In this document: one piece after another, positions 1-57,358 of the stretch
How the letters are laid out: every line of letters begins with the position of its first letter
Position numbering within the stretch: position 1 is the first letter of the stretch
Virus record (IMG/VR): IMGVR_UViG_3300015189_000004
Span: 1-57,358 of that record
Length of the DNA: 57,358 nt
Source of the DNA: a virus
Lineage: Duplodnaviria > Caudoviricetes
Strand: one strand, 5' to 3'
The notes under the pieces: generated by a model
What the model was told of the DNA's origin: nothing
Database searches by the model: none
What the model saw: the letters and a program-made list of their open reading frames with translations, nothing else
Translations under genes and position numbers: made by a program

Positions 1-13
1 CCCCCGGCTGCAT

Positions 14-22
14 CGCCGCACC
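14..22. other. Probable cos site (CGCCGCACC) at the genome junction
   Basis: Nt 1-13 (CCCCCGGCTGCAT) match nt 57346-57358 (CCCCCGTCTGCAT) at 12/13, so the ends join here. CGCCGCACC resembles 9-nt CGCCG-type 3' overhangs recalled for related actinophages. An HNH gene and the terminase lie nearby. Confidence 0.5.
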
Positions 23-102
23 CTATATTTTAGCCCCGGGGGCCCTTTTGGCAGGAAGCTTCCGGTTTTTACTCCCGTTTGAACCACACGAAAGGCTCGG
101 TC

Positions 103-255
103 ATGACGACCCTGTACATGGTTCTCTACCTCCTCGCTGCCGTATGCTTCATTCTTGCGGCACTCGGCGTGCCCGTTCAGAAGGTCAACGTGCTGGCTCT
201 CGGATTGTTCTTCTGGGTTCTGGTTCCGTTGATCATGTCGTTGAAGGCTCTTTAG
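103..255 (+). CDS. Small membrane protein (50 aa, two hydrophobic segments)
   Basis: Read by eye: GAAAGG RBS, then MTTLYMVLYLLAAVCFILAALGVPVQKVNVLALGLFFWVLVPLIMSLKAL. Confidence 0.65.
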   Translation: MTTLYMVLYLLAAVCFILAALGVPVQKVNVLALGLFFWVLVPLIMSLKAL

Positions 256-302
256 AACCTCGCATAACTCATCCAAAACTACTACAGAAGGGAGTTGATT
301 CT

Positions 303-653
303 ATGGCTACTCGTCGAACAAATACTCCTGAAGAGAAGACAACTAGGCGCAGACCAGCTACAACTCCTGAGGCTCGAGAGAACCAGCTCATTGCTCAAGC
401 CGTTGACCTCGCTGAGAAGCAGATTAACAACGGAACCGCGTCAGCTCAAGTCATCAGTCACTTTCTGAAGCTTGGATCTTCACGCGAGAAGCTAGAGCAA
501 GAGCGTCTGATGAAAGAGAACAGTCTCTTGGACGCCAAGCGTGAACAACTTGCCTCGGCGGCTCGTGTTGAGGAGTTGTACAAGACAGCGCTCGACGCGA
601 TGCGTTCCTACGCTGGTCAAGAGCCTCTGGACCGTGACGACTACGATGATTAG
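303..653 (+). CDS. Hypothetical protein, possibly terminase small subunit
   Basis: AGGGAG RBS before ATG 303 (MATRRTN...). Helical and charged; sits at the left end before the HNH and terminase genes. Confidence 0.55.
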   Translation: MATRRTNTPEEKTTRRRPATTPEARENQLIAQAVDLAEKQINNGTASAQVISHFLKLGSSREKLEQERLMKENSLLDAKREQLASAARVEELYKTALDAMRSYAGQEPLDRDDYDD

Positions 654-1053
654 GCGCTATTCCGACCTGAGACGTCTTGATGATTTCGAGGAGCGTTATC
701 GCTACCTTGCACTTCGAGGCGGTGTCGGTGTTGCTACCTTCGGGTACGACCGCTACATCAATCAACAGTTCTATACGTCTCGTCAGTGGCGTCAACTTCG
801 ACAGCATGTTATTGCTCGAGACCTTGGCTGCGATTTGGGCATAGATGGCTACGAGATCCACAGTGGTCTTATCGTTCATCACATGAATCCAATGTCTGCT
901 GACGACATTACGCATGGAGACTCAAGCATCCTTGATCCTGAGTTTCTCATTTCGACCACCCACCAAACCCACAATGCGATTCACTATGGAGACGAGAAAC
1001 TGCTCCCAAAGATTCATGTGGCGCGTACTCGTGGTGACACAAAACTGTGGTAA
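646..1053 (+). CDS. HNH endonuclease (packaging-associated type)
   Basis: RQWRQLRQHVIARDLGC...VHHMNP...HQTHNAIH pattern; location near terminase is typical of cos phages. Confidence 0.8.
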   Translation: MIRRYSDLRRLDDFEERYRYLALRGGVGVATFGYDRYINQQFYTSRQWRQLRQHVIARDLGCDLGIDGYEIHSGLIVHHMNPMSADDITHGDSSILDPEFLISTTHQTHNAIHYGDEKLLPKIHVARTRGDTKLW

Positions 1054-1070
1054 CCGAAAGTTGATTTTCA

Positions 1071-1433
1071 ATGCCCCTGACTATTGAATTGAAAAGCGAG
1101 ATAGCAAGACTCAACGCTACGAACTCAACGCTCCATATTGAGATTGCCCGGTTGGAGCATGCACTAGCTTCAGCGGATGTTCTTCGTGCAATGCTGGAAC
1201 CACCGAAAATTGTGGTGTTTGACGAAGAACACGATCTCACTCCAAAAGAGACTGAGGTGTTGCTTCTAATCATGGCTGGTGCGTCAACAGCAGAGATGGC
1301 GCAGACCATGTATTCGTGTGAAAGCACCGTCAAATCACACATTAGTTGTATCTATGAAAAACTAGGTGTGCACAACAGGGGTGGGGCCGCAATGGCCGGT
1401 GCACATTTAGGTTTAGACGAAACCGCGGCATAA
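1071..1433 (+). CDS. LuxR/NarL-type C-terminal HTH DNA-binding protein
   Basis: LTPKETEVLLLIMAGASTAEMAQTMYSCESTVKSHISCIYEKLGVHNR matches the GerE/LuxR HTH pattern. The N-terminus looks like a coiled coil, not a receiver domain. Confidence 0.85.
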   Translation: MPLTIELKSEIARLNATNSTLHIEIARLEHALASADVLRAMLEPPKIVVFDEEHDLTPKETEVLLLIMAGASTAEMAQTMYSCESTVKSHISCIYEKLGVHNRGGAAMAGAHLGLDETAA

Positions 1434-1458
1434 CTTCTCGTCCGGAAAGGACAACAAC

Positions 1459-1626
1459 ATGACTGACCAGCCAGAGGTTCCGGTAGAGAACCATGATGAC
1501 GAGGACGTAGCAGCACTTCTCGAAAGAGACACTGCCGATGGTCCTGGAACGGACGACGAGAACACTCTTCCCGAGAGCGACTTCGTCTCCTTCGCCGAGC
1601 CCGACGTTGAGATGGAGGACTCATGA
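1459..1626 (+). CDS. Small acidic protein (55 aa)
   Basis: GAAAGGA RBS; MTDQPEVPVENHDDED...EMEDS; ATGA overlap with the endolysin start. Confidence 0.6.
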   Translation: MTDQPEVPVENHDDEDVAALLERDTADGPGTDDENTLPESDFVSFAEPDVEMEDS

Positions 1627-2447
1627 CAACGATTGCCTACGACAAACCGGTTTCCGACTTTGTCGCTCGTCTCAGTGCAACAGGACACGTCTCGCACAGG
1701 GCATACCGGAAGACATCAGTCACGCTTCATCACAACGGAGGCCGGCTGTCGCATCAGGGTGTCCTCAATGTCTGGAAAGCTCGTCCGGCGTCTGCGCACT
1801 TCGATGTCGACGCGGCTGGTTCCGTTGCTCAGTACGTCAAGGTCAACGAGTACGCGTGGGCTGTTGGAAACACCGTCGGCAACCAGTCATCGATCAGCAT
1901 CGAGATGGCAAACGCTACTGTCGCGCCTAGCTGGACGGTTTCGGACGTTACGTGGAAGTCTGCGGCACGTCTTGCGGGTTGGCTCTTTGCCAAGGTGATC
2001 GGTGTTCGTCCTTCTTCGAGCAACTTCTTCTATCACCACCACTGGTCATCGACGGCTTGCGCCGGACCATACATGGACACGATTCCGAGGCAGGTTCTGG
2101 CAGAAGCTCAGCGGGCCTACGACACATTCAAGTCGTTTGGACACGTTCCACCGGTTGTTCCGCCGGTTGTCCACCCGCCGACAGGCAAGATCATGCTGAC
2201 TGTTGATGGCGTCTTTGGCTCTCAGAGTAAGCGTCGTCTTCAGCAGTGGGCCGGAGCAACGATCGACGGCATTCTCGGAAGAAACTCATGGGTGGCTGTT
2301 CAGCGAAAGCTTGGCGGACTTGCCGTGGATGGATCTCCGGGTCGAAACACCTGGATCAAGATTCAGAAGCTCGTCGGAGTGACTCAGGATGGTTCGCCGG
2401 GGCCAAACACCTATCGGCATCTTCAGGCATACCTGAATTCGCACTAG
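1623..2447 (+). CDS. Endolysin: N-acetylmuramoyl-L-alanine amidase with C-terminal peptidoglycan-binding repeats
   Basis: Amidase_2-like motifs TLHH, SAHFDV, AWAVG, SISIE, H..WSSTACAG; repeated DG..G..T/SW..VQ units at the C-terminus. Confidence 0.88.
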   Translation: MTTIAYDKPVSDFVARLSATGHVSHRAYRKTSVTLHHNGGRLSHQGVLNVWKARPASAHFDVDAAGSVAQYVKVNEYAWAVGNTVGNQSSISIEMANATVAPSWTVSDVTWKSAARLAGWLFAKVIGVRPSSSNFFYHHHWSSTACAGPYMDTIPRQVLAEAQRAYDTFKSFGHVPPVVPPVVHPPTGKIMLTVDGVFGSQSKRRLQQWAGATIDGILGRNSWVAVQRKLGGLAVDGSPGRNTWIKIQKLVGVTQDGSPGPNTYRHLQAYLNSH

Positions 2448-2493
2448 CAACACCAAACCGTCAAAATGGTAGCCAATCAAGGAGGTGACCAAC

Positions 2494-2874
2494 ATGAGCG
2501 ACAGCATTCTCAACACGACCAAGAAGATCTTGGGCATCGAGGCGGACTACACAGCCTTTGATGAAGACATCATGATGCACATCAACTCTGTGTTTGCAAC
2601 TTTGAACCAGATGGGCATCGGGCCGGTAGATGGCTTTGCGATCGATGATGCTGTAGCCACATGGGACAGCTTCACGAACGGAAACAGGAAGCTCAACTCA
2701 GTCAAGACGTACGTGTACCTTCGGGTTCGCATGCTTTTCGACCCGCCGACAACTTCCTATCTCATCGGGGCATTGAAAGAGCAGGTTGCCGAGTTTGAAT
2801 GGCGACTCAGCACATACAGGGAAGGAGAATCATGGACGAGTCCGTTCCCAGTGGTCGTAGACCCGTTGGTGTGA
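2494..2874 (+). CDS. Putative head-tail connector/adaptor-like virion protein
   Basis: AAGGAGG RBS; SILNTTKKILGI...FDEDIMMHIN...LFDPP recalled as a conserved phage protein. Function inferred only. Confidence 0.5.
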   Translation: MSDSILNTTKKILGIEADYTAFDEDIMMHINSVFATLNQMGIGPVDGFAIDDAVATWDSFTNGNRKLNSVKTYVYLRVRMLFDPPTTSYLIGALKEQVAEFEWRLSTYREGESWTSPFPVVVDPLV

Positions 2875-3374
2875 GTGATGTTGTCCTTGCCCACTACGGG
2901 AAGAAGGGCATGCACTGGGGTGTTCGGCGTGCAAGCAAGTACTCCGATGGCCCAAAGGGTACAAACAACCCGGTAGTCACGAAAGAACGACCCGGACACA
3001 AGGTCACTGCCAAAGGAGGGGAGAATCAGCCAGCGTCTGCGGACGCAAAGGCTATTGCTATCTCTCGGCAGAAGGCGAAGAAGAGTTCCACAGACTCTCT
3101 TTCAACGAAGGACCTTCAGGACCTCGTCAATCGGATGAATCTTGAGCAGCAGTACTCTCGGCTGACTCCAGACTCGAGGTCGACGAAGGGTAAGAAGTTT
3201 GCCGGCAAGTTTGTGGGTCAGATAGCCAAAGAGCAGCTTCCAAAGCTTGCTGTTATCGGGCTCAAGAAGGCAACCGCCGGTATTGACGACCCTCGTGTCA
3301 ACACCGCGATGAAAGTTGCGGAAGCCATGGCCTCTGCCGGCGGAAACATGGCAGGAAAGAAGAAGAACAAGTAG
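2871..3374 (+). CDS. Basic protein with N-terminal HYGKKGMHWGVRR motif (candidate internal virion protein)
   Basis: GTG start overlapping the upstream stop; motif shared with 5239 and 5649. Confidence 0.7.
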   Translation: MSDVVLAHYGKKGMHWGVRRASKYSDGPKGTNNPVVTKERPGHKVTAKGGENQPASADAKAIAISRQKAKKSSTDSLSTKDLQDLVNRMNLEQQYSRLTPDSRSTKGKKFAGKFVGQIAKEQLPKLAVIGLKKATAGIDDPRVNTAMKVAEAMASAGGNMAGKKKNK

Positions 3375-3383
3375 AAGGGAGGG

Positions 3384-5132
3384 TTGGCGATGAGTTTATC
3401 GAACAAAGCAGTGCCCACATACTACGGGCAGTTTCGTGATGCAGTACTTCATGGTGATATTCCTGTGAATCGGGAAGTCACGATGGAGATGAACCGCATT
3501 GACGCACTCATCGCCAATCCGAACATCTACTACGACGATCAAGCAGTCGAGGGGTTCGTTCTATATTGTGAGAACGAGCTCACCCTTACTGACGGAGGTG
3601 ACTTGCATCTTCTGCCCACGTTCAAGCTGTGGTCAGAGCAGATCTTCGGGTGGTATTACTTCGTTGAGCGAAGTGTGTATGAGCCAAATCCCGATAATCG
3701 TGGTGGTCGCTATGTCCAAAAGACAATCAAGAAGCGACTGACTACGAAGCAGTACTTGATCGTTGCACGAGGCGCAGCAAAGTCGATGTATGCCTCTTGC
3801 ATTCAGAGCTATTTCCTCAATGTCGATACCTCAACAACGCATCAGATTACAACGGCACCCACGATGAAACAGGCTGATGAAGTCATGTCACCTTGCCGCA
3901 CTGCGATCACGCGTAGTAGAGGACCACTGTTCAAATTCTTGACCGAGGGATCAATGCAGAACACAACCGGCTCTCGAGCCAACCGTGTGAAGCTTGCCTC
4001 GACCAAGAAAGGCGTCGAGAACTTCCTTACCGGGTCGATGCTTGAAGTCCGACCAATGGCCATCAACAAACTTCAGGGTCTAAGACCCAAGATTTCAACA
4101 ATTGATGAGTGGTTGTCTGGCGATATTCGGGAAGACGTAGTCGGGGCAGTCGAACAGGGCGCATCGAAGCTCGATGACTATCTTATTGTCGCTATTAGCT
4201 CCGAGGGAACAGTTCGAAACGGTAGTGGTGACACTATCAAGATGGAACTCGCAGACATTCTCAAGGGCGACTTCGTTGCTCCTCATATTTCGATCTGGCA
4301 TTACAAGTTGGACGAGCTTGAGGAAGTAAACGATCCCTCAACATGGTTGAAAGCCAACCCAAACCTTGGGAAGACTGTCACTTACGACACATACCACCTC
4401 GATGTCGAACGAGCAGAGAAGGCTCCCGCAGCAAGGAACGACATTCTCGCCAAGAGGTTTGGAATTCCGATGGAAGGCTACACGTATTTCTTCACGTACG
4501 AGGAAACCCTTCCACATCGGCCTCGTGAGTTCTGGGAGATGCCTTGCGCCATGGGTGCAGACCTTTCGCAGGGTGACGACTTCTGTGCTTTCACCTTCCT
4601 CTTCCCTTTGAGGATGGGTTTCGGCATTAAGACTCGAAGTTACATTTCTTCGCTGACTTTGATGAAGCTTCCAGGCGCAATGCGTCACAAGTACGACGAG
4701 TTCATCAACGAAGGTAGTCTTCACATCCTTGAGGGCACTATCCTCGACATGATGGAGGTCTATGAAGATCTCGAATCATTCATTGAGGATCAGAAGTTTG
4801 ATGTACGTGCTTTCGGTTTCGACCCATATAACGCCAAAGAGTTTGTGACTCGCTGGGAAGCGGAGAATGGACCATTCGGTATCGAGAAGGTTATTCAGGG
4901 TGCGAAGAGCGAGTCGGTTCCACTCGGTGAACTCAAGATTCTGAGTGAAGAGCGGCTTCTCATATTCGATCAGATCCTGATGTCTTTCACAATGGGTAAT
5001 GCCATCACGCTTGAAGACACAAATGGCAACCGAAAGCTCATGAAGAAGCGGCAAGACGAGAAGATTGATAACGTGTCCGCTCTCATGGACGCATACATCG
5101 CTTGGAAAGCCAATAAAGAAGCCTTTGAATAG
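3384..5132 (+). CDS. terL: Terminase large subunit
   Basis: Walker A-like VARGAAKS, Walker B STIDE, KANPNLG, nuclease GADLSQGDD, FDPYNA and KIDNVSALMDA. Confidence 0.95.
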   Translation: MAMSLSNKAVPTYYGQFRDAVLHGDIPVNREVTMEMNRIDALIANPNIYYDDQAVEGFVLYCENELTLTDGGDLHLLPTFKLWSEQIFGWYYFVERSVYEPNPDNRGGRYVQKTIKKRLTTKQYLIVARGAAKSMYASCIQSYFLNVDTSTTHQITTAPTMKQADEVMSPCRTAITRSRGPLFKFLTEGSMQNTTGSRANRVKLASTKKGVENFLTGSMLEVRPMAINKLQGLRPKISTIDEWLSGDIREDVVGAVEQGASKLDDYLIVAISSEGTVRNGSGDTIKMELADILKGDFVAPHISIWHYKLDELEEVNDPSTWLKANPNLGKTVTYDTYHLDVERAEKAPAARNDILAKRFGIPMEGYTYFFTYEETLPHRPREFWEMPCAMGADLSQGDDFCAFTFLFPLRMGFGIKTRSYISSLTLMKLPGAMRHKYDEFINEGSLHILEGTILDMMEVYEDLESFIEDQKFDVRAFGFDPYNAKEFVTRWEAENGPFGIEKVIQGAKSESVPLGELKILSEERLLIFDQILMSFTMGNAITLEDTNGNRKLMKKRQDEKIDNVSALMDAYIAWKANKEAFE

Positions 5133-5238
5133 GAGGATTAATGCTCGATGAAGATGAACACTGGGAATCGATTCCGGGCTATCCAACGCAACCAAAGGCT
5201 ATCGCTTTGAACGCATCGACTTATAGGAAGGCTTTCAA

Positions 5239-5610
5239 ATGACACAGGTGGCCGATAAACCGCCTCTAGACGAGGTGATGGAGCACGTTGGTGTAAAAGG
5301 CATGCACTGGGGTGTTCGAAAGAGTTCTTCATCCTCCAGTTCATCAAAACCGACTATGTCAACAAAGAAGAAGGTTGCTGTTGGCGTTGGTGTTGGTGTG
5401 TTGGCTGTTGGTGCAGCGGCTGCAGCAGTGGCCCTTTCGAAACATGGGAAAGTTCCGGTTCGAGAAGCGGTTGTTACCATCGCTACTCTAAAAGCTGAAA
5501 AATCCCCAACATACGACCAATACACAAAAGTTTTAGCATCAAAAGGCATGAACCAAAAGATCATGTTTGACAATGCTAAGAATGTGTACCACCTTGTTAG
5601 TTTCGACTGA
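5239..5610 (+). CDS. Small protein with EHVGVKGMHWGVRK motif and a hydrophobic segment
   Basis: N-terminus paralogous to 5649 (MTQ..DKP...E.MEH.G.KGMHWGVRK). Confidence 0.75.
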   Translation: MTQVADKPPLDEVMEHVGVKGMHWGVRKSSSSSSSSKPTMSTKKKVAVGVGVGVLAVGAAAAAVALSKHGKVPVREAVVTIATLKAEKSPTYDQYTKVLASKGMNQKIMFDNAKNVYHLVSFD

Positions 5611-5648
5611 CGTTGATACACCTCGACGTGTCGTAAGGAGAAAATCGA

Positions 5649-6044
5649 ATGACACAGATACCTGATAAGCCCTCGATCGAAGAGGCCATGGAGCACTTCG
5701 GAAAAAAGGGCATGCACTGGGGTGTTCGAAAAGGAGCCGATTCTGGATCTGGTGGTGGTTCACCAAAGAAAGTGAAGCCGACAACGGCTGACATCCAAGG
5801 CGCTCGGTTTCGAACCCAAGCTCGAGTCAAAAGGATCAACTCCGCGTCAGAGGATCATGCCGTAGCAACATCGTCAAAGGGTCGATCCGCTGCGATGAAA
5901 ATCATCAATGACAACATCAAAGCTGACCTCAAGTCTGGCGACTCAAAGCTCGCGGCAAAATCTACCAAGGGCGAGAAGATTGCCGCTGGAATCGCGTATG
6001 GACTTTCCGGAGCCATAGTTGTCAGCATGATTGCCGGAAGGTAG
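5649..6044 (+). CDS. Small protein with EHFGKKGMHWGVRK motif and C-terminal hydrophobic segment
   Basis: AAGGAG RBS; same motif as 5239; lies between terminase and portal. Confidence 0.75.
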   Translation: MTQIPDKPSIEEAMEHFGKKGMHWGVRKGADSGSGGGSPKKVKPTTADIQGARFRTQARVKRINSASEDHAVATSSKGRSAAMKIINDNIKADLKSGDSKLAAKSTKGEKIAAGIAYGLSGAIVVSMIAGR

Positions 6045-6076
6045 ATCGCCATCCATATTCAGAAAGGAGGTGACTC

Positions 6077-7375
6077 ATGGCACTCGGTTCCAGAATCAAG
6101 CATGCGTGGAGTGCGTTCACACTCACAAACGAGAGTTCTCTTGCCGACGACTTCTCATATTCGTCAGGCAGCGCAAGCTATGGCGCTCGACCAGATCGGG
6201 TAAGACTCCATTACTCGAACGAGCGATCGATCATCTCCTCGATCTACACCCGGCTTAGCATTGATGTTGCTTCTGTTGACATTCGGCATGTCCGTTTGGA
6301 CGACAAGAAACGTTACACGAAGGACGAGGACAGTGGTCTTAATGCCTGTCTGACGGTTGAGGCCAATCTCGATCAAGCTGCTCGTGCTTTTCGGCAAGAT
6401 GCAGCAATGACACTATTTGACAAGGGTGTTATTGCTATCGTTCCGGTAGACACGTCTCTCGATCCGTCAAGTTCTGGTTCGTTCGACATCAAGACGATGC
6501 GTGTTGGCGAGATTGTCACGTGGTACCCAAGGCACGTCAAGGTCAGTCTCTACAACGAGGCGACTGGACTGCGACAGGACATCACGCTTGAGAAGAAGTT
6601 CGTGGCGATTGTTGAGAATCCACTGTATTCAGTAATGAACGAGTCGAACTCGACTCTTCAGCGCCTCATCCGGAAGCTCAACATGCTTGATACCGTCGAC
6701 GAGGCTTCAAGTTCAGGCAAACTCGATCTCATCATTCAGCTTCCTTACGTCATCAAGTCTGAAGCCCGACGGCAACAGGCCGAACAGCGACGCGAGGACA
6801 TTGAGTTCCAGTTGAAGGGTAGTAAGTACGGCATCGCCTACACCGACGGTACCGAGAAGATCACTCAACTGAATCGTCCAGCCGAGAACAACCTACTCGC
6901 ACAGGTCACCTACCTCACGACCATGCTATACGGTCAACTGGGCCTTACCGAGGAAGTTATGAACGGCACCGCGGATGAGAAGGCCATGCTCAACTACATG
7001 AACCGAACGATTGAGCCTGTTCTGGCTTCAATCACAGAAGCGATGATCCGAACCTTCCTCACAAAGACGGCTCGCTCACAACTTCAGTCGATCATGTACT
7101 TCCGAGATCCCTTCAAGCTTGTCCCGATCGCTTCGATTGCCGACATTGCCGACAAGTTCGCTCGGAATGAGATCATGAGTTCGAACGAGATCCGACAGGT
7201 CATCGGCATCCAGCCGTCGGCTGATCCCAAGGCGGACAAGTTGCAGAACAGCAACATGCCACAGCCGTCAGCACCAGTAGTACCAATGCCACCGGTCGAT
7301 CCGTCGGCCAATGGGTTTACCAAGCGCATTATGCCAGCTCCGTCGGGGCTAGCAACTTCAGTACAAACAAGATAG
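6077..7375 (+). CDS. Portal protein
   Basis: 432 aa, between terL and the protease/capsid gene; AAGGAGG RBS; HK97-like C-terminal MSSNEIR motif. Confidence 0.88.
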   Translation: MALGSRIKHAWSAFTLTNESSLADDFSYSSGSASYGARPDRVRLHYSNERSIISSIYTRLSIDVASVDIRHVRLDDKKRYTKDEDSGLNACLTVEANLDQAARAFRQDAAMTLFDKGVIAIVPVDTSLDPSSSGSFDIKTMRVGEIVTWYPRHVKVSLYNEATGLRQDITLEKKFVAIVENPLYSVMNESNSTLQRLIRKLNMLDTVDEASSSGKLDLIIQLPYVIKSEARRQQAEQRREDIEFQLKGSKYGIAYTDGTEKITQLNRPAENNLLAQVTYLTTMLYGQLGLTEEVMNGTADEKAMLNYMNRTIEPVLASITEAMIRTFLTKTARSQLQSIMYFRDPFKLVPIASIADIADKFARNEIMSSNEIRQVIGIQPSADPKADKLQNSNMPQPSAPVVPMPPVDPSANGFTKRIMPAPSGLATSVQTR

Positions 7376-7392
7376 GAAGGAGAACAGTCAAA

Positions 7393-9552
7393 ATGGAAGC
7401 AGATTTCAGCGGTTACGCTACCAAGGCTGGCCTCAAGTGCTCCGACGGGCGAACCATCATGCCTGAAGCATTCAAGCACATGGACGGGTTGAAGGTTCCT
7501 CTCGTCTGGCAGCATGGTCACAACGATCCCGCGAATGTCCTCGGGCATGCGATCCTCGAAGCTCGAGGCGACGGCGTGTACACCTACGCCTTCTTCAACG
7601 AGAACTCCGGCGGCAAGAATGCCAAGGCTCTTGTTCAGCACGGCGACATTGTCGCGCTGTCCATCTACGCCAACCAGTTGGTTGAGCGGGCGAAGCAGGT
7701 CTTCCACGGAACCATCCGAGAGGTCAGTCTGGTCCTTTCGGGCGCGAACCCTGGAGCCCTCATCGACAACATCAGCCTCGCACATGGTGACGGTGACATG
7801 GAGACGCTCGAAGATGAGGCCATCATCTTCACCGGTCTTGCTCTCGAGCATGAAGACAAGCCGGGCGTCGTCGAAGAGAAGGTCGAAGAGAAGGTTGAGG
7901 TTGTCGACGAGTCGAACCCTCAGGCGATCTACGACGCGCTCACCGATGAGCAGAAAGAGGTCGTTCACTCCATGATCGGCGATGCTGTTGACTCAGCAAA
8001 GACCAACACTGCCGAGCACGCATTCGTGCCTTTCGTCAAGGGCGGTGCACCAGCAGCAAGCACTGCCACGGCCACCCCTGGCAACAGCACGGACAAGACC
8101 GTCAAAGATGTCTTCGACTCGTTCAGTGACGAGCAGAAGAACGTCGTTTACTACATGATCGGAGCCGCAATCGACGAGGCTTCGGCAGGCACGGCAGCAC
8201 ATTCCTCTGACGACAATGCCGAAGAGGGCACCACCACCAACGAGGGCGACCTCAAGCACACGGAAGGAACCGTTGACATGACCAACGTCTTCGAACAGAA
8301 CGGCATTGCCCACCAGGAGCGTCCCAGCCTGACCCACGACCAGCTCTCGGCCATCGTGCAGGACGCGCAGAAGATCGGTTCCTTCAAGGAGGCGTTCCTC
8401 GCGCACGTCACGACCTACGGCATCGAGAACATCGACTTCCTGTTCCCGGATGCCAAGACGCTCGCATCCAGCCCGGAGATGGTCACCCGTCGTCAGGAGT
8501 GGGTGAACGTGGTTCTCACCGGAGCCAAGAAGTCCCCCTTCTCGCGGATCAAGACGATCTCTGCCGACCTGACCCTCGATGCAGCCCGCGCCAAGGGTTA
8601 CGTCAAGGCCAACCTCAAGAAGGAGGAGTGGTTCGGTCTCCAGAAGCGAGTCACCACTCCGACCACCATCTACAAGAAGCAGAAGCTGGACCGGGACGAC
8701 ATCGTCGACATCACTGACCTCGACGTCGTGGCTTGGCTCAAGGCCGAGATGCGCATCATGCTGGACGAGGAGATCGCCCGCGCCGTTCTGGTTGGCGATG
8801 GTCGTGAGATCGACGACCTCGACAAGATCAACGAGACCAACATCCGTCCGATCGCGTACGAGGATGACTTCTACGCGCACAAGACGATCATCGCGGCCAA
8901 CGTTGTCGGCGACTCCATCGTCGAGGCTGTCCTTCGGGCTCGTCCGAACTACCGTGGCACCGGGTCCCCGACCCTGTTCTGCACCGAGGGTCTTCTGACC
9001 GACCTGCTTTTGATCAAGGACAAGCTCGGCCGTCGTCTCTACACCTCGCTGGACGAGCTGGCGGTCACGCTTCGCGTTGCGAAGATCGTTCCCGTCCCCG
9101 TCATGGAGTCGCTCACGACCACCGGTGGCGACATCCTCGCCATTCTGGTCAACCTGACCGACTACACCATGGGCGCCGACAAGGGCGGCAACATCTCGAT
9201 GTTCGATGACTTCGACATCGACTACAACCAGTACAAGTACCTGATGGAGACCCGCATGTCGGGTGCGCTCACTCTGTTCAAGTCTGCTCTGATTGTGCTC
9301 CGTGCTGCTGGCACGCAGGTCAGTCCCACCGTTCCGACCTTCGTTCCTGCCACTGGTGTCGTCACGATTCCGGCTGTCACCGGCGTTGTCTACTCGCAGA
9401 GCGTCGATGGTGGGCCGGTTGTCGTGGCCACTGCTGGTGCTCAGACCGCAATCGGTGCTGGTCTCAGCGTCGAGGTCTCTGCTGCTCCTGCGGCGGGTTA
9501 CTACTTCCCGCACAACTTCGACACCGACTGGATGTTCACCCGCGCCGCCTGA
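7393..9552 (+). CDS. Prohead protease-scaffold-major capsid fusion with C-terminal Ig-like domain
   Basis: N-terminal HK97-type protease (FSGYA, PLVWQHGH, LSIYA, IREVSLVLSGANPGA), acidic scaffold with an internal repeat, capsid domain (DEEIARAVLVGDG; FDDFDIDYN) and beta-rich tail. Confidence 0.9.
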   Translation: MEADFSGYATKAGLKCSDGRTIMPEAFKHMDGLKVPLVWQHGHNDPANVLGHAILEARGDGVYTYAFFNENSGGKNAKALVQHGDIVALSIYANQLVERAKQVFHGTIREVSLVLSGANPGALIDNISLAHGDGDMETLEDEAIIFTGLALEHEDKPGVVEEKVEEKVEVVDESNPQAIYDALTDEQKEVVHSMIGDAVDSAKTNTAEHAFVPFVKGGAPAASTATATPGNSTDKTVKDVFDSFSDEQKNVVYYMIGAAIDEASAGTAAHSSDDNAEEGTTTNEGDLKHTEGTVDMTNVFEQNGIAHQERPSLTHDQLSAIVQDAQKIGSFKEAFLAHVTTYGIENIDFLFPDAKTLASSPEMVTRRQEWVNVVLTGAKKSPFSRIKTISADLTLDAARAKGYVKANLKKEEWFGLQKRVTTPTTIYKKQKLDRDDIVDITDLDVVAWLKAEMRIMLDEEIARAVLVGDGREIDDLDKINETNIRPIAYEDDFYAHKTIIAANVVGDSIVEAVLRARPNYRGTGSPTLFCTEGLLTDLLLIKDKLGRRLYTSLDELAVTLRVAKIVPVPVMESLTTTGGDILAILVNLTDYTMGADKGGNISMFDDFDIDYNQYKYLMETRMSGALTLFKSALIVLRAAGTQVSPTVPTFVPATGVVTIPAVTGVVYSQSVDGGPVVVATAGAQTAIGAGLSVEVSAAPAAGYYFPHNFDTDWMFTRAA

Positions 9553-9567
9553 TCCAAGGAGTAAACG

Positions 9568-9909
9568 ATGGCAAAGTTCCACGGTGCAATCGGATATGGC
9601 GAAACCGTGGAGACTGTGGCTGGCGTGTGGGAGGACAATATCACCGAGCGCAACTATTTCGGCGATGTTATTCGAAACACACGCAAGCTACAGGATGGCA
9701 CTAGTGTCAACAACGACATAAGTGTCAACAACTCCATCAGTATCGTCGCTGACGCATACGCCAACGAGCATTTCTTTGCCATTCGCTACATCAAGTGGGC
9801 GGGGACTCTGTGGACGGTTTCAGACGTCGACGTACAGAGCCCCCGCCTACTTTTGAGGTTGGGAGGTGTCTATAATGGGCCTAAGGCTCCAGCTCCAGTC
9901 TCTCCTTGA
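9568..9909 (+). CDS. Head-to-tail stopper/closure-like protein
   Basis: Position after the capsid gene, size and beta-rich composition. Confidence 0.55.
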   Translation: MAKFHGAIGYGETVETVAGVWEDNITERNYFGDVIRNTRKLQDGTSVNNDISVNNSISIVADAYANEHFFAIRYIKWAGTLWTVSDVDVQSPRLLLRLGGVYNGPKAPAPVSP

Positions 9910-10180
9910 GGGAGTTTTGGGGAGTGGACAAGTTTACTTCCAACCACCAGCCAATGTGCAGATGCTGTATCCGTGTATCGTCTATAACAGAGATGCTGCG
10001 GTTACTCAGTTCGCTGGAAACGACCCGTATCGCTACACCAAGCGATACATGGTGACCATCATTGACCGTAATCCAGACAGTGAGATTCCGGACAAGGTTG
10101 CTGCTCTTCCGATGACGACCTTCAACAGGTTCTTCACGGCAGACAATCTCAATCACGACGTGTTCAACATCTACTTTTAG
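9875..10180 (+). CDS. Tail terminator-like protein
   Basis: VYFQPP...YPCIVY pattern; immediately before the major tail gene; GGAGG RBS before ATG 9875. Confidence 0.6.
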   Translation: MGLRLQLQSLLEGVLGSGQVYFQPPANVQMLYPCIVYNRDAAVTQFAGNDPYRYTKRYMVTIIDRNPDSEIPDKVAALPMTTFNRFFTADNLNHDVFNIYF

Positions 10181-10193
10181 AAAGGCAAGCAAC

Positions 10194-11084
10194 ATGACCA
10201 AGCTTCTTTGGGATCAGGTCGGTGAGCGGACGTATGAAACCGGTGTCGACCAGGGTGTTCTCTACATCCCGAACGCCGGCGTCTACGACAATGGCTATGC
10301 ATGGAACGGCCTCACGACCGTCACGGAGTCACCGTCCGGAGCAGAGGCCAAGCCTCTGTATGCCGACAACATCAAGTACCTGAACCTCATCTCGGCCGAA
10401 GAGTTCGGCGCGACGATCGAGGCTTTCACGTACCCGAGTCAGTTCTCGCAGTGCGACGGCACGCAGCAGCCCCAGCCCGGGGTTTCTGTCGGCCAGCAGT
10501 CTCGGAAGTCCTTCGGGCTGTCCTACCGGACCAAGCTCGGGAACGACGTCTCGGCAACCGACTACGGCTACAAGCTCCACCTGATCTACGGAGCCATCGC
10601 GGCCCCGTCAGAGCGAGCGTACGCCACGGTCAACGACTCTCCTGAGGCGCTGGCTTTCAGTTGGTCTGTGTCGACCAACCCGGTCGCCGTGGCAAACCTC
10701 AAGCCGACGGCAATTCTGACGATCGACTCGTCGAAGGTCACCCCGGCCAACCTGGTGGCGCTGCAGGACGCTCTCTATGGGACGCCCGGCACCAACCCGC
10801 GGCTTCCGCTTCCGGACGAGGTCATCGGCATGTTCGCCGGTGCTCAGACTCTGGTCACTCCGACGCCTCCGACCGCAACCACGGCCGGCGTCATCACCAT
10901 CCCGACCGTCACTGGTGTCACCTACCGTCGTGGAGACACGAATGCGGTTGTCACGAGCGGTGCCACCGTTCAGGTTCCTGGCGCCATCGGTCAGTCCTTG
11001 GTCATCAAGGCTGTCCCGGCTTCCGGCACCTACGCGTTCAACGTGAACGTTGACGACGACTGGAGCTTCACCAAGACGGTCTGA
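10194..11084 (+). CDS. Major tail protein (phi13-like) with C-terminal Ig-like domain
   Basis: WDQVGERTYETGVDQGVLY, AWNGLT, YADNIKY, YKLHLIY; codon usage like the capsid gene. Confidence 0.88.
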   Translation: MTKLLWDQVGERTYETGVDQGVLYIPNAGVYDNGYAWNGLTTVTESPSGAEAKPLYADNIKYLNLISAEEFGATIEAFTYPSQFSQCDGTQQPQPGVSVGQQSRKSFGLSYRTKLGNDVSATDYGYKLHLIYGAIAAPSERAYATVNDSPEALAFSWSVSTNPVAVANLKPTAILTIDSSKVTPANLVALQDALYGTPGTNPRLPLPDEVIGMFAGAQTLVTPTPPTATTAGVITIPTVTGVTYRRGDTNAVVTSGATVQVPGAIGQSLVIKAVPASGTYAFNVNVDDDWSFTKTV

Positions 11085-11125
11085 TCGTCGCTCCTTATGG
11101 AGTCTAGATAGAAAGGGGCCAGAGA

Positions 11126-11668
11126 GTGCTCACACTAAATGTTGTTTTGTCTGAAGGATTCGATGAAGAGAAGAACGAGTTTGTTACTTCGTCATCATTC
11201 ACTTTGGAGATTGAGCACTCTCTGGTTTCCCTGTCAAAATGGGAGTCTTTCTATGAGAAGCCGTTCTTAGGCCCAACAGAGAAGACTACTGAAGAGGCAT
11301 TGTGGTATGTCAAAGCAATGACGATCACGCCAAATGTTCCGCAAGAGGTTTTTCAGAAACTGTCTAACGACAATTTCGCAACGATCAACGCATACATCAA
11401 CGCCAAGATGACTGCTACCTGGTTTAGTGACAATGAGAAAAAAAGTCAGGGTCGAGAAGTTATCACGGCAGAGATCATCTACCACTGGATGATTGCCTTG
11501 TCTATTCCATTCGAGTGTCAAACTTGGCATTTGAATCGATTGTTAACCTTGGTGCGTGTTTGCAATCAGAAGAACACGCCTCAGAAGAAGATGAGCAGGA
11601 GCGATCTTGCCGCAAGAAACCGAGCACTCAACGAGCAGCGAAGAGCACAACTTGGAACGACTGGATGA
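11126..11668 (+). CDS. Putative tail assembly chaperone
   Basis: Follows the major tail gene; [10 protein letters not shown] and WHLNRLLTL motifs. Function inferred from position. Confidence 0.5.
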
Positions 11669-11680
11669 TAGGAGGACCAC

Positions 11681-12883
11681 ATGTCACGACTTACCTGGAG
11701 TACTGTCGGTGAGCGAGTATACGAGACAGGCGTCGATCGTGGCGTCCTCTATGTCGCTAATCAAGCTGGAGTCGCTTGGACCGGATTGACGTCGGTTGAA
11801 GAAGCTCCCACTGGAGGCGATGCAAAACCATACTACCTTGACGGGATCAAGTTTCTCAACATTGCTGCTGCTGAGGAGTTCGAGGCAACGATCAACGCCT
11901 TCTCCAGTCCTCCTGAGTTCGGTCTGTGTGACGGGATCTCATCAGTACAGAATGGCTTGTTTGCAACACAACAGCCACGGAAAGCCTTCGGTCTTTCGTA
12001 TCGAACGCTAATCGGAAACGATGTGTCTGGCGCTGGGTACGCCTACAAGATTCATCTCGTATACAACGCCCTTTCTGCGCCGTCATCTCGCTCAAACAAC
12101 ACCATGGGTAGCTCGACAGAACCGTCTGCGTTCAGTTGGCAGATCTCGACGTTGCCGCCAGCGATAACTGGCTACAAGCCAACCGCGCATTTCGTAATCG
12201 ATTCCCGGTCAACGTCAGTGCCAATTCTCACCCGAATCGAGAACGTTCTATATGGGACCGAGACGGTTGCGCCACGACTTCCCACGCCGAACGAACTCAT
12301 AACGCTGTATATTCCTCCTACTGGAGTTGCCTCAGACGACTTTGCACGCGCAGATGCTGTTGGCGCAGCCGCAGTTGGCAATGGTTGGTATGGCGGAATT
12401 GGCGGAGACGCGAGCATTATCGGTGGAGATCTCGTTCGTACGGACACTGGTGGCTACCGGTTGTTCCTCAACCCAGCGCTGGGCATTCTTCCAGTCAACT
12501 ACACCGTGACTGCAGTCGTTCCAGGAGCAATGGTAGCCGTTGGTTCTAATTTCTGGGGCTTGGTTGGTCGTTGGGATGGAAACAACGGCGTTCGCGCAAT
12601 GTTCACAGTCAGTGGTGGCCTCGAGATCGGAGATGCATCTGACTATGGCGTGAACAACGTCTATGCTGACGCGCCTGTCATGCCTGTTGGTTGGGACAAC
12701 ACAGCAATTGATCACACGATGGCTATGCGAATGACCGGTGAACAAATCGAGATCATATTCGATGGCACAGTCATTGTCACTACCTCGTGTAGCACGAACT
12801 CGATGAAGAGTGGCATGGGCTATGGCATATGTGGCGAAGGCAATAACCGAGCATGGCGAAGCATTGGAACCACTGTTCCATAG
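11681..12883 (+). CDS. Major-tail-protein paralogue 2 with a C-terminal beta-rich (lectin-like?) domain
   Basis: The first ~210 aa align by eye with 10194 (GERVYETGVDRGVLY, YKIHLVY). Confidence 0.8.
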   Translation: MSRLTWSTVGERVYETGVDRGVLYVANQAGVAWTGLTSVEEAPTGGDAKPYYLDGIKFLNIAAAEEFEATINAFSSPPEFGLCDGISSVQNGLFATQQPRKAFGLSYRTLIGNDVSGAGYAYKIHLVYNALSAPSSRSNNTMGSSTEPSAFSWQISTLPPAITGYKPTAHFVIDSRSTSVPILTRIENVLYGTETVAPRLPTPNELITLYIPPTGVASDDFARADAVGAAAVGNGWYGGIGGDASIIGGDLVRTDTGGYRLFLNPALGILPVNYTVTAVVPGAMVAVGSNFWGLVGRWDGNNGVRAMFTVSGGLEIGDASDYGVNNVYADAPVMPVGWDNTAIDHTMAMRMTGEQIEIIFDGTVIVTTSCSTNSMKSGMGYGICGEGNNRAWRSIGTTVP

Positions 12884-12910
12884 ATAGTGTCGGAAGGAGA
12901 CTCTTACACA

Positions 12911-13639
12911 ATGACCAAAATCGTTTGGGACGAAACCGGTCTACGTCGTTACGAAACGGGCATAGATCGAGGAGTATATTACCCGAAGGATGGGTCTGGA
13001 GAAGTCTGGAATGGACTGACCTCAGTGCAAGAGTCTCCTTCCGATTCGGACGAGAAGATTCGCTATATCGACGGCGTAAAGGTCCGAGCTCGTCGAGGTT
13101 CTGGTGAGTTTTCAGGGTCTATCGAAGCATACACATATCCGTCGGCTTTTGGTGATCATTTGGTGATGCATCAGCGTCGAAACGTGTTTGATATGAGCTA
13201 TCGCGTTATGTCTGATGTTTCATACAAGATTCATCTCGTATACAACGTGCTTGTATCCCCTTCGAGTGCTTCTTATTCCTACGAGGATGCGTCACCGTTC
13301 TCATGGGCCTTCACAACTAGACCTATACCCATTCCCGGATCGGGTTTGAGTGCTCATCTAGTCATTGACACAGCCAAAGCCTATCCCGAGACTGTGGCTG
13401 CATTAGAGTCACTTATCTATGGGTCTGATATGAGCACTGCGCATATGCCAACGCCAGAAGAAGTGCTCATGGTGTTCGAGGAGAACTCTGTTTTAAGAGT
13501 TATCGACAACGGCGATGGAACATTCACAGTAACTGGTCCAGACTCAGCCATCATCATGATCGATGCAACAACGTTCGAGATTACTTGGGACTCTGCCGTC
13601 ATGATTGATGCGGTCAGTTATACCCTCAGCTCACTATAA
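12911..13639 (+). CDS. Major-tail-protein paralogue 3
   Basis: MTKIVWDETGLRRYETGIDRGVYY, VWNGLTSV, YKIHLVYN. Confidence 0.8.
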   Translation: MTKIVWDETGLRRYETGIDRGVYYPKDGSGEVWNGLTSVQESPSDSDEKIRYIDGVKVRARRGSGEFSGSIEAYTYPSAFGDHLVMHQRRNVFDMSYRVMSDVSYKIHLVYNVLVSPSSASYSYEDASPFSWAFTTRPIPIPGSGLSAHLVIDTAKAYPETVAALESLIYGSDMSTAHMPTPEEVLMVFEENSVLRVIDNGDGTFTVTGPDSAIIMIDATTFEITWDSAVMIDAVSYTLSSL

Positions 13640-13652
13640 GACAGGAGACGTC

Positions 13653-14666
13653 ATGGCTTCCATTACAGGACTTACTGCAGCACGAATGTTGGAGATTGAG
13701 GCCGCTTCTGTTGTCGACGGCGACGTCATAAACAACGATCTTGTCTTGACTACTCATGGCGGAGTTGTGATCAATGCTGGAAATGTTCGCGGTACTCGAT
13801 GGGGAACAACAACCGTCTTTGTGTTTAATCCGGTTCCAAACGCGTTAGTTTACTTTGCCGATGGGCAGCCACCTCGTATCGGAGACCTTGTCGTATCAAA
13901 TAATGGACTTGGTCCAGGTCTTGTGTCCAAGGTAACCGCTGTTGTTGACGCGAGTCACGCTGATTTGGCTGACGCAGGTCTAAGCTTACGCGGTGCCGCA
14001 GGAACGCCTGCGGACGAGACTGCGATTCGAGCTTATGCCGATGGTCAAGATCTTTTGGCTATTGCTTCAGCAAAGGCCTCTATATCAATAGCGGCTGGGA
14101 CCGATCTCAACAACATGAAGACTGAAGGAAACTACAAACAGGATACATCAGCAAACGCAACCCTTGCTTTGCACTATCCTGAAGTTACTGGTGGTCTACT
14201 CGAGGTCTTTGGCTCCACGATTGTTTATCAGCGGTATACAACCCTGACCTCTGGAGCAAGCAAAGTCTATCAACGGCTGTTTTCCAGCACGGTTTGGGGC
14301 GCATGGGTACGTCTGCTTGGTGACACGAACTCAATTACGACGCTGTCCAGCATCAAGGCAGGAACAACTCTCGACATGGGTGGCGCGTTCTACCAACAGG
14401 GTTTTGTTCAACCTAGACTCCACAAGATGACCCACGCTGGCGCGGTTACCAATACTGTTGGTCAGTTGGTGTTTAATCATGGAGCGCCGTTTACACCAAC
14501 AGCAGGTTTTATCATCAACACAAACAGCTCAAACTACTTTGGTCTTGCTTGGGGCTCATCAGCTTTTACAACAACGGCGTGTACTTTCCGATGGATCAAC
14601 GCGTCAACGGCAGGTAACCTAAACGCAATCAACACCGGCCCATTCACGGCAATCTTCGTAGCTTAG
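13653..14666 (+). CDS. Minor tail/fibre-like protein
   Basis: AGGAG RBS; DLNNMKTEGNY...YP...GLLEV...YQRY...WGAW resembles fibre knob repeats. Confidence 0.65.
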   Translation: MASITGLTAARMLEIEAASVVDGDVINNDLVLTTHGGVVINAGNVRGTRWGTTTVFVFNPVPNALVYFADGQPPRIGDLVVSNNGLGPGLVSKVTAVVDASHADLADAGLSLRGAAGTPADETAIRAYADGQDLLAIASAKASISIAAGTDLNNMKTEGNYKQDTSANATLALHYPEVTGGLLEVFGSTIVYQRYTTLTSGASKVYQRLFSSTVWGAWVRLLGDTNSITTLSSIKAGTTLDMGGAFYQQGFVQPRLHKMTHAGAVTNTVGQLVFNHGAPFTPTAGFIINTNSSNYFGLAWGSSAFTTTACTFRWINASTAGNLNAINTGPFTAIFVA

Positions 14667-14673
14667 GAGTCTG

Positions 14674-15141
14674 ATGACGACCACAATTAGCTCAGTTGCA
14701 GTTACTGATGTAGCACCATGGATGTTCCCGGGGTTTGCAAAAGACCCGGCAGATCTCCCAGTCATTGTTGTCACGGGTCCTGTCGGTGGAATCTGGACAA
14801 TCACGGCTCCAGACTCAGTCTCTCAGGTGGATCTTGATGCTGCTGTAGCCCTTCAAGTCAAGTCGCTTTCTGCTCAGTCGAACCACGACAAGCTGATCAC
14901 AGATGCTACGGCTGCCCTCGCAACCAACCGTACTGAATCTGCGCAGAACACAGCAATCATCACAGCAGCAAACACAATGCTGGCTTTCGCTGGAACGTCA
15001 CTCACGAATGCCCAGCTCATATCCACGCTGAAAGATCTGGCAACTGGTGTCAAACTCATGGCCGTTCATGACCAGACGAACAAAGTGCAACTGAACTACC
15101 TGATTCGTCTTGTCGTTGGGAAGACCGACGGAACCAACTGA
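14674..15141 (+). CDS. Hypothetical protein (tail module)
   Basis: AGGAG RBS; lies within the tail gene block. Confidence 0.6.
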   Translation: MTTTISSVAVTDVAPWMFPGFAKDPADLPVIVVTGPVGGIWTITAPDSVSQVDLDAAVALQVKSLSAQSNHDKLITDATAALATNRTESAQNTAIITAANTMLAFAGTSLTNAQLISTLKDLATGVKLMAVHDQTNKVQLNYLIRLVVGKTDGTN

Positions 15142-15159
15142 TCCAAGAAAGGAGCCAAC

Positions 15160-15540
15160 ATGTCCATGACTTTTTCACATAGCGGCTCCTTCAACAAGAC
15201 GGAGGCCTTTCTTAAGTCTGTGTCAAAGCTCGATATTCTTGGTCTCATGCGATCGTGTGGTCAAGAGGGTGTGAATGCGTTGGTGTCAGCCACCCCTGCT
15301 GATTCTGGGTTGGCTGGTCATTCGTGGGGCTACGAGGTTTCTAGCTCCGGCGGAAGTTACACCATCATCTGGACCAACAGCGATGTTGAGAATGGATTTC
15401 CGGTGGCCATAATGCTTCAGTATGGTTATGGAACTGGTACTGGTGGGTATGTTCAAGGTCGGGATTACATCAATCCGGCTATGAAGCCCATATTTGACAA
15501 GATCGCAGACAAGATATGGAAGGCGGTGACATCAGCATGA
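15160..15540 (+). CDS. HK97 gp10-like neck/tail-completion protein
   Basis: ATPADSG...SW, LQYGYGT and YINPAM motifs. Confidence 0.65.
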   Translation: MSMTFSHSGSFNKTEAFLKSVSKLDILGLMRSCGQEGVNALVSATPADSGLAGHSWGYEVSSSGGSYTIIWTNSDVENGFPVAIMLQYGYGTGTGGYVQGRDYINPAMKPIFDKIADKIWKAVTSA

Positions 15541-18500
15541 GCAGTGTCGACTCTCGCGTTGTCGAGATGAAGTTCAACAACACGCAGTTCGAGGCCGGTA
15601 TTCAGAAGACGCTTAGCTCTTTGGAATCCCTGAAGAAGGGGCTCAAGCTTGAAGGCGCCTCCAAAGGTTTGTCTGACATCAGTTCAGCAAGCAAGGGTTT
15701 CTCACTTGCACACATAGCGTCTGGTCTCGACGGTCTTTCGGCCAAGTTCAGTGCTCTTGGAATCATCGGAATCACAGCACTCACCAACATCGCCAACAAG
15801 GCTGTCAATGTTGGTTTGACCATGATCAAGTCGATGACTGTAGACCCCATCAAACAGGGCCTTGATGAGTACGAGACTACTCTCAACTCGATCCAGACGA
15901 TCTTGGCGAACACATCACAGAGCGGTGGGAACCTCACCAACGTTAACGCTGCGTTGGCTGAGCTGAACACCTACTCCGACAAGACGATCTACAACTTTTC
16001 AGAGATGGCCCGAAACATTGGCACATTTACTGCTGCTGGTGTGAAACTTGGACCGGCCACAGCGGCTATCAAGGGCATCGCAAACCTCGCAGCAGTCTCT
16101 GGCTCGAATTCGCAGCAGGCGTCTACCGCCATGTACCAGCTTTCACAGGCTATGGCTACAGGTACCGTCAAGTTGATGGACTGGAACTCGGTCGTTAACG
16201 CTGGTATGGGTGGTGCTGTCTTCCAGAACAACCTGAAGGAGACGGCTCGCGCCCACGGCGTCAACGTCGATGCGATCATCAAAAAGGAAGGTAGCTTTAG
16301 AGACTCCCTGTCAAAGGGTTGGCTCACATCAGCCATCTTGACCGAGTCGCTTTCGAAGTTTACAGGCGACCTTAGTGCAGCCCAGCTCAAGCAGATGGGT
16401 TACACCGACAAGCAGATCCCTGGCATCATGAAGATGGCCCAGACTGCGCAAGATGCTGCTACCAAAGTCAAGACATTCTCCCAACTGACCGGCACTTTGA
16501 AGGAAGCCGCGGGTTCGGGTTGGGCTCAGACATGGCAACTCATCTTTGGTGACTTCGAGCAAGCCAAGACCATGTGGACGAATGTCAACAACGTCCTCAG
16601 CGGCATGATTGGTGCTTCAGCAAAGGCTCGCAATGCTGTCATCGGGGACTGGAGTAAACTCGGTGGCCGTGATTTGGGCATCGATGCGATCAAGATTGCC
16701 TTCAACGACCTCATGGCCGCTGTCAAACCGATCAAGGATGCCTTCCGAGCTATCTTCCCACCAGCAACAGGCAAGCAGTTGTACGACATCACCGAGGCGA
16801 TTCATCACTTCGTTGAGGGCCTCAAAATGGGATCAGATACGGCCTTCAAGGTACAAAGGATCTTTCAGGGACTTTTCTCCATCCTGGATATTGGCTGGAT
16901 GGTTATTAAGCAGGGCATCAATTTCTTCATGCGTTTGTTCGGAGCAGTCACAACAGGCTCCGGCGGGTTTCTCACAACGCTGGCGAAGATCGGTGACTGG
17001 TTCAACAACCTTCGTTACGCCATCAAGAACGGTGAAGGCCTCGAGAAGTTCTTCACGAGGATTGGTGATCCGATTGTTGTGGTCATCAGTCTCCTCAAAG
17101 AGTTTGCTAGCTTTGTTGGTCGTGCGTTTAGCGGCTTGGGCAACGTCGACACTAGTGGTCTTGACAAACTCAAGTCTCGATTCGAGCCACTCGGTGCAAT
17201 TGGCAACGTCATCATCAGTATCTGGTCTCGAGTAGGGTCATTCCTCAAGAGTGCTTGGACTGCGTTTGCGCCAATCGCCGATGCTTTCTCTGGCTTCTTC
17301 GCCAATGTCGGAAAGACTGTCCAAGACGGAATGGGCAACATCAACTATTCCTCAATTCTCGACAGTATCAACACCGGTCTGTTCGCGGGTCTTCTCCTTC
17401 TGATCAAGAAGTTCTTGAAGGGTGGCGTGAGTGTAGACTTTGGTGGGGGCATGCTCAGCTCAATCAAGGATGCATTCGGTGGTCTGACAGACACCATGAA
17501 GGCGATGCAGACCAACCTCAAGGCTGGCGCTCTCATGAAGATCGCTATCGCAATCGCCTTACTGACGGTCTCGGTCGTCGCGCTATCTATGATCGACTCT
17601 GGAAAGTTGACTGTCGCTCTAACCGCAGTCACGTTCATGATGACTCAGCTCTTGGCTGCAATGTTCATGTTCACCAAGGTCGCCGGGCTTAAGGGCGTCG
17701 TCAAGATGCCGATCATCGCTGCTTCCATGATTCTTCTGGCTATTGCTATTGACGTTCTGTCTATCGCGGTAACGCGGTTGGCTAAGCTGAGTTGGCAAGA
17801 GTTGGCTAAGGGTCTAGTTGGGGTCACCGTACTTATCGGAGGCCTCGTCATTGCTGCCAACAGCATGAAGGGCGGCGCCAAGAACATGATCTCGACCGGT
17901 GCAGGTCTTGTTGTAATGGCAGTGGCGATCAAGATTCTCGTCAGTGCTGTTAAGGATCTTTCTGGCCTTGGCTGGGATGCATTGGGTAAAGGTCTTGTTG
18001 GTGTTGGGATGCTTCTCGGATCTCTCGCCCTATTCACCAAGTTTTCAGAGACGAACAAAGGTGGCCTTGCACAAGGCGCGGGTCTTATTCTACTCGCAGT
18101 TGCGATTAAGATCATGGCTAGTGCCGTGGCTACCTTTGCTGCTATGAGTTGGGGCGATATCGGTAAGGGATTGGTTGCAATGGCTGGTGGGCTAACGCTC
18201 ATGGCTGCAGCGCTTATTCTGATCCCACCGTCGTCAATTCTTTCAGCCGTCGCAATTCTCATTGTGGCATCCTCGCTAAGCATGATTGGGGTTGCCCTCG
18301 CACAGATGGGCGCGCTTGACTGGAGCACAATCGGTAAGGGACTCACGTCTCTCGCTGGTGCTCTGACGCTTATCGCTCTGGCTCTTATTCTCATTCCGCC
18401 GTCATCACTTCTCTCGGCGGCTGCCGTGTTTGTTGTGGCAGCATCTCTTGGTATGATTGCCTCTGCTCTTAGCTCTATGGGTGGTATGTCATGGGAAGAG

Positions 18501-20813
18501 ATTGGTAAGGGTCTGGTCACGCTTGCTGGCGCATTGACAATTATCGCCGTCGCAATGTTCGCCATGACGGGCGCAATCCCAGGTGCACTCGCGTTGATCA
18601 TCGTTGCTGGATCGCTTGCCATTATCGCTCCGATCCTCTTGCAGTTTGGACAGATGTCCTGGGAGGCGATTGGTAAAGGCCTGCTCATGCTTGCCGGAGT
18701 GTTTGTGATTCTTGCTGCAGCCGGTTTCTTGCTGACTCCAGTTATTCCGACACTGCTTGGTCTAGGTATCGCCATCACTCTTATGGGTGTTGGCATGCTT
18801 GCCGCTGGTGCAGGACTCCTTCTGTTCTCGGTTGGTCTCACAGCGTTGAGTGTTGCTGGAGCGGCTGGAACAGTGGCAATTGTAGGTATTGTGAGCGGCC
18901 TGATCGGTCTTATCCCGATGCTCATGACTCAGATTGGTTTGGGTGTTGTCGCTTTCGCCAAGGTGATTGCCATGTCGGGTCCTGCAATTACGGGGGCCAT
19001 CACGACTGTTCTTCTGGCACTCATAACGGCAATCAACACGTTGGCTCCAAGGATCGTATCAACGCTTCTTAGGCTGATATTCCTGCTTGTTGGAGCACTT
19101 CTGGCCGCAGTTCCAAGGCTTGTGAGCGCTGGTATGCAGTTGATTGTCGGTATCCTTACGGGTATTGCTAACAAAATCGGCGCGGTTGTTACGGCAGCAG
19201 TAAGTATCATCACTGGGTTCATCGGCGGAATATCCAGGAATATCGGTCGGATTATCGAATCTGGTGTCCAGCTTATTCTGTCGTTCATTCGAGGCCTAAC
19301 CTCTGCTATTAACGCACACTCTGCAGAACTGGGAGTCGCTGGTGGTAACTTGGCTAAGGCGATCGTATCTGGTATGGCTCGTGGTATTGCTGGAGGTCTT
19401 GGTGTAGTCGTAAACGCAGCTAAGAATCTTGCATCATCGGCTTTGAATGCTGCTAAGAGTGCTCTTGGGATCAAATCTCCGTCAAAGGAGTTCGCTAAGC
19501 TTGGTGTCTTCACGACACAGGGCTTCGCAAAGGGTGTCGTCGGTTCTCTGTCCAACGTTAAGGCCTCTCTAGCCCTTATGGGTAGCCTGATCAAGACAAC
19601 CGTAGCATCGACTCAGAAAGATGTCACCGCGGCAGCGAAGAAGCTGGCTACACTCAAAGCAGCCAAGCATCCGAACAAGGGTGCCATCGCAGCAGCAACG
19701 AAGTCTCTCAAGCAGTCTCAGCTCTTGCACACACAGGCAATTCATGCGGACACAGCCTTTACTAAGTGGCTGACTACGCAGAAGGCTGGGCTCACCAAAC
19801 TGGGCACCAATTATGACATCGTCACTGAGAAGCTCAAGAACGCCAAGGTTGCTCTTGTAGATGCACAGAAGTTGAAGGATGACTTCGCCAAGAGCACAAA
19901 AGAGAAGTTCAATGTTCTCCCGGATATTGACCCGAAGACGAGCGTTCTCTCATACGAGAATTCTATTAAGCGGGAAACCGCAGCCAACAACAAGTTCCGT
20001 GAGGCACTTGCGAATCTGCGCAAGATGGGTATGGACGACACAACGTATAACAAACTCCTCGCCGAGGGTGTTAGCGTACAACCGTTCCTAGACAAGCTCA
20101 TCAATGGTGGGCCGCAAGGCGTCAAGGATCTCAATGCTCTCAACGCCGATCTGGCAGCCTCAGCAACGAGTCTTGGCAATCAAGCGGCGACGGATCTATA
20201 TCAGGCCGGTGTCAATGCTGCGCAGGGTCTCGTGAATGGTCTGGCTGCAAGTCAGGCTCTGATCGTGAAGCAGATGAACACGCTGGCTGCAGCAATGGTT
20301 GCGTCGATCAAGAGGCAACTGGGCATTCGCTCTCCGTCACGAGTCTTCATGGAGGTTGGTAAGTACTCCAACGAAGGTCTTGCCAAGGGACTAGATCAGT
20401 ACTCTGGTGTAGTCGAGAAATCGGCTGCGGGTGTTGGTAGTACTGCGATCGATGCGATGCGTAAGTCTATATCAGGTATGTCGAGCCTTATCGCAGCGGA
20501 CATCGACATGACTCCGGTTATTCGGCCTGTTCTGGATCTGACGAGTATGCAGAAGGACGCGCTCAAGATAGACGCGTTGCTCAATACAAAGCCGATCTCG
20601 GTCGACACTGCATATTCGACAGCTAAGGATGCCTCCGCTGGGTATCAAAGTAATCAAGCAGCACTCGCTCAGCAGACAACGGCGTCTGCATCGGCGCAAG
20701 ACAATCTCACGTTCATCCAGAACAACAGTTCACCGAAGGCGTTGTCTTCTGCTGAGATTTACCGTCAGACGAAGAACCAACTGTCCGTAGCGAAGGGAGC
20801 TCTGACCAAATAA
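15537..20813 (+). CDS. Tape measure protein
   Basis: ~1758 aa, Ala/Gly-rich with W-spaced repeats, LGIKSPS motif and N-terminal tape-measure domain. Confidence 0.95.
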   Translation: MSSVDSRVVEMKFNNTQFEAGIQKTLSSLESLKKGLKLEGASKGLSDISSASKGFSLAHIASGLDGLSAKFSALGIIGITALTNIANKAVNVGLTMIKSMTVDPIKQGLDEYETTLNSIQTILANTSQSGGNLTNVNAALAELNTYSDKTIYNFSEMARNIGTFTAAGVKLGPATAAIKGIANLAAVSGSNSQQASTAMYQLSQAMATGTVKLMDWNSVVNAGMGGAVFQNNLKETARAHGVNVDAIIKKEGSFRDSLSKGWLTSAILTESLSKFTGDLSAAQLKQMGYTDKQIPGIMKMAQTAQDAATKVKTFSQLTGTLKEAAGSGWAQTWQLIFGDFEQAKTMWTNVNNVLSGMIGASAKARNAVIGDWSKLGGRDLGIDAIKIAFNDLMAAVKPIKDAFRAIFPPATGKQLYDITEAIHHFVEGLKMGSDTAFKVQRIFQGLFSILDIGWMVIKQGINFFMRLFGAVTTGSGGFLTTLAKIGDWFNNLRYAIKNGEGLEKFFTRIGDPIVVVISLLKEFASFVGRAFSGLGNVDTSGLDKLKSRFEPLGAIGNVIISIWSRVGSFLKSAWTAFAPIADAFSGFFANVGKTVQDGMGNINYSSILDSINTGLFAGLLLLIKKFLKGGVSVDFGGGMLSSIKDAFGGLTDTMKAMQTNLKAGALMKIAIAIALLTVSVVALSMIDSGKLTVALTAVTFMMTQLLAAMFMFTKVAGLKGVVKMPIIAASMILLAIAIDVLSIAVTRLAKLSWQELAKGLVGVTVLIGGLVIAANSMKGGAKNMISTGAGLVVMAVAIKILVSAVKDLSGLGWDALGKGLVGVGMLLGSLALFTKFSETNKGGLAQGAGLILLAVAIKIMASAVATFAAMSWGDIGKGLVAMAGGLTLMAAALILIPPSSILSAVAILIVASSLSMIGVALAQMGALDWSTIGKGLTSLAGALTLIALALILIPPSSLLSAAAVFVVAASLGMIASALSSMGGMSWEEIGKGLVTLAGALTIIAVAMFAMTGAIPGALALIIVAGSLAIIAPILLQFGQMSWEAIGKGLLMLAGVFVILAAAGFLLTPVIPTLLGLGIAITLMGVGMLAAGAGLLLFSVGLTALSVAGAAGTVAIVGIVSGLIGLIPMLMTQIGLGVVAFAKVIAMSGPAITGAITTVLLALITAINTLAPRIVSTLLRLIFLLVGALLAAVPRLVSAGMQLIVGILTGIANKIGAVVTAAVSIITGFIGGISRNIGRIIESGVQLILSFIRGLTSAINAHSAELGVAGGNLAKAIVSGMARGIAGGLGVVVNAAKNLASSALNAAKSALGIKSPSKEFAKLGVFTTQGFAKGVVGSLSNVKASLALMGSLIKTTVASTQKDVTAAAKKLATLKAAKHPNKGAIAAATKSLKQSQLLHTQAIHADTAFTKWLTTQKAGLTKLGTNYDIVTEKLKNAKVALVDAQKLKDDFAKSTKEKFNVLPDIDPKTSVLSYENSIKRETAANNKFREALANLRKMGMDDTTYNKLLAEGVSVQPFLDKLINGGPQGVKDLNALNADLAASATSLGNQAATDLYQAGVNAAQGLVNGLAASQALIVKQMNTLAAAMVASIKRQLGIRSPSRVFMEVGKYSNEGLAKGLDQYSGVVEKSAAGVGSTAIDAMRKSISGMSSLIAADIDMTPVIRPVLDLTSMQKDALKIDALLNTKPISVDTAYSTAKDASAGYQSNQAALAQQTTASASAQDNLTFIQNNSSPKALSSAEIYRQTKNQLSVAKGALTK

Positions 20814-21634
20814 TGCTTACACTAGTCGAAGTTCGAACCAGTCAGGGCGACCTCCTTGGAATATCTCTGGATGACATATCTGATGGTTTTGTCATCGAGA
20901 ACATTGAGGGTCTAGATCCCGTCAAAGCGACTCTCGTTTCATCGAGTTTCGCTCGAATGGATGGCGAACAGTATCAGTCTAGTCGTCGAGAGACGCGAAA
21001 TATCAAGATTCGGCTGGGCCTCGAGCCCGACTACGTGACGGGAACAGTTCGAGATCTTCGTCGCCGTCTGTACACGTTCTTCATGCCGAAGAGCGTTGTG
21101 AATCTCAAGTTTTACATGTCATCAGGTCTCATCGTGGACATTGCAGGACGAGTGGAATCCTTTGAGACTCCGCTCTTCACGAAAGAACCAGCGGTCGACA
21201 TCTCAGTCGTATGCTTTGACCCGGACTTCATCAGTCCGACGCCAGGCACGTTGAGTGGGGTGTCGACCGCGACCATGACAGAGACGTTGCTTCACTACGA
21301 CGGTTCTGTTGAGTCCGGAATTGTGATTGTGCTGCCTATAAACCGGACCATATCTGCGTTAACCATTTATCACCGTCCACCTGATGGAACGCTACGGCTC
21401 CTTGACTTTTCGGCACCACTTATTGCTGGCGATAACTTGACCATAAGCACGGTCGTCGGCGATAAGCGTGCCCAAATGACTCGCTCTGGAACCGTGTCTT
21501 CGGTTCTATACGGTGTCTCACCGCAATCGAGTTGGATCGAGTTACTGCCCGGAGATAACTACATTCGGGTGTATGCGCTAGGTGCCGGAATTCCGTTCGA
21601 CCTTGGATACAAGAACAGATACGGAGGTTTGTGA
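20813..21634 (+). CDS. Distal tail (Dit-like) minor tail protein
   Basis: Directly after the tape measure gene; DGEQYQSSRRETRNI and C-terminal LLPGDN.I motifs. Confidence 0.75.
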   Translation: MLTLVEVRTSQGDLLGISLDDISDGFVIENIEGLDPVKATLVSSSFARMDGEQYQSSRRETRNIKIRLGLEPDYVTGTVRDLRRRLYTFFMPKSVVNLKFYMSSGLIVDIAGRVESFETPLFTKEPAVDISVVCFDPDFISPTPGTLSGVSTATMTETLLHYDGSVESGIVIVLPINRTISALTIYHRPPDGTLRLLDFSAPLIAGDNLTISTVVGDKRAQMTRSGTVSSVLYGVSPQSSWIELLPGDNYIRVYALGAGIPFDLGYKNRYGGL

Positions 21635-22806
21635 TGGAGCTTTATATTCTTGACAGTCTGCTCCGTCGTGAAACGGTCGTGGACAGGTTTGAGTCTCTCA
21701 TTTGGACTGAACGATTTTCCTCCGCAGGAGACTTCGAGCTCGTAGTGCATTCGACTGCGGGTAATCGAAAACTGTTCAAATCTGGTGTCAAGTTGGCTCA
21801 GAACGAGTCATATCGAGTTATGTCGGTAGAGAGCGTTGAAGACAAGACCGACGCCGAAGGGAGGGCTCTTCTGACTGTCAAAGGGCCCTCTCTGGAGATT
21901 ATTCTTGATGATCGCGTCGCCAAAAATGTCTTTGCGGACACGTTCAATACGCCGACGTGGAACATGACCGGAACGCCTGCCGCGATTGCTCGAAAAATCT
22001 TTACTGATATCTGCATGACTGGTGTTCTAAACGTTGGCGACAAGATCCCATACATCCAACCGGGAACCATATTCCCAGCAGACACTATTGCTGAATCAGC
22101 CGTCGCAATCAACATTGAACTTGCGCTGACGACTGTGTATGCGGCGATCAAGAATCTTTGTGAACTGTATGACATGGGCTTTCGATTGGTCCGAAACTTC
22201 GACACATCCCAGCTATATTTCAACATCTATATGGGAAGCGATCGGACAACCAAGCAGAGCAATTTGGCCGCGGTGGTATTTTCCCCCGAACTCGACAATC
22301 TTCAAAACACGGCCGCACTGACGACGACCGAAACGTACAAGAATGTAGCATACGTTTTCTCTCCGGTTGGGTACACAACAGTGTATCCGCAGGGTGTCGA
22401 TCCATTGACGGCTGGACTAGAGCGTCGAGTGCTTCTGGTTAATGCCGATGACATCACAGACCCAGATCCGCCAACAGCGTTAGCGTTGATGATCCAACGT
22501 GGTAATGAGGAATTGTCGAAGCATCGTACATTCACAGCCTTTGACGGTGAACTCAACCAGAACATCAGTTCCTATAAGTATGGCACTGACTATCAACTCG
22601 GCGACCTTGTCGAGATGCGGAACATCGATGGTATGACGAACAACATGCAGGTCACGGAGCAGATCTTCGTATCTGACAAAGAGGGCGAGCGGTCATATCC
22701 GACGCTTGTCATCAACCAGTTCTTCCTGCCGGGTACTTGGGCAGCTTGGGACACCAATGAGGTCTGGATTGACCTTGGCACGACTGAATACTGGTCGACA
22801 GCATGA
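21631..22806 (+). CDS. Minor tail protein (baseplate hub, ReqiPepy6 gp37-like)
   Basis: FESLIWTERFSSAGDFEL and YKYGTDYQLGDLV motifs; follows Dit. Confidence 0.75.
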   Translation: MMELYILDSLLRRETVVDRFESLIWTERFSSAGDFELVVHSTAGNRKLFKSGVKLAQNESYRVMSVESVEDKTDAEGRALLTVKGPSLEIILDDRVAKNVFADTFNTPTWNMTGTPAAIARKIFTDICMTGVLNVGDKIPYIQPGTIFPADTIAESAVAINIELALTTVYAAIKNLCELYDMGFRLVRNFDTSQLYFNIYMGSDRTTKQSNLAAVVFSPELDNLQNTAALTTTETYKNVAYVFSPVGYTTVYPQGVDPLTAGLERRVLLVNADDITDPDPPTALALMIQRGNEELSKHRTFTAFDGELNQNISSYKYGTDYQLGDLVEMRNIDGMTNNMQVTEQIFVSDKEGERSYPTLVINQFFLPGTWAAWDTNEVWIDLGTTEYWSTA

Positions 22807-22830
22807 GTCACTTAGCGAAGGAGGTTTGAC

Positions 22831-23067
22831 ATGGCTGTTGGAGATAACGCTACTGCGGCTGGTTTTGCACTTGTCCCAGATACTGGCGAGGAAGGCCGAG
22901 TTCGCTGGGGCGGCAGAGAGATCAACCGCACTCGAGACTTCGTTGCTCAGGTCATTGCGCTGGTTCCCGTTGGAAAAGCTGCGTATCGTACAGCAGCGGG
23001 AATCACCTCGGGTACAGCAGATCCCACGGGCGGTAACGACGGCGACATCTACTTCAAGACCATCTAG
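22831..23067 (+). CDS. Small minor tail protein
   Basis: AAGGAGG RBS; C-terminal GTADPTGGNDGDIYFK. Confidence 0.6.
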   Translation: MAVGDNATAAGFALVPDTGEEGRVRWGGREINRTRDFVAQVIALVPVGKAAYRTAAGITSGTADPTGGNDGDIYFKTI

Positions 23068-23075
23068 GCGGCATC

Positions 23076-24056
23076 ATGGCTGATTACATAAAGGCCACTG
23101 GTACTGGCGACATGATGATCCGGGACACCGGATCTACAGTGTACTTCTATATCCGAGCTGGGTCGTCGTCAACGTGGGTTGGTAGCACATCCTACAGTTG
23201 GACCATGAATGGGTCTGGCAGCGGAACGTGGAGCTATAACGATGGTGGTTCCTACAAGCTAATTCGGTCTGCAGTTGTTAGTTCAGACCAAACAGTGACA
23301 TTTGCAATTGGTGCCACAGGTACTTCTGGTCTTGGCGGTCCAACAAGCTTCAGTGTGTTCATCAATCGCTCATCGGTACCGAATGCTCCGTCAACCCCAA
23401 CTATATCTTCGCTAACGTCTACCTCATGGGTCAACTCCTTTACGGATGGCGCAAACAATGGTGCTGCCATAACGACAAGGCAGCTTGGATGGAGTGGTGC
23501 GTCTGGGTCGGGTTATCCCGATAACCTAGTTACCTCGGATGGGTCAACTCAGTTCAATGGGTTTGTAGCAGGAACGACATACTATGTCTGGGCTCGCACA
23601 TATAACTCGCAGGGTTGGAGCGCTTGGTCTGGTCGACGAACTGTCGTCACCTATCGCATTCCGGATGCTCCTGACCCAGTCGTATTGTCACTCATAACCC
23701 AAACCACAATGCGTACGGCGTTCAACGGAAATGGCAATGGTGGGACCGCGGTTCTCGAGTGGCGAGTTGGATACGGCACAAGCTCCACCGCAGTACAAAC
23801 AATGGTCACGTCAACAGGAACAAAAGACATATCCGGCCTTCTTCCAGCAACGACGTATTACTTCTGGGCACAAGGTCGCAACTCTGTTGGTTGGGGTCCT
23901 TGGTCAGCACGGACAACTGCTAGAACCGTTGGTGGTGCAAGAGTTCTTGTCGGCGGTATCTGGAAGGAAGCGATACCGTACGTACGCGTCGGTGGCGTTT
24001 GGAAAGTGGCTCAACCGTGGGGGAAAATCGCAGGCATTTGGAAGAAGACAGGTTAA
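23076..24056 (+). CDS. Minor tail protein with two fibronectin type III domains
   Basis: Two P.AP...GTTYYVWARTYNSQGWSAWS / ATTYYFWAQGRNSVGWGPWS repeats. Confidence 0.8.
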   Translation: MADYIKATGTGDMMIRDTGSTVYFYIRAGSSSTWVGSTSYSWTMNGSGSGTWSYNDGGSYKLIRSAVVSSDQTVTFAIGATGTSGLGGPTSFSVFINRSSVPNAPSTPTISSLTSTSWVNSFTDGANNGAAITTRQLGWSGASGSGYPDNLVTSDGSTQFNGFVAGTTYYVWARTYNSQGWSAWSGRRTVVTYRIPDAPDPVVLSLITQTTMRTAFNGNGNGGTAVLEWRVGYGTSSTAVQTMVTSTGTKDISGLLPATTYYFWAQGRNSVGWGPWSARTTARTVGGARVLVGGIWKEAIPYVRVGGVWKVAQPWGKIAGIWKKTG

Positions 24057-24080
24057 CCCTACAACATAAGGCGGCACTCA

Positions 24081-24524
24081 TTGTTCAAGCCCAGATTGGA
24101 GTATGAAGACATGTCTCCACGGCAGCGCATGCATCGCAGTCGAGTATATTTGGCACTTGTGGTTGCGGGAAGCCACTTTACGCTCATGGTCTTGGGTTTG
24201 ACAGATCGCCTTGCGTTCACACTCCCAACGCGGTACGAATTGCTCACAATAACGCTAGAGAATCCGCTATGGTTTGTTCTTCATGGCGTATGTGCTCTGG
24301 CCATCATTGTCACTTTAAAAGTGAACCGAGGCATAATTCAGGCACTAGGCGCGGCAACCGGAGTTATGGGTTCTTGGGCTTTCTTGAGTTTCTTGTGGGG
24401 ATTAACCACAGAAACACCAGTATCTTTGGCCGGACCAGTCCTGGGTGGTGCTATCGCAACCTTGTCATATTTGCTCACGATCGCATGGGCACGTTCGCCA
24501 CACGTCCACGAAAGGACTGATTAA
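24081..24524 (+). CDS. Multi-pass membrane protein (lysis region)
   Basis: About four hydrophobic segments; start uncertain. Confidence 0.6.
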   Translation: MFKPRLEYEDMSPRQRMHRSRVYLALVVAGSHFTLMVLGLTDRLAFTLPTRYELLTITLENPLWFVLHGVCALAIIVTLKVNRGIIQALGAATGVMGSWAFLSFLWGLTTETPVSLAGPVLGGAIATLSYLLTIAWARSPHVHERTD

Positions 24525-24526
24525 TC

Positions 24527-24763
24527 GTGGACCCAGCGACCATATCTGCGTTACTTATTAGTGTCGCATCCCTTGTGGGTTGGATGGTAACGCAGACACA
24601 GGCAAGAAACAAAGCCCAAAGAGCTGAGCTGAGAGGTCGTCGAAAGCACTCTCTACTTGCCGATCAATACATGTTTCGTCTTGAATCGCTTCTTGCGCAA
24701 CGAGATATTCCTCTACCGGCGAAACCAGAAGGTCTCGACCCTGAAGAAGGAGAAGACTGGTGA
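24527..24763 (+). CDS. Single-pass membrane protein
   Basis: N-terminal TM segment followed by a charged helix. Confidence 0.6.
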   Translation: MDPATISALLISVASLVGWMVTQTQARNKAQRAELRGRRKHSLLADQYMFRLESLLAQRDIPLPAKPEGLDPEEGEDW

Positions 24764-25509
24764 CGCCACACACACAGGCGATGCCCGACAACGAGCTAGA
24801 GCCCGACAATGCAGACCTCGATAAGGCAGACCGTAACGACAAGTACAGATATGGCGTCTGGATTCTGGCTGCACTGCTCATTGGTGCTATCACCTGGATT
24901 CTTCTCGTCCAAAACGGAAACGCGAATGATCGAGCAGCAATCGAGGCTTCCCAGAAGTTCACATTGGCCCAGCAAGTAGCTGCAGCATGCGCTATCAAAG
25001 ATCAGAAAGACGATCTGGGAGGCCTTTGCACGAAGGCGCAACAGTTGGTCAAAGAGGGTCCTGCGGGCTCTACAGGCGCTCAGGGAGACCCTGGCGCTAC
25101 TGGTGCTCAAGGCCCACTCGGTCCGAAAGGTGAACAAGGCGTACAGGGAAATCAGGGAACTCAAGGGCTTCTAGGTCCTCAGGGCATATTCGGTAAAACG
25201 GGCTCAAATGGCATCACTGGTGTTCCGGGTATTGCTGGTACTAATGGTACTGCAGGTTCCGATGGTGTAACAGGAGCTACCGGTAAAGATGGTCAGACCG
25301 GTCCTGCTGGAGCAACAGGCGCTGATGGAAAAGATGGCGCTACTGGTGCTAAAGGTGATACCGGTGTTGCAGGTCCACCCGGAGTTACAGGTCCAACCGG
25401 CGCTAATGCGTTTCCATTCTCATTCACATTCAAGACCACGCTAGAGACGTTCAATTGCGTAATTACAGCATCGGATGCTGTTGCAACCTGCGCGTCCACA
25501 ACTCCATAA
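24760..25509 (+). CDS. Membrane-anchored collagen-like protein
   Basis: TM segment, coiled region with two Cys, 39 uninterrupted Gly-X-Y triplets, small Cys-containing C-terminus. Confidence 0.85.
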   Translation: MTPHTQAMPDNELEPDNADLDKADRNDKYRYGVWILAALLIGAITWILLVQNGNANDRAAIEASQKFTLAQQVAAACAIKDQKDDLGGLCTKAQQLVKEGPAGSTGAQGDPGATGAQGPLGPKGEQGVQGNQGTQGLLGPQGIFGKTGSNGITGVPGIAGTNGTAGSDGVTGATGKDGQTGPAGATGADGKDGATGAKGDTGVAGPPGVTGPTGANAFPFSFTFKTTLETFNCVITASDAVATCASTTP

Positions 25510-25520
25510 GGAGCATATTC

Positions 25521-25829
25521 ATGAACAACGTAAAACTCATGGTAAGTGCAAAGTCAAGCAAGGCGTTCGTAGCCGCATTTCTCGCTTCGGCCGCTGCTGT
25601 CACCGTTGCTGCACCTGACGGTTACACACTGCCAGAAGCGCTCACCATCATCGGCGCGTTTCTGCTGACGTTTCAGGCCACATACTGGACCAGCAACGCT
25701 AAGGACGTCGCCGGAACCATTGACGTGGCTGTGACGCCTGATGGCAAGAAGACCTTCTCGCTCAATCTCGACTCTGATCCAGAGGATCTCGAGACTAAGG
25801 ACGAGGTCACGTTCAAGATCGTCAAGTAG
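25521..25829 (+). CDS. Putative holin
   Basis: AAGGAG RBS; two TM segments and a charged tail; last gene of the structural block. Confidence 0.5.
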   Translation: MNNVKLMVSAKSSKAFVAAFLASAAAVTVAAPDGYTLPEALTIIGAFLLTFQATYWTSNAKDVAGTIDVAVTPDGKKTFSLNLDSDPEDLETKDEVTFKIVK

Positions 25830-25844
25830 CTCCTAAACGTAGGG

Positions 25845-25876
25845 TCGCGGGTTTTACACCGCCTATAATGAGACCC
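25845..25876 (+). promoter_or_regulatory. Conserved phage promoter motif, copy 1
   Basis: TCGCGGGTTTTACACCGCCTATAATGAGACCC; the TCG-to-TATAAT offset is 19 nt in all ten copies. Confidence 0.85.
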
Positions 25877-25893
25877 CTACTTAAGGAGAACGC

Positions 25894-26184
25894 ATGTTCC
25901 ATCCCTTTGCCAAATCTGAAAAGACTGGACTTGAGGAGGCCCGCGATCAAGCGCTACTCGAACTGAAGAATTTCACGACCGACGACGCATTGTACGAACA
26001 AACACTGAAGCACGTGAAGACGCTCAGCAAACTCATTGAGGCAGAAGCCCATGAGAAGCTGAACCCAAACACTGTTGCACTGATTGCCGGCAATGCATTC
26101 GTCGCACTGATAGTCGTCAGCTACGAGAGCAAGAACGTCGTGGGCACCAAAGTCATATCTTTCCTGATGAAAGCTACCCGATGA
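25894..26184 (+). CDS. Hypothetical protein with C-terminal hydrophobic segment
   Basis: AAGGAG RBS directly after promoter copy 1. Confidence 0.7.
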   Translation: MFHPFAKSEKTGLEEARDQALLELKNFTTDDALYEQTLKHVKTLSKLIEAEAHEKLNPNTVALIAGNAFVALIVVSYESKNVVGTKVISFLMKATR

Positions 26185-26270
26185 ACTGCTGACCTAACAC
26201 AGGCAGCCCAAAACACAGAAGACGTGTGAGACCTAAACCCTCTTACACGTCTTCTGTTTTTGTGCAGTTC
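26183..26270 (+). terminator. Multibranch hairpin/terminator
   Basis: Outer GAACTGC/GCAGTTC stem; inner ACAGAAGACGTGTGAGA/TCTTACACGTCTTCTGT stem followed by a T run; small CCTAACACAGG hairpin. Confidence 0.7.
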
Positions 26271-26327
26271 TACAAGGGTTCTAAAAATTGCTTCCAAAAA
26301 ATCCCGCGGAGGAAATTTTGGACAAGG

Positions 26328-26359
26328 TCGCAGGAATTACATGTCATATAATGAGACCC
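26328..26359 (+). promoter_or_regulatory. Promoter motif, copy 2
   Basis: TCGCAGGAATTACATGTCATATAATGAGACCC. Confidence 0.85.
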
Positions 26360-26381
26360 ACACACCACGAAAGGATTCATT

Positions 26382-26534
26382 ATGAACATCATCGACCGTG
26401 TCAACAAGAAGGTCCACACCGTAACCAACAACTCCAACGTTCGTACCACCGCAAAAATCACCGCGCTGGTCGTCGCCACCGTTGTCTGGGTTCGAGTTGT
26501 GGACGCTGCTTACGACAAGTTCACCGAAGAATGA
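26382..26534 (+). CDS. Small membrane protein (50 aa)
   Basis: Read by eye: GAAAGGA RBS, then MNIIDRVNKKVHTVTNNSNVRTTAKITALVVATVVWVRVVDAAYDKFTEE. Confidence 0.7.
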   Translation: MNIIDRVNKKVHTVTNNSNVRTTAKITALVVATVVWVRVVDAAYDKFTEE

Positions 26535-26563
26535 TCTGATACACCCCACTCAGTTGTAAATCT

Positions 26564-26598
26564 CAAACCAACAGCCCCTAACACGGGCTTAAGGTTTG
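26564..26598 (+). terminator. Hairpin with CTAACAC loop
   Basis: CAAACC-aac-AGCCC-CTAACAC-GGGCT-taa-GGTTTG; near-identical copy at 30907. Confidence 0.65.
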
Positions 26599-26603
26599 CC
26601 TCT

Positions 26604-26634
26604 TCGCAAGATATTCGGGCCCTATAATGAACCC
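26604..26634 (+). promoter_or_regulatory. Promoter motif, copy 3
   Basis: TCGCAAGATATTCGGGCCCTATAATGAACCC. Confidence 0.85.
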
Positions 26635-26656
26635 CTACCACCCGAAAGGACACACC

Positions 26657-26836
26657 ATGTTCGACAAGTACACTTCCGCCAAGAAGTTCGTTGCCAAGCA
26701 CAAGGTCGCCATCGCAATCACCGGTACAGCAGCAGTCTGCTTGTACCTGAATCGCCTGGCCCTCACGCAGCACAACGACTTCCTCAAGGAGCACGACCTG
26801 TACGAAGCATTCTATCTCGTCGGATCAGAAGAGTAG
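26657..26836 (+). CDS. Small membrane protein
   Basis: GAAAGGA RBS; MFDKYTSAKKFVAKHKVAIAITGTAAVCLYL... Confidence 0.7.
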   Translation: MFDKYTSAKKFVAKHKVAIAITGTAAVCLYLNRLALTQHNDFLKEHDLYEAFYLVGSEE

Positions 26837-26840
26837 TTCA

Positions 26841-26875
26841 CAGACCTTAACCCCCTAACACGGGGTTAAGGTCTG
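26841..26875 (+). terminator. 14-bp hairpin with CTAACAC loop
   Basis: CAGACCTTAACCCC-CTAACAC-GGGGTTAAGGTCTG, followed by a T-rich run. Confidence 0.75.
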
Positions 26876-26915
26876 CCTTATTTTTGCCTCAAACCAAATC
26901 TCCGAAAGGGACATC

Positions 26916-27137
26916 ATGTTCAAGAAGCACTCGATTCAGGTACAGATGATCAAGACCCCGAATGTCAAGCCGACGGTAGAGACACCAACTCCCGCAGCTA
27001 GCTTCGACCCAGACCACATCAGTCAACTCATATCCGAGCAGGTGGAGCACACAGCCATCACTGTTGTTGCTTCTTTTGCTGCGATCATCCTGTTCAAGAC
27101 CGTGAGTGAGATTGCCATCAACTTGTCGAAGGCCTGA
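26916..27137 (+). CDS. Small membrane protein
   Basis: GAAAGGG RBS; C-terminal hydrophobic segment. Confidence 0.65.
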   Translation: MFKKHSIQVQMIKTPNVKPTVETPTPAASFDPDHISQLISEQVEHTAITVVASFAAIILFKTVSEIAINLSKA

Positions 27138-27139
27138 CC

Positions 27140-27171
27140 TCGCAAGAAAACCACGTCCTATAATGAGACCC
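27140..27171 (+). promoter_or_regulatory. Promoter motif, copy 4
   Basis: TCGCAAGAAAACCACGTCCTATAATGAGACCC. Confidence 0.85.
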
Positions 27172-27247
27172 ATAACGCCTACCATCCTATCAACGGAGAA
27201 ACGGCTGACCACATAGTGGAAACCGCTAAAGCGGAATGGTATCTCAT
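27163..27247 (+). ncRNA. Candidate small RNA A
   Basis: ATGAGACCCAT...ATGGTATCTCAT terminal stem with a bulge; inner A-CCAC-ATA-GTGG-A and A-CCGC-TAAA-GCGG-A hairpins; then TTTTCTGCC. Confidence 0.6.
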
Positions 27248-27310
27248 TTTTCTGCCTCATCCTTCTAGAATCCTCTAGCAGGCAATTGTGAAACTAGTAA
27301 GGAGATAGGC

Positions 27311-27703
27311 ATGAACATGGACCAGCGTGCGAAGATCAAGGACCACTTCCGTGAGAACAAGAACGTGTATATCGCTGCTGGTGTTGGCGTCCTCGTCGGT
27401 GCTGCCGGCTGTGTCTTCCTGAAAGATTCATCCACACTTGTCTCGATTCGAGAGACTCTGAACTTCAAGTGGAAATCGCCGACGACAAATGTTGTTCAGT
27501 TGATCATTCCGCCACTTGGTGATGCTGGGAATGTTGTTCAGTGTGTTGAAACAGGAACGATCTATGCGAGTCAAGGTCAAGCAGCACGAGAGCTTGGTGT
27601 CCGTGCTACGGACGTCTCGAAGCATATGCATGGTGTTCAAGAGCACGTCGCTGGATTGCATCTAAAGCTTCTAGGCAAGGCTGGCGAACCACTCGCAGGA
27701 TAA
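27311..27703 (+). CDS. Membrane-anchored protein with C-terminal NUMOD1-like HTH (paralogue of 39869)
   Basis: TM segment VYIAAGVGVLVGAAGCVFL, FKWKSPTTN, VQCVETGTIYASQGQAARELGV; the C-terminus resembles that of the HNH at 34523. Confidence 0.75.
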   Translation: MNMDQRAKIKDHFRENKNVYIAAGVGVLVGAAGCVFLKDSSTLVSIRETLNFKWKSPTTNVVQLIIPPLGDAGNVVQCVETGTIYASQGQAARELGVRATDVSKHMHGVQEHVAGLHLKLLGKAGEPLAG

Positions 27704-27724
27704 ACCCGCCCTATAATGAGAACC
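27693..27724 (+). promoter_or_regulatory. Promoter motif, copy 5 (overlaps the 27311 stop codon)
   Basis: TCGCAGGATAAACCCGCCCTATAATGAGAACC. Confidence 0.85.
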
Positions 27725-27795
27725 ACACTACCGGTCACCCGCTTACGGGAGGCTGACTACCCGCTTACGGGAAGTTGAAAAGTAGTGTGGTTCTC
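27716..27795 (+). ncRNA. Candidate small RNA B (2 x ACCCGCTTACGGGA)
   Basis: Perfect 14-bp terminal stem 27718-27731/27782-27795; repeats at 27737 and 27759 with G.U-containing lower stems. Confidence 0.75.
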
Positions 27796-27803
27796 CTTTT
27801 GCC

Positions 27804-27835
27804 ACGCAGGAAAACCACACCCTATAATGAGAACC
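27804..27835 (+). promoter_or_regulatory. Promoter motif, copy 6
   Basis: ACGCAGGAAAACCACACCCTATAATGAGAACC. Confidence 0.85.
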
Positions 27836-27935
27836 TAGTATCTGGATCACCCGATAAGGGAGATCTGAATGGCCACCCGATAAGGGAGACCTACTTGCCA
27901 CCCGATAAGGGAGACAACAGATACTAGGTTCTCAT
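27827..27935 (+). ncRNA. Candidate small RNA C (3 x CACCCGATAAGGGAGA)
   Basis: Perfect 18-bp terminal stem 27827-27844/27918-27935; repeats at 27848, 27874 and 27899 with covarying flanks. Confidence 0.78.
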
Positions 27936-27967
27936 TTTTCTGCCTAAACTCAACGAAAGGAATTGTT

Positions 27968-28090
27968 ATGTACTCACAGTGCAGAAAGCGTTACGGATTC
28001 TGGAACTTCATCGGAGACGTCCTCATGACGTGTCTCACAAGTGGGCTCTGGCTCATCTGGATCTTCGTTCGTGAGATGCGTCGTCGCTGA
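27968..28090 (+). CDS. Small membrane protein (40 aa)
   Basis: Read by eye: GAAAGGA RBS, then MYSQCRKRYGFWNFIGDVLMTCLTSGLWLIWIFVREMRRR. Confidence 0.65.
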   Translation: MYSQCRKRYGFWNFIGDVLMTCLTSGLWLIWIFVREMRRR

Positions 28091-28091
28091 C

Positions 28092-28241
28092 ATGCGTCTC
28101 ATATTCTGGGTCTCCATGCTGATCATCGCCGCAGGGTTCATCGCACGCTGGTACCGCGTCAGTGCGCCTCAGTCTCAGACAACAAATCTGCCGGAGACTT
28201 CCGGTGAAACGCTCGAAAGGAACACCGATGACGCTGCTTGA
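28092..28241 (+). CDS. Small membrane protein
   Basis: MRLIFWVSMLIIAAGFIARW...; starts 1 nt after the previous stop. Confidence 0.5.
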   Translation: MRLIFWVSMLIIAAGFIARWYRVSAPQSQTTNLPETSGETLERNTDDAA

Positions 28242-29001
28242 CATCGCAAAGAAGGTTGAGAGACTTGCCATTGAGAACTCTCCGGCCATTCTGACAGCGA
28301 TTGCTGTTACTGGATCACTGGCCACAGCATATCTTGCTGGTTCGGCCTCGTTCAAGGCTGCGGATCTGATTGCGGACGAGCAGTACCGCTTGGACCTGCA
28401 CCCGACGGCACACCAGCTCGAAACCAAGGAGAAGTTCTACCTCGTATGGAAAGCCTATATCCCAGCCGCTGGTACGGGTGTCGTGACCATAGTGTGCATC
28501 ATCGGCGCCAACCGTATCGGATCACGTCGGGCTGCAGCAGTAGCTGCCGCGTACACGATATCCGAGAAGGCATTCACCGAGTACCGGGAAAAGGTCGTCG
28601 AGAAGATGGGCGAAGCCAAGGAGCGGAAGGTCCGCGATGAGGTGGCGCAGGATCAGGTCAATCGGAATCCTGCCGGATCTCGAGAGATCGTCATCACTGG
28701 CAATGGCGACGTGCTCTGCTATGACGTCTTCTCGGAGCGATATTTCGAGAGCGACATGGAGACGCTCAAGAAGGCTCAGAACGATCTGAACTACACGCTC
28801 CTCAACGATGGTTATGCCTCTCTCGGGGACTTCTACGGCAAGATTGGCCTCTCTGCGATGCCGTATTCCGAAGAAGTTGGCTGGACGAGTGAGCATCTGA
28901 TGGAGATGCAGCTCTCGACCACGCTTTCGGATGATCAGCGTCCGTGCATTTCGCTCGACTTCCGCGTGACACCTGTGCGGGACTACTACCGCGTTCACTG
29001 A
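28228..29001 (+). CDS. Conserved phage protein (DUF6353-like; paralogue of 32080)
   Basis: NSPAILTAIAVTG...AAAVAAAY...AFTEYREKV...GYASLGDFY...VGW. Family name recalled, not searched. Confidence 0.65.
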   Translation: MTLLDIAKKVERLAIENSPAILTAIAVTGSLATAYLAGSASFKAADLIADEQYRLDLHPTAHQLETKEKFYLVWKAYIPAAGTGVVTIVCIIGANRIGSRRAAAVAAAYTISEKAFTEYREKVVEKMGEAKERKVRDEVAQDQVNRNPAGSREIVITGNGDVLCYDVFSERYFESDMETLKKAQNDLNYTLLNDGYASLGDFYGKIGLSAMPYSEEVGWTSEHLMEMQLSTTLSDDQRPCISLDFRVTPVRDYYRVH

Positions 29002-29011
29002 GGCCTACGCC

Positions 29012-29043
29012 TCGCAAGAATTACGGGTCCTATAATGAGACCC
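29012..29043 (+). promoter_or_regulatory. Promoter motif, copy 7
   Basis: TCGCAAGAATTACGGGTCCTATAATGAGACCC. Confidence 0.85.
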
Positions 29044-29066
29044 ATCCAACAAAAAGGAGAACCATC

Positions 29067-29261
29067 ATGTCCGAGCAGATCCCCGACATCAGCACCCTTC
29101 CCACCAAGAAGTTCGCATTCCTCAACAAGACCAACGCCATCCGCGTCGCCGTCGCAGCCACCGCTGTCGCCGTCGTCGCAGTACTCGTCGTCAAGTTGAA
29201 GGACGGCGCCTTCGAGGACGAGATCGGTGACCTGACCGTCGTCGAGACCCCCGAGTCCTGA
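29067..29261 (+). CDS. Small single-pass membrane protein
   Basis: AAGGAG RBS; hydrophobic run VAVAATAVAVVAVLVV. Confidence 0.7.
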   Translation: MSEQIPDISTLPTKKFAFLNKTNAIRVAVAATAVAVVAVLVVKLKDGAFEDEIGDLTVVETPES

Positions 29262-29285
29262 CACACCCCCAAGTTTGACCCCTCG

Positions 29286-29331
29286 AAAGGAAAGGCTTTG
29301 TAACCAACAATTACAGAGCCTTTCCTTTTTG
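29286..29331 (+). terminator. Intrinsic terminator
   Basis: AAAGGAAAGGCTTTGTAA-ccaacaa-TTACAGAGCCTTTCCTTT followed by TTG. Confidence 0.75.
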
Positions 29332-29357
29332 CTTTGACCAATGATAAGGAATACTAG

Positions 29358-29777
29358 ATGCAACACAAAGATTTCGAACGCGTTCTCGATCAGCAGATCA
29401 AGATGTGTCAGGATGTTCTGGTCGTCAAATCCGGAAGCTACTCGACTGAGTCAGACAAACTGCACAACTTCAAGGTTGCCGCCGATATTCAGGGATGCAC
29501 GATCCCGCAGGCGGTTGCCGGGATGATGGTCAAGCACACGGTCTCGATCTATGACATGTGCGCCAGTGACAAGGGCTTCGACATGGAGATCTGGGACGAA
29601 AAGATCACAGACCACCTGAACTACCTGTTCTTGCTCAAGGCAGCAGTGCTCGAAGAGGCCTACGACACGCTTCCGTGGGCACTGCTTCCCTATTTCGAGT
29701 CGGGACCACCCGCTCCGTCGGCTCACGCCACAGTCAACACGGACGGCTCTATCCACCTGCATTGCACTGAGATCTGA
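29358..29777 (+). CDS. Hypothetical protein (possible all-alpha nucleotide-modification-associated domain)
   Basis: K...Y....DKLHNFK...M.KH...EKITDHLNYL pattern. Confidence 0.55.
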   Translation: MQHKDFERVLDQQIKMCQDVLVVKSGSYSTESDKLHNFKVAADIQGCTIPQAVAGMMVKHTVSIYDMCASDKGFDMEIWDEKITDHLNYLFLLKAAVLEEAYDTLPWALLPYFESGPPAPSAHATVNTDGSIHLHCTEI

Positions 29778-29928
29778 GAGGCATACCCATGCATGATCGT
29801 CTTACCAAGATCCAATACGTCGCTTTCATCGCTGGTGCTTCGGTTGGACTCCTCATGGCCCGAGGGTTCATTGCTGGCGTCAACAAGGTCTTCCCGCCCA
29901 ACCCCATCAAGAACTGAAAGGCACACCC

Positions 29929-30486
29929 ATGCTCAAGAAAGACATCACATACCAGGACCTCGACGGCAACTCCCTCACGGAGACCTTCTGGTTCAACCTC
30001 TCCAAGGCTGAGATCGCCAAGATGGAGCTCAGCAAGAACGGCGGGGGCCTGACCGGCTACCTCAAGGCCATCGTGGAGGCAGAAGACGGAGAGGCCATCG
30101 TCACTACCTTCGAGGAGATCTTGACCAAGGCCTACGGCATCCGCAATGCGGACAACAAGGGCTTCGACAAGTCTCCTGAGATCTCGAAGCACTTCATGTC
30201 GACCGATGCTTATTCGGTTCTGTTCATGGAGCTCGTGACGGACGCTGAGGCAAGCTCGGCCTTCATTCGGGGGATCGTTCCGGCAGATCTCAGCGAGAAG
30301 ATGGACGACACCGTCCTTCCGGCTGGAATGCTTCCGAAGTCTGACTTCCGTCTCGAGAGTGTAGGGACGGATCTTCACAGTGCGGCTGAGACGGTCTCTG
30401 CTGCGGTCGAGACGGCAAAGACGTCGAACATGACTCTCGACGAGATGAAGGCTGCGATCCGCAAGGCCGAAGAGAACAGCCAGTAG
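29929..30486 (+). CDS. Conserved hypothetical protein
   Basis: GAAAGG RBS; MLKKDITYQDLDGN...FWFNLSKAE; strong codon bias. Confidence 0.75.
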   Translation: MLKKDITYQDLDGNSLTETFWFNLSKAEIAKMELSKNGGGLTGYLKAIVEAEDGEAIVTTFEEILTKAYGIRNADNKGFDKSPEISKHFMSTDAYSVLFMELVTDAEASSAFIRGIVPADLSEKMDDTVLPAGMLPKSDFRLESVGTDLHSAAETVSAAVETAKTSNMTLDEMKAAIRKAEENSQ

Positions 30487-30595
30487 TTCATATTTGCGAG
30501 ATGGGAGTTAGCAAGGGTCCTTTCTCAGGGGTCTCGCCCTATTCCGGATGCTGACTTATAAACGCCAGCCGACGTTCCCATATCATGTGCCCACC

Positions 30596-30627
30596 TCGCA
30601 GAAACTCCACGCCCTATAATGAGACCC
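30596..30627 (+). promoter_or_regulatory. Promoter motif, copy 8
   Basis: TCGCAGAAACTCCACGCCCTATAATGAGACCC. Confidence 0.85.
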
Positions 30628-30646
30628 CTATGAAAGGAACACCACC

Positions 30647-30901
30647 ATGACCAAAACTGACATCACCAAAGCTGTCGTTCGCAACATCGTTGGCTACACC
30701 ACTTCGTTCACTATCGCAAACCTCATCCGTCGCAACCTCCAGACAGAATCCACCATTGAAACGGTCGAGATCTATGTCGGGTCGGTTGTCGTCGGTGCCA
30801 TGATTGCCGAGAGTGCACAGAAGTACGTAGACAAAGAGATTGACGACCTGACCGCCGCGTGGAAGTCCATGAAGACCACCATGAAAGCCAACCAGAACTA
30901 G
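30647..30901 (+). CDS. Hypothetical protein
   Basis: GAAAGGA RBS after promoter copy 8. Confidence 0.7.
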   Translation: MTKTDITKAVVRNIVGYTTSFTIANLIRRNLQTESTIETVEIYVGSVVVGAMIAESAQKYVDKEIDDLTAAWKSMKTTMKANQN

Positions 30902-30906
30902 ACCCT

Positions 30907-30948
30907 CAAACCCACAGCCCCTAACACGGGCTTACGGTTTGCTTTTTT
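30907..30948 (+). terminator. Hairpin with CTAACAC loop and T tract
   Basis: CAAACC-cac-AGCCC-CTAACAC-GGGCT-tac-GGTTTG-CTTTTTT. Confidence 0.75.
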
Positions 30949-30963
30949 GACAGAGGACTAATT

Positions 30964-31269
30964 ATGGAATATCCCGGCAACAGTTATGCCATGCGAGGCG
31001 AGATGAAGCGCGTTGCCAGCGAAGATCCAAGCACATATCAAAACACCTCTGGCCATTACTACGTTCGACTCAAATACACGGTGTGGCCTGAACTCTACGG
31101 GGACGAACTCCCGATTCCTTTTCCGACTCTCAAAGCAGCACTATTCTTTGCTGAGATCAACATCACGTCCACAGTAGTTCGTGCTCGTGTGTACACGCCA
31201 TCCGGCACTCTGGTCACTATATTTGCCTACTCCAATAGTGGGACAGTACGCAATGACCTTCTCTCTTAG
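30964..31269 (+). CDS. Hypothetical protein
   Basis: GAGGA RBS; ORF track. Confidence 0.6.
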   Translation: MEYPGNSYAMRGEMKRVASEDPSTYQNTSGHYYVRLKYTVWPELYGDELPIPFPTLKAALFFAEINITSTVVRARVYTPSGTLVTIFAYSNSGTVRNDLLS

Positions 31270-31281
31270 ATTGAGGACAAA

Positions 31282-31932
31282 ATGGTTAGCGAATTCCCCA
31301 GCAACAGCAAGAACCCTACGAACGAAAAGAAGTCGAAGGAAGAGCCGAAGAAGGTCGAGCGGGTCATTCAGGGCGAAGTCATTCGTCGAAAGAAGCCGAT
31401 GCTGCGACGTCTCAAGGACACCTTCGGCGGTGGCGACGCCAAGGGCGCTGTCAGTTTCGTTCTGATCGACGTGATTCTTCCGATGACGAAGGACATGGTT
31501 GCTGACGCGGTCAGTCAGGGCGCCGAGCGAATGATATTCGGTGAGTCGAGGTCTACGAGTCGTCGAAGTGGTCGTCATTTCGGAAGCGGCTCGAACAACC
31601 ACACCAACTACCAGAAGTCGTTCCGAGGAGGCTCTCGTGACAACTACCGAGACGATCCTCGGGCAAACCCGACACGCAAGGCACGAGCAAGCTTCGACTT
31701 CGAAGACATCATCATCCCCACGCGCGCTGAGGCTGAGGACGTTATCGACCAGCTCTTTGAGTTGATCTCGAAGTTCGAGGCAGTCACCGTCGCGGAACTC
31801 TACAGTCTCGTAGGTGTCACACCGACCTACACCGACGAGCAGTGGGGCTGGTACGACCTTCGTGGTGCAGGACCGACCCGGATCAGCAATGGATATCTGC
31901 TTGAACTCCCGAAGCCGGAACCTCTCGACTGA
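31282..31932 (+). CDS. Conserved hypothetical protein
   Basis: GAGGA RBS; C-terminal VTVAELYSLVG...WGW motif. Confidence 0.7.
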   Translation: MVSEFPSNSKNPTNEKKSKEEPKKVERVIQGEVIRRKKPMLRRLKDTFGGGDAKGAVSFVLIDVILPMTKDMVADAVSQGAERMIFGESRSTSRRSGRHFGSGSNNHTNYQKSFRGGSRDNYRDDPRANPTRKARASFDFEDIIIPTRAEAEDVIDQLFELISKFEAVTVAELYSLVGVTPTYTDEQWGWYDLRGAGPTRISNGYLLELPKPEPLD

Positions 31933-32069
31933 TGGCGAGCAACAGCAAAGAGCGAGAGTTGTTGAAGACTGTATATCCCAGCAAGCAGTGGGCTGAGAAA
32001 GTCAACAACATGACCACCGCTCAAGTCATAGCCGTAGTTATGCGGCTCAAGATGCAGAACAAACTTTAA
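31932..32069 (+). CDS. Small hypothetical protein (45 aa)
   Basis: Read by eye: TGATG coupling, MASNSKERELLKTVYPSKQWAEKVNNMTTAQVIAVVMRLKMQNKL. Confidence 0.55.
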   Translation: MASNSKERELLKTVYPSKQWAEKVNNMTTAQVIAVVMRLKMQNKL

Positions 32070-32079
32070 GGAGTCAAGC

Positions 32080-32988
32080 ATGAATCTGAAACTCACAACG
32101 ATTAAGAACGCCATCACGTCGAAGGCGGCACGACAGATCCTCGTCACTCAGAAGCACTCACCCACGCTGCTTTTCGGTGCGGGCGTCGTTGGTGTCATCG
32201 CAACAGTGGTGCTTGCCTCTCGGGCAACGCTATATCTGGATGCTGCCATTGACGAGACCAACGATAAGCTGGTCAAGGCATGGGACATGCACGAGGAGAA
32301 CAAGAACTACACAGACAGCCAGTGGAACCGCGACAAGCTCACCATCCGTTCTCGTGGTGCCATGCAGATCGCCAAGTTGTACTGGCCGGCAGTCACCGTG
32401 GGCGTCATCTCCATCGGTTGCCTCAGTGGTTCACACGTCATTCTCACCAAGCGCAACGTTGGCTTGACCGCAGCATACGCCGCTGTCGAGAAGGGTTTCG
32501 CCGAGTATCGGGCGAGGGTCACCAGCGAGTTCGGTGAGGACAAGGATCGTGAGCTTCGCTACGGGACCGAGATGCATGAGGTCATCTCCGAGACGTCCAA
32601 GGGTGAGCATATTGTCACGAAAGTTCCGAGGGTTGGTCCCAATGGCTCGTCGATCTACGCCAAGTACTTCGATGAGTTCAACAAGAACTGGAACCGGGAA
32701 GCGGACTACAACCGGATCTTCATCCAGTGCCAGCAGGACTACGCCAACCACCTGCTTCACGCTCGTGGGCACGTCACTCTCAACGACGTGTATGACTCCC
32801 TCGGTATCGAGCGGAGCACCGCAGGATTCGTCGTCGGCTGGGTTCTGAACAAGGACGGTAGCGGAGACAATTTCATCGATTTCGGTGTATACGACAACAC
32901 CCAGAAGGCCCGAGACTTCGTCAACGGCCGAGAGGGTTCCATTCTGCTCGACTTCAATGTCGACGGCGTCATCTACGACAAGATCTGA
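32080..32988 (+). CDS. Conserved phage protein (DUF6353-like; paralogue of 28228)
   Basis: KHSPTLLFGAGVVG...LTAAY...GFAEYRARV...GHVTLNDVY...VGW...LDFNVDG. Confidence 0.7.
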   Translation: MNLKLTTIKNAITSKAARQILVTQKHSPTLLFGAGVVGVIATVVLASRATLYLDAAIDETNDKLVKAWDMHEENKNYTDSQWNRDKLTIRSRGAMQIAKLYWPAVTVGVISIGCLSGSHVILTKRNVGLTAAYAAVEKGFAEYRARVTSEFGEDKDRELRYGTEMHEVISETSKGEHIVTKVPRVGPNGSSIYAKYFDEFNKNWNREADYNRIFIQCQQDYANHLLHARGHVTLNDVYDSLGIERSTAGFVVGWVLNKDGSGDNFIDFGVYDNTQKARDFVNGREGSILLDFNVDGVIYDKI

Positions 32989-33162
32989 AAGGATCGAAAT
33001 TATGAACGCAAAGCCGAAGCCCCCGACCAAGAAGACTCCTACCCTGAAGCAGACTGCATGGGGTAAGAACTTCCTCCCCGATCAGGGCCCGAAGATCAAT
33101 GGGTCCTCACTGCAGTACACGTCCAACTCGTCCAAGTCCTTTCAGATTCCGGAGGCTCGCGC

Positions 33163-33990
33163 ATGAATCGCCCCGAGATCGTCTCTGGTTGTGGTGGCAT
33201 TGTTCTCGGCCTAAGTGTTGGAGGTGCTGTTGCCTTCGTTCTCGTGAAGAAAATGGAGGCGAAGTACAACCTCATCGCTGAGAAAGAGATTCAGGAGGCG
33301 AAGAAGTTCTACTCGTCCAAGTTCAAGACGGGCGACTTTGCCTCACCTGAGATGATGGTCGCAAGTCTTGGTATCGACTCTCCGGACGAAGTACTGCCAT
33401 CAGTCAAGGATGCTGCCGAAGCCCTCGTCAGTTACAAGGCCGACGGTGAGGTCATCGAGACTGACAGCGATATCGTCGCTCTCGTTGAGCGTGAGATGAA
33501 CGAAGCTGAACCGATCGAAGAGATCAACGCTCGTCTCAACAAGATGCCCGAGCAGGTTCGGAACATCTTCAAGGACGCAGAGCCCGATCCCACGGGTGTC
33601 TTCGATTACAAGGAGGAGTTGAAGCATCGTACAAAGACGACTCCATACGTGATCTCGCATGACGAGTTCATGGAGAACGAAGAAGAGCACAGTCAGGTCT
33701 CGGTCACATATTTCGAGGGTGACAACGTCATCACCGATGAGAAAGACGAGATCCTTGAGGATGTCGACAACACCATCGGCGAAGTCAACCTCGAGAAATT
33801 CGGACACGGCTCCAAAGACAGCAAGATCGTCTACGTCCGGAATGATCGGCTCGACCTTGACTTCGAAGTGGTTCTGAGTCATGGCAAGTACACCGAGGAA
33901 GTTCTCGGATTCCTCGAGCACTCAGGCGAAACTCGTCACTCTCGTGATGGTCGCTCCAAGATCCGCCGATTCAGGGGTGACGATGAGTGA
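33163..33990 (+). CDS. Acidic protein with N-terminal TM segment
   Basis: ORF track; PYVIS..EF and VYVRN.RL..DFEV motifs. Confidence 0.7.
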   Translation: MNRPEIVSGCGGIVLGLSVGGAVAFVLVKKMEAKYNLIAEKEIQEAKKFYSSKFKTGDFASPEMMVASLGIDSPDEVLPSVKDAAEALVSYKADGEVIETDSDIVALVEREMNEAEPIEEINARLNKMPEQVRNIFKDAEPDPTGVFDYKEELKHRTKTTPYVISHDEFMENEEEHSQVSVTYFEGDNVITDEKDEILEDVDNTIGEVNLEKFGHGSKDSKIVYVRNDRLDLDFEVVLSHGKYTEEVLGFLEHSGETRHSRDGRSKIRRFRGDDE

Positions 33991-34520
33991 TGAGCGAGCC
34001 ACTGGATGATCTATATCTGACGTGGCTCTACAGTCAAACCGGCTCTGTCAAGCTCAAGAACCCAGCAAGGACCTACTGGTCCCTTCTCAGACTGCTCTAT
34101 ACCAAAGAGTTCGTCTGGATAATCCCAAATGATGACAACCGAGTAGAGGACGGGCGTGACCTAAGAGACGAGTTCTGTGCGGTCCACAATATTGACGATG
34201 CGGATCAAGAGTGGATGGACATGGGCTGCTCCATGCTCGAGATGATGATTGCCTTATCGCGGAGGCTCGCCTTTGAAGCTGAGGGTGAGCCCCGCGACTG
34301 GTTTTGGCAGATCATTACAAACCTCGAGTTGCGACATTACAACGACAAAGTTCGTATCCCACTAGATGAATTGGACGAACGTCTCAACATGATCATATTC
34401 CGGACGTACGATCCGGATGGTCAAGGAGGACTCTTCCCACTGAAGTGGCCTGAAAGGGATCAACGCGACATCGAAATCTGGTACCAATTAGCCGGTTACA
34501 TCATGGAAAGGGATAACTAA
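33987..34520 (+). CDS. Conserved hypothetical protein
   Basis: DDNRVEDGRDLR, CSMLEMMIALS and GGLFP...IWYQ motifs. Confidence 0.7.
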   Translation: MMSEPLDDLYLTWLYSQTGSVKLKNPARTYWSLLRLLYTKEFVWIIPNDDNRVEDGRDLRDEFCAVHNIDDADQEWMDMGCSMLEMMIALSRRLAFEAEGEPRDWFWQIITNLELRHYNDKVRIPLDELDERLNMIIFRTYDPDGQGGLFPLKWPERDQRDIEIWYQLAGYIMERDN

Positions 34521-34522
34521 GC

Positions 34523-35026
34523 ATGGACGGGATCGAGGTCTGGTTAGAGATCGAAGAGGCGCCAAGATATCTTGTAAGCAGTCTTGGTCGCGTTCAAAAC
34601 CGTATGACTGGTCGGATACTAAGTCAAAGTCCAAATACGAGAGGTTATCCAAAAGTTCGATTGGTAATTGGTAATCGATCGTGGACCAGATCTGTTCATA
34701 GACTCGTTTCGGAAGCTTTTTTCGATGGTGATCACACAGGTCTTGAACCAAACCATGGTGACGGACAAAAACATAACAACTACATAGCAAATTTGGAGTG
34801 GACTACGCATAAGAAAAATATGATACATGCTGTTCGAACTGGACTGTTTACGCCTTCGGGAGGATCTAAAAAGGTTCCGATACGAATCGTGGAGACAGAT
34901 GAATTTTTTGACAGCATAAGTTCGTGTGCTAGAGCCATTGGTGGTAGACACGGGTCCATTCAACAATGTTTAGATGGTCGTCAACGATCACATAAAGGTT
35001 ACACATTCGAGTATGTTGATGACTAA
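34523..35026 (+). CDS. NUMOD4-HNH-NUMOD1 homing endonuclease
   Basis: YLVSSLGRV, VHRLVSEAF, NHGDGQKHNNYIANLEWTT..KNM.HA; visibly more AT-rich than neighbours. Confidence 0.88.
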   Translation: MDGIEVWLEIEEAPRYLVSSLGRVQNRMTGRILSQSPNTRGYPKVRLVIGNRSWTRSVHRLVSEAFFDGDHTGLEPNHGDGQKHNNYIANLEWTTHKKNMIHAVRTGLFTPSGGSKKVPIRIVETDEFFDSISSCARAIGGRHGSIQQCLDGRQRSHKGYTFEYVDD

Positions 35027-35051
35027 CTCTGTCAAATAGAAAGGAGGGTAG

Positions 35052-38000
35052 ATGGATTTCTATCAGATGTGTACCCGAGAGAACAAGGGCGTACTGGACC
35101 TATATCCAGACTTTACAATCGGTAGGTCAAAGGATCTCATGGTGCGAGGGCATTCGTTCTATGCAATTTGGGACGAAGAGCGTGGCCTATGGTCCACCGA
35201 TGAGTATGACGTTCAGCGTCTCGTAGATGCAGAACTTCGGAAGTACACTGAAGACTCTCTTTCGTCGTCCGGAATCACGCACAACGTGAAGTACCTGCAG
35301 TCGTTCGGCAGCAATAACTGGACTCAGTTCCAGAGTTTCATGAAGAATGTCAGTGATAACAGCCACCAGTTGGACGAGAAGCTCACTTTCGCAAACTCTG
35401 AGACGAAGAAGTCCGATTACGTCAGTCGGAGTCTTCCATATCCTCTAGCCGCTGGTGATTATAGTGCGTGGGACGAACTCGTAGGAACGCTGTACTCCGT
35501 CGAGGAACGCGCAAAGATTGAATGGGCCATTGGTGCAGTAGTTTCTGGAGACTCGAAGAAGATTCAGAAGTTCATTGTTCTTTACGGTCCTGCTGGTACC
35601 GGGAAGTCAACAATTCTGAACATAATCCTGAAGATGTTCGAGGGCTACACCACAACATTCGAGGCGAAAGCTCTCGGATCAGCCAACGGCTCATTTGCCA
35701 CAGAAGTCTTCAAGAACAACCCCCTAGTTGCGATCCAACAGGATGGGGATCTCTCCAAGATCGATGACAACACCAAACTGAACTCGATCATTGCTCACGA
35801 AGACATGACTATGAATGAGAAGTTCAAGCCTAGCTACACGGCCAAGGTGAACGCCTTCTTATTCATGGGTACCAACCAGCCAGTCAAGATCTCAGATGCG
35901 AAGTCTGGGATTATTCGACGTCTGATCGACGTGCATCCGACTGGCGTCAAGATTCCCGTGAACCACTACCACACTTTGATGTCCAAGATCGACTTCGAGT
36001 TGGGTGCTATTGCCCAACATTGTCTCGAGGTCTATCAGCGTATGGGGAAGAACTACTACAACGCGTATCGTCCACTTGAGATGATGTTGCAGACAGACAT
36101 ATTCTTCAACTTCATCGAAGCGAACTACGACGTATTCAAAGAACAAGACGGTGCCACACTCAAGCAGGCGTACCAGTTGTACAAAGAGTTCTGCAGCGAT
36201 ACCGGCATCGAACGCGTTCTTGCTCAGTACAAGGTTCGTGAGGAGTTGCGAAACTACTTCGAGGACTTCAAGGATCGTGTCACTATCGATGGGATTGTCA
36301 TGAGGAGTTACTACTCGGGTTTCACCGCCCGTCCCTTCAAGGCTCCGTCGAAAACCGACACGAGTTTCTCTCTGGTCATGGACGAGCGTGAGTCTACGTT
36401 TGATCAAGACTATGCAGAGTACCCTGCTCAGTATGCCAACGCAGACGAGACGCCTCTTCACAGATGGTCGTCAGTCAAGACAACGCTTGCTGATATTGAC
36501 ACGACCAAGGTTCACTTTGTTCAGATCCCAGAGAACCATATTGTGATCGACTTCGACCTCAAGAATGAACTGGGCGAGAAGTCTCTTGAGCAGAACCTGG
36601 AAGCAGCAAGCTTCTGGCCAGCAACATACGCTGAGATCAGCAAGGGTGAGGGAGGCGTTCACCTTCACTATATCTATGACGGTGACGTCTCTGAACTCGC
36701 ACCTGAGTACTCAACGGGTATCGAGGTTAAAGTCTATACGGGCAAAAGCGCACTGCGCCGAAAGCTCACCAAATGTAACAACGTACCTGTGGCGTCCATT
36801 AACAGTGGGCTCCCCATTAAGGAGAAGAAGATGCTCCACACGAACACCATCACCAGCGAGAAAGGTCTGCGTGACCTGATCATTCGGAATCTTCGTAAGG
36901 AGATTCATCCGGGGACCAAGCCTTCGATCGACTTCATCCAGAAGATCCTCGACGACGCCTACGACTCAGGCATGGCGTATGACCTGACCGACATGCGCTC
37001 TACCATCATGGCGTTTGCTAGCAACAGCAGCAACCAGCCCATGCAGGCGCTCAAGATCGTGCAGAAGATGAAGTTCCAGGGGAAAGAGGACGCCCAGCCA
37101 ACTGTCGCACAGGCTAAGGACGAACGAATCGTCTTGTTCGACCTCGAGGTCTACCCGAACCTGTTCGTCGTGTGTTGGAAGTACAAAGGCGATGCTGATG
37201 TCGCTCGGATGGTCAACCCGACAGCGCAGGATGTTGAGGCGTTGTTCAGATTCAAACTGGTGGGGTTCAACAACCGTCGGTATGACAACCACATCCTCTA
37301 CGCACGCTACCTCGGGTACAGCAACGAGCAGTTGTATATCCTCTCGCAGAAGATCATCAACAACGATCACGGCGCAATGTTCGGTGAGGCATACAGCCTC
37401 TCATACGCCGACATCTACGACTTCACCTCGAAGAAGCAGAGCCTGAAGAAGTACGAGATCGAGTTGGGGATTCATCACATGGAGATGGACCTTCCGTGGG
37501 ATGAGCCTGTGGCCGAAGAGGATATTCCTCGTGTTGTGGAGTACTGCTGCAACGACGTCAATGCCACTGAGGCAGTTCTTGACGACCGCAAACAGGACTT
37601 CGTCGCTCGAAGCATTCTCGCTGATCTGAGTGGTCTTGAGATCAACGACACCACACAGAAGCACACTGCGAAGATCGTCTTCGGGAATGACAAGTTCCCG
37701 CAAAAGCAGTTCCAGTACACCGATCTGAGCAAGGAGTTCCCGGGGTACGTATTCGACCTCGGCAAAAGCACGTACAAGGGCGAGGAGGTTGGTGAGGGAG
37801 GCTACGTCTACGCGGAGCCTGGCATCTACGAGAACGTCGCACTTCTGGATATTGCGTCGATGCATCCGACAACCATCGATGTCCTGAACATGTTTGGGGA
37901 CTACACGAAGAACTACATCGACCTGAAAGATGCTCGTCTGGCTATCAAGCACGGCGAGTACGACTGGGCTCGGAAGCTCTTCGGTGGAAAGCTGAAGCCA

Positions 38001-38837
38001 TATCTCAAGGACGAGAAGGATGCAAAGGAGCTTTCCTACGCACTCAAGATCGTTATCAACATCGTCTATGGGTTGACTTCAGCGAAGTTCGACAACCCAT
38101 TCCGAGACACTCGCAACACGGACAATATCGTGGCTAAGCGTGGTGCTCTCTTCATGATCGATCTCAAGGAGTATGTCCAGAGCGAAGGATTCACTGTTGC
38201 TCACATCAAGACTGACTCGATTAAGATCCCGAACGCAACACCTGAGATCATCGAGAAGGTCTCTCTCTTTGGTTCCAAGTATGGCTACGACTTCGAGCAT
38301 GAGGCGACCTACACCAAGTTCTGCTTGGTCAACGACGCTGTCTATATCGCTCGGATCGATGAGAAAGAGAACCCGAATACGAAGTCTTGGATCGCGGTTG
38401 GTGCGCAGTTCCAGCACCCATTCGTATACAAGACTCTGTTCGACGTTCAGGCTGTCACGTTCGATGACTACTGCGAGACCAAGCAGGTCACTCAGGGTTC
38501 GATGTACCTGAACTTCGATGCTGTCCAGAGGCCAATGTTCATGGCGGAAGGAATGCACTTCGTTGGACGATGTGGTCGTTTCGTTCCTGTCACTCCAGAA
38601 AGCGGTGGCGGAGTTCTCGTTCGAGTCAAAGATGAGAAGCAGTACGCCGTGACGGGTACGAAGGGTTTCTTCTGGGTAGAAGCTGACGTGGCCAAGAATG
38701 TTGGTTGGGTTATCGATCCTGAAGATGACCCAACGAGTGACGCTGTTGTCATCGACATGGCCTATTTCGATCACCTCACTCGTGATGCAATCAAGACCAT
38801 CAACAAGTTCGGCGACTTCGAGGAGTTCGTGTCATGA
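35052..38837 (+). CDS. SF3 helicase-primase(AEP)-family B DNA polymerase fusion
   Basis: Walker A GPAGTGKST; prim-pol VIDFD and GVHLHY; exonuclease FDLEVY, GFNNRRYD, YCCNDV; PolB motifs LDIASMHP, KIVINIVYG, KTDS. Confidence 0.88.
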   Translation: MDFYQMCTRENKGVLDLYPDFTIGRSKDLMVRGHSFYAIWDEERGLWSTDEYDVQRLVDAELRKYTEDSLSSSGITHNVKYLQSFGSNNWTQFQSFMKNVSDNSHQLDEKLTFANSETKKSDYVSRSLPYPLAAGDYSAWDELVGTLYSVEERAKIEWAIGAVVSGDSKKIQKFIVLYGPAGTGKSTILNIILKMFEGYTTTFEAKALGSANGSFATEVFKNNPLVAIQQDGDLSKIDDNTKLNSIIAHEDMTMNEKFKPSYTAKVNAFLFMGTNQPVKISDAKSGIIRRLIDVHPTGVKIPVNHYHTLMSKIDFELGAIAQHCLEVYQRMGKNYYNAYRPLEMMLQTDIFFNFIEANYDVFKEQDGATLKQAYQLYKEFCSDTGIERVLAQYKVREELRNYFEDFKDRVTIDGIVMRSYYSGFTARPFKAPSKTDTSFSLVMDERESTFDQDYAEYPAQYANADETPLHRWSSVKTTLADIDTTKVHFVQIPENHIVIDFDLKNELGEKSLEQNLEAASFWPATYAEISKGEGGVHLHYIYDGDVSELAPEYSTGIEVKVYTGKSALRRKLTKCNNVPVASINSGLPIKEKKMLHTNTITSEKGLRDLIIRNLRKEIHPGTKPSIDFIQKILDDAYDSGMAYDLTDMRSTIMAFASNSSNQPMQALKIVQKMKFQGKEDAQPTVAQAKDERIVLFDLEVYPNLFVVCWKYKGDADVARMVNPTAQDVEALFRFKLVGFNNRRYDNHILYARYLGYSNEQLYILSQKIINNDHGAMFGEAYSLSYADIYDFTSKKQSLKKYEIELGIHHMEMDLPWDEPVAEEDIPRVVEYCCNDVNATEAVLDDRKQDFVARSILADLSGLEINDTTQKHTAKIVFGNDKFPQKQFQYTDLSKEFPGYVFDLGKSTYKGEEVGEGGYVYAEPGIYENVALLDIASMHPTTIDVLNMFGDYTKNYIDLKDARLAIKHGEYDWARKLFGGKLKPYLKDEKDAKELSYALKIVINIVYGLTSAKFDNPFRDTRNTDNIVAKRGALFMIDLKEYVQSEGFTVAHIKTDSIKIPNATPEIIEKVSLFGSKYGYDFEHEATYTKFCLVNDAVYIARIDEKENPNTKSWIAVGAQFQHPFVYKTLFDVQAVTFDDYCETKQVTQGSMYLNFDAVQRPMFMAEGMHFVGRCGRFVPVTPESGGGVLVRVKDEKQYAVTGTKGFFWVEADVAKNVGWVIDPEDDPTSDAVVIDMAYFDHLTRDAIKTINKFGDFEEFVS

Positions 38838-39137
38838 CTGAGTTGGAGTTGTTGCACCGTGCTCACAAATTATTGAATGATGCTTCCGAAGTGCGATTCA
38901 GCATGGTTGAGAAAGTCGTTCCTCTCGCAACAGAGGCTCTTGCCTGCATAGCTTTGGCAGCAGAACTTCGTATTCGTAGGGAGAACGATGCTTGATCAGC
39001 CGATGGCCCGGGAGGTTTGTGATCACTCCTGGGCTTGGGTGCATCCTGCAGGAGCAAAGCATTCCGCAAGAATCTGTATGTCCTGTCATGAGCCCTCAGC
39101 AGAGTGGCTTAACACAATTATTGAAAAGGGAGACATC

Positions 39138-39410
39138 ATGGACGCACCGTTTCAGGTCATTGCCCGAACGATCGTCATGGAGTACGTCAACGAGCACCTC
39201 GAGAAGACGGACAACGTCACGGCTGGTCTCGACGACATCTACGTGGTCTGGTGGTCCAAGACACTCCAGAACTGGAAGGCGATGGTCAGCACCACGCTTC
39301 CCGACGGGATGTACTACGAGGTCACCCACAACGGTGACAAGAACGAGACATATCTCGACACGTACAAGAAGTTTGACAACATCGTCATTTCGGACCTGAA
39401 CCATGTGTGA
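39138..39410 (+). CDS. Small conserved phage protein (DUF6275-like)
   Basis: VVWWSKTLQNWKAMVST...DGMYYEVTHNGDKNETYLDTYKK. Family name recalled. Confidence 0.6.
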   Translation: MDAPFQVIARTIVMEYVNEHLEKTDNVTAGLDDIYVVWWSKTLQNWKAMVSTTLPDGMYYEVTHNGDKNETYLDTYKKFDNIVISDLNHV

Positions 39411-39868
39411 CTGCGAAGAGCGAATCCATGAAGGCATTCATTGCGGTAGCCCGGCGTGTGAGTGTCATCCATCCGAGTTTGTCTACATGAGTATCTCATT
39501 TCCTCGTGTAGGTCGAGAGACGGCCAAGGCGCTCGTCTTGACTCTCACAGAGGCGGCGGGTCTTATCCCGTACAACGTGTTCTTCGAGGCGTCGATCGAC
39601 GAAGACGAGGACAACGATGGCTGACGTCGTCGAGCTTCCGGACCCAGTCTGTCACTGTCAGGGACGCGATCACCCGAAGATCAGGTGTGGTAGTGAGCAT
39701 TGCCACTGTCACTGCGACCCGCACCGCTAGCGTTACCCCACGGCTCTTGGTCAAGGGGTTTGTGTTCTCTTGGGACTACCAGCGAACAATCATGGTAGAG
39801 ATTGAGATCACAGACCCCTTGGCCATCGCCGAAATTCAGCGAGACCTCATAACAAAGAAGGAGGCTTT

Positions 39869-40258
39869 ATGAAACACGAGATCAAGAAACATTTCCAAGA
39901 GAACAAACGAGTGTATCTCGTGGGTGCAGGGTGTCTTGTTGTTGGGGTTGCTGGAGCACTTATGCTTACGCGTAGCGATGCTCGAGTGACGGTAGACGCT
40001 TGGAAGTTCATCGAGTTCAAATGGAAGTCCCCAACGACAAACAACATAATGCAAACGGTCATGGAACGTCGAGGGCACCCGGGCTATGTTGTTCGATGTA
40101 TTGAGACTGGCAAGAAGTTTGCAAGCCAAAACCAAGCTGCTTCTGAAATGGGGCTAAACGCGGGGAATCTTTGTTCGCATTTGAACGGTAAGTATGCTCA
40201 CGTTCAAGGATTCACGTTTGAACGTCTTGGCGAAGCCATTGCCTCCGGGGTCGCATAA
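39869..40258 (+). CDS. Membrane-anchored protein with C-terminal NUMOD1-like HTH (paralogue of 27311)
   Basis: IKKHFQENKRVYLVGAGCLVVG...FKWKSPTTN...VRCIETGKKFASQNQAASEMG...HVQGFTFERLGE. Confidence 0.78.
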   Translation: MKHEIKKHFQENKRVYLVGAGCLVVGVAGALMLTRSDARVTVDAWKFIEFKWKSPTTNNIMQTVMERRGHPGYVVRCIETGKKFASQNQAASEMGLNAGNLCSHLNGKYAHVQGFTFERLGEAIASGVA

Positions 40259-40281
40259 AATACACGCTCTATAATGAGACC
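40251..40281 (+). promoter_or_regulatory. Promoter motif, copy 9 (overlaps the 39869 stop codon)
   Basis: TCGCATAAAATACACGCTCTATAATGAGACC. Confidence 0.85.
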
Positions 40282-40408
40282 AACCACTGGACGCCCGTTA
40301 AGGGTATCCGACAATGGACGCCCGTTAAGGGTATCCGACAATGGACGCCCGTTAAGGGTATCCAATACCAGACGCCCGTTAAGGGTATCGAAAAGTGGTT
40401 GGTCTCAT
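40274..40408 (+). ncRNA. Candidate small RNA D (4 x GACGCCCGTTAAGGGTATC, 27-nt period)
   Basis: Perfect 15-bp terminal stem 40274-40288/40394-40408; repeats at 40290, 40317, 40344 and 40371. Confidence 0.78.
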
Positions 40409-40410
40409 TT

Positions 40411-40495
40411 GAACCCATAACGTATAGGAGACCCCAGAAGGGGACACCTTTGCCGGAGACCCCAGAAGGGGACACTGGTAGTTATGGGTTCTCAT
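40411..40495 (+). ncRNA. Candidate small RNA E (2 x GGAGACCCCAGAAGGGGACAC)
   Basis: 11-bp stem GAACCCATAAC/GTTATGGGTTC; repeats at 40427 and 40455; ends in TCTCAT. Confidence 0.72.
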
Positions 40496-40592
40496 AAACA
40501 AGATTAGAACTCCAATCAACGAGTCACCCCTTTAGGGGAGGCCATGTTATGCACTGCAGGCTTGGGTTGTACACGGATTCTTGTTTTCTCAT
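40496..40592 (+). ncRNA. Candidate small RNA F (single GTC-A-CCCC-TTTA-GGGG-A-GGC hairpin)
   Basis: AAACAAGA/TCTTGTTT stem; ends in TCTCAT followed by TTCTGCTT. Confidence 0.55.
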
Positions 40593-40624
40593 TTCTGCTT
40601 TCAAACAAAGAAGGAGTAGCAATT

Positions 40625-41050
40625 GTGCAGACATTTCTGCCATACGAAAGCTTCGAGGAGTCAGCACGAGTTCTTGACCGTCAGCGCTTAGGCAAGCAAC
40701 GTGTTGAGGGTTACCAAATCCTCAAGGCACTTGTCCTAGGGACGGGATGGATTCATCATCCGGCAACAAAGCAGTGGGCTGGCCACGAGTTCTGGTTAGT
40801 GGACTACATTCTCGTCATGATCGACGAGTGGACACGTCGAGGCTACAAGGACTCCGTCCGGGACAAGATCGATGCTCTTCTTCTGGAGTATCCACTTCCT
40901 TTGTGTTCTCGTCCAGACTGGCTTGGGTATGAGCCATACCACGCATCACACCGAGCAAACCTTCTTCGTAAGGATCAGTTCTACTACGGTCAGTTCGGAT
41001 GGACCGAAGATTCAACCACGCCATATTACTGGCCATCGCACAACAACTAA
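40625..41050 (+). CDS. Pyrimidine-dimer DNA glycosylase/endonuclease V-like protein (MSMEG_6728 family)
   Basis: MQTFLPY...LDRQRLGKQRVE..QIL...HHPA..QW...HASHRANLLRKD; AAGGAG RBS before GTG. Confidence 0.8.
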   Translation: MQTFLPYESFEESARVLDRQRLGKQRVEGYQILKALVLGTGWIHHPATKQWAGHEFWLVDYILVMIDEWTRRGYKDSVRDKIDALLLEYPLPLCSRPDWLGYEPYHASHRANLLRKDQFYYGQFGWTEDSTTPYYWPSHNN

Positions 41051-41062
41051 GGAGCACTAAAT

Positions 41063-41560
41063 ATGGCTTACAACGACAACAACGTTCTCATGGAGGACGT
41101 TCGTATCATCTTCCGAAACTTCGCTGGCAAGGAGGGGATGTACAACCGAGAAGGCGACCGCAACTTCGCAGTTCTCCTCGATCCTCAGCTCGCGGAAGCG
41201 ATGTCCAAGGACGGCTGGAACGTCAAGACCCTCAAGGCGCGAGAAGAGGAGGACGAGCCTCAGGCATATCTGCAGATCTCGGTCAACTTCAAGGGCCGTC
41301 CGCCGCAGATCGTCATGATCACCTCTCGTGGTCGCAACCATCTCGGTGAAGACGAGGTCGAGCTTCTGGACTGGGCAGACATCCGTCAGACGGACCTGAT
41401 CATCCGGCCCTACGAGTGGGCTGTCAACGGCAAGACTGGAGTCAAGGCATATCTCCAGTCGATCTACGTGACCATCGAGGAAGACGCACTGCAGCTCAAG
41501 TACGCCGATGTGCAGGACATCCAGTCTCGCAGCGGACGTACCGACGACCGGGAGGACTGA
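41063..41560 (+). CDS. Single-stranded DNA-binding protein
   Basis: IIFRNFAG...YNREGDRNF and GVKAYL motifs, acidic C-terminus, AAGGAG RBS. Confidence 0.65.
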   Translation: MAYNDNNVLMEDVRIIFRNFAGKEGMYNREGDRNFAVLLDPQLAEAMSKDGWNVKTLKAREEEDEPQAYLQISVNFKGRPPQIVMITSRGRNHLGEDEVELLDWADIRQTDLIIRPYEWAVNGKTGVKAYLQSIYVTIEEDALQLKYADVQDIQSRSGRTDDRED

Positions 41561-41743
41561 TGGACGAAGAGTTCATTCGACCGGCAACCTGTCAGTTCTG
41601 TCTCGCTGATCCGAAATACACCGGCTTGGGTCCTGATCCAACAAAAAGATGTCCTGTCTGTGGATCGGCATACTGTGGCCCTCGTCGATCTAAAGAGTAT
41701 GTAACCCTAGTTGAGGCGCAACTCGTCTCGAGAGAGGACTGAC

Positions 41744-42370
41744 ATGGACAGCGATACCTGGGTTCAGAGGATTCGGGCATGGTGGAACTGGACGTTCTAC
41801 TACCGCGTGACACGAAACCGGGAGCAGTTGCTTCTGTGGTTTGTCGGTCATCTGCCTCGAGAGGTTGCCTATCGTGCAGCCATTCGGGTGATTGCTGACG
41901 CGACTACCGGTGCATATGGCAACCAGAACGTTCCGGAGTTGTATGCCATGGATGCAATCGAACGTTGGCCAAAGCGTCTGGGTGGTGATCGTACTAACAG
42001 AAAGACTAGGGACGATCAAGTTCTTCTGACTGATGAGCAGCTCGGCCGGTACACCTATCAAGACGATCAGAGATCTCACGATCTTGCTGTAGCGATCTGT
42101 CACACAGTCGATTACATCGGCACGGAGAACCTTCCGGCAGTTCCGGGTTGGTCTTGGTTTGATGCCCTCGATCAGCATTATCCAGAGATGGCTCAGCAGT
42201 TCGTTTCCGGTCGTGTCGGTGAGAAGGGTGGTCGATGCTCATCTTGTCATACCATGCAGACGATTCGTTACGGGATGATCAGAGCGCATGCCGACTCGAA
42301 CGAGAAGATCTGTTCGGGTTCAGGGTTCCCTCCGCTTGATCCACCTCTGAACGTGTCGAACGGTGAATAG
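41744..42370 (+). CDS. Hypothetical protein
   Basis: GAGGA RBS before MDSDTW; C-terminal CxxC...H...C cluster. Confidence 0.55.
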   Translation: MDSDTWVQRIRAWWNWTFYYRVTRNREQLLLWFVGHLPREVAYRAAIRVIADATTGAYGNQNVPELYAMDAIERWPKRLGGDRTNRKTRDDQVLLTDEQLGRYTYQDDQRSHDLAVAICHTVDYIGTENLPAVPGWSWFDALDQHYPEMAQQFVSGRVGEKGGRCSSCHTMQTIRYGMIRAHADSNEKICSGSGFPPLDPPLNVSNGE

Positions 42371-42830
42371 CTCACACATATTCACGTACTGGAATGGTCT
42401 TCCCACAACAGCTTCACGTGGGACGGCCGTAGTCGCTGACGCACCAGAGTTCTCCCTTTACTGGGCAAGGGCTTTGGTGGGTCAGCGCATTCCAGTTGTG
42501 AAGGTCTACCTTGACGGCGTGAACTACGGCGGGGGTATCACATATCTCGACAACCGCGATGGCTCAGGGTGGCATAAGGTCACTGCGGGTCGCGGTTCGT
42601 CGAGGTATGCACACGGAGAAGTGTCCATCGAAGAAGACAGCTTTGAGGAAGATCATGCATAACGAAGCGGTGCAGACTCTTATTCTGTTGGAGCCTGACG
42701 AAGCACACACAGATAGCTGCAGAGCACACAAGGACCCGTCCAAGTGCAACTGCTATCTTCTCCAGAATGCCAAAACTCGAGTCACCGCGCTGGAGCAGGC
42801 GGGGTGGACAAATATCAGGAGGCACTCAGT

Positions 42831-43211
42831 ATGAACGAAGCGAAGCGTTACCGCAGGAAAGCTCGAGCCATCGACAAACTCATCCCAACAGACGACATCG
42901 TTCTCGAAGCGATGCAGTTGACTGGTCGTCCTGTTGAGACCATGCATGTCTGTGAGTGGATTCGAGACAGCGGATATCCATGGCTTCTCGGAAACGCGAC
43001 TCAGCCCGAAACGCTTGTGCCCGAGGGTGGTGGAAAAGCCGGCGACCCCGGTATCTATCTCGACCCAGCAACGGGAGAGCTTGTCGTTCGAATGCGCGAT
43101 CACGATGAGCGGGGTAAGTATGGGGAGTGGTGGCTTCATTTCCCTGACGGAAGTTTTCGAGCGTACTCTCCGGAGTTCTTTGCAGCCATGTACGAACCGC
43201 TCAACGACTGA
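42831..43211 (+). CDS. Hypothetical protein (YRRK...EA.Q / G.W...F...F...YE family)
   Basis: AGGAGG RBS; distant paralogue of 43626. Confidence 0.6.
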   Translation: MNEAKRYRRKARAIDKLIPTDDIVLEAMQLTGRPVETMHVCEWIRDSGYPWLLGNATQPETLVPEGGGKAGDPGIYLDPATGELVVRMRDHDERGKYGEWWLHFPDGSFRAYSPEFFAAMYEPLND

Positions 43212-43625
43212 TCCCAACCACCCGCCCCCAGTACTAAGAAGGAGTAAATGTGTCTACCACGATCCCCAAAGAGTTCGTCGGAACGCCCACAGTCACCCCC
43301 GGAAAGATTGCTGATTTTACCGAGTGGTATGTGAGCATGCTCGGCGACATGGACAAGGCTAGCGACATGGATGACGCCCTCTACTACTGGGGGTTCAGCG
43401 ATGCGATGGAGTCAGTACTTACGGTTCTCCACAACAATACCGCCGAAGCTGTCAAGGTCGTAGTCAAGCCGGGTCGTCATCTCATCACCAAGAAGCGTGT
43501 CATCATCGGCGTGACGATCTTTGTCTTGTACAAGAACCGGACTCGAATCAAAACCAAGCTCAATGAGGTCAAGGACCACCTCAAGCACATCTGATCTACA
43601 CAAACTCTGAAAGAGGAATCGAATT

Positions 43626-44084
43626 ATGTCTTTGAAGCCAGTGAAGTATGTCCGCAAGCCGTTCTACATCGACGCCATACAGGTTACCACAGAGAACCTC
43701 AACGAGGTTGCCAAGTGGTGCCAGGGTGAGGTGCGCTGGGCATGCAGAGACCCCAAGGGGACTGCTGAGAAGGATGCGTACGTCAAGGTCCGTGTTCATC
43801 GTCCTCTGAATGAGCGTCAGACTCAGGCCTTCGTCGGTGACTGGGTTCTGTATGCCGGAACCGGGTACAAGGTCTACACCCTCAAGGCGTTCACCAACAG
43901 CTTCGAGGTTGTTGACAGCGTCTCGAGGTATGAGATGGAGCGGATCGAGAACGAGCGTGAGGCAGAGGCCAAGATCGTCCGTGAAGAGAAGTTCAACCAG
44001 ATCGAGCTCACCGAGAAGATCGAAGAGCTCATGACCGTCAACCAGCAGGCAGTGCTTGCTCCCGTCGAATTCAAGGAAGCCTGA
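43626..44084 (+). CDS. Hypothetical protein (KYVRKP..IDAIQ...GDWVL family)
   Basis: GAGGA RBS; motif shared with 42831. Confidence 0.65.
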   Translation: MSLKPVKYVRKPFYIDAIQVTTENLNEVAKWCQGEVRWACRDPKGTAEKDAYVKVRVHRPLNERQTQAFVGDWVLYAGTGYKVYTLKAFTNSFEVVDSVSRYEMERIENEREAEAKIVREEKFNQIELTEKIEELMTVNQQAVLAPVEFKEA

Positions 44085-44480
44085 CATGAACGAGCACACG
44101 GCCAACGTGGCCACCATCACCATCATTGTCCTCGGGGTTTTGGCCCTGAAGGTTCTCAAGAAGAAGGGTTTGTTATGAGCGAACAGCCTGCAGTTCCCGC
44201 AGTGACCCAGATCGTCATCCCGCCGAAGCCCCGGCCGACGCGTGAGCTTGAGATCGAGGCTGACATGGCCGTTCGATATCTCGAGCAGTTCACTCGCAGT
44301 GACCGGCTTGACCCGGACCTGCGGATGGCGATGACGGGCATGGGTGTCTTCTGTGTTGGTGTGATGGTTATCGCCGTCAAGGCGGGCATCGCACAGGAAG
44401 CACGGATGACTTCTACGTTGAATGGGTACGTCGATCAGCTCAACGCTTTGGTCGAGATGTCTCAGGTCAACGCGCTGTAA

Positions 44481-44765
44481 CAACTCCTCTGGGGGAGTCT
44501 AAACCGCTTAAGCCCAGAGCGTCGGGACTCGATTTGTAGGGGGTCGGGTCCCGGGTGGCTGTGAAGGACAACACAGAAGTCTAATTGACGGTAGCCTGTC
44601 GATATAGATCTAAATAAAAAACCGGTTCGTGGTTTACCCCGCGAGGGGATCGAAGAGGATCGACTACTCCAAGTCGAAACTCGATTACCTTTATGCATGG
44701 AGCTTAAGGTAAACGAACGACGGTGGTGGGGCTATGGACAGCGACAGGTTCTTAGCCCCACTGCC
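44481..44765 (+). ncRNA. Candidate large structured RNA
   Basis: ~285 nt with no + strand ORF in the track; several hairpins with G.U pairs and a possible pseudoknot CCTGTCG (44595)/CGACAGG (44742). Confidence 0.55.
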
Positions 44766-45022
44766 CTTTAACCCACCCAAATTTTGAAGGAGATCGGCAT
44801 GACCAAAGCTCGGCGTCAGGGTTTCTATACCCGAGGCAAAAGTAACCGCAGCAGCAAGCGTCTGTACATGACTGGATCTCCGGTCGAGAAGCTCATCAAC
44901 TTGATTGAGCGCGAGGCCAAGCACAACCCACACGCAAGCGCTTTGCAGAGGAAGCGTGACGAAGACGCACGAGCCTTCCGGCTCAGCGAAAACCAAACCA
45001 AAATTTCAGAAAAGGAATTGTC

Positions 45023-45451
45023 ATGAAGAAGTCCATTGCTTCGATCATCGCTATCTGCACCATAGCTTTTCTGTCTGCCTGCTCCAGTCCTGCTGTCGAG
45101 GACGCTGCATCGGTAGCCGCTCCGGTTGCCGTCGTCACCACCACGGAGGCTCCTGTGTCTTGGAACGGTACTTGGAAGGCCGAGGGAATGTCGGCTGTCA
45201 TCAAGGACAATCTCATCACGATCAACATCGTCTCTCCCGACACCACCTCGCTCTACTGGCAGGGTGACTGGGATATGAGCAAGCCGGCTAAGGATGGGAC
45301 TGACATGGTCTCGATCGGGGATGTCGCAGCAATGAGTGCGTCGATGCTCGGCTCGCAGGACAACAAGAAGGCCTTCTCTTTTGAGAACGATGAGCTGAAG
45401 TTCTCGTTCTCGATGATGGGGACCACCAAGACCATTCGTCTGAAGAAGTAG
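45023..45451 (+). CDS. Lipoprotein
   Basis: MKK plus hydrophobic stretch plus lipobox LSAC. Confidence 0.8.
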   Translation: MKKSIASIIAICTIAFLSACSSPAVEDAASVAAPVAVVTTTEAPVSWNGTWKAEGMSAVIKDNLITINIVSPDTTSLYWQGDWDMSKPAKDGTDMVSIGDVAAMSASMLGSQDNKKAFSFENDELKFSFSMMGTTKTIRLKK

Positions 45452-46180
45452 GGGCTATGAAGATCAAGTGTGAGAAGCACAACCGTAGGGTCATGATCAT
45501 CCCAAAGCCGCTGGGTATTCCTCAGGTCACTCTTCATCGAGATGACGGGTCACACTGCGATCTTCTCGGCGCATACATCATGGGTAAGAAGGTCGTATCT
45601 TTTCGTGCGATTGATCACCACATCATGGTCATGAAGGAGCTCAAGTGACTCAGAACGTTTTCGACAACGCTGAGCCAGACCCAACGGTTCCGGGGATGAC
45701 CTTGGAGAAGCTCAACGCGATGATCAAGTCAGAGAACATCTGGCATGAGGGTCAAGTCGCTCTGGACCTCAGTCGGTACGAGGCAACTGCTCGCACTGAG
45801 AAAGCTCGTCACGATTTTCGACTGCAGGAACTCGAGATGATCATCACGACTCTCAAAAGTCTGCCTAGAGGAGAACAATGAGCATTTTCACACTGTCCGA
45901 GGATGACCCAATCGTTATTCGGGCGAAGGGTCTCAAGGATGCAGGCATGACTGAGGTCGGCTTCATTCCCGAAGACGAGTACGGCTGCAAGATCTACGGT
46001 CGGAACGAGTACGGACGACTGATGCTCATCGGCATTCACTCAAAGAGCTACGGGTGCCCGAAGAAGAGCACCGACAGCATCCAGATCACAGCAAGTCTAC
46101 TAAGGAGGTGATCGGCATGAGACCCAAGTCCAACACCCACGCACTCTGAGTATAGCTCGTCGCCGGCCCATAACTGAATA

Positions 46181-46259
46181 GCGCTGCACGGCACCTCATA
46201 GGGCTGTGGGAACTCACTCGATATCGAGGAGTAAAGAGGTTCGAACCCTCTTCAGCGCA
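46181..46259 (+). ncRNA. tRNA-like element (non-canonical)
   Basis: GCGCTG/CAGCGC-A acceptor-like stem and AGAGG-TTCGAAC-CCTCT T-arm; the D and anticodon arms are atypical. Confidence 0.5.
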
Positions 46260-46638
46260 CGATCCTTTAAACGGTCATTACTAAGGTGGTGATGTCATGC
46301 AACCGAGCGTTAAACGCGCTCACGCTTTCCGTTAAGGAGTTGGTGGGGATCTCTAGCCGGGGTTCCCACCGCTCTGACAAACCCAAATTCAACCAAAGGG
46401 AACCAAAATGAGAACCACTAAACTGACGACTCCCAAGATGAACAAAGACCTCGCATCAGACAAGCCTGCTGGTTACTGCCGAGAATGTGCACACTTCATT
46501 CTCCTCAACAACGAAACCGGCATGGTCCGCAAGCATGGTCGTAAGGCTGACGGTGTGTACTGCAAGGGCTCGCATCGTGCGCCTTCGAAGGCTGCAGACT
46601 CATATCTCGTGAAGGACTGGACCCCTCCGCGTAGAAGC

Positions 46639-46666
46639 TCGTAGGAATTACACGCCATATAATGAA
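46639..46666 (+). promoter_or_regulatory. Promoter motif, copy 10
   Basis: TCGTAGGAATTACACGCCATATAATGAA. Confidence 0.8.
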
Positions 46667-46743
46667 GAGAAGACCCTTAATCAGGTAAGTAATCGACAGG
46701 CCTAAACGAACCTCGACTACCGAGGATTATTATGGTCTTCTCT
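46662..46743 (+). ncRNA. Candidate small RNA G
   Basis: 10-bp stem AGAGAAGACC/GGTCTTCTCT; inner A-CCTCG-ACTAC-CGAGG-A hairpin; then ATTTGCC. Confidence 0.6.
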
Positions 46744-47185
46744 ATTTGCCTCACCCCTACTTGTAAGGATCATCATGATTGTCATCACCAAAGCTAAAGC
46801 AAAGATGCTTCGACCCGGAATGGTATTTGACATCTTCGGTAAGTGTGCGCTCATCATCTACGCAGAGCCAAACACCTCGGGCATGATCGTGATTCGCTTC
46901 GACGTCATTGGCGTCGACGACACGAGCTACAGCGTTCTCATCGTACAGCCCGACATGCTCTTCAATCTCGTCAACCTCGGTTAGGAAACCCGATCATGGC
47001 TTCACGTAAAGCTTCATACTACGACATCGGCTACGACCTTCTCTTCGCTGTCGATGCAATTATGCAGGAAACCGGAGACCCCGAGAAGATGGGAAAGCGA
47101 TTCTGGGAGACGTTCGTGCCCTTTGTCGAGCGCTACAAGCTTGCTGACGTCCCCCACGAGGCTGTGGAGGAGAAGGCGCTTCCAC

Positions 47186-47749
47186 ATGCTAGCTGACTAC
47201 CAAATCAGTGCTGCAGTCAACAGCAGATCACTGATACATCAGGGGCTGAACATCAAGGGCTTCAACACAGCACACCTCAACCCAGCCTCGTATGACCTGA
47301 CACTGAGTTCCATCGTGAGACCGGTGAGATTCGATCTGCCAGACATCATCGACGTGGCGTGTGTGCCTCCCGACTACACATATCCACATGACATGGCGGA
47401 TGAGGGGTTCACCCTGCTACCTGGAGACTTTCTCCTAGGGGCTACGAACGAAGTGATTGAGTTGCCACTTACTCTCTCTGCGAGGGTTGAAGGGAAATCT
47501 TCCCTCGGGAGAATTGGGCTGGCTGTTCATATCACTGCGGGTTTCATTGACCCCGGTTTCCATGGCAGCATCACGCTCGAGATTGTCAACATGTTAGGAC
47601 GACCGATCATCCTTCGTCAAAACATGCGCATTGCCCAAATCGCTTTCACACCGATGAGCGGTACTCCAGATCAGGGATACGCCTTGACTGGGCACTACCA
47701 AAACCAAGGCTTGAACGGAGAACCGATCGAGTCCCGCTACAAAATGTAA
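47186..47749 (+). CDS. dcd: dCTP deaminase
   Basis: NPASYDLTL, ARVEGKSSLGRIGL, AGFIDPGFHGSITLEI, MRIAQI, YQNQ. Confidence 0.9.
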   Translation: MLADYQISAAVNSRSLIHQGLNIKGFNTAHLNPASYDLTLSSIVRPVRFDLPDIIDVACVPPDYTYPHDMADEGFTLLPGDFLLGATNEVIELPLTLSARVEGKSSLGRIGLAVHITAGFIDPGFHGSITLEIVNMLGRPIILRQNMRIAQIAFTPMSGTPDQGYALTGHYQNQGLNGEPIESRYKM

Positions 47750-49730
47750 GGAACCCAATTATGATCGACCCGATGAATCTGATCAACGGCAAGGGTATGG
47801 CTCTTCGATACAAGGTTGGCACACCTGCTGTTCGTATGTGGGAACTGCGTAACGATGACTTCCCAGTGCCCATTCACACCCCTCTGGTGGTCGGCATTCC
47901 GATGTGGGATGTTCGTGAGGTAGATGCGTGGTGGGTTATCAACGTCGACATACCTTCTAGAAACAGAGGCACCAAATGAAGTTCGACTTCGAGACCCTTC
48001 ACCCCAACCACAAGTTCGCCTTCCTCGATGGGTTCCTCTGTGGTGCGATGGCTGCATATCTGGTCTACCGCATCGTCGAGGACAACAAGTCGTTCGCGAA
48101 GCCGGCTCTTAAAATCGTTCCTGACCCAGCGACGATCGTCTACACCAAGGACCAGTAGAGTCCATCACCAAAAGGCTAGAACCCACATATCTCGGGTTTT
48201 AGTTTTGCCTCGACTAAGGAGAAAACATGCAAAAACGACACGTCAAGGTCTGGGTCACGAAGACAAATCACGTGTGGGCTTCCGAAGCGACTGGTCTACC
48301 TCTCGAAGAAATCAAGCGGCGCTACGAAGAGGCACATGCTCAGAAGGTTGTCTGCACGATCACAGCGACATTCTACGGAGACTATGAAGAGGACTACGCG
48401 AACCAGTACGGAGTCCTTCGTAGTCGTTGGGAAGAGTACCGAGATTCCGAGCGACAGAAATCCCGGCGCACTATCCCATTCGAGGACTGGCGTGATGAGG
48501 GTCCACAAGGCGAGATACGAGTCTAAGGAGAAGTCATGACAATCACCAGCTTGAAAATCACCCCAGAGACCTACTCTATCTACCTTACCATTCCGGGAAT
48601 CGAGCACTACTCTTTGATGATGGTCAACCGGATGCATGTGATCATCCAGCTCGGTAAGGTTGGTTATCTCGAAGAGCGTGAGTTCCACGAGTTGTACAAG
48701 TACGTGGGATCACCGTCTTTGACCAAACCAACCGCAATCGAAAGGTTGTAGTCATGACTGATCCTGAATACTCAAGCGTCAAAATTGTTGTCACAACGGG
48801 CGACTCTGAGACTACATATGAGATCCCCATCGTGAAAAACTTCGAGGTGGACGTCAAGCCTGAAGAGCCACCGATCAGGATGTCGGATCGGAAGTTCGAT
48901 ACAATGGAGATCGAGTCTCTGAGCTTCACGATGCATCCACTCAAGGATCTTGCAGGCAAGTATATGATCATCACTCAGCGACAAGAGGGAAAGAGGGTCT
49001 TGTGAAACTTAATCCCGATCGGGTACGACGTCACATGGCTCGGTCTACTCCAGATCGTGTTGAGCGATACTTCGACACCATCACGCCAGAGTTTGTAGAC
49101 CAGCAACGCCAGTACCAAGAGTGGCTCAAGCAATTCGGTAAGCGTATGTCCATCAAACACAACCAAGCGCATGTCGAGGTCATTATCGACTCTGGTGGTG
49201 CTCGCTATCCCGGAGAAGTCCTCGTCATTGCTCGTCAGGTACCAAGAACGGAGTGGTGATGAACTTCCTGATCGTACAAGAATGCGGACGGACTTGGTAT
49301 CGCCGGAGCAGTTGGCGAGGACCATTGTTTCGAACGTTCCATCACGGGTTTGCTGTTGGTCCGATCATGTTCATAGGAAGGAAGTGGCGCTCATGACACG
49401 CAAGGTTGTAGCTTTTGAGGGCAAGATCACTGTTGACGGTCGCTTCATTCTTCCTGGCGCGATAACGGTCAAGGAAGGCTTCATACCTGTAACGACCGAC
49501 TGGTATAAGTCTGCCGCTGGTAGAGCAGGCTACTTCGAGAGAGATGATTCCACGGGAGAAATCTCGATGGATATCTCGATGCAGGGTGAACTTCCAGAGG
49601 GAATGAACACACATGTCTCCTTGTTTGAGATCGTGTCACATGTCGACGAGAACAACGTCATGGTCATCGAGTCTGCAGTTCTCAAAGGAATCTTTCTGTC
49701 GACGGGTCTTTCGTCATGGATGGAGACGTC

Positions 49731-50111
49731 ATGATAGCTGCTCTACGTACTGTAGAGGATCATGGTCATGCATACGCGGCTATTCTAATCATGTGTCCCG
49801 CATGTGATGATCTCCACATGCTTGCTGTCGACGGAGATGTTCCTCCCGGCAAGCCACAGTGGGAATTCAACGGGAATCTCGAGGCACCAACACTCAGCCC
49901 GTCGATTCTGTCTCGTATGTTCGGTTACCCAAAAGGAATCGATCCAGCTCTTACAGAGACACAGAAGCCAAGCGATCAAATCTGTCACTCATTCCTTCGA
50001 GATGGTATCTGGGAGTTCTTGGGTGACTGCACACATGCATTTGCTGGACAACACGTACCCTCCCCGGAACTTCCCGAGTGGGTTTTCAAAGAGTCTAAGG
50101 AGGATTTGTAA
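49731..50111 (+). CDS. Zn-ribbon protein (DUF6527-like)
   Basis: CPAC..LH...WEFNG...PTLSPSI...CHSFLRDG.WEFLGDCTH. Family name recalled. Confidence 0.6.
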   Translation: MIAALRTVEDHGHAYAAILIMCPACDDLHMLAVDGDVPPGKPQWEFNGNLEAPTLSPSILSRMFGYPKGIDPALTETQKPSDQICHSFLRDGIWEFLGDCTHAFAGQHVPSPELPEWVFKESKEDL

Positions 50112-50359
50112 TGACTGAATACATTGTTCCGGATGAGCCCAAGCAACTGCGAGAGACTTTGTGTGTAGCACAGTCTCAGATCGGAAACTCAGAGCTCAAC
50201 CAAGATCTCAGACAAAGGCACATGTGGGTGCTACAGAGGTTGATTGATGAGTGTGATCGTCACCGACCGCTTGGTACTGATGGGAAGCATAGAGAGTTGC
50301 ACACGCCTACTTGTGGATGCGCCTACGAAGACTACGGGAATTTGGCGGGAACGCCATGA
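50111..50359 (+). CDS. Hypothetical protein (paralogue of 50709)
   Basis: DEPKQLRETLC.AQSQIGNS...DGKH...HT..CGC. Confidence 0.7.
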   Translation: MTEYIVPDEPKQLRETLCVAQSQIGNSELNQDLRQRHMWVLQRLIDECDRHRPLGTDGKHRELHTPTCGCAYEDYGNLAGTP

Positions 50360-50712
50360 ACCCATACTGGTCATATCTCTTGACTGCCGTTGGTGTCTTC
50401 GGACTCTGGCTTGCAGGTCGTAAGGACCGTCGTGGTTGGATGGTCGGTATCGGTGCTCAGGTCTTGTGGATTGCGTACGCTACGGCAACGCAGCAGTGGG
50501 GCTTCTATATCTCTGCTCTTGCCTATGGCTGGGTCTACATCAAGAACGCTCGTGCATGGAAGCCCAAAGAACCCGGGTGGAGAGCGTCATGTCTCGATTG
50601 CAACTGGCGGAGTCCTGATTACGACACTGCCAGAGAGGCTATAGACGATAGTGACATTCACGCCAAAACAGCAAACCACATGGCTCGCATCGGCTACGAC
50701 AAGGAGAAGTGA
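50356..50712 (+). CDS. Small 3-TM membrane protein, PnuC/SWEET half-like, with C-terminal CxxC/His tail
   Basis: WLAGRK.RRGW..GIGAQVLW...QQWG pattern. Confidence 0.55.
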   Translation: MNPYWSYLLTAVGVFGLWLAGRKDRRGWMVGIGAQVLWIAYATATQQWGFYISALAYGWVYIKNARAWKPKEPGWRASCLDCNWRSPDYDTAREAIDDSDIHAKTANHMARIGYDKEK

Positions 50713-51026
50713 TGAAATACGAAACGACAGATGAACCAAAGCAACTACGCGAAACACTGTGTATTGCTCAGTCCCAAATCGGGAACTCTGCACTCAATCC
50801 TTCTTTGAAGAAGACCCATATGGACAGGCTTCAGCGTCTAATCAATGACTGTGATGGTATGTGGTCGTTTGGTCCTGACGGGAAGCACGGCAATATGCAC
50901 ACAGACATGTGCGGATGTGCGCCTCGACGATTCACAGTCAGTCAAGAAGAGCTCACTACTAACCATCCCGACATGATTTCTGTCATAAGACAAGAGCTTC
51001 TCGATTTGATGAAGAAACCGAAGTAA
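50709..51026 (+). CDS. Hypothetical protein (paralogue of 50111)
   Basis: Same motifs as 50111; AAGGAG RBS. Confidence 0.7.
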   Translation: MMKYETTDEPKQLRETLCIAQSQIGNSALNPSLKKTHMDRLQRLINDCDGMWSFGPDGKHGNMHTDMCGCAPRRFTVSQEELTTNHPDMISVIRQELLDLMKKPK

Positions 51027-51170
51027 TGCCAGACCTAAGCAGGCTGAGTGAAGATGAGATCATCCTTGTCGACTCTCTCCAAATCAACGACGCCGTCTTG
51101 ACCAAAGCATGGAAAGACTACAAGGGTGCTGTTCACATCCATTTGATCTATCCCGCAGAAAGGAAAGATC

Positions 51171-52400
51171 ATGGAACTGTACCCCCACCAAGTGAAGGCG
51201 GTCAAACAGCTCCGTAACGGCTCCATTCTCTGGGGTGGCGTCGGTACTGGGAAGTCTATGACTGCTGTGGCCTACTACATGTATCAGGAGTCTCCCAAGG
51301 ATGTGTATGTCATTACCACAGCCAAGAAACGAGATTCGCTGGACTGGATTGCCGAGTTCGCTCAATTCGGTGTGGGACAGGCTAAGGACGCAACAGTAGC
51401 AGGAGTACTGACCGTCGACTCGTGGAACAACATAGGGAAGTACACAGATGTTAAGGATGCCTTCTTCTTATTCGATGAGCAGCGCCTTGTCGGAGCAGGT
51501 GCCTGGACCAAAGCCTTCATCAAGATTGCCAAGAGAAACCGATGGATCTTGCTTAGCGCTACTCCGGGAGATACGTGGCTTGACTACATTCCTGTATTTG
51601 TTGCAAACGGATTCTACAAGAACCGAACAGAGTTCAAGAGAGAGCACGTCGTCTACAACACCTTCTCGAAGTTCCCGAAGGTAGATCGGTACGTCAGCGT
51701 AGGCAGGCTTGTAAAACAGCGTAACGACATCCTTGTAGAAATGCCATACGTTCGACACACCATACGACACATCGAGAGCATCTTGGTGGATCACGACAAG
51801 GACCAATTCGAAAGGGTGGTGAAGAAGAGATGGCATGTCTTCGAGAGCAGGCCGCTGAAAAACGTTGCGGAGATGTTCTATGTGATGAGGAAGGTTGTGA
51901 ACTCCGATGGCAGTCGTCTCGAGGCTATTCGATCCCTCCAGGAGAACCATCCGAAGCTTATTGTGTTCTACAACTTCGACTACGAGTTGGAGATACTTCG
52001 GACACTAAGCGCACCTCAATGTCTCGAGAAGAATTCGAGCAGCTCCTCGGAATCAAGATCTACGACTGGCAGTGGAGTTGGTACCTTCGCCGTGGCAGAG
52101 TGGAACGGACACAAGCACGAAGAAGTTCCGCAGACTGATTCGTGGGTTTATCTTGTGCAGTACGTTGCGGGCTCTGAAGGATGGAACTGTATAGATACTG
52201 ACGCGATGGTGTTCTATTCGCTGACGTATTCTTACAAGAACTGGCATCAAGCCCACGGGCGTATAGACAGGCTAAATACGCCATTTACCAATCTTTGGTA
52301 CTTCAAAATAGTGTCAAATTCTGCCATAGATTTGGCAATAGCAAAATCCTTGCGCGGAAAGAAGAGCTTTAACGAGTCCAGTTTCGGGGTCAAATTCTGA
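51171..52400 (+). CDS. SF2 (SNF2/DEAD-like) helicase
   Basis: [35 protein letters not shown]. Confidence 0.88.
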
Positions 52401-52664
52401 CGATTTTGAGGCTCCAAAAAAAGTTTTTCAGAAATGACATGTCTGCTCGGAGGTTGAGAGTGACGCCACGGGCCTCTGAGCAGGCATTATGTCAAAATGT
52501 ACCTTATTTCGTGAGAAGCCAAATCTGCCAAAAGTAAACGTAAACCCTTCTTTCCCGTGTGAGAGTTAATATATATACATTTACATGTGTTTTCCAGCCC
52601 CGCTATAGAAAGTATTATTGGCAACGTTTTTGACATGTTGCTCAAAATCTCGAAAGGAGTCCAA

Positions 52665-53192
52665 ATGCAAGACGAAGAGCTAGCTGTTGAGGGTTTTCCA
52701 GGGTACAGCGTTGACGTGTATGGTGACGTTCGGAATGGTTATAGTCGTCGCGTCCTTACACGCTCAGTCAACCAGCAGGGTGTTGCCTCGGTTGCTTTGG
52801 TAGTTGAGCGCGGATCTGCACAATGTCGTCGATCAATTGCTCTGCTCGTTGCCAACGCGTTCTTAGCCGACTCGAAGTATGACTGCGTCTATGCTTCAGA
52901 TACTCCAACACCCATCCACCTTGATGGCGATCGGATGAACTGTCGGGTAGACAACCTCATGTGGCGTCCTCGATGGTTTGCACGGCAATACCACAAAGAG
53001 CGTGCAGTCGATCCCTTTCCAAACTGGGGCCGACCGTTCGAGTTACTCGAGACTGGTGAGGTGTTCGCTCACCCAAGAGAGTGTGCTGTTGCGTATGGCC
53101 TGCTCGAAGCAACCAATCATGGCATCTATATCGCTCTTGCAAACAAACGTCACATCTTCCCGACCGGTCAGAGTTTCTGGTGGTGTGATTGA
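52665..53192 (+). CDS. NUMOD4/HNH-like protein, possibly degenerate
   Basis: FPGYSVDVYGDVRN, LLVANAFL, IHLDGDRMNCRVDNLMW; AAGGAG RBS. Confidence 0.7.
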   Translation: MQDEELAVEGFPGYSVDVYGDVRNGYSRRVLTRSVNQQGVASVALVVERGSAQCRRSIALLVANAFLADSKYDCVYASDTPTPIHLDGDRMNCRVDNLMWRPRWFARQYHKERAVDPFPNWGRPFELLETGEVFAHPRECAVAYGLLEATNHGIYIALANKRHIFPTGQSFWWCD

Positions 53193-53200
53193 TTTATACA

Positions 53201-53230
53201 TTGAGTAGTCACTTATTCGTGGCTTATAAT
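53201..53230 (+). promoter_or_regulatory. Host sigma70-type promoter candidate
   Basis: TTGAGT-18 nt-TATAAT, without the TCGCA box; upstream of the nuclease-RNAP operon. Confidence 0.5.
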
Positions 53231-53279
53231 AGAAGGGGATAAGCAACTTCCATGCCATCTATTTTTGGGGAGATTCCAC

Positions 53280-53597
53280 ATGCTCGAGCGCGATTACCAA
53301 GCCCAGCTCATCAAAGAGCTCCGGCACAGGTTCCGTGGATGCATCATCCTGAAGAACGACACGGACTACCTGCAAGGCATGCCGGATCTCACGATCTTGT
53401 TCAAGGACAAGTGGGCGATGCTCGAGGTCAAGGCCTCCGAAGACGCCCCCTGTCAGCCGAACCAAGAGTACTACGTGGACGAGATGAACAATCTGTCCTT
53501 CGCGGCATTCATTTACCCCGAGAACGAGGACGACGTCTTAACAGCGCTCGCTCTCAAATTCAAACCTCGTCGGCAAGCACGCGCCCAGCGCGAGTAA
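53280..53597 (+). CDS. VRR-NUC-like PD-(D/E)xK nuclease (Holliday junction resolvase-like)
   Basis: ERDYQ...GMPDL...MLEVK...PNQ pattern. Confidence 0.75.
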   Translation: MLERDYQAQLIKELRHRFRGCIILKNDTDYLQGMPDLTILFKDKWAMLEVKASEDAPCQPNQEYYVDEMNNLSFAAFIYPENEDDVLTALALKFKPRRQARAQRE

Positions 53598-53622
53598 GCC
53601 ACAGACATAGGAGGCTCTACAT

Positions 53623-54183
53623 ATGCTCTTCAATCCTCACACGAATCTGATTGGTCAACACGCATTTCTGTCTGCATCAAAGTATGCGTGGGTGAACTAT
53701 GACGAGGAGAAGATCGACCGCGTCTACATCGCCAACTTGGCAGCACGACGTGGCACCGAGCTTCATGAGTTTGCGCATGAGGCTATTCGGTTAGGTATCA
53801 AGCTTCCTAGGACAGACCAGACACTTTGTCTCTACGTCAATGATGCTATTGGTTATCGAATGATTTCGGAGCAGATCCTTTACTACTCGGACAACTGCTT
53901 CGGAACTGCCGATACCATATCATTCAGACGTAACAAACTCAGGATTCACGACCTGAAGACCGGCGTGGGTCCAACGTCAGAACACCAGCTTGAGATCTAT
54001 GCTGCAATGTTCTGCCTTGAGTATCGGATCAAACCCTTCGAGATCGAGACTGAGCTTCGGATCTACCAGAACGATGAGGTTCGGATCTATGAAGTAGACC
54101 CCGACGTGATCGTTCATATCATGGACAGGATCATCACGTTCGACAAGCGCATTCAAGCCATCAGAATCGAGGCGATGCAGTAG
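53623..54183 (+). CDS. Cas4/RecB-like PD-(D/E)xK exonuclease
   Basis: HAFLSAS, RGTELH, FGTAD, IHDLKTG, QLEIYA. Confidence 0.75.
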   Translation: MLFNPHTNLIGQHAFLSASKYAWVNYDEEKIDRVYIANLAARRGTELHEFAHEAIRLGIKLPRTDQTLCLYVNDAIGYRMISEQILYYSDNCFGTADTISFRRNKLRIHDLKTGVGPTSEHQLEIYAAMFCLEYRIKPFEIETELRIYQNDEVRIYEVDPDVIVHIMDRIITFDKRIQAIRIEAMQ

Positions 54184-56897
54184 TGATCATAGATGAAGAA
54201 GAGTACCTTGCTCACTATGGCACGGCACGTAAGTCAGGCCGTTATCCTTGGGGTTCTGGTGGCACAGAGAATCAGCAGAACAAGAGCTTCCTCGACCACG
54301 TAGACACTATGCGGAAGCAGGGACTCACTGATACTGAGATTGCCAAAGGTCTCGACATGACAAGGACTGCTCTTCAAGCCAAGAAGACCATGGCAAAGAA
54401 TGAGCAGAAGCAGACCGACATCACCACGGCCCAACGACTCAAGGCCAAGGGTATGGGAAACATGGCCATCGGTCGTCAGATGAATCTCAATGAGTCGTCT
54501 GTACGCTCTCTGCTGGCTCCTGGTCAGATGGCAAAAGCTCAGGCGCTCATGTCAACTGCGAACATGTTGAAGAGGCATGTAGATGAGAAGGGTGTCATTG
54601 ACGTCGGTTCTGGCGTTGAGCATCACCTTGGGCTGAGTCGTGACAGGCTTGACAAAGCCATTGAGATCTTGCGGCAACAGGACTACTACATGACCAATGT
54701 TCAGATCGACCAACTTGGTACTGGTGGAAACCAGAAGACAAACATCAAGGTGTTGGCTCTTCCGGGAACCACATATCGAGACATCGTGAAGGACAAGAGC
54801 TCGATCAAGTCTGTTACTGACTACACCGATGATGGTGGCTTGTCTTGGTCAGGACTCAGGCCTCCGCTCAACATCAACTCAAATCGTGTGCAGGTGCGTT
54901 ACAAGGAGCAAGGCGGCGGTGAAGCTGACGGCGTGATATACGTTCGTCGTGGAGTTGACGACCTGTCTCTCGGAACCAATCGGTATGCACAGGTTCGTGT
55001 GGCTGTTGATGGAACGCACTACCTCAAGGGTATGGCCATGTACAAAGATGACATGCCAAAGGGTGCAGACCTCGTATTCAACACGGTGAAGAGCGACACG
55101 GGCAACAAGCGTGACGCCATGAAGAAGATGCAGATCGACAACGCAACCGGCAAGATCGATGAGGGTAACCCCTTCGGTGCTGTCATTGGGCGTCAGATCA
55201 AAGAGTTGGGTCCTGATGGAAAAGAGCGCTGTACCTCAGTGATGAATATGGTCAATGAGGAAGGTCAATGGGACAAGTGGTCGAGAAACCTTTCATCCCA
55301 GATGCTGTCAAAGCAAAGTCCTGCTCTCGCTAAGACTCAGTTGGATATGACATACGAGAAGAAGAAGCTCGCTCTCGATGAGATATCCGCTCTAACCAAC
55401 CCTGTTGTTAGGGCCAAGCTTCTTCAGTCGTTTGCAGATTCAGCAGACTCATCTGCTGTGCACCTCAAGGCAGCCGCAATGCCGAGGCAAAGCTCTCATG
55501 TTATTCTCCCTGTTCCGGGAATGAAGGAAAACGAGATCTTTGCACCCAACTTCGACAATGGGACTCGCGTTGCTCTGATTCGTTACCCCCATGGTGGCAT
55601 ATTCGAGATCCCAGAGTTGACAGTCAACAACAAGCATGCTGAGGCGAACAAGCTTCTTCATGGCGCCATAGATGCAGTAGGCATCAGCGCAAAGGTGGCA
55701 GAGCGTCTTTCGGGTGCAGACTTCGATGGCGATACTGTCCTTGTCATACCAAATGGCAGAGGCGAAATCAAGACTGCGCCACCGCTAGCTCGGCTAGTTC
55801 ATTTTGATCCCAAAACTGAGTATCCCAAATATGATGGCATGCAGCTTATGACCGTCCACGCAAAGGGCACTCATATGGGTGAGATCTCGAATCTCATTAC
55901 GGATATGACAATCAAGGGCGCATCGCCAGCCGAGCTCGCTCGAGCAGTCCGGCATTCCATGGTTGTTATTGATGCTGAGAAGCACAGCCTTGACTACAAG
56001 CGATCTGCCGTAGATCATGGGATCAAGCAGCTCAAGACCAAATATCAGGAGAACGGGACTGGTAATAGAGGTGCATCAACAATCATCTCTAGAGCAACGG
56101 CTAGGACAGACATCCTTGCTAAGAAACCCCGTCCAATGGCAGATGGTGGTCCCATTGACAAGAAGACTGGTGCACTGGTATTCGTACCCACAGGAGAGCA
56201 CTACACCAGGACTACGGTCAGCAAGAAGGGCGTCACCAAAGAGACGGTCATCTACAAGAAGCAGCGTTCTCAGAAGCTGATTGAAGAGACCAACGCTCAC
56301 AACCTAGTCTCTGACAAGGGTGGCACTAAGATCGAGAAGATCTATGCCGATCACTCCAACAAGCTGAAAGCATTGGCTAACACAGCAAGGCTTGAGATGG
56401 TGCACACTAAGACACACCCCATCTCTCTATCAGCAAAGGCCGCATACAAGCCTGAAGTGATCTCCCTAGGTGCGAAACTGACCCTCGCCCAAAGGAACGC
56501 CCCCCTCGAAAGACAAGCCCAGGTGCTAGCAAACTCCGTCATCGAGGCCAAGAAGGCTTCTAATGCGAACATGGAGAAGGCTGAACTCAAGAAGATTAAG
56601 TTCCAGGCACTTGAGGCGATGCGTGCAAGGACAGGCGCAGACAAGCAGAAGATCGTTATCACACCTACTGAGTGGGCTGCTATCCAAGCAGGTGCTATCA
56701 GTAACGATAGGTTAGGCAAGATCCTTGACCATGCTGACCTAGATGTAGTCAAGGCCTTGGCAACACCAAGAGTTCAGGTACTGATGACATCAGCTAAGAA
56801 GTCCAAGGCTGCAAGCATGGCCGTACGTGGGTACACACAGGCAGAGATAGCTGCTGCCTTAGGTGTCTCGTTGACAACACTCAAGACTAACATCTAG
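54183..56897 (+). CDS. Single-chain two-barrel DNA-dependent RNA polymerase (candidate virion RNAP)
   Basis: LIRYPH and LSGADFDGD match the RxP and DxDGD catalytic motifs of DPBB RNA polymerases; N-terminal LAHYG...WG; HTH-like segments at both ends. Confidence 0.8.
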   Translation: MIIDEEEYLAHYGTARKSGRYPWGSGGTENQQNKSFLDHVDTMRKQGLTDTEIAKGLDMTRTALQAKKTMAKNEQKQTDITTAQRLKAKGMGNMAIGRQMNLNESSVRSLLAPGQMAKAQALMSTANMLKRHVDEKGVIDVGSGVEHHLGLSRDRLDKAIEILRQQDYYMTNVQIDQLGTGGNQKTNIKVLALPGTTYRDIVKDKSSIKSVTDYTDDGGLSWSGLRPPLNINSNRVQVRYKEQGGGEADGVIYVRRGVDDLSLGTNRYAQVRVAVDGTHYLKGMAMYKDDMPKGADLVFNTVKSDTGNKRDAMKKMQIDNATGKIDEGNPFGAVIGRQIKELGPDGKERCTSVMNMVNEEGQWDKWSRNLSSQMLSKQSPALAKTQLDMTYEKKKLALDEISALTNPVVRAKLLQSFADSADSSAVHLKAAAMPRQSSHVILPVPGMKENEIFAPNFDNGTRVALIRYPHGGIFEIPELTVNNKHAEANKLLHGAIDAVGISAKVAERLSGADFDGDTVLVIPNGRGEIKTAPPLARLVHFDPKTEYPKYDGMQLMTVHAKGTHMGEISNLITDMTIKGASPAELARAVRHSMVVIDAEKHSLDYKRSAVDHGIKQLKTKYQENGTGNRGASTIISRATARTDILAKKPRPMADGGPIDKKTGALVFVPTGEHYTRTTVSKKGVTKETVIYKKQRSQKLIEETNAHNLVSDKGGTKIEKIYADHSNKLKALANTARLEMVHTKTHPISLSAKAAYKPEVISLGAKLTLAQRNAPLERQAQVLANSVIEAKKASNANMEKAELKKIKFQALEAMRARTGADKQKIVITPTEWAAIQAGAISNDRLGKILDHADLDVVKALATPRVQVLMTSAKKSKAASMAVRGYTQAEIAAALGVSLTTLKTNI

Positions 56898-56911
56898 AGA
56901 GGAAGGATGAA

Positions 56912-57199
56912 GTGGTTCAACACATGCTAACAACAGTAGACAATCCTTTCAATCCTTTCACTCACTTCGACGAGTGGCATGCATACGACGAGGCATCAGG
57001 CTACTACACATCAGAGTTCCTTGCAAGGATTGTGATTACATCTGATGAACTGTCAGAGGCTGATCAAGTGTTGGCGATCGAACATGCAATCGATGAGATT
57101 GTAGAAGAGAATGTTCTTGGGTTGTACAGGAAGGTTACTGAAGATGGTCAACCATCGACAGAGAAAACTTCTGTGCAGTCCACTGCGATCGCGGTGTAG
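56912..57199 (+). CDS. Conserved hypothetical protein
   Basis: MLTTVDNPFNPFTHFDEW...GYYTSEFLAR; RBS present. Confidence 0.7.
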   Translation: MVQHMLTTVDNPFNPFTHFDEWHAYDEASGYYTSEFLARIVITSDELSEADQVLAIEHAIDEIVEENVLGLYRKVTEDGQPSTEKTSVQSTAIAV

Positions 57200-57358
57200 C
57201 TTCTTGTTTTGATTCGACAAAGTGTGTTTGTTTCTAGTGTGAGGGTTCACCCTTTCCAAACTTTTTACTTGAGACTTGAGGATATAAAAATCTTTCAGAT
57301 CTCGGGGACAAAAGTTGGGGAGGGGGGGACCCTCGCAAAAGAGACCCCCCGTCTGCAT

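Follow-up and report, generated by a model that had tools for sequence, protein, structure and literature searches.

Ten near-identical copies of a 33-base signal lie on one strand of the tailed phage record IMGVR_UViG_3300015189_000004, and they probably serve as promoters for an RNA polymerase encoded by the phage itself. Sequence comparison suggests that the RNA would begin at the fifth to seventh base counted from the first T of the TATAAT hexamer, rather than downstream of it as at a host promoter. The whole record of 57,358 nucleotides was analysed and is referred to below as the window.

Copies of the signal in the window

The signal TCGCA-N14-TATAAT-GAGACC occurs exactly ten times in the window, always on the plus strand and only in the non-structural arm (25.8-46.7 kb). 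An initial annotation, made from the sequence alone, had listed ten copies with a box 19 nt before TATAAT; every one was found where it had been placed, and the distance from the first box base to the hexamer was exactly 19 nt in all ten. The hexamer is an exact TATAAT in each copy, identical to the sigma-70 -10 consensus, and the upstream box is TCGCA in seven copies, with a single change in TCGCG (25845), ACGCA (27804) and TCGTA (46639). Of the downstream element, given as GAGACC or GAGAACC, GAGA directly follows the hexamer in eight copies, while 26604 has GAAC and 46639 has GAAG.

These ten motifs are real signals. The string TATAATGAGA occurs eight times in the window, all on the plus strand; with up to one mismatch allowed, the count averaged 1.93 over 100 shuffles and peaked at 6, with none reaching eight. 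In a weight matrix made from the ten copies, and thus circular for them, they scored 40.3-53.2 bits. The same matrix run over the whole window yielded no eleventh copy (next best -0.4 bits on the plus strand and 2.7 bits on the minus strand), and neither the structural arm (1-25800) nor the minus strand contained one. The claimed lack of TTGACA held for eight of the nine copies (25845 to 40251) covered by a sigma-70 consensus scan of 25001-45000, a -35 hexamer being expected 16-18 bp upstream of the -10 box; copy 27804 was flagged for TTGCCA, which derives from the tail of the preceding terminator. An extended -10 TGn precedes the hexamer in none of the ten copies, and among 257 related sites T was found at -3 in 51 and G at -2 in 49.

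The features are listed here, with promoters and their targets as proposed.

25845-25877, plus strand: candidate promoter copy 1, box TCGCG, TATAAT at 25864-25869, GAGACCCC; proposed to drive the ORF 25894-26184
26328-26360, plus strand: candidate promoter copy 2; proposed to drive the ORF 26382-26534
26604-26636, plus strand: candidate promoter copy 3, hexamer followed by GAACCCC; Shine-Dalgarno site and ATG at 26657
27140-27172, plus strand: candidate promoter copy 4; proposed to drive structured RNA unit A
About 27163-27251, plus strand: unit A, closing stem AUGAGA...UCUCAU, then a U-run
27693-27725, plus strand: candidate promoter copy 5; proposed to drive unit B
About 27716-27799, plus strand: unit B, closed by a 14-bp stem from GAGAACC around two small hairpins
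27804-27836, plus strand: candidate promoter copy 6, box ACGCA; proposed to drive unit C
About 27827-27940, plus strand: unit C, closed by an 18-bp stem from AUGAGAACC around three tandem hairpins
29012-29044, plus strand: candidate promoter copy 7; proposed to drive the ORF 29067-29261
30596-30628, plus strand: candidate promoter copy 8; proposed to drive the ORF 30647-30901 together with the replication block that follows
40251-40283, plus strand: candidate promoter copy 9; proposed to drive unit D
About 40274-40411, plus strand: unit D, closed by the 13-bp stem AUGAGACCAACCA around four hairpin repeats of 27 nt
46639-46671, plus strand: candidate promoter copy 10, box TCGTA, GAAGAGAAGACC; proposed to drive unit E, about 46662-46754
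54183-56897, plus strand: gene for a predicted two-barrel RNA polymerase of 904 aa, phrog_4291 match; proposed reader of the ten promoters

In copy 3, the Shine-Dalgarno site and ATG at 26657 indicate that the listed ORF start at 26627 is the ATG within TATAATG. The small early ORFs mostly match only PHROGs of unknown function. A second stem-closed array lies at 40411-40497, directly after unit D.

The phage polymerase

A phage RNA polymerase had been guessed in the initial annotation without having been seen, and the window does encode one at 54183-56897. A T7-like enzyme is not present among the four ORFs of at least 600 aa, which encode a tape measure protein, a capsid-protease fusion, a primase/polymerase and a YonO/QDE-1-type two-barrel enzyme; a search for PF00940 (T7-like polymerase) gave no match in the window, the positive control likewise giving none. 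The T7 layout is therefore an analogy and not a relationship. The wider idea of a phage-polymerase promoter that mimics a Pribnow box gained from several independent comparative lines, given below, with a polymerase of another kind as its proposed reader.

As judged from its sequence, the 904-aa protein is a single-chain two-barrel RNA polymerase of the YonO/QDE-1 type. It matches phrog_4291 over its full length (E = 0), contains ADFDGD at residues 512-517, with DFDGD invariant in 38 homologues, and carries helix-turn-helix modules at both the N and C termini, as well as a weak sigma-70 region-4 match at residues 883-904. Foldseek searches with an AlphaFold model (pTM 0.48) gave QDE-1, RDR2 and the two-barrel polymerases of Thermus phages P23-45 and P74 as best PDB matches, with probability 1.0 yet low TM-scores of 0.19-0.23, and a sequence search of the polymerase against the PDB returned 0 matches. 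According to a preprint (10.1101/842583), the family had earlier been termed a putative YonO-like polymerase with HTH ends.

The gene is the second-last of the genome, and the nearest upstream copy of the signal lies at least 7.5 kb away. This position speaks against the proposal, as something else would have to transcribe first unless the polymerase rides in the virion. A bolder and rather doubtful version of the proposal is that the polymerase is carried in the virion, injected with the DNA, and reads the 33-bp duplex promoters alone from within TATAAT. Were this so, early transcription in some Firmicutes phages and in actinobacterial phages, as a very large group, would be free of the host polymerase from the first minute, all their transcripts would start with AUG or GUG, and several of these would be 'panhandle' RNAs whose arrays of small hairpins might be decoys for a host RNA-binding factor.

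Distribution in related phages

The same motif at the same spacing was found in hundreds of related phage contigs. Its link to the polymerase gene was examined in 42 IMG/VR records, each 38 kb or longer, that contain the 14-mer CTATAATGAGACCC, with the pattern YCRC-N8-CA-N5-TATART. At least two copies of the pattern were present in 36 of the 42 records, and 34 of these 36 carry the polymerase gene; the two multi-copy records without it are 66-68% complete. In all 34, the copies are confined to one strand, that of the polymerase gene, and a reversed-pattern control gave one match in total. In the subset with a completeness of 90% or more (24 records), three or more copies are present in each of the 22 that carry the gene, against 0 and 1 in the two that lack it. 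The motif thus tracks the polymerase gene, a co-occurrence confounded by shared ancestry.

The motif also occurs in Streptomyces, Arthrobacter, Curtobacterium and oral phages. Lactococcus phage 1706 (33% GC) has 11 copies of the form CCACA/TCGCA-N7-ACA-N4-CTATAGT-AGAAAG, with the spacing unchanged and with neither a -35 element nor TGn, and its extended Shine-Dalgarno sequence AGAAAGAAGG starts directly after the hexamer. The spacing of box and ACA is kept exactly between phages from hosts of two phyla, with polymerase identities of only 38-57%. In 177 of 266 cassettes the start codon falls at position 29-33 (counted as below); a terminator is often found shortly before the motif, and the motif core is AT-rich. 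The polymerase homologue of phage 1706 is labelled 'structural protein' in GenBank, the only hint of virion carriage.

Conservation across the hexamer

With the first T of TATAAT numbered as position 0, the conserved block runs unbroken from -19 to about +13. It comprises TCGC(A/G) at -19 to -15, (A)CA at -8 to -6, G at -4, CC at -2 and -1, TATA at 0-3, a purine at 4, T at 5 and (G)AGACC(CC) from 6. Base frequencies were counted in 124 cassettes (94 metagenome loci) chosen by their leader only, the upstream box serving as a filter afterwards. Within the hexamer, conservation is lowest at position 1 (A in 103, 83%), compared with T at position 2 in 119 (96%), A at position 3 in 111 (90%), a purine at position 4 in 123 (99%; A in 105, G in 18) and T at position 5 in 121. 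In sigma-70 -10 boxes, the second-position A and the last T are near-invariant, and the middle positions are loose. The profile thus seems unlike that of a -10 box, as the second-position A is the weakest of the hexamer.

Two further features argue against a host -10 box. Positions 10-13 are CCCC, and the first purine follows only at about position 15, so that a run of C occupies the point where a sigma-70-type start is expected; and the closing stems of the RNA units use bases directly after TATAAT. If the phage polymerase is the reader, the exact TATAAT would be a coincidence, or a convergence on an easily melted TATA.

Closing stems and the proposed RNA start

Folding agreed with the earlier observation that the terminal stems of units A, C and D include the AT of TATAAT, the first base of ATGAGA pairing with ...UCUCAU. 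In unit B the closing stem begins at the G of GAGA and in unit E two bases further on, so that the stems use bases just after the hexamer in all five units of the window (folding z-scores for A-E: -2.75, -6.96, -6.93, -7.15 and -2.92). An automated search found 17 stem-closed units with the 5' arm anchored at position 6, versus 1 with the arm 20 nt upstream; pairing extends to position 5 in 7 of the 17 and to position 2 in none. Among the 77 best long-range helices, the outer boundary fell at positions 3-7 in 24 and between -5 and +2 in 4, and in all four units with a base other than T after ...CAT the stem stops exactly at position 4. The Smith-Waterman stem search was noisy and served only to find examples. 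An exact 7-mer complement search for closing stems was discarded as noise (13 matches versus 18 in the reversed control).

Closing stems therefore take in the G of GAGA (later in unit E), the AT in roughly one third to one half of units, and nothing beyond. From these extents we infer a 5' end between the fifth and seventh base counted from the T of TATAAT. The initial annotation had placed +1 at the A of ATGAGA; a start at or next to the end of TATAAT is backed by the stems, which fix it no closer than positions 4-6, because positions 3-4 pair with the U-run anyway. Contig ends, used as a proxy for 5' ends in a metagenome leader scan (161 matches, 120 loci), showed no pile-up, with only 2 matches within 6 nt of an end, too few to be informative, and the sequencing runs matching 25700-30800 comprised a DNA run (share 0.18) and no RNA run. 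ARAGORN detected no tRNA in the window or in a T-arm-like stretch of phage 1706, and Rfam gave no family at gathering score in the window, with two sub-threshold matches in 25800-47000.

Taken together, we infer the following scheme. The helix-turn-helix modules of the 904-aa polymerase would dock on the upstream box or boxes, TATA would be the melted segment, and the RNA would begin no later than the G of position 6, with the purine of position 4 as the first choice, making GAGACC an initially transcribed sequence and not a discriminator. Each promoter would head one short cassette of either of two kinds. In the first, a small gene with its Shine-Dalgarno site follows a standard leader of about 25 nt; in the second, the transcript is a structured RNA, its outermost 5' bases paired with the 3' end just before the U-run. 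The motif with its fixed spacing, the polymerase gene, the link between the two and the geometry of the stems are observations, whereas the reader of the motif and the start of the RNA are proposed.

Alternative explanations

The alternative that survives best, although we consider it unlikely, is that of host sigma-A promoters with a phage or host activator. TATAAT would then be a true -10 box, TCGCA (-31 to -27) and ACA an activator site replacing the -35 contact, and the phage polymerase would serve late genes. The -10 consensus, perfect in ten of ten copies, speaks for this, the box is placed like the MotA box of T4, at about -30, and promoters of Actinobacteria commonly do without a -35 element. 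The motif also heads the early and replication arm, with the polymerase gene at the far end, and YonO, the one relative that has been studied, transcribes late genes (Forrest 2017, PMC5467207), which makes the absence of the motif from the structural arm a point against the phage-polymerase reading. Host initiation would nevertheless leave positions 6-9 untranscribed, yet the closing stems need them; its predicted start falls in the C-run; and 21 of the 124 otherwise intact cassettes lack the second-position A required by sigma region 2. In Lactococcus phage 1706 a start 7 nt downstream would cut the ribosome site. A separate late-promoter motif was not found either, the record ends and left-arm gaps showing nothing repeated.

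Plain strong sigma-A early promoters of a '-10 only' type are less probable still; the additional conservation would reflect recent cassette duplication and a leader serving translation or RNA stability, rather than polymerase contacts of any kind. In Actinobacteria TANNNT by itself can suffice, and the fixed start-codon distance implies that promoter and leader move as one cassette. The arguments from the stems, the C-run and the second position apply here equally, and duplication inside one genome cannot account for a box and ACA spacing that is exact between phages of two host phyla. Recombination 'boundary sequences' are a very improbable explanation, despite the 32-bp intergenic repeat of Arthrobacter phage Giantsbane, six copies of which flank often-rearranged genes and which was read as a site that favours gene shuffling (10.1101/2020.01.10.891226). 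Restriction to one strand, fixed distance to ribosome sites and start codons, upstream terminators and an AT-rich core are all expected of promoters, and repeats of this kind could promote recombination as a side effect.

Comparison with known systems

T7-class promoters form a contiguous block through the start, with TATA before a purine +1 and a conserved purine-rich initial transcript. The signal resembles them in being a contiguous block of a few tens of bp through the proposed start with TATA before the purine and a conserved purine-rich stretch after it, and differs in its length of about 33 bp, in a separate upstream box at fixed distance and in the unrelated two-barrel enzyme. In T4 middle promoters a -10-like hexamer is paired with a conserved box that takes the place of the -35 element and lies some 30 bp before the start. 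The good hexamer and the upstream box are shared with them, but T4 middle promoters are read by the host polymerase from about 7 nt after the hexamer, whereas the stems, the C-run and the second-position tolerance argue against this for the present signal.

YonO of the Bacillus prophage SPbeta is likewise a single-chain two-barrel polymerase of a tailed phage. One start was mapped for it, followed by an unannotated non-coding RNA; its promoter sequence was stated to be unknown, and it serves late genes (Forrest et al., 2017, PMC5467207). In SPbeta, three TATA(A/G)T sites lie in the yonN-yonK gap, with the box at none. The virion and non-virion polymerases of Thermus phage P23-45, also two-barrel enzymes and structural neighbours of the 904-aa model as predicted, recognise short motifs specific to the phage that immediately precede mapped starts, and do so without host sigma; one motif is AT-rich and one GC-rich, and one of the enzymes forms a fusion with the tape measure protein (Chaban et al., 2024, PMC10770324). 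These motifs are unlike the present one, and helix-turn-helix ends are not reported for the P23-45 enzymes in the accessible part of that paper. Judging from its length and position, the 32-bp repeat known from Arthrobacter phages of cluster AU probably corresponds to the present signal, in a relative with the same polymerase gene. It was interpreted as a recombination boundary, and the words 'promoter' and 'RNA polymerase' are absent from the accessible part of the text (10.1101/2020.01.10.891226).

Implications

In the openly accessible literature the motif was not found described as a promoter of this family. The 33-bp consensus and predicted start make it testable, with one protein and one oligonucleotide, how single-chain two-barrel phage polymerases find their promoters. 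If the proposal is true, it would provide an orthogonal transcription system for Actinobacteria, account for the 32-bp repeat earlier taken as a recombination signal, and warn annotators that the ATG within TATAATG is not a start codon. The family is very large: its clusters at 90% identity number at least 8000, the gene is present in 250 deposited phage genomes, and up to 2026 its members were annotated as 'helix-turn-helix protein' or, puzzlingly, 'RNA-dependent RNA polymerase'.

Genome layout and distribution of the motif

The virus record is estimated to be 96% complete and all genes of the window lie on the + strand. Its DNA is only weakly similar to that of deposited phages, all similarity being confined to actinobacterial phages. 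The two arms are as follows.

1-25.8 kb, + strand: left arm, with lysis, packaging, head and tail genes (amidase, terminase, portal, capsid-protease fusion, tape measure, ReqiPepy6 Gp37-like tail protein)
Beyond 25.8 kb, + strand: right arm, with small genes of unknown function, primase/polymerase, annealing protein, helicase and exonuclease

The ten motif copies listed in the initial annotation were all found, starting at 25845, 26328, 26604, 27140, 27693, 27804, 29012, 30596, 40251 and 46639, and the first base of the upstream box precedes TATAAT by exactly 19 nt in every one, as had been claimed. The other elements proved less uniform: the box is TCGCA in seven copies and has one base changed in the remaining three, and the GAGA described as conserved downstream follows the hexamer in eight copies and is missing from two. 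The sequence TATAATGAGA occurs eight times in the window, on the + strand only, a number reached in none of 100 shuffles with one mismatch allowed. A weight matrix made from the ten copies scored its own sites at 40-53 bits and the best other site on either strand at no more than 2.7; scanning both strands with it revealed no eleventh copy, none in the structural arm and none in antisense. Five copies sit ahead of a Shine-Dalgarno sequence and start codon, and five ahead of structured RNAs.

Judged from sequence comparison, these motifs are probably promoters of a phage polymerase that mimic the Pribnow box, with transcription starting at or next to the end of the hexamer. A host -10 element assisted by an activator at the upstream box is a distinctly less probable reading, and plain host promoters are improbable. 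TATAAT is the perfect host consensus in all ten copies, which speaks against the phage-polymerase reading. As to the absence of TTGACA noted earlier, a sigma-70 consensus scan of 25001-45000 flagged one of the nine copies that it covers, and none of the ten has the TGn of an extended -10 element before the hexamer.

The sequence 5' of the box (at 25838-25848 and 40245-40254, for example) is of two classes, here and in related loci: some copies have a T-run, which belongs to the terminator of the unit before, and others have (TA)GGGGTC. Together with the box, (TA)GGGGTC is nearly the reverse complement of the leader GAGACCCCTA, so that an imperfect inverted repeat flanks the promoter.

Conservation of the motif in related phages

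A scan of IMG/VR for CTATAATGAGACCC returned at least 107 loci, many with 3-10 copies. Taking the T of TATAAT as position 0, the unselected positions of the 257 unique sites among the matches listed have T, C, G and C at -19 to -16 in 235, 240, 235 and 227 cases, followed by A or G at -15, and A, C and A at -8 to -6 in 202, 234 and 222; G at -4 and CC at -2/-1 are also conserved. Requiring only the upstream half and TATA gave 221 sites, with A (185) or G (32) at position 4 in all but 4 and T at position 5 in 218. TATAGT is found in Streptomyces phage Scap1 and Curtobacterium phage Yotsuba, and mostly TATAAT in Arthrobacter phage Circum and an oral phage. In Lactococcus phage 1706 the same layout, with the box at -19 to -15, ACA at -8 to -6 and CTATAGT, occurs 11 times; every copy lies on the gene strand, downstream of the tail genes. 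Of the 316 promoters in the loci listed, 266 are succeeded by a ribosome site and a start codon, the latter at position 29-33 in 177 of them; the promoter thus makes up a single standard module with its leader and ribosome site.

Whether TATAAT acts as a -10 box was judged from its conservation, the bases at the expected start, the ribosome site of phage 1706 and the closing stems described below. The second A and the last T of the sigma-70 hexamer are nearly invariant, and its middle positions are loose. A scan of metagenome contigs with the leader alone gave 142 unique sites with enough flanking sequence, of which 124 (94 loci) have the upstream box. Positions 0-5 of these are T in 115, A in 103, T in 119, A in 111, a purine in 123 and T in 121; the complete hexamer is TATAAT in 67 and TATAGT in 15. 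Set against the generally known sigma-70 pattern, conservation here appears inverted over the middle positions and is weakest at the second A. A at the second position is lacking from 21 of the 124 sites (TTTAAT, TGTAAT, TCTAAT, CTTAAT and others), yet these retain box, ACA, leader and start codon. Positions 10-13, where a sigma-70-type start would fall, are CCCC. In phage 1706 the bases from position 6-7 onward make up an extended Shine-Dalgarno sequence (AGAAAGAAGG, or AGAAGGAGG with ATG at position 23), and transcription beginning 7 nt past the hexamer would cut into this ribosome site.

Structured RNAs and the transcription start

Five structured RNAs follow motif copies in the window.

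27163-27251 (approximate), + strand: unit A, after copy 4
27716-27799, + strand: unit B, after copy 5
27827-27940, + strand: unit C, after copy 6
40274-40411, + strand: unit D, after copy 9
46662-46754, + strand: unit E, after copy 10

All five are closed, the 5' end pairing with the bases right before a U-run, with z-scores from -2.8 to -7.2. The terminal stems of A, C and D had been described as including the AT of TATAAT, and folding from the A of ATGAGA does pair the first base in all three; under the same folding the stem begins at the G of GAGA in unit B and two bases later in unit E. Ribosome site and ORF are both lacking after 49 of the 316 promoters, and by eye about 26 of these 49 units are closed by a 5'/3' stem ahead of a U-run. 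All of the latter use GAGA (positions 6-9), and in about 9-12 the pairing carries on, by way of ...CAU, into positions 5 and 4. In the four units with a base other than T after CAT (L013-971, L014-10164, L021-3012 and L035-4582) pairing ends exactly at position 4.

An automated search found 17 units with a stem whose arm is anchored at position 6 and one when the arm was moved 20 nt upstream, counts that are lower bounds, as the U-run threshold missed four of the five window units and some GA-rich arms were mis-registered. Seven of the 17 are paired as far as position 5 and none as far as position 2. The best long-range helix of each promoter (n = 77) has its outer boundary at positions 3-7 in 24 cases, 14 of them at position 3, where an A is paired to the U that opens the U-run; the boundary lies at -5 to +2 in 4 and at -30 to -24 in 25, which we take to be T-runs of upstream terminators. 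These stems require an RNA that includes position 6 and often 4-5, and they never reach further upstream. As the U-run pairs with positions 3-4 in any case, the stems narrow +1 down to positions 4-6 and no further; the simplest candidate is the position-4 purine, the A favored in the initial annotation. If +1 is this A, every transcript would start with AUG, the leaderless-translation signal of Actinobacteria. The hexamer and the next G spell ATG in all ten copies (GTG in TATAGT relatives), for example at 25868, 26351, 26627, 29035 and 40274. The frames so opened have 3-69 codons and are not conserved; some, such as 26627-26836 and 40274-40420, appear in ORF lists.

Genes without a promoter of their own come after units A, C, D and E (27311, 27968, 40544 and 46775), and stem plus U-run must therefore pass some transcription; these RNAs may serve as leaders too. 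Several promoter-driven RNAs (27716-27799, 27827-27940, 40274-40411 and 40411-40497) carry 2-4 tandem small hairpins inside one long closing stem (CCCG-CUUA-CGGG, CCC-GAUAA-GGG, CCC-GUUAA-GGG, CCCC-AGAA-GGGG; periods 25 and 27 nt). Rfam has no family matching the hairpin-array RNAs of the window, and related loci such as L050 and L044 have similar arrays with other hairpin sequences. A role of such arrays as decoys, or as scaffolds, for an RNA-binding protein is conceivable. Another phage contig, locus L099 (promoter at 1574, - strand), contains a homologue of unit E with a conserved interior, in which both closing arms are changed and pairing is retained.

The predicted two-barrel polymerase

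The initial annotation had implied a T7-type enzyme. This part of its proposal did not hold: no T7-like polymerase was matched in the window by a profile search whose control was also silent, and all four ORFs of at least 600 aa fall to other families. A predicted two-barrel polymerase is encoded instead, and the core of the proposal, a phage-polymerase promoter resembling a Pribnow box, is retained as the probable reading. The ORF at 54183-56897 (904 aa, + strand) is a full-length match (E = 0) to phrog_4291, 'RNA-dependent RNA polymerase', and has the motif ADFDGD, of which D-F-D-G-D is invariant over 38 aligned homologues. Its AlphaFold model (pLDDT 71.7, pTM 0.48) has QDE-1 as best PDB neighbor (E ~1e-6, probability 1.0, TM only 0.19-0.23), followed by RDR2 and the two-barrel polymerases of Thermus phages P23-45 and P74. 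Weak helix-turn-helix matches occur at residues 877-904, including sigma-70 region 4, and near the N terminus, and precomputed sigma region-4 matches exist in many homologues. In 250 deposited phage genomes a full-length homologue occupies the right end (Arthrobacter 95, Gordonia 55, Streptomyces 54, Lactococcus 13, and others).

Co-occurrence was assessed in all 42 records of at least 38 kb among the loci listed by the CTATAATGAGACCC scan. The polymerase gene is present in 35, and YCRC-N8-CA-N5-TATART occurs at least twice in 36, always on a single strand (the reversed control gave one match overall). Of these 36 records 34 carry the gene, on the motif strand in all 34, and the two exceptions are 66-68% complete; among the six records with 0-1 copies only one, 73% complete, has it. 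Completeness reaches at least 90% in 24 records: each of the 22 that carry the gene has three or more copies, and the two without it have 0 and 1. The co-occurrence is strong, although confounded by the shared descent of the relatives; it shows that motif and gene are kept together, not which enzyme reads the motif.

A point against the phage-polymerase reading is that the nearest motif copy is more than 7.5 kb from the polymerase gene, which sits at the extreme right; either another promoter must act first or the enzyme arrives with the virion. A hexamer variant without upstream box, CTTATAATAGAAGGGG, is located at 53223-53245, directly before the nuclease-exonuclease-polymerase block, and could be a means of expressing the gene; in Arthrobacter phage Circum the corresponding position has a copy with the box. 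The only hint of virion carriage is the GenBank label 'structural protein' on the phage 1706 homologue, a label also borne there by two more ORFs outside the structural arm. Drawn as a circle, the genome has the gene immediately ahead of the late block, a position that would fit a virion protein made late in infection.

Published relatives and minor observations

A preprint proposed that the family comprises YonO-like polymerases with HTH ends; its text lacks the word 'promoter' (10.1101/842583). YonO, the only studied relative, makes late transcripts, which speaks against a phage-polymerase reading of the ten copies; its promoter was stated to be unknown, and its start is followed by a non-coding RNA (PMC5467207). 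No second motif able to serve the structural arm was found at the record ends or in the left-arm gaps. Work on P23-45 showed that phage two-barrel polymerases read short phage-specific motifs, mapped by cappable-seq (PMC10770324). In Arthrobacter phage Giantsbane a 32-bp intergenic repeat with six copies, present in all cluster AU phages, was read as a recombination boundary sequence (10.1101/2020.01.10.891226). This repeat is probably the same element, and a role purely in recombination is very improbable for the ten copies. The word 'promoter' is absent from an Arthrobacter phage survey, and two Streptomyces phage papers (2024, 2026) name the 'RNA-dependent RNA polymerase' with no remark on promoters. 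Full-text searches of openly readable main articles found no description of such promoters.

Two long ORF-free gaps occur, at 44481-44798 and 46112-46291. The latter holds GGTTCGAACCC, which resembles a tRNA T-arm; ARAGORN called no tRNA in the window, this stretch included. A comparable stretch, likewise not called a tRNA, lies within a promoter-driven, stem-closed RNA of Lactococcus phage 1706. Distant from the tail genes, the early-arm ORF 29929-30486, to which PHROGs assigns no function, matches Pfam Phage_TAC_17 (tail assembly chaperone); the same arm contains a pair of DUF6353 paralogues (28162-29001 and 32080-32988). Both record ends (1-13 and 57346-57358) bear CCCCCG(G/T)CTGCAT, possibly a short terminal repeat or else an overlap from assembly.

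What the first reader, a model, noticed from the sequence alone, without database searches (positions are those of the whole stretch)
27163..46743. Family of promoter-driven small RNAs: long terminal stem enclosing tandem A-CC(C)-loop-(G)GG-A hairpins
Seen: seven non-coding units (27163-27247, 27716-27795, 27827-27935, 40274-40408, 40411-40495, 40496-40592, 46662-46743). Five begin at the conserved promoter. Each is closed by an 8-18 bp terminal stem and holds 1-4 short hairpins: 2x ACCCG-CTTA-CGGGA, 3x ACCC-GATAA-GGGA, 4x GCCC-GTTAA-GGGT, 2x ACCCC-AGAA-GGGGA, ACCCC-TTTA-GGGGA, ACCGC-TAAA-GCGGA and ACCTCG-ACTAC-CGAGGA. Below an A.A mismatch the flanks differ between copies yet still pair (GATC/GATC, GGCC/GACC, TTGCC/GACAA, CGGTC/GGCTG with G.U, GACT/AGTT), which points to selection on RNA structure. 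Inference: these are stable multivalent decoy RNAs, each presenting a different loop variant to a host RNA-binding protein, and they are made early. I do not recognise this architecture from any described family.
Basis: partly seen in the sequence, partly recalled or inferred. Interest (0 to 1): 0.92.

Follow-up and report, generated by a model that had tools for sequence, protein, structure and literature searches.

The report
Phage small-RNA cassettes with matched hairpin tips
An actinobacterial phage carries short non-coding cassettes, each running from a phage promoter to a terminator and folding into a closed stem that holds one to four small hairpins; related cultured phages have the same design, and the hairpin tips inside one cassette change together, which points to an unknown sequence-specific binding partner.

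Summary
All seven units exist at the stated coordinates. Five start at one of ten copies of a conserved promoter. Six of the seven fold far better than shuffled sequence.

They form five transcription units, not one homogeneous family. Each runs from promoter to closing stem to U-tract.

The same design occurs in Gordonia (Deejayvirinae), Rhodococcus ReqiPepy6 and Arthrobacter Qui phages, and in uncultured relatives. One ReqiPepy6 cassette holds a tRNA.

Two window units belong to families with strong covariation:
- 40496-40592 belongs to F1: 12 of 29 pairs are compensatory.
- 27827-27935 belongs to F2: 15 of 35 pairs are compensatory.

In F2 the scaffold is conserved, while the hairpin tips change in concert. 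Artorias and Captrips differ by the same 4 changes in each of 3 tips, but by only 1 change in 70 scaffold columns.

The gene directly upstream encodes a membrane-anchored NUMOD-like HTH protein. It is hypervariable exactly in its HTH.

There is no Rfam match, and the searched papers describe only the promoter motif.

Best reading, confidence about 0.5: these are small RNAs that show identical tips to a sequence-specific partner, and they also throttle read-through into downstream genes. A decoy for one host RNA-binding protein is not supported. Expression and timing are untested.

The parts
27136..27171 (+). conserved promoter driving unit U1
   Evidence: nhmmer profile hit, E 1.5e-9; pattern hit
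27163..27247 (+). U1: closed stem with three short hairpins, the last CCGC-UAAA-GCGG, followed by a U-tract. It is followed by the NUMOD-like gene 27311-27703, which has no promoter of its own.
   Evidence: fold z -3.15; sequence; no homologue found
27311..27703 (+). NUMOD-like HTH protein with an N-terminal hydrophobic segment (paralogue 1, phrog_27818). It lies directly upstream of U2 and U3.
   Evidence: Pfam PF22083 E 3.4e-4, below cut-off; phrog_27818 E 6e-25
27692..27724 (+). conserved promoter driving U2
   Evidence: E 5.3e-9
27716..27795 (+). U2: 14-bp closing stem, two hairpins with the identical tip CCCG-CUUA-CGGG, lower stems containing G.U pairs, then a U-tract
   Evidence: fold z -7.15
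27800..27835 (+). conserved promoter driving U3
   Evidence: E 3.7e-8
27827..27935 (+). U3: member of family F2. It has an 18-bp closing stem, three hairpins with the identical tip CCC-GAUAA-GGG, and a U-tract.
   Evidence: fold z -7.04; F2 alignment and covariation; model R1 75.1 bits
27968..28090 (+). 40-aa membrane-type ORF downstream of U3 with no promoter of its own. Homologous ORFs follow cassettes in two uncultured relatives.
39869..40258 (+). NUMOD-like HTH protein, paralogue 2, directly upstream of U4-U6
   Evidence: Pfam PF22083 35.4 bits, above cut-off; phrog_27818
40247..40282 (+). conserved promoter driving U4-U5-U6
   Evidence: E 9.3e-9
40274..40408 (+). U4: 15-bp closing stem holding four copies of the hairpin GCCC-GUUAA-GGGU; three copies form an exact 30-nt tandem repeat. 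Only a weak U-run follows.
   Evidence: fold z -8.20; sequence
40411..40495 (+). U5: 11-bp closing stem, two hairpins with the tip CCCC-AGAA-GGGG; no own promoter and no U-tract
   Evidence: fold z -4.84; weak R1 hit of 20.2 bits
40496..40592 (+). U6: member of family F2's sister family F1, a five-helix RNA that includes the hairpin CCCC-UUUA-GGGG. It ends in the U-tract of the whole U4-U6 transcript.
   Evidence: alignment with Gill, Pherobrine, Odesza and ReqiPepy6; blastn
40625..41050 (+). pyrimidine-dimer DNA glycosylase gene downstream of U6, with no promoter of its own
   Evidence: Pfam PF03013 E 1.4e-22
46636..46666 (+). conserved promoter (variant) driving U7
   Evidence: E 5.3e-8
46662..46743 (+). 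U7: 10-bp closing stem, with hairpin CCUCG-ACUAC-CGAGG and a second hairpin, then a U-rich tail. It is followed by ORF 46775-46984.
   Evidence: fold z -3.13; no homologue found

Best explanation
The units are genes for small structured RNAs, built as self-contained cassettes.

HOW A CASSETTE WORKS. Transcription starts at the phage's conserved promoter. The first bases of the transcript later pair with its last bases to form a long closing stem. That stem sits directly before a U-tract, so it ends transcription, and it ties both RNA ends into a helix. Inside the closing stem, one to four short hairpins are displayed.

THE TIPS. Within one RNA the hairpin tips are usually the same sequence. 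In related phages all tips of an RNA change together while the scaffold stays fixed. I infer from this that the tips are read by a sequence-specific partner that binds several copies per RNA, and whose specificity differs from phage to phage.

THE PARTNER. My preferred candidate is the small NUMOD-like HTH protein encoded directly upstream, whose HTH segment is hypervariable. This is a lead only.

SECOND ROLE. Each cassette sits between a promoter and a gene that has no promoter of its own, so it also acts as an attenuator that limits read-through into that gene.

SHOWN: sequence, fold, covariation, conserved architecture, concerted tip change.
INFERRED: that the RNAs accumulate, that the tips are bound, and who binds them.
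For: WINDOW.
- There are ten promoters; five drive mRNAs with a short leader and five drive the units.
- The units fold far better than shuffles.
- U1, U2, U3, U6 and U7 end in the same U-run-plus-GCC tail as the ordinary terminator at 26841-26885.

RELATIVES.
- The same promoter word is strand-exclusive in relatives: Gill 11 forward and 0 reverse, ReqiPepy6 12 and 0, Qui 21 and 0.
- Non-coding cassettes of the same build occur in Gill, ReqiPepy6, Qui, Pherobrine, Odesza, Avazak, Artorias, Captrips, Perkunas, Petito and several IMG/VR contigs.
- One ReqiPepy6 cassette carries a tRNA in the same frame of promoter, closing stem and U-tract (Rfam 42.1 bits, ARAGORN). The format is therefore used for a stable RNA.

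COVARIATION.
- F1: 5 sequences, 29 pairs, 12 with compensatory change. 95.0% of cells pair, against 37.6-55.5% when partners are slid. 0 of 500 shuffles reach the observed value on four of five measures; on 'further pair types' 56 of 500 do.
- F2: 7 sequences, 35 pairs, 15 compensatory. 92.4% pair against 39.7-51.3% slid. 0 of 500 shuffles reach it.
- On the + strand several G.U pairs are invariant or alternate with A-U or G-C.
- A model built on F2 finds two untrained members: L035 at 90.6 bits and ReqiPepy6 u3 at 59.8 bits.

CONCERTED TIPS.
- All three tips are identical in the window unit, Artorias, Captrips and Perkunas (4 of 7 aligned RNAs), and also in L035. Two of three are identical in Petito.
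- Artorias and Captrips differ by the same 4 changes in each of the 3 tips. One of them is a compensatory stem change, U-A to G-C. Only 1 of 70 scaffold columns differs.

UPSTREAM GENE.
- A NUMOD-like gene directly precedes a cassette in the window (twice) and in Gill, ReqiPepy6, Qui, Pherobrine, Odesza, Avazak (twice), Artorias, Captrips, Perkunas, Petito, L013 and L035.
- Between Artorias and Captrips that gene differs at 3 of 139 nt in its 5' part and at 38 of 119 nt in the HTH part.
- Five lineages show five HTH variants with five tip sets.
- In F1, Odesza has both a divergent HTH and a rebuilt hairpin, CUUGC-UAU-GCGAG against CUCC-UUUA-GGAG.
Against: EXPRESSION. There are no expression data of any kind.

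STRAND.
- The + strand does not fold better than its complement: it is more stable in 14 of 29 automatically found candidates, Wilcoxon p = 0.30. At least 4 of those 29 are short genes with their terminators.
- For the tandem-tip units the complement is the more stable strand: window U3 -49.1 against -58.2 kcal/mol, Captrips -41.4 against -57.7 kcal/mol.
- The reason is that the conserved C.A and A.A mismatches would be G.U and U.U on the other strand.

TRANSCRIPTION START. In 10 of 28 candidates the closing helix extends 2-5 bases into the -10 hexamer. A sigma-70-type start site would not transcribe those bases.

AGAINST THE NUMOD-LIKE PROTEIN AS PARTNER.
- ReqiPepy6 u3 carries the Artorias-type tip, although the only NUMOD-like protein found in the 47 kb of ReqiPepy6 that I held has a different HTH.
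- The window has seven tip types but only two such proteins.
- NUMOD-type HTH domains are known as DNA binders.
- The charge pattern around the hydrophobic segment (my reading of the sequences) would place the HTH outside the membrane.

OTHER POINTS.
- Tips are not always uniform: all three differ in ReqiPepy6 u2 and in Odesza u2.
- Gene conversion between repeats could homogenise tips without any selection.
- U1, U2, U4, U5 and U7 have no homologue in the loci held.
Confidence: 0.5

Rival explanations
1. One reading: the RNAs are stable multivalent decoys that soak up a host RNA-binding protein or a host defence nuclease early in infection.
For: - Several identical hairpins on one RNA closed by a terminal stem is how known sponge and decoy RNAs are built. 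This is established knowledge of the CsrB/RsmZ and adenovirus VA RNA families, not something tested here.
- Cassette content turns over fast at syntenic positions. The small YGFWNF-type ORF is preceded by a different RNA in the window, in L013 and in L017. That looks like an arms race.
- One cassette in ReqiPepy6 carries a tRNA, and phage tRNAs are a known counter to tRNA-cutting defences.
Against: - Four phages isolated on the same strain, G. rubripertincta NRRL B-16540, carry four different tip sets on a nearly identical scaffold.
- One phage carries up to seven unrelated tips, so a single conserved host protein cannot be reading them all.
- No loop holds a GGA-type motif or any other shared motif.
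- The host of the window phage is unknown.
Confidence: 0.15
2. The units are only cis-acting leaders. In this view they are strong promoter-proximal terminators, or insulators, that set how much transcription reaches the next gene and end transcripts arriving from upstream. The terminated RNA would have no role of its own.
For: - Every cassette ends in a stem plus U-tract of the same form as the ordinary terminator at 26841-26885.
- The downstream genes 27311, 27968, 40625 and 46775 have no promoter of their own.
- In Deejayvirinae the gene after the cassette keeps a conserved leader with no promoter.
- The closing helix reaches into the -10 hexamer, so it would also fold in read-through RNA from upstream.
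Against: - A plain hairpin would do this job.
- F1 keeps five helices across three phage genera.
- F2 keeps its three-hairpin scaffold while its tips change in concert.
- U4 and U5 have closing stems but no U-tract.
- A tRNA sits in the same frame.
- Closing stems of 14-18 perfect pairs leave little room for regulation.
Confidence: 0.15
3. The repeats act as DNA. They would be arrays of binding sites (iteron- or centromere-like) for the NUMOD-like HTH protein encoded next to them, for example to tether or organise replicating phage DNA at the membrane.
For: - The gene for a DNA-binding-type HTH sits directly upstream in every phage examined.
- Its HTH segment and the repeated tips are the two hypervariable patches of the locus.
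- A symmetric change in both half-sites is what a dimer on a palindrome would also demand.
- No strand asymmetry in folding energy was found.
Against: - The flanks below each tip differ between copies yet stay complementary. The long closing stems co-vary with no sequence conservation. Neither is needed for double-stranded sites.
- Units without a promoter still have their own closing stems.
- G.U alternates with A-U and G-C on the + strand.
- ReqiPepy6 u3 shares tips with Artorias but not the HTH.
Confidence: 0.12
4. The units mimic the RNA part of a host defence system: a type III antitoxin array (pseudo-ToxI) or a CRISPR-repeat mimic (RNA anti-CRISPR).
For: - Direct tandem repeats of 22-30 nt lie between a promoter and a terminator.
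- Each repeat holds a small G+C-rich hairpin.
Against: - No ToxN/AbiE-type or other defence domain occurs in the neighbouring ORFs (Pfam; PADLOC).
- The repeats are enclosed in a closing stem and have no spacers.
- The tip stems are 3-5 bp.
- No CRISPR repeat could be compared, because the host is unknown.
Confidence: 0.04

Closest known systems
CsrB/RsmY/RsmZ-type protein-sponge sRNAs
   Same: One small RNA shows the same short motif on many hairpins and ends in an intrinsic terminator. It works by multivalent binding of one protein.
   Different: - Those RNAs show GGA in the loops; none of the window loops does.
- They have no closing stem joining the 5' and 3' ends.
- Here the tips differ between RNAs and between phages.
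- CsrA being generally absent from Actinobacteria is recalled, not tested.
Lambdoid N / nut (boxB) pairs
   Same: A short phage RNA hairpin whose tip co-varies with a phage protein from phage to phage. It lies just downstream of an early promoter and is tied to terminator read-through.
   Different: - boxB is a single hairpin; here there are 2-4 copies inside a closing terminator stem.
- No boxA or N-like arginine-rich protein was identified.
- Only two of the seven tips (GAUAA, GUUAA) could form a G...A pentaloop.
Type III toxin-antitoxin antitoxin arrays (ToxI and relatives)
   Same: The order promoter, tandem RNA repeats, terminator, next gene. The repeats and their protein are cognate and fast-evolving.
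   Different: - No ToxN-like gene lies next to the units.
- The repeats are shorter and hairpin-shaped, and they sit inside a closing stem.
Viral and cellular RNAs closed by a terminal 5'/3' stem (adenovirus VA RNA, Y RNAs/YrlA, 6S RNA)
   Same: The ends are paired in a long terminal stem with functional modules at the far end. The ReqiPepy6 cassette with a tRNA recalls the tRNA-like module of YrlA.
   Different: No Rfam hit to any of them. No Ro-binding helix or open-promoter bubble was recognised.
The 43-50 bp promoter motif reported for cluster DJ Gordonia phages Vardy and Conley
   Same: It is the same promoter word, holding TATAAT, repeated in the central region of small membrane-protein genes (passages read in PMC9671010 and PMC10868162).
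   Different: Those notes describe the motif in front of protein genes. In the passages I read they do not mention non-coding cassettes, closing stems or tandem hairpins.

Membership tests
Any Rfam 15 family | covariance-model score at or above the family's gathering threshold | tested here: not met
   0 hits in the whole window. The best sub-threshold hits were NsiR9 at 22.5 bits against 90 and mir-9413 at 21.2 against 100, both on the - strand. In 94 kb of three relatives only a tRNA was found.
F2 (defined here: three-hairpin scaffold RNA of Deejayvirinae and ReqiPepy6) | closing stem plus three hairpins in register, with a conserved GCC...GAC lower stem | tested here: met
   Window 27827-27935 aligns over its whole length. 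35 pairs, 15 compensatory. Model R1 gives 75.1 bits; the window sequence was in the training set, while the untrained L035 scores 90.6.
F1 (defined here: five-helix RNA after the NUMOD-like gene) | conserved core with helices P1-P5 and covariation | tested here: met
   Window 40496-40592 aligns with Gill, Pherobrine, Odesza and ReqiPepy6. 29 pairs, 12 compensatory, including P3 CAAC/GUUG in the window against CCUU/AAGG elsewhere.
CsrB/RsmZ-type sponge | GGA motif exposed in the hairpin loops | tested here: not met
   The loops are CUUA, GAUAA, GUUAA, AGAA, UUUA, UAAA and ACUAC.
Type III antitoxin array | adjacent ToxN/AbiE-family toxin gene | tested here: not met
   Pfam and PADLOC scans of ten neighbouring ORFs each gave no such domain.
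Type III antitoxin array | direct tandem repeats between promoter and terminator | tested here: met
   U4 has three exact 30-nt repeats plus a fourth copy. U3 has three and U2 and U5 two copies of the core.
Lambdoid nut site | boxB hairpin with a GNRA-like pentaloop, plus boxA and an N-type protein | tested here: inconclusive
   Two of the seven tips have G...A pentaloops. boxA and an N-like protein were not searched for.
RNA anti-CRISPR (repeat mimic) | sequence and structure likeness to a CRISPR repeat of the host | not testable with these tools
   The host of the window phage is unknown, so no repeat library was compared.
Intrinsic terminator / attenuator leader | stable stem directly followed by a U-tract, and a downstream gene without its own promoter | tested here: met
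   U1, U2, U3, U6 and U7 end in a U-run; U4 and U5 do not. No promoter lies between the cassettes and genes 27311, 27968, 40625 or 46775.
Iteron-type origin | direct repeats bound by the initiator encoded next to them | not testable with these tools
   The repeats and the adjacent HTH gene are present. Binding cannot be tested, and the co-varying flanks are not expected for such sites.

The most novel reading that the evidence does not exclude
The cassettes and the gene upstream would form a new kind of phage specificity module. A small membrane-anchored HTH protein, derived from a homing-endonuclease DNA-binding domain, would read the tips of a multivalent scaffold RNA. Protein and tips would diversify together between phages that share a host. 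That would give each phage a private RNA-protein address, for example for membrane-bound organisation of early transcripts or for exclusion of co-infecting relatives.
Probability: 0.15. Interest if true: 0.85.

Novelty: new variant of a known kind. Interest (0 to 1): 0.68.

Why it matters
- Cultured, teaching-lab phages (Gordonia cluster DJ, Arthrobacter Qui) would turn out to carry unannotated, conserved small-RNA genes in a region so far described only as 'small membrane-protein genes with a promoter motif'.
- The concerted change of hairpin tips on a fixed scaffold is a clean natural experiment that points to a sequence-specific partner. It is directly testable by tip swaps between sister phages on one non-pathogenic host.
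- Genome annotation would gain two covariation-supported RNA families and a recognisable cassette grammar: promoter, closing stem, U-tract.

Tried and rejected
LEADS THAT WENT NOWHERE.
- Rfam at gathering and at permissive thresholds gave nothing credible. ARAGORN finds no tRNA in the window.
- blastn of 27100-28000 against the phage collection found no match.
- A single-protein scan of viral contigs with the second NUMOD-like protein found no relative.
- The look-up of sequencing runs listed no RNA holder. The only holder is a DNA run with a 0.19 share of words.
- Structure prediction of the NUMOD-like protein without an alignment gave mean pLDDT 39.9, which is unusable. No fold search was run.

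IDEAS TESTED AND DROPPED.
- Tips as degenerate copies of the promoter or leader: a promoter profile does not find them.
- Tips pairing with the variable part of the upstream gene: the longest shared or antisense word is 5-8 nt, at chance level.
- + strand folding better than - strand: it does not.
- The promoter word following the 904-aa polymerase homologue everywhere: it does not. It is clustered in Giantsbane (12 forward, 1 reverse, control 1 and 1) and in Scap1 (4 forward, 0 reverse). It is no better than control in Circum (7 and 2 against 3 and 4) and in Lactococcus phage 1706 (8 and 1 against 2 and 5). It is absent in Yotsuba.
- No RNA-binding or toxin domain was found in 40 window ORFs scanned with Pfam or in 10 scanned with PADLOC.

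LITERATURE.
- I read passages only, not whole texts, of PMC9671010 and PMC10868162 (promoter motif in Vardy and Conley), bioRxiv 10.1101/842583 (polymerase homologue), PMC5513430 and PMC13313380 (genome architecture), and PMC10986025 and PMC8188706 (both irrelevant).
- The original ReqiPepy6 paper was not held, so I do not know whether it describes these structures.
- Supplements were not consulted.
- Searches behind the statement 'not described'.

Full report
WHAT THE WINDOW IS

The 57,358-base window is a whole, about 96% complete, uncultured virus record. All long genes lie on the + strand. Its large terminase is about 85% identical to those of Streptomyces and Gordonia phages. Its primase/polymerase is about 64% identical to those of Rhodococcus phage ReqiPepy6 and Gordonia cluster DJ phages. 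It is therefore a siphovirus of the actinophage group that also includes Arthrobacter clusters AM and AU. That grouping is taken from passages in PMC13313380 and bioRxiv 10.1101/842583.

CHECK OF THE OBSERVATION

The sequences at the seven coordinates are as quoted.
- The promoter word occurs ten times, all on the + strand, against 0.35 expected.
- A profile built from the ten finds those ten and nothing else: E <= 6.4e-8, with the next hit at E = 4.2.
- Five promoters are followed within 24-30 nt by a Shine-Dalgarno and a start codon. The other five are followed by the non-coding units.
- RNA folding reproduces the closing stems and inner hairpins. The z-scores run from -3.1 to -8.2 for six units and are -0.63 for 40496-40592.
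- Hairpins of the form A-CC..GG-A number 21 on the + strand and 6 on the - strand. Twelve of the 21 lie inside the units.

- Two of the 'pairing' flanks hold a C.A mismatch.
- Units 40274, 40411 and 40496 share one promoter and one terminal U-tract, so there are five transcription units.

THE UNITS ARE CASSETTES FROM PROMOTER TO TERMINATOR

U1, U2, U3, U6 and U7 end with a U-run followed by GCC. The ordinary 14-bp terminator hairpin at 26841-26885 has the same tail. No further promoter lies between a cassette and the next gene: 27311, 27968, 40625 and 46775. Each cassette is therefore both a short transcription unit and a barrier in front of a gene.

THE SAME DESIGN IN CULTURED PHAGES

The protein upstream of two of the cassettes is a roughly 130-aa protein with an N-terminal hydrophobic segment and a C-terminal NUMOD-like HTH. 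Both window copies (27311-27703 and 39869-40258) match phrog_27818; Pfam PF22083 scores 35.4 bits for the second copy.

I used this protein to find relatives. Directly after its homologues in Gill, ReqiPepy6 and Qui lie the same promoter and non-coding, closed-stem units.

The promoter word is strand-exclusive in these genomes: Gill 11 forward and 0 reverse, ReqiPepy6 12 and 0, Qui 21 and 0, with reversed-pattern controls at 0. Most copies drive a very conserved short leader. A minority drive cassettes.

More cassettes were read in Pherobrine, Odesza, Avazak, Artorias, Captrips, Perkunas and Petito, and in IMG/VR contigs. Their hairpins are often quite unlike the window's. Qui, for example, has three copies of a GAUCG...CGAUC hairpin under an A-rich internal loop. 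The class is therefore defined by its architecture, not by the A-CC..GG-A tip.

In ReqiPepy6 one cassette holds a tRNA between the closing stem and the U-tract (Rfam 42.1 bits; ARAGORN).

TWO WINDOW UNITS BELONG TO CONSERVED FAMILIES

F1. Unit 40496-40592 aligns with RNAs of Gill, Pherobrine, Odesza and ReqiPepy6.
- The consensus has five helices and 29 pairs, 12 of them with compensatory change.
- 95.0% of cells pair, against 37.6-55.5% when the 3' partners are slid.
- 0 of 500 shuffles reach the observed value on four of five measures. On 'further pair types' 56 of 500 do.

F2. Unit 27827-27935 aligns over its full length with RNAs of Artorias, Captrips, Perkunas, Petito, ReqiPepy6 and Odesza.
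- There are 35 pairs in a closing stem and three hairpins, 15 of them compensatory.
- 92.4% of cells pair, against 39.7-51.3% slid, and 0 of 500 shuffles reach this.
- A covariance model of F2 finds two members it was not trained on: L035 at 90.6 bits and ReqiPepy6 u3 at 59.8 bits. It finds none in the 11 IMG/VR loci searched, out of 13 fetched.

The other five window units have no sequence homologue in the loci held.

CONCERTED CHANGE OF THE TIPS

In F2 the lower stems differ between hairpin positions but are conserved between phages. The tips behave the other way round.
- All three tips are identical in the window unit (the three cores are read; the small distances come from an alignment-column offset), and also in Artorias, Captrips, Perkunas and L035.
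- Two of three are identical in Petito.
- All three differ in ReqiPepy6 u2 and in Odesza u2.
- Artorias and Captrips differ at 13 of 107 positions of the RNA. Twelve of those are the same four changes in each tip, including a compensatory change of the tip's closing pair. One lies in 70 scaffold columns.
- Perkunas differs from Artorias by one and the same base in all three tips.

Artorias, Captrips, Perkunas and Petito were all isolated on G. rubripertincta NRRL B-16540.

Either the tips are selected to be alike within an RNA and distinct between phages, or short-patch conversion homogenises them. I favour selection, because the pattern recurs in several lineages and includes paired changes.

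THE UPSTREAM GENE

Between Artorias and Captrips the NUMOD-like gene differs at 3 of 139 nt in its 5' part and at 38 of 119 nt in the part that encodes the HTH. The scaffold lying between that patch and the tips is nearly invariant, so a simple block exchange does not explain the pattern.
- Five lineages have five HTH variants and five tip sets.
- In F1, Gill, Pherobrine and ReqiPepy6 share an HTH motif and a UUUA-loop hairpin. Odesza has a divergent HTH and a rebuilt hairpin.

This is suggestive co-variation, but from few independent lineages. There is also a counter-example: ReqiPepy6 u3 has Artorias-type tips without an Artorias-type HTH.

EVIDENCE THAT CUTS THE OTHER WAY

- There are no RNA data (one search lists no RNA holder).
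- Folding energy does not favour the + strand: 14 of 29 candidates, p = 0.30. For the tandem-tip units the complement is the more stable strand, because the conserved C.A and A.A mismatches would be G.U and U.U there.
- Against that, promoters, U-tracts, the tRNA, and invariant or alternating G.U pairs all lie on the + strand.
- In 10 of 28 candidates the closing helix runs 2-5 bases into the -10 hexamer. Either transcription starts earlier than at a sigma-70-type promoter, or the helix is meant for read-through RNA from upstream.
- The phage encodes a 904-aa homologue of YonO/crAss-type polymerases with HTH motifs at both ends (phrog_4291; passages in bioRxiv 10.1101/842583). The promoter word does not track that gene in all relatives. 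Which polymerase reads the promoter stays open.

HOW IT MOST LIKELY WORKS

I commit to the following, at confidence about 0.5.
- The cassettes are small-RNA genes.
- The closing stem ends transcription and buries both RNA ends.
- The inner hairpins show one to four copies of one tip to a sequence-specific partner whose specificity differs between phages.
- The same structure limits read-through into the next gene.
- The partner is unknown. The NUMOD-like protein is my first candidate, at perhaps one chance in four.

The rivals are a host-protein or defence decoy (0.15), a purely cis-acting attenuator or insulator (0.15), DNA binding-site arrays for the HTH protein (0.12), and mimics of type III antitoxins or CRISPR repeats (0.04).

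COMPARISON WITH KNOWN SYSTEMS, AND NOVELTY

In working principle the nearest systems are multivalent sponge RNAs such as CsrB/RsmZ and the phage-specific N/boxB pairs. In outline the cassettes resemble type III antitoxin arrays and terminal-stem RNAs such as VA and Y RNAs. Each fails a defining feature that I could test (see the membership table).

The promoter motif itself is in print for DJ phages (PMC9671010, PMC10868162; passages read). I found no description of the non-coding cassettes in Rfam or in six literature searches. The original ReqiPepy6 paper and all supplements could not be seen.

I rate this a new variant of a known kind, phage-encoded structured small RNAs. Two new covariation-supported families and an unusual concerted-tip pattern make the partner question directly testable in non-pathogenic laboratory hosts.

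Noticed in passing
window 54183-56897 (+): A 904-aa ORF matches phrog_4291 ('RNA-dependent RNA polymerase', 1260 bits) and has HTH-like matches at both ends. Homologues sit at the right end of about 250 phage records, and in Lactococcus phage 1706 the homologue is annotated as a structural protein. It could be the enzyme that reads the conserved promoter, but the promoter word does not follow it in all relatives.
   Followed up: partly
window 26193, 26577, 26854, 30920 (+): Four hairpins just after small early ORFs share the seven-base loop CUAACAC on stems that differ (GCCC/GGGC, CCCC/GGGG and others). At least two are followed by U-runs. The word CCTAACAC occurs 4 times, all on the + strand, against 1.04 expected (3 of 100 shuffles reach 4). 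This is a second recurring RNA hairpin motif, in terminators of mRNAs.
   Followed up: partly
L013:8258, L017:9584, L023:7720, L018:8588, L012:12006, L011:11316, L010:2968: Relatives carry a third cassette family with a tRNA T-arm-like hairpin after a conserved AAGACAC...AAUG word, again between the promoter and a U-tract. It was not found in the window and has no Rfam hit at gathering threshold in the three relatives scanned.
   Followed up: no
L011:11193-11290 (ReqiPepy6): A tRNA (Rfam 42.1 bits; ARAGORN calls it tRNA-Ala with anticodon AGC; the record says tRNA-OTHER) sits in a cassette with the same promoter, an 8-bp closing stem and a U-tract.
   Followed up: partly
window promoters, and cassettes in relatives: In 10 of 28 automatically found candidates the closing helix extends 2-5 bases into the TATAAT hexamer, so the 3' arm ends in the reverse complement of the promoter core. 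Units without a promoter (ReqiPepy6 u3) still begin with the AUGAGA word.
   Followed up: partly
window 34523-35026 (+): A complete HNH homing endonuclease (NUMOD4 + HNH_3 + I-HmuI NUMOD-like). Its C-terminal domain is of the same family as that of the two small membrane-type proteins next to the cassettes.
   Followed up: no
window 28204-29001 and 32080-32988 (+): Two paralogous DUF6353 proteins (289 and 242 bits). The first served to fetch 13 uncultured relatives.
   Followed up: partly
window 27968-28090 (+); L013 ~9245; L017 ~9730: A roughly 40-aa ORF with a conserved R-Y-G-F/L-x-x-F-I start is preceded by a non-coding cassette in all three phages, but the cassette is a different RNA in each. 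Cassette content turns over at a fixed position.
   Followed up: no
window 1071-1433 (+): A LuxR/GerE-type HTH protein (50.1 bits) lies near the left end, upstream of the lysin and terminase genes.
   Followed up: no

Follow-up and report, generated by a model that had tools for sequence, protein, structure and literature searches.

Does the gene for a small membrane-anchored helix-turn-helix (HTH) protein form a functional module with the promoter and repeat-rich RNA units that directly follow it, and if so, what might the RNAs do? The question is raised by two loci in a 57,358-nt stretch of viral DNA (hereafter the window, meaning the whole of that stretch), which represents an almost complete actinophage whose relatives include Gordonia DJ-cluster and Rhodococcus ReqiPepy6 phages. 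The original prediction, that a membrane-HTH gene is followed at both loci by a promoter and repeat RNAs, is confirmed and extends well past the window: the pairing of this gene with a hairpin-array RNA is recurrent in many related phages, while the role proposed here for the RNA is that of a candidate.

Two paralogues of a membrane-anchored HTH family

The products of the two genes (Table 1) are identical at 51 of 120 positions (43%; BLASTP, E 7e-33), in an alignment that displays the motifs on which paralogy had been proposed and bears that proposal out. Both match phrog_27818 over their full length (E 6.4e-25 and 1.7e-20), and both follow the plan of the family, whose products of ~130 aa combine a basic N-terminus, one transmembrane (TM) helix, and a C-terminal I-HmuI/NUMOD HTH without a nuclease domain. 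The Pfam I-HmuI NUMOD-like domain PF22083 matches the C-terminus of each, scoring above the 27-bit cut-off for gene 2 (35.4 bits) and below it for gene 1 (20.6 bits). For gene 2, this domain (residues 70–125) was modeled by AlphaFold2 with a pLDDT of ~90, and its best PDB fold match was I-HmuI (1u3e, probability 1.00, E 0.03), the DNA-binding domain of I-TevI being a less clear match. Every structural relative of the domain binds double-stranded DNA. Judged by sequence, gene 1 does not have a basic C-terminal domain. The predicted likeness to the tail of the phage’s own HNH homing endonuclease likewise holds, since that protein carries PF22083 at 40 bits, together with NUMOD4 and HNH_3, and its tail aligns to both paralogues; the next gene, a primase/polymerase, starts at 35052.

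The paralogues are old and, on a tree of 49 family proteins, belong to separate old clades. Gene 1 belongs to the type 1 clade, with its closest relative at locus L032 (69%). Simple co-duplication had been offered as an alternative origin; neither a recent event of this kind nor a chance neighborhood fits genes in separate old clades and an arrangement shared by dozens of divergent phages. Conservation within the protein is highest in its N-terminal K/H/N-rich helix, predicted to be cytoplasmic. The K+R value is 4.3 for the N flank and 2.3 for the C flank of the TM helix, and in 88 of 120 family proteins more positive charge falls on the N flank than on the C flank, such that the positive-inside rule favors an N-in/C-out orientation and would place the HTH outside the cytoplasm. 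This predicted topology, along with a hairpin type that follows protein phylogeny loosely (see below), weakens the earlier idea that the protein tethers the repeats or the promoter to the membrane.

Table 1 Position of the cassette features and neighboring genes in the window
Feature	Position	Strand	Remarks
Unit A promoter (putative)	27140..27164	+	TCGCA, 14 nt, TATAAT; exact CTATAATGAGA at 27158
Unit A	27165..27245	+	ORF-less structured leader or RNA 5' of gene 1
Paralogue 1 (gene 1)	27311..27703	+	130 aa; NUMOD-like HTH behind basic N-terminus and TM helix; nuclease domain absent
Unit B promoter (putative)	27693..27717	+	Spacer holds gene 1 stop
Unit B	27718..27795	+	Closing stem 14 bp, two hairpin copies inside; tail CTTTTG
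Unit C promoter (putative)	27804..27828	+	ACGCA variant, TATAAT
Unit C	27829..27933	+	Closing stem 16 bp (19 bp at the DNA level, 27826–27936); T-run after
40-aa TM ORF	27968..28090	+	After unit C; own promoter absent
DUF6353 gene	28162..29001		Next after 40-aa TM ORF; E 6.9e-86
HNH homing endonuclease	34523..35026	+	Comparator with NUMOD-like tail; no RNA unit behind
Paralogue 2 (gene 2)	39869..40258	+	129 aa; type 2 clade (RRGHPG..RC.ETG)
Units D-E-F promoter (putative)	40251..40275	+	Spacer holds gene 2 stop
Unit D	40276..40406	+	Closing stem 13 bp (16 bp at the DNA level, 40273–40409)
Unit E	40411..40491	+	Closing stem 11 bp; own promoter absent
Unit F	40496..40597	+	Conserved structured RNA type, based on covariation
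Pyrimidine-dimer glycosylase gene	40626..41050	+	First gene behind D-E-F

A promoter-like element overlaps the end of each gene

Both genes run into a conserved phage promoter-like element, TCGCA-N14-TATAATGAGA, with the stop codon inside the spacer, as anticipated: the TAA of gene 1 (27701–27703) lies between TCGCA (27693–27697) and TATAAT (27712–27717), and that of gene 2 (40256–40258) between TCGCA (40251–40255) and TATAAT (40270–40275). The window has exactly 7 copies of the core CTATAATGAGA, all of them on the + strand, and the element is found 7–10 times per genome, on the forward strand only, in ReqiPepy6, Gravy, Avazak, Arthrobacter phage Qui, and the window itself; reversed-pattern controls have 0 matches in all five. 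The unit A promoter conforms to the consensus built from 57 sites (TCGCAgaaattACAcg.CcTATAATGAGA), and a generic sigma-70 scan flags a single promoter here, that of unit C (TTGCCA, 18 nt, TATAAT). At most sites the element precedes a 24-nt leader and then a small ORF, and at family-gene sites ORF-less units take the place of both. A tRNA gene lies behind the same element in ReqiPepy6 and ReqiPoco6, which suggests that the element drives RNA genes. No RNA run was found to contain this phage, and the promoter function of the element and the transcript ends are predicted from the sequence; should transcription start at the usual ~7 nt past TATAAT, promoter-derived RNA would lack the conserved GAGA(A/C)C together with some of the closing stem, and only read-through transcripts would include them.

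Structured units follow both genes

Units generally consist of a closing stem of 11–19 bp, formed by pairing of the unit's 3' end with the bases directly behind the −10 box, enclosing 2–4 near-identical mini-hairpins and usually followed by a T-rich tail, with no ORF. Unit B carries a hairpin with stem CCCG/CGGG, loop CUUA, and an A.A mismatch at its flank (−43.1 kcal/mol, z −6.28). Three copies of CACCC-GAUAA-GGGAGA stand inside the stem of unit C (−48.1 kcal/mol, z −6.79; tandem repeat 27848–27915, period 25, 2.7 copies), four of GGAC-GCCC-GUUAA-GGGU-AUCC inside that of unit D (−66.5 kcal/mol, z −7.22; tandem repeat 40288–40389, period 27, 3.8 copies, 93% matches), and two of GAGA-CCCC-AGAA-GGGG-ACAC inside that of unit E (−40.1 kcal/mol, z −5.09). 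For each of these four units, 0/200 shuffles folded as well, and together with the tandem repeats this substantiates the prediction of repeat-rich structured units directly behind both genes. Unit A, with two unlike small hairpins, a weak closing pairing, and a T-run at 27247–27252, folds at −22.8 kcal/mol (z −2.36; equaled by 3/200 shuffles), and a short piece of unit F folded alone was not significant (z +0.35). No Rfam family, CRISPR-DR families included, was matched by the units at E up to 5.

Several observations point to selection on the RNA. RNAs of the F type also stand behind the family gene of ReqiPepy6, Gravy/Tanis, Pherobrine, Odesza, and locus L040, and the alignment of six F sequences comprises 27 pairs with 96% of cells paired, 11 of them with changes on both sides; 0/500 shuffles matched this, slid alignments yielded 1–3 two-sided pairs, and a U-G pair is retained in 6/6 sequences. 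The loop CAUUGCG is constant over differing stems in L014, L018, Qui, Conley, Artorias, and Pherobrine. Repeat periods (22, 25, 27, and 28 nt) are not coding-like, and unit tails average 5.4 T per 10 nt against 2.3 expected, with at least 5 T in 15/23. Strand asymmetry in folding fell short of significance, the + strand folding better in 17/27 units (Wilcoxon p 0.10), with 90 vs 66 G-U pairs.

Gene and units recur together, with rapid hairpin turnover

In five annotated phages, a unit lies behind 8/8 family genes vs 5/49 other promoters (Fisher p 7.8e-7, the cases not being phylogenetically independent). Inspection by eye found a closed-stem unit right after the stop codon in 11 of 15 IMG/VR loci (short stem only in 2, none in 2) and a unit in 23 of 33 evaluable metagenome loci (partial in 1, none in 9). 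An automated analysis of 42 non-redundant loci detected units after 20/27 promoters at family stops vs 12/74 promoters elsewhere. The expectation that units consistently lie downstream is thus borne out in most loci, while family genes without a unit make up roughly a quarter to a third. When six whole phage contigs were scanned blind to promoters for gene-strand helices of 13 bp or more, 16 candidates emerged: 8 lie 12–150 nt past a family ORF, 7 overlap one another within a single repeat region where contig G001 ends, and 1 is elsewhere in G005. The helix of unit B was likewise recovered with no use of its promoter. Between ReqiPepy6 and ReqiPoco6, the gene and its three units differ as a single block, missing from the latter. 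Since ReqiPoco6 retains the promoters without the gene, promoter binding, one suggested role of the protein, cannot be essential. The phages bearing the cassette are Deejayvirinae/Pepyhexavirus-like actinophages.

Hairpin classes, assigned by hand and mapped on the 49-protein tree, require 21 changes, compared with 26.9 on average after shuffling. For class II, 5 rows imply 5 origins or moves, L056 and L067 encode near-identical proteins with different hairpins, and Conley and Artorias carry the same unit behind different paralogues. The co-variation of repeats with the HTH sequence that had been anticipated is therefore weak. Overall, the proposed protein-plus-RNA system stands as a real, recurrent, conserved module gained and lost together, and is weakened in its tethering and co-variation components.

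Candidate functions of the cassette

We tentatively favor an explanation in which a conserved accessory cassette pairs a gene with small RNAs, each paralogue supplying the protein half and the RNAs being candidate multivalent hairpin ligands. The units would be RNA genes that terminate the mRNA of the upstream protein gene, serving as its terminator and 3' UTR, and that the overlapping promoter may also express separately, either by themselves or as a leader to the gene behind. Their closed ends could confer RNA stability, and the row of identical hairpins might act as a multivalent decoy or scaffold for a phage or host hairpin-binding factor, a function suggested by the architecture. Because of the linkage, the neighboring protein would be the first candidate partner; no binding partner was identified and no RNA-binding or defense family of known type was found near the loci. 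A simple cognate pairing of HTH and hairpin is hard to reconcile with the predicted topology and the weak co-variation, and the fast turnover and swapping of hairpin types would fit a role in host–phage or phage–phage conflict.

A more intimate relationship, in which the NUMOD-like HTH or the basic N-terminal helix of each paralogue recognizes hairpins in the RNA encoded just behind its gene, seems unlikely. Several protein copies would then sit on each RNA at the membrane, with the RNA as cofactor, antitoxin-like antagonist, or tether. Such a complex would agree with the tight two-way linkage and joint gain and loss, with the alternation of family genes and units in clusters (A-gene 1-B-C in the window; gene-units-gene in L032 and L062), and with some subfamily signal, as 4/4 class III loci fall inside the type 2 clade and the 19-nt hairpin of unit D is identical in L017, where the second helix is similar too. 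The conserved N-terminal helix is also predicted to lie on the cytoplasmic side. However, the HTH is predicted outside the cytoplasm, the relatives of its domain all bind double-stranded DNA, the gene 1 domain is not basic, and hairpin class is only loosely tied to the protein tree, with close proteins differing and units swapping between paralogues.

We give as little weight to a purely cis-acting role, with units as 5' leaders whose closing stem and T-run form a conditional terminator, and whose hairpins load a factor for antitermination or RNA binding, as in lambda nut/boxB-N or the lambda late-promoter short RNA with Q. No promoter motif was found between unit A and gene 1, between unit C and the 40-aa ORF and DUF6353 genes, or between unit F and the glycosylase gene, which likely starts at GTG 40626 downstream of AAGGAG (the Pfam Pyr_excise match begins at residue 28 of the 40544 ORF). 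The 40270 site is the last of its type ahead of ~17 kb of + strand genes, a ribosome-binding site and ORF come right behind the tail in 12/23 units, and units occupy the exact gap that the standard cassette has between its promoter GAGA and its GAAAGGA ribosome site. Several of the loops take the 5-nt form G..AA. Conserved relatives of the 40-aa TM ORF come after units in L015, L023, and L037. Yet a fresh promoter follows the unit in ReqiPepy6, Pherobrine, Conley, OhMyWard, Untouchable, L033, and L045, so that the unit leads no gene there and would be a stand-alone transcription unit. Moreover, the downstream gene varies while the constant partner is the upstream gene, and no N-like or Q-like protein was recognized in the genes scanned.

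A decoy of one specific host defense, either an RNA anti-CRISPR mimicking host CRISPR repeats or a mimic of another nuclease-targeted RNA, is more doubtful still. Small RNAs with a strong promoter-like element, many hairpin copies, and fast turnover would suit this role, as would the several hairpin types per phage, shuffled among phages, and 25–28 nt repeats with a 13–15 nt hairpin resemble the class 1 CRISPR repeat layout. The Rfam searches speak against it, as do the genomes of 185,579 species, in which the exact D hairpin occurs just twice, single and inside coding-looking sequence, and the constant link to the TM-HTH gene would be left unexplained.

It is quite improbable that gene and units lack a joint function, the units being strong terminators or insulators with slippage-generated repeats at the edges of promoter-flanked cassettes, and the gene link reflecting co-inheritance in a mobile, homing-endonuclease-derived cassette. 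Presence/absence polymorphism like that of free-standing homing-endonuclease genes, conserved promoter repeats as recombination points with shuffled units, and nine to eleven family genes without units would be expected from this. It is at odds with mini-hairpins that are identical between phages despite proteins ~30–55% identical (window D and L017; L018 and Qui), with loops and mismatches conserved inside hairpin classes, with the compensatory changes in F, and with the ordinary terminators of the same genomes, which are simple hairpins.

Least probable of all are DNA-level sites, the tandem palindromes being centromere-, iteron-, or operator-like targets of the upstream-encoded HTH, as sopC adjoins sopB, and the anchor tethering phage DNA, as in phi29 p16.7: the domain is a DNA-binding module, the layout is the classic one of sites beside a binder gene, and the folding comparison between strands is compatible with such sites, but loops are conserved and stems co-vary where dimer sites show the opposite, F-type helices hold conserved U-G pairs, the HTH is predicted outside the cell, no partition ATPase was seen among the genes scanned, and the closing repeat runs from the first transcribed bases to the T-run, which makes sense for a transcript only.

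Comparison with known systems

By Pfam and fold, the C-terminal ~55 residues of the family resemble homing-endonuclease modules (I-HmuI HTH, PF22083, NUMOD); unlike these enzymes, the family has no HNH or GIY-YIG and instead carries an N-terminal basic segment and TM helix, and the phage’s own HNH protein shares the tail but has no RNA units behind it. The phi29 protein p16.7, a membrane-anchored DNA-binding protein of ~130 aa, is of the same size and is laid out alike, an N-terminal TM leading through a linker to a helical DNA-binding domain at the C-terminus, but no sequence or fold match was found, and the 19-aa basic segment before the family TM helix predicts the opposite orientation.

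For the RNA, enterobacterial 3'UTR-derived sRNAs arise from an internal promoter in the upstream coding end and have the mRNA’s terminator in common. The units would likewise have a promoter within the upstream CDS end and a common RNA end, made by read-through or separate synthesis, but their 5' end pairs with their 3' end, they present identical hairpins in rows in place of a single-stranded seed, and they are phage-encoded, in Actinobacteria hosts, and linked to a single protein family. CsrB/RsmZ sponge RNAs present many small-hairpin copies on a stable non-coding RNA for multivalent protein capture, which the repeated hairpin of the window units also suggests; however, unit loops (CUUA, GAUAA, GUUAA, AGAA, UUUA, AUUGC) have no GGA and no CsrA-like protein was seen. 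In type III toxin–antitoxin systems (ToxIN), a protein gene adjoins tandem RNA repeats, the two transcription units being separated by a terminator. The cassette sets its parts side by side in the same way, with the repeats downstream rather than upstream of the constant gene, which encodes a TM-HTH and not a ToxN/AbiQ-type RNase; PADLOC gave no match except a weak one to a homing-endonuclease tail. Lambda nut/boxB leaders and the short late-promoter RNA share the order of promoter, small hairpins, terminator, and downstream genes, with a regulator-like gene immediately 5' of the promoter in the cassette, which differs in having no N/Q-like protein, many identical hairpins, and a unit that often leads no gene. 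Finally, Racrs, as described in PMC10651486, are phage-encoded small non-coding RNAs of repeat-like hairpin units, a description that the units would share, differing from Racrs as presented there in matching no CRISPR repeat family or reference-genome array, in their long closing stem, and in their link to a TM-HTH gene.

Two paralogous membrane proteins with a NUMOD-like tail

The virus contig comprises 57,358 bases with an estimated completeness of 96%, and all of its long ORFs lie on the plus strand. Its 1261-aa primase/polymerase (35052-38837) is 63–64% identical to those of the Rhodococcus phages ReqiPepy6 and ReqiPoco6 and of Gordonia DJ-cluster phages (Deejayvirinae), and neither of the two loci studied here had a nucleotide-level match among 50,697 phage records. 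The products of gene 1 (130 aa) and gene 2 (129 aa) share 43% identity (E 7e-33), and both match the phrog_27818 profile over their full length (gene 1: E 6.4e-25, residues 3-124 on positions 7-129 of 133; gene 2: E 1.7e-20). In each protein, the N-terminal half consists of a basic helix and a transmembrane (TM) segment, and the C-terminus resembles PF22083 (I-HmuI NUMOD-like), with 35.4 bits for gene 2 and 20.6 bits for gene 1 against a Pfam cut-off of 27. This tail is shared with the HNH endonuclease gene at 34523-35026, which additionally encodes NUMOD4 and HNH_3; Pfam detected no nuclease family in either paralogue, and neither has the catalytic domain of a homing endonuclease. An AlphaFold2 model based on 16 family sequences was confident only for residues 70-125 (pLDDT ~90), where it shows two short strands followed by two helices and a last strand. 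Its best Foldseek match in the PDB was I-HmuI (probability 1.00, E 0.03), with further matches to a DNA-binding Paulinella protein and, weakly, to the I-TevI DNA-binding domain. The ESM Atlas gave the same structural picture and placed the protein in unnamed, virus-only clusters.

The phrog_27818 family included 380 proteins at E ≤ 1e-3 among 8000 candidates scored, the best 120 of which are all 121-146 aa long. In a tree of 49 family proteins, three main clades were resolved, and gene 1 and gene 2 fell into different ones. The pair is therefore not a recent duplication, which speaks against the simple co-duplication that had been offered as an alternative. In PADLOC, the two paralogues yielded weak matches to a homing-endonuclease tail and nothing more, and eight further window proteins, including three adjoining the units described below, yielded no match. 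Pfam identified a tail assembly chaperone, DUF6275, and a phage ssDNA-binding protein among 10 further window proteins, and no RNA-binding family among these 10.

We evaluated the membrane topology across 120 family proteins, in which a hydrophobic 17-residue stretch starts at a median position of residue 20 (mean Kyte-Doolittle value 2.15). The 15 flanking residues contain on average 4.3 K+R before this stretch and 2.3 after it. In 88 of the 120 proteins the N flank is the more positive of the two; 23 show equal flanks and 9 the reverse. By the positive-inside rule, these flank charges predict a cytoplasmic location for the conserved basic N-terminus and place the HTH domain outside the cytoplasm (N-in/C-out). 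The predicted topology counts against an HTH domain that would hold RNA or promoter DNA on the cytoplasmic side of the membrane, and it weakens the original prediction of a membrane tether.

A recurrent promoter-like element

Exact matches to CTATAATGAGA occur seven times in the window, on the plus strand every time, and 7, 10, 9, and 8 times in ReqiPepy6, Gravy, Avazak, and Arthrobacter phage Qui, respectively, all in forward orientation; reversed-pattern controls gave 0 matches. We derived the consensus TCGCAgaaattACAcg.CcTATAATGAGAcCCcta.gaaAggaa from 57 TATAATGAGA sites, drawn from the window and from regions of these four phages. After most sites, a leader of ~24 nt is followed by a small ORF, often for a membrane protein. 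Because of its perfect −10 box and its placement, we infer that this element is a promoter; a generic sigma-70 scan recovered just one of the promoter-like sites. As originally described, both gene 1 and gene 2 end inside the element, with the stop codon in the spacer between TCGCA and TATAAT.

Promoter-leader cassettes of the form TCGCA-N14-TATAATGAGACCCCTAYGAAAGGA-N6-ATG form an array in the window, at 25863, 26346, 26622, 29030, and 30614 (and 27158, 27711, 27822, and 40269), each near-identical cassette leading to one small ORF, often for a membrane protein. The retention of this cassette across phages of Gordonia, Rhodococcus, and Arthrobacter suggests a shared factor or a strong constraint. 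In ReqiPepy6 and ReqiPoco6, a tRNA gene lies directly behind the promoter-like element. An odd tRNA behind the same promoter type, with a T-run at its end, was seen at loci L070 and L005 (see table); it is annotated as tRNA-OTHER and was called by ARAGORN as Ala with anticodon AGC.

Hairpin-array units behind the two genes

Four promoter sites in the window have no ORF behind them and lead instead into structured units (A to D); units E and F come after D. A typical unit consists of a closing stem around two to four near-identical mini-hairpins, usually with a T-rich tail. In B, C, D, and E, the closing stem of 11–19 bp joins the bases just 3' of the −10 box to the last bases of the unit. Tandem repeats in the window have periods of 25 and 27 nt, and periods over all units were 22, 25, 27, and 28 nt.

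Coordinates of family genes, hairpin-array units, and associated features (positions without a locus name refer to the window)
Feature	Coordinates	Promoter	Fold z	Mini-hairpin copies
Gene 1	27311-27703			
Gene 2	39869-40258			
Unit A	27165-27245	own	−2.4 (weaker)	
Unit B	27718-27795	own	−6.3	2
Unit C	27829-27933	own	−6.8	3
Unit D	40276-40406	own	−7.2	4
Unit E	40411-40491	none of its own, after D	−5.1	2
Unit F	40496-40597	none of its own, after E		
X-type copy	L005:3322-3450	same type		
X-type copy	L006:1651-1775	same type		
X-type copy	L007:1391-1520	same type		
X-type copy	L070:6126-6250	same type		
Odd tRNA	L070:5701-5776	same type		
Odd tRNA	L005:3207-3281	same type		
Conserved non-coding stretch	L001:2330-2470			
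Conserved non-coding stretch	L070:13130-13260			

The ORFs that run through the repeats at 27775-27927 and 40274-40420 are best read as repeat artefacts, as is probably Qui gene 76 (L004:2944-3078), an annotated gene running through hairpin repeats; the annotation can thus be corrected, all three being probably non-coding. Among other possible identities of the units, we dropped a peptide read from the 27-nt repeat (periods elsewhere are 22, 25, and 28 nt), a tRNA-like or Y-RNA-like RNA (no tRNA call), a hammerhead core in the loops of loci L063/L064 (the stem layout does not match), and MITE-like elements (the arms differ among copies).

Several neighboring genes were also observed. For the pyrimidine-dimer glycosylase ORF (40544-41050), the probable start is GTG 40626, just downstream of AAGGAG; the longer version beginning at 40544 overlaps unit F. 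A 40-aa TM ORF at 27968-28090 (..YGFWNF..LWLIWIFVREMRRR) is kept behind the units in loci L015, L023/L024, and L037, in most cases with a DUF6353 gene after it, and is easily missed by gene callers. The window encodes two DUF6353 (phrog_2152) membrane-protein paralogues (28162-29001 and 32080-32988), as do ReqiPepy6 and ReqiPoco6 (two each).

Family genes and units are paired across phages

We then evaluated how consistently family genes are followed by such units. In five annotated phages, a promoter with an ORF-less unit followed the family gene in 8 of 8 cases (gene 1 and gene 2, ReqiPepy6 gp065, Gravy gp54, Avazak gp45 and gp56, and Qui gp75 and gp172, with Avazak gp56 and Qui gp172 assigned to the family by alignment only), compared to 5 of 49 other promoter sites (Fisher p 7.8e-7, which is not a true probability since the cases are related). 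The five exceptions were window units A and C, beside gene 1, and three copies of a further conserved, RNA-like unit without an ORF, termed X type, in ReqiPepy6, Gravy, and Avazak. This X type, ~125 nt long and also present in ReqiPoco6, does not adjoin any family gene, matches nothing in Rfam, and did not turn up in the window. One or two units were likewise found behind the family gene of the DJ phages Pherobrine, Conley, Odesza, Untouchable, and Artorias.

By-eye inspection of 15 IMG/VR loci, which include four of the named phages and one identical pair (L023 = L024), revealed a closed-stem unit directly after the stop codon in 11, only a short stem in two, and none in two. Of 37 metagenome loci, four were excluded: L052 and L065 are truncated by the contig end, L057 has an in-frame stop, and L066 has an HNH-like tail and does not belong to the family. 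The remaining 33, which include the identical or near-identical pairs L043/L044, L047/L048, and L053/L054 and three loci already in the IMG/VR set, displayed a unit in 23 cases, a partial one in one, and none in nine. An automated rule (no ORF start within 50 nt, closing helix ≥9 bp) applied to 42 non-redundant loci called a unit at 20 of 27 promoter-like sites at a family stop versus 12 of 74 other sites, several of these 12 being second units or units just 5' of a family gene; at the chance level, a helix of ≥9 bp occurred at 2 of 44 sites with an ORF directly behind.

A promoter-blind scan of both strands of six whole contigs (the window and phage contigs G001-G005; helix ≥11 bp, span 45–330 nt, enclosed tandem repeat ≥12 nt) yielded 16 candidates with a helix of ≥13 bp on the gene strand. 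Eight of these followed a family ORF at a distance of 12–150 nt: B, C, and D in the window, single candidates in G002, G003, and G004, and two in G005, which has two family paralogues. Seven were overlapping calls in a single repeat-rich region at the end of G001, and one was elsewhere in G005. The units behind the G001 family gene hold two hairpins that differ from each other and escaped the tandem-repeat requirement. The G001 contig, which has direct terminal repeats, carries dense long inverted and short tandem repeats near its end (57260-57666; L194). A tandem TCATTGCGA search of IMG/VR returned 80 loci out of at least 119 matching stretches, most of them unrelated repeats; among the matches listed, the only true units were those at L081 and L093, 47 and 36 nt behind family ORFs. 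A pattern search for the F type hit the Tanis and ReqiPepy6 records only. One unrelated tandem repeat, GTCATTGCGAG ... GAAGCAATC, in which ATTGC pairs with GCAAT, is widespread in IMG/VR (L082, L085, L092, L110, L117, L124, and others).

At two loci (L032:~1000-1025 and L062:~1480-1560), a second family gene starts directly behind the units of the first, so that family genes and hairpin-array units can alternate in clusters. At L057:247-600, a family ORF has an in-frame TAG after the N-terminal motif, which may reflect a pseudogene, a sequencing error, or recoding.

A natural deletion removes gene and units together

ReqiPoco6 is collinear with ReqiPepy6, and the family gene and three RNA units are absent from it together: the gp064 equivalent is followed by the same conserved spacer and then by the promoter of the gp066 equivalent, with nothing between. 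From this joint absence, gene and RNAs behave as a single accessory block. The promoters elsewhere in ReqiPoco6 are retained, and their existence thus does not depend on the protein. About 130 nt of conserved non-coding sequence 5' of ReqiPepy6 gp065 also persists in ReqiPoco6 despite the missing gene (see table), and is possibly another structured element or the left border of the cassette.

Units show features of structured RNA

The closing stems start at the initial transcribed bases of the promoter and finish at T-rich tails, which contain on average 5.4 T per 10 nt versus 2.3 expected, with ≥5 T in 15 of 23 units, the exceptions being mostly inner units of multi-unit clusters. Relatives of unit F were found behind the family gene in ReqiPepy6, Gravy/Tanis, Pherobrine, Odesza, and locus L040. 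In an alignment of six F-type sequences, 27 pairs were predicted, 96% of cells were paired, and 11 pairs displayed two-sided changes, a number reached by 0 of 500 shuffles (slid controls, 1–3); one U-G pair was kept in all six sequences. Covariation in this alignment shows that at least one unit type, F, is under selection for RNA structure. Folding energies favored the plus strand in 17 of 27 units, which is not significant (p 0.10) and counts against a firm choice between RNA and DNA. Among sequencing runs, sequence words of this phage were matched in one DNA run, at a small share, and in no RNA run.

We classified the mini-hairpins by hand. Class I has flanks C-A-C ... G-A-G, an A.A mismatch under a G+C-rich stem, and variable loops (window B, C, and F, among many others). 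Class II is marked by the loop CAUUGCG. In class III, flanks GAC-G ... U-AUC and a C.A mismatch go with a GUUAA or GAUUA loop (window D, L017, L045, and L061). Many hairpins fall outside these classes. Within classes, the loop or a 1x1 mismatch is conserved and the stems vary, the CAUUGCG loop being carried on GUC/GAC, AUC/GAU, CGUC/GACG, and GC/GC stems in various phages. This pattern is the opposite of that of palindromic protein-dimer sites and counts for RNA.

The original prediction was to be checked by co-variation of the repeats with the HTH protein. On the 49-protein tree, class labels required 21 changes (minimum 4, shuffled mean 26.9, as low in 1 of 200 shuffles), i.e., 9 changes for 16 class I rows, 5 for 5 of class II, 3 for 4 of class III, and 8 for 8 labeled "none". 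Identical hairpins occur with distant proteins (19 nt shared by window D and L017; 17 nt shared by L018 and the Qui unit behind gp172), close protein pairs carry different hairpins (L056/L067; Avazak gp45/Conley gp54), and one unit is common to Conley gp54, as its second unit, and Artorias gp44. The association thus holds only loosely, as expected because of linkage, with no sign of one-to-one specificity on this tree.

Possible roles of the cassette

Overall, the TM-NUMOD gene, the overlapping promoter-like element, and the hairpin-array units form a conserved accessory cassette. Our leading reading, which we rate as almost an even call, is that the units are stable small RNAs that also serve as the terminator of the gene and offer several copies of one hairpin to a binding factor. 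If transcription starts at the usual distance of ~7 nt after TATAAT, the conserved GAGA(A/C)C, and in several units also the tail-pairing AAT of the −10 box, would occur solely in transcripts reading through from the upstream gene, which would fit the unit also acting as terminator and 3' UTR of that gene. The main candidates for the partner are the neighboring protein, an antiterminator acting on the leader, and a host defence factor. Any special form of this small-RNA reading is less probable than its general form.

A bolder and rather improbable reading is that the TM-NUMOD protein and the hairpin-array RNAs constitute an undescribed two-component phage system for superinfection exclusion or counter-defence, in which a DNA-binding module of homing-endonuclease origin became the membrane-bound partner of multivalent small RNAs. 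It might take the form of an RNA-controlled membrane effector, an RNA-antidote pair, or a nucleic-acid-capturing membrane platform, and, judging by the size of the protein family, would extend across hundreds of actinophage lineages. Should protein and RNA turn out to act jointly, this could be a new kind of system; should the RNAs serve as decoys or scaffolds, phage-host or phage-phage conflict in the phylum would gain an RNA-based layer.

To our knowledge, small RNAs encoded by Actinobacteria phages are almost unexplored. In the literature searched on ReqiPepy6 promoters (including PMC13313380), Gordonia cluster DJ (genome announcements), and non-coding RNA, no description of these elements was found, nor was a relevant paper among the matches listed for the TATAATGAGA string; the 2011 ReqiPepy6/Poco6 paper may mention the promoters. 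The units represent a widespread and easily recognized RNA class, defined by a closed stem, a row of identical mini-hairpins, and a shared promoter, with covariation backing one member type. As this class is tied to one protein family, both halves can be tested in cultured, non-pathogenic hosts, Gordonia terrae or G. rubripertincta, with DJ-cluster phages, and ReqiPoco6 versus ReqiPepy6 provides a ready-made natural deletion of gene plus RNA.

Comparison with known systems

Rfam yielded no match in the window at the gathering threshold and only a tRNA in related loci; with the limit relaxed to E 5, the two unit regions gave nothing beyond weak chance-level matches. An intrinsic terminator has a G+C-rich stem with a U-run immediately after it. 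The closing stems here lead into T-rich tails but enclose 60–100 nt rather than a small loop, and a terminator scan did not call them. The resemblance to lambda-type N/nut antitermination, in which a boxA/boxB leader is combined with an N-like protein rich in arginine, is one of layout and 5-nt loops. Type III toxin-antitoxin systems also combine RNA repeats with a protein gene, but there the repeats lie upstream of an RNase gene, an order that is reversed here relative to the constant gene, and PADLOC matched no ToxN/AbiQ/CptN/TenpN-type toxin among the two paralogues and eight further window proteins. Unlike homing endonucleases, in which a NUMOD tail accompanies an HNH or GIY-YIG domain, the paralogues have the NUMOD/I-HmuI HTH without a catalytic nuclease.

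A partition centromere or iteron array would have conserved half-sites, whereas here the centres are conserved and the arms co-vary; partition systems also use a cytoplasmic DNA-binding protein, in contrast to the predicted N-in/C-out topology, and no ParA-like family was found among the window genes scanned. Csr/Rsm sponge RNAs present GGA in hairpin loops, and the loops here are CUUA, GAUAA, GUUAA, AGAA, and UUUA. An RNA anti-CRISPR (Racr) would mimic a CRISPR repeat of the host in sequence and structure. The unit regions matched no CRISPR-DR family of Rfam, and a search of reference genomes of 185,579 species for exact matches to one hairpin, the 19-nt one of D, revealed two single, chance-like matches, neither of them in an array. 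We file the cassette with phage small RNAs, 3'UTR-type small RNAs, and multi-hairpin ligands as its known kin.

Follow-up and report, generated by a model that had tools for sequence, protein, structure and literature searches.

In the genome of a Caudoviricetes phage (IMG/VR record IMGVR_UViG_3300015189_000004; the window analysed is the whole stretch of 57,358 nucleotides), we found three consecutive structured non-coding units, D, E and F, at 40273-40592, with one promoter-like motif in front of them and each shut by a stem between its own 5' and 3' ends. A second cluster, units A to C at 27159-27945, is built in the same way. Several of these units display identical short hairpins inside their closing stem, and in related phages the apical hairpins are kept or exchanged independently of the scaffold that carries them. 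Our leading reading, held tentatively and at somewhat less than an even chance, is that the units are stand-alone multivalent small RNAs, which may serve as decoys or sponges by binding a partner in a sequence-specific way. An initial annotation of the D-E-F region had seen in its hairpins decoys directed at CRISPR proteins; the CRISPR-specific form of that idea fared poorly, while the broader one, a decoy for an RNA-binding protein, is the reading that we favour. The annotation had overlooked the division into three separately closed units behind a single motif.

Architecture of the two clusters

The features of the two loci, all on the + strand, are listed below.

39729-39868 (+): further strongly structured non-coding stretch, 5' of P2 (MFE -58.5 kcal/mol, z = -6.38, 0 of 200 shuffles as stable)
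39869-40258 (+): gene P2, 129 aa; hydrophobic helix at the N terminus, NUMOD-like DNA-binding domain at the C terminus (Pfam PF22083, E = 8.1e-9)
40251-40279 (+): promoter-like motif TCGCA-N14-TATAATGAGA, eighth and last exact TATAATGAGA copy of the genome
40273-40409 (+): unit D, four hairpins inside a 16-bp perfect closing stem (40273-40288/40394-40409, inverted repeat I8)
40290-40308, 40317-40335, 40344-40362 and 40371-40389 (+): the four GACGCCCGTTAAGGGTATC hairpins of unit D, from repeat analysis
40390-40395 (+): GAAAAG junction from the last D hairpin to the 3' arm of the closing stem
40411-40495 (+): unit E, two exact GGAGACCCCAGAAGGGGACAC copies (40427-40447, 40455-40475) and an 11-bp closing stem (40411-40421/40481-40491)
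40496-40592 (+): unit F, a conserved structured RNA family, with an 8-bp closing stem (40496-40503/40579-40586) and an internal hairpin at 40525-40541
40625-41050 (+): downstream gene of the pyrimidine-dimer DNA glycosylase family (Pfam PF03013, E = 1.4e-22)
27159-27250 (+): unit A, promoter motif and structured RNA 5' of P1 (TCTCAT at 27242-27247, T-run; z = -2.27)
27311-27703 (+): gene P1, a paralog of P2 (43% identical over 120 aa)
27712-27798 (+): unit B, promoter motif and 17-nt closing stem (I7; z = -7.03)
27823-27945 (+): unit C, promoter motif, 19-nt perfect closing stem (I4) and T-run (z = -6.47)

Each unit D hairpin has a CCC/GGG apical stem and a GUUAA loop, with a C.A plus G.U step beneath the stem; Tandem Repeats Finder describes 40288-40389 as an array of period 27 (3.8 copies, 93% matches, score 169). 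The unit E hairpin reads ACCCC-AGAA-GGGGAC and is present in two copies. Unit B contains two ACCCGCTTACGGGA hairpins (27737-27750 and 27759-27772) and unit C three CACCCGATAAGGGAGA hairpins (27848-27863, 27874-27889 and 27899-27914). Across the hairpin types the loops are GUUAA, AGAA, GAUAA and CUUA: one phage holds four unrelated types, and its kin hold many more. The initial annotation had spoken of multivalent hairpin RNAs with short linkers, and rightly so, as there are two to four copies per unit, separated by 6-9 nt, in a pattern well beyond chance (0 of 200 shuffles). All the strings that it quoted are present: ACCCCAGAAGGGGAC at 40431-40445 and 40459-40473, inside the two exact 21-nt copies of unit E; GGGTATCGAAAAG, the final repeat of unit D with its tail, at 40383-40395; and CGGGAAGTTGAAAAG, which lies at 27768-27782 and so belongs to the other cluster, outside the region that was being annotated.

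The units are non-coding: in unit C the fourth codon is already a stop, and within 35 nt of the promoter motif the units have no start codon preceded by a Shine-Dalgarno sequence. Rfam gave 0 matches over the whole window at the gathering threshold, unit F included, and in E-value scans of both clusters (E up to 10) the best hit scored 22.5 bits, where the gathering score is 90. ARAGORN found no tRNA gene in the window. A megablast search of 39800-41100 against phage records returned no match, and the sole blastn match of 40259-40625 was the unit F region of phage Odesza (E = 2e-3).

As single strands, units D, E, B and C fold with z-scores of -6.84, -3.81, -7.03 and -6.47, the native energy being reached by 0 of 200 shuffles in each case (MFE -67.6 kcal/mol for unit D and -36.1 kcal/mol for unit E); for the whole stretch 40274-40600, z = -6.62. 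The genome's longest near-perfect inverted repeats include the closing stems of unit C (19 nt, 100%), unit B (17 nt, 94%) and unit D (16 nt, 100%). Counted without gaps from ATGAGA on, 13 of 14 positions have a Watson-Crick partner in unit B, and 14 of 14 in both C and D; the same score at 44 ORF-driving promoters of the same type is 5-11. A T-rich tail follows the last unit of each cluster: unit F ends in TCTCAT and such a tail, unit E in TCTCAT and then no T-run, and D likewise has no U-run.

The promoter-like motif and its surroundings

All 8 exact TATAATGAGA copies in the genome lie on the + strand (shuffle mean 1.93 matches; 0 of 100 shuffles reach 8). In four kin phages the motif occurs 10-21 times each, always forward, with 0 matches for a reversed-pattern control, and it is in print as a promoter motif of cluster DJ phages (notes for Vardy and Conley). 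As a candidate promoter of the phage's own YonO-like polymerase, it showed no enrichment in P1046, FP_oengus and Circum, three of the four other polymerase-carrying phages; the fourth, Scap1, has four one-mismatch forward copies versus 0 in the control. The closing-stem complementarity extends through AATGAGA, which would sit upstream of a start set by a sigma-A type -10 element, so that the true ends of the RNA are uncertain. Rhodococcus phage ReqiPepy6 has a comparable cassette, composed of a promoter-like motif one base off the TATAATGAGA motif, a closing stem and a T-run, whose payload is a tRNA, the only Rfam match over 11 kin loci. This suggests that the cassette is a general means of expressing small stable RNAs.

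What lies downstream differs between the units of the window and those of kin phages. The motif at 40270 is the last one ahead of about 17 kb of replication genes; the glycosylase gene has no promoter motif of its own, as no TATAATGAGA copy occurs beyond 40270, and its transcription would therefore come through D-E-F. The ORFs behind units A, C and F all lack a promoter motif. Together with the restriction of the T-rich tail to each cluster's last unit, this could make D-E-F a structured 5' leader acting in cis, in which the RNA itself, or a factor bound to the hairpins, sets the choice between stopping at the closing stem and U-tail and reading on, by attenuation or by processive antitermination in the style of nut/boxB or put. 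The GAUAA and GUUAA loops on CCC/GGG stems may resemble, in a general way, pentaloop hairpins of the boxB type. We nevertheless regard a cis leader as unlikely. In kin phages the next promoter motif stands directly behind many units, which leaves nothing that needs read-through and identifies these units as stand-alone transcription units. A boxB/nut site combines a single boxB hairpin with boxA and an N-type arginine-rich protein; among the phage ORFs we found no clear arginine-rich one of the N kind, nor did any other candidate RNA-binding protein stand out. To our knowledge, two- to fourfold repetition of the hairpin is not a feature of cis antitermination RNAs.

Conservation and exchange of hairpins

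Comparison with kin phages separates the hairpins from their scaffold. An ortholog of unit C is present in viral contig L010 (contigs L048 and L069 are the same virus), and its closing stem shows a compensatory change, T>C in one arm being matched by A>G in the opposite one. In the alignment of unit F with its counterparts in Odesza, Tanis, Pherobrine and ReqiPepy6, RNAalifold draws 32 pairs, 15 of which are changed on both sides. Pairing is thus kept by compensatory change both in the unit C stem and in the F family. Against unit 3 of L010, unit C shares 74 of 82 scaffold positions and only 11 of 27 apical ones, with the same change in all three copies; against unit 2 it shares all 27 apical positions and 43 of 66 in the scaffold. 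This double comparison indicates that selection acts on the apical hairpins, decoupled from the scaffold.

The same independence is seen over larger distances. The D-type hairpin occurs twice in viral contig L198, inside a closing stem unrelated to that of unit D. Hairpins of the GTCATTGCGAC type are common to L010 and the Gordonia phages Pherobrine and Conley, and a UUAUG-loop hairpin is found in both L010 and ReqiPepy6, its closing pair altered in a compensatory way. The same hairpin types recur in phages whose hosts belong to different genera. Nor do the hairpins follow the tree of the P1/P2-type protein: that of L010 is 36-37% identical to those of Pherobrine and Conley, yet one hairpin is in common, and Artorias and Avazak, where this protein is 73% identical, differ in their hairpins.

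Pattern searches added little to this set. The pattern GGTTCTCATTTTTCTGCC was found at 1 viral and 27 metagenome loci, of which only L048 and L069 are relevant; the other 26 have no promoter motif and look like chance. Two copies of CCGATAAGG at short spacing occur at more than 119 viral loci, nearly all of them coding tandem repeats or chance matches, and two copies of CCCCAGAAGGGG at short spacing at 0 viral loci. Elsewhere in the phage itself, the hairpin motifs have a single one-mismatch match, inside a small ORF, which speaks against a role as operators on mRNAs of the phage itself. None of the 13-14-mers taken from the hairpins of C, D and E occurs in any of the 41 sampled Actinomycetes genomes, so that any host RNA mimicked by them would not be an exact copy of a universal one.

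These comparisons bear on the simplest view of the units, in which they are ligand-free structural modules (terminators, RNase-processing sites, or 3' or 5' mRNA stabilisers) and the inner hairpins by-products of tandem duplication. A closing stem with a U-tail does have the form of an intrinsic terminator, no separate terminator lies between the stop codons of P1 and P2 and the units, and unit D is a near-perfect 27-nt tandem array. Neutral duplication, however, fails to explain apical identity at all 27 positions across a scaffold that is 65% identical, or why, in a unit that is otherwise 90% identical, all three copies have had their apex replaced in the same way, and we judge such modules improbable.

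Genes P1 and P2

The paralogous genes P1 and P2, which encode small membrane proteins with a NUMOD-like DNA-binding domain, precede the two RNA clusters. P2, directly 5' of D-E-F, belongs to phrog_27818 (function unknown), and the profile of the P1/P2 family weakly matches the C-terminal domain of I-HmuI (structure 1u3e, E = 0.036). No relatives were recovered from viral contigs with the P2 protein alone, and a profile search recovered 8 loci. The closest relative of P2 is the L198 protein (55% identical), and both adjoin D-type hairpins. The RNA-unit layout stands behind 17 of 18 homologous gene copies from Gordonia, Rhodococcus and Arthrobacter phages and viral contigs.

Such a tight association with a protein that combines a DNA-binding domain and a membrane helix, in a D cluster placed between the genes for DNA polymerase and ssDNA-binding protein, could mean that the repeats work at the DNA level. 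They would then be iteron-like palindromic sites, serving as origin or tether and recognised by a DNA-binding dimer, for example of the adjacent membrane-anchored protein; in an iteron-type origin, an initiator encoded close by binds direct repeats as duplex DNA. Several observations make this quite improbable. Long closing stems kept by compensatory change make sense only in a single strand, while the G.U steps and the systematic A.A mismatch break the symmetry expected of DNA sites. Two or three unrelated hairpin types can stand behind one gene, the hairpins do not follow the protein tree, and the unit C scaffold is 90% identical to that of L010 where the neighbouring proteins are 42% identical.

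Resemblance to CRISPR repeats

The initial annotation had compared the hairpins with CRISPR repeats and proposed that they titrate Cas6 or Cas7. It had itself set aside functional arrays, and we agree: the conserved cores are 14-21 nt long with linkers of 6-9 nt, versus repeats of 28-37 nt with unique spacers of similar length. The likeness of the unit E hairpin to a type III-style repeat hairpin is real, as 15 contiguous nt recur in a natural 36-nt repeat ending in GGGGACGGAAAC from a Peptoniphilaceae MAG (a Firmicute). The annotation had also named the tuberculosis DR, and its GAGA-GGGGAC-GGAAAC part is confirmed by primer DRb in PMC7141659; unit E shares stem and flanks with this repeat as far as the primer shows. 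Actinobacterial arrays with repeats ending in CCC-N4-GGG plus ATTGAAAC do exist, in 2 of 251 sampled genomes.

Solitary repeat units and RNA anti-CRISPRs (Racrs) are defined, in PMC10651486 (SRUFinder), by identity and coverage of 90% or more each and a score of at least 41.1 bits, by a repeat with no other copy within 100 bp, and by a promoter directly upstream. Here the TATAATGAGA motif does stand 4 nt ahead of the 5' arm, as a sequence motif. The best of 13 natural repeats, drawn from a set pre-selected for the unit E core, matches over 15 nt (42% coverage, 30.2 bits). As a rough guide, comparing about 1.2 kb, both strands, with a library of 17,823 repeats should give about one such 15-nt match to some repeat by chance alone. 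Five actinobacterial repeats match over only 7 nt, and no ACCCC-N4-GGGGAC array was found in 401 sampled Actinomycetes genomes. The copies are anything but solitary, with two to four at a spacing of 22-28 nt. What the annotation had read as handle-like tails is, in unit D, the GAAAAG junction; unit B, too, contains TTGAAAAG (27775-27782), and in L198 it serves as a linker within the unit. Such a tail is present once per unit, and no repeat-end tag follows each hairpin copy. Hairpin types are moreover common to phages of different host genera, and Gordonia terrae 3612, the isolation host of two unit-bearing kin phages, is reported as CRISPR-free in PMC5043564. Mimicry of host repeats that titrates Cas6 or Cas7-type proteins is therefore, in our estimation, very unlikely.

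A proposed function for the units

Under the decoy reading, units B, C, D and E would be small non-coding RNA genes with highly structured products, each transcribed from the promoter-like motif that is standard in this phage. The 5' end of each RNA would pair with its 3' end into a long closing stem, with a U-rich tail after the last unit of the cluster, and the junction inside this stem would display two to four identical hairpins, each with a G:C stem of 3-4 bp, an A/U-rich loop of 4-5 nt and, immediately beneath the apical stem, a step that departs from Watson-Crick pairing (A.A, or C.A plus G.U). Each hairpin type may be the site of one partner, most likely an oligomeric RNA-binding protein of host or phage origin, and the RNA could then work in trans as a multivalent decoy or sponge, different hairpin types serving different partners.

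A bolder version of this proposal, which we offer as speculation and consider doubtful, is that the hairpins form an exchangeable library of RNA decoys, each type neutralising a different host RNA-binding immune or regulatory protein, with modules swapped between scaffolds and phages like the protein anti-defence genes of accessory islands; unit E, as a CRISPR mimic, could be one member. If so, actinophages would possess an RNA-based toolkit for counter-defence.

Tandem RNA repeats behind a promoter-like motif also resemble the antitoxin RNAs of type III toxin-antitoxin systems, of which one phage is known to carry a pseudo-antitoxin. The units could be mimics of such RNAs, or antisense RNAs whose loops pair with a target. 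The known antitoxin repeats are longer than the 22-28 nt periods seen here, though, and the repeats of the units are locked in a closing stem, with no toxin-like gene adjoining and no complementary target found in the phage. We think this explanation scarcely probable.

Should the units be decoy RNAs, a large set of actinophages, widely isolated and comprising Gordonia cluster DJ, the ReqiPepy6 group, Arthrobacter phage Qui and uncultured relatives, would use small RNAs where other phages use small proteins, and the modular hairpins would provide a direct way to identify the proteins, of host or phage, that they bind. Even as cis regulators, they would constitute an undescribed class of structured RNA with clear covariation and module swapping; our literature searches on the promoter motif, cluster DJ promoters, actinophage small RNAs and phage decoy RNAs turned up no description of the RNA units. 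The compact cassette of promoter motif and closing stem could also serve RNA expression in Actinobacteria.

Comparison with known systems

One likeness in design is to the CsrB/RsmZ sponge RNAs, which are stand-alone sRNA genes with a promoter, a terminal stem and several stem-loops of the same motif that provide multivalent sites. The phage units differ in having no GGA motif in their loops (GAUAA, GUUAA, AGAA, CUUA), in being phage-encoded and in presenting several unrelated hairpin types per genome. We know of no CsrA-type partner for these hosts.

Like the solitary repeat units and Racrs (PMC10651486), the units would be phage sRNAs behind a promoter with a short G:C hairpin, and unit E resembles a type III-style repeat hairpin. 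Unlike them, their copies are stem-enclosed, only a 15-nt hairpin matches, and many of the hairpin types are unlike repeats.

ToxI arrays and phage pseudo-ToxI share with the units the tandem direct RNA repeats behind a promoter, and the phage-borne version acts as a decoy. The phage units, however, have a shorter period and, in C and E, linkers that vary from copy to copy, and their hairpins are held in a closing stem. A ToxI array lies just 5' of an endoribonuclease toxin gene; the genes found 3' of D-E-F encode the pyrimidine-dimer glycosylase and an ssDNA-binding protein, and the one 3' of unit C a 40-aa membrane peptide.

Phage cassettes for tRNAs and small stable RNAs provide a parallel in the motif, stem and T-run of ReqiPepy6, although the payload in the window consists of repeated mini-hairpins. 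Finally, the lambda-type boxB/nut and HK022 put elements are also short hairpins with G:C stems and A-rich pentaloops, located just 3' of a phage promoter and before long operons; the hairpins of the phage units are present two to four times, each unit has its own closing stem, and a unit of a kin phage is often the sole element between two promoters.

Hairpin RNA Units in Two Intergenic Clusters

The window, 57,358 bases long, spans an entire virus record, that of a siphovirus-like phage with ~52% G+C, almost all of whose genes lie on the + strand. Its DNA primase/polymerase (1,261 aa) shows ~64% identity to the enzymes of two Rhodococcus phages, ReqiPoco6 and ReqiPepy6, and of Gordonia phages in cluster DJ, for example Petito, Tanis and Odesza; no near-identical record to the window was present in the phage collection that we searched.

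The region 40273-40592 is non-coding and is flanked by a gene for a 129-aa protein (39869-40258) and a pyrimidine-dimer glycosylase gene starting at 40625; every string quoted in the initial annotation is present in the window sequence. The region splits into three consecutive units, D, E and F, and a sister cluster holds units A, B and C:

40273-40409: unit D, a perfect 16-bp closing stem enclosing four GACGCCCGTTAAGGGTATC copies
40411-40495: unit E, an 11-bp closing stem enclosing two exact 21-nt GGAGACCCCAGAAGGGGACAC copies
40496-40592: unit F, an 8-bp closing stem enclosing a different, non-repetitive RNA
27159-27945: sister cluster with unit A, unit B (two ACCCGCTTACGGGA hairpins) and unit C (three CACCCGATAAGGGAGA hairpins)

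The repeats of unit D form an array of period 27 with 3.8 copies (TRF score 169), and D, E and F each terminate in TCTCAT, the complement of the ATGAGA at the start of unit D. Folding compared with shuffled sequence gave z = -6.84 for D and -3.81 for E (0/200 shuffles as stable in either case), -6.62 for the entire 327-nt D-E-F block, and -7.03 and -6.47 for the sister units B and C; the closing stems of B and C are among the longest near-perfect inverted repeats of the genome. The feature is real and strongly non-random, and its architecture is conserved across a large group of actinophages. These units match no Rfam family. The hairpins do not recur in other parts of the phage, nor do they duplicate a universal host RNA: the 13-14-mers of C, D and E were each absent from all 41 sampled Actinomycetes genomes.

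After unit C, and without a promoter motif, 27969-28091 encodes a 40-aa membrane peptide ending in LWLIWIFVREMRRR, close relatives of which come after RNA units in the viral contigs L016 and L014.

Promoter-Like Motif and Closing Stems

The genome holds eight copies of the motif TATAATGAGA, all of them on the + strand and all preceded by TCGCA-N14 (chance mean 1.93; 0/100 shuffles reach eight). Four copies stand before an ORF with a conserved leader that includes a Shine-Dalgarno sequence, and the remaining four lead into units A, B, C and D. It is also found, forward only, 11 times in Petito, 10 in Odesza, 21 in Qui (an Arthrobacter phage) and 12 in ReqiPepy6, the reversed pattern serving as a control with a count of zero. 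The motif has appeared in print for Vardy and Conley, both of cluster DJ, as an intergenic motif of 43-50 bp that includes a TATAAT -10 box, in notes that make no mention of non-coding RNAs (PMC9671010, PMC10868162). We found no description of these RNA units in the literature on phage and actinophage small RNAs and on the promoter motif.

From ATGAGA onward, gapless Watson-Crick partners within 45-360 nt extend over 13/14 bases in B and 14/14 in both C and D; among 44 ORF-driving promoters of this type, taken as the control, the count is only 5-11. The arms of the closing stems (40273-40288/40394-40409, 27826-27844/27918-27936 and 27715-27731/27782-27798) are complementary over a stretch including AATGAGA, which forms the last bases of the "TATAAT" box. 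Either the predicted transcripts start inside this box, an unusual arrangement for a promoter of sigma-A type, or the full closing stem would form only in RNA reading through from the upstream gene.

An early-looking region (25864, 26347, 29031, 30615) consists of one-gene cassettes that combine the promoter motif with a near-identical leader (in kin phages, GAGACCCCTAYGAAAGGA) and have a hairpin terminator each; GAGACCCC starts both this leader and the unit E hairpin. The 904-aa protein encoded at 54183-56897 gives a full-length match (E = 0) to phrog_4291 ("RNA-dependent RNA polymerase"), and its residues 511-517, GADFDGD, resemble the metal-binding motif of two-barrel RNA polymerases. There are homologs in 250 phage records, mostly annotated as HTH or hypothetical proteins, and a relative in phage 1706 has been listed among YonO-like proteins (PMC2919709). 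The protein is probably a phage-encoded single-chain RNA polymerase; the promoter motif is not enriched in three of four other phages carrying a polymerase of this type.

Conservation Behind a NUMOD-Like Gene

Each cluster is preceded by one of two paralogous genes, P1 (27311-27703) and P2 (39869-40258), 43% identical over 120 aa, whose products combine a hydrophobic N-terminal helix with a NUMOD-like DNA-binding domain (Pfam PF22083; phrog_27818); the family matches the I-HmuI structure weakly. We compared 18 copies of the gene; besides those in the window, they come from nine named phages and six viral contigs. In 17 of them, contig L012 being the single exception, the stop codon is followed after 5-21 nt by a promoter-like motif and then a closed non-coding unit.

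The payloads of these units vary widely between phages. Some carry two or three copies of other hairpins, such as GTCATTGCGAC, CCACCCGCCTATCGGGAGAC and GGAAGCATTGCGCATCC, or a longer 28-nt hairpin in Qui, and others carry RNAs like unit F. In ReqiPepy6, a cassette with the promoter-like motif (one base off), a closing stem and a T-run encloses a tRNA (RF00005 at 42 bits; tRNA-Ala according to ARAGORN).

Further structured elements were seen in this group. A conserved RNA of ~115 nt, lacking an Rfam match and not present in the window, has this promoter motif ahead of it in Odesza, Petito, ReqiPepy6 and Qui (L005 1149-1265; L007 1590-1705; L006 ~2820-2960; L008 ~10690-10810). A longer hairpin type, in which an A-rich internal loop lies between an outer GUG/CAC stem and an inner AUCG/CGAU stem, has three copies each in contig L016 (~2995-3140) and in Qui (L008 9290-9455). 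Upstream of the NUMOD-like gene there is a structured non-coding stretch (L002 1310-1440; L004 1335-1450) whose sequence is kept between Odesza and ReqiPepy6; the equivalent place in the window, 39729-39868, has a different, very stable fold (z = -6.38). Upstream of the latter, 39403-39728 holds two small ORFs rich in Cys/His pairs, without a match in Pfam or PHROG, one of them encoding a 36-aa peptide with CHC...CHCHC.

Because the next promoter motif often follows directly 3' of a unit in kin phages, the units are probably independent transcription units. A serious rival for the window, although we consider it improbable, is that they act as cis-regulatory leaders: promoter-less ORFs come after A, C and F, D and E have no U-runs, and the motif at 40270 is the last ahead of ~17 kb of replication genes. 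This explanation fits the kin phages less well.

Selection on Hairpin Modules

In an alignment of unit F from five phages, the consensus has 32 pairs, 15 of them with changes on both sides. For the hairpin units, the comparison that tells most is with the contig of one virus (L010/L048/L069) in which the neighboring protein is only 42% identical to P1. Unit 3 of this contig is orthologous to unit C of the window, with the same closing stem (one compensatory T>C/A>G change), the same linkers and hairpin bases, and a scaffold identical at 74/82 positions; the nine apical nucleotides are replaced identically in all three copies (11/27 identical). In unit 2 of the contig, the scaffold agrees with that of C at only 43/66 positions (65%) and the apical module at 27/27 over all three copies, the stem below having changed compensatorily, G.U pairs included. 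Three other cases agree with this pattern: two D-type copies sit within an unrelated closing stem in contig L198, next to the closest P2 relative (55% identity); a UUAUG-loop hairpin of L010 is found again in ReqiPepy6, where its closing pair has changed from G-C to U-A; and GTCATTGCGAC hairpins are common to L010 and two Gordonia phages whose neighboring proteins are 36-37% identical to that of L010.

Identical copies within a unit, apical modules kept across diverged scaffolds and whole-module replacement in a conserved scaffold all point one way: the apical hairpin appears to be the part that functions and carries the specificity, and each RNA seems to need it in several identical copies. 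Given the tight association with a gene for a DNA-binding protein, it is attractive to see the repeats as working at the DNA level, as iterons or as sites for that protein. However, compensatory change in closing stems requires a single strand, the symmetry expected of a duplex is broken by G.U steps and a systematic A.A mismatch, several unrelated hairpin types lie behind one gene, and the set of hairpins is not in step with the protein tree. The likeliest mechanism, which we put forward tentatively and at somewhat less than even chances, is a decoy or sponge RNA that would act in trans and be multivalent, its apical hairpins binding a sequence-specific partner. The architecture and the selection on the hairpins are established; the transcripts, their ends, the partner and any phenotype are putative.

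Comparison With CRISPR Repeats

The initial annotation had proposed that the hairpins are RNA anti-CRISPRs mimicking CRISPR repeats. Our comparison, a partial one, drew on repeats from genome scans. A search for pairs of CCCCAGAAGGGG cores at array spacing, run on a single genome for each prokaryote species, returned 31 loci, and several of these are true arrays; the sole actinobacterial locus is not an array. In favor of the proposal, the E hairpin has 15 contiguous nt in common with a natural 36-nt repeat of a Peptoniphilaceae MAG, ending in AACCCCAGAAGGGGACGGAAAC. This best match covers 42% of the repeat at 30.2 bits, below the 90% coverage and 41.1 bits of a published solitary-repeat-unit pipeline, which is described as demanding at least 90% identity and at least 90% coverage (PMC10651486), and past the shared stretch E has ACAC where the repeat has its GGAAAC tag. 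As a rough estimate, the ~3.6e5 15-mers of the 17,823-repeat library reported there (PMC10651486), set against ~2,400 positions, would yield about one 15-nt match by chance.

Arrays with ACCCC-N4-GGGGAC occurred in 0/401 sampled Actinomycetes genomes, and arrays with the ATTGAAAC tag in 2/251 sampled genomes, their five repeat variants having matches of just 7 nt to the window. The "handle-like" GAAAAG or TTGAAAAG does exist and is seen again in units B and D and in L198, but a unit has only one, at a junction, instead of one behind every hairpin. Four hairpin types in one phage, types common to phages of different host genera, and an isolation host of Odesza and Tanis, G. terrae 3612, that is reported free of CRISPRs (PMC5043564) also speak against repeat mimicry as a general explanation; it may apply to unit E alone. 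The anti-CRISPR proposal we regard as very improbable. The tuberculosis DR cited in the annotation does contain GAGA-GGGGAC-GGAAAC, as the spoligotyping primer DRb given in PMC7141659 confirms, and it has the stem in common with unit E, whereas the loop and the tag differ.
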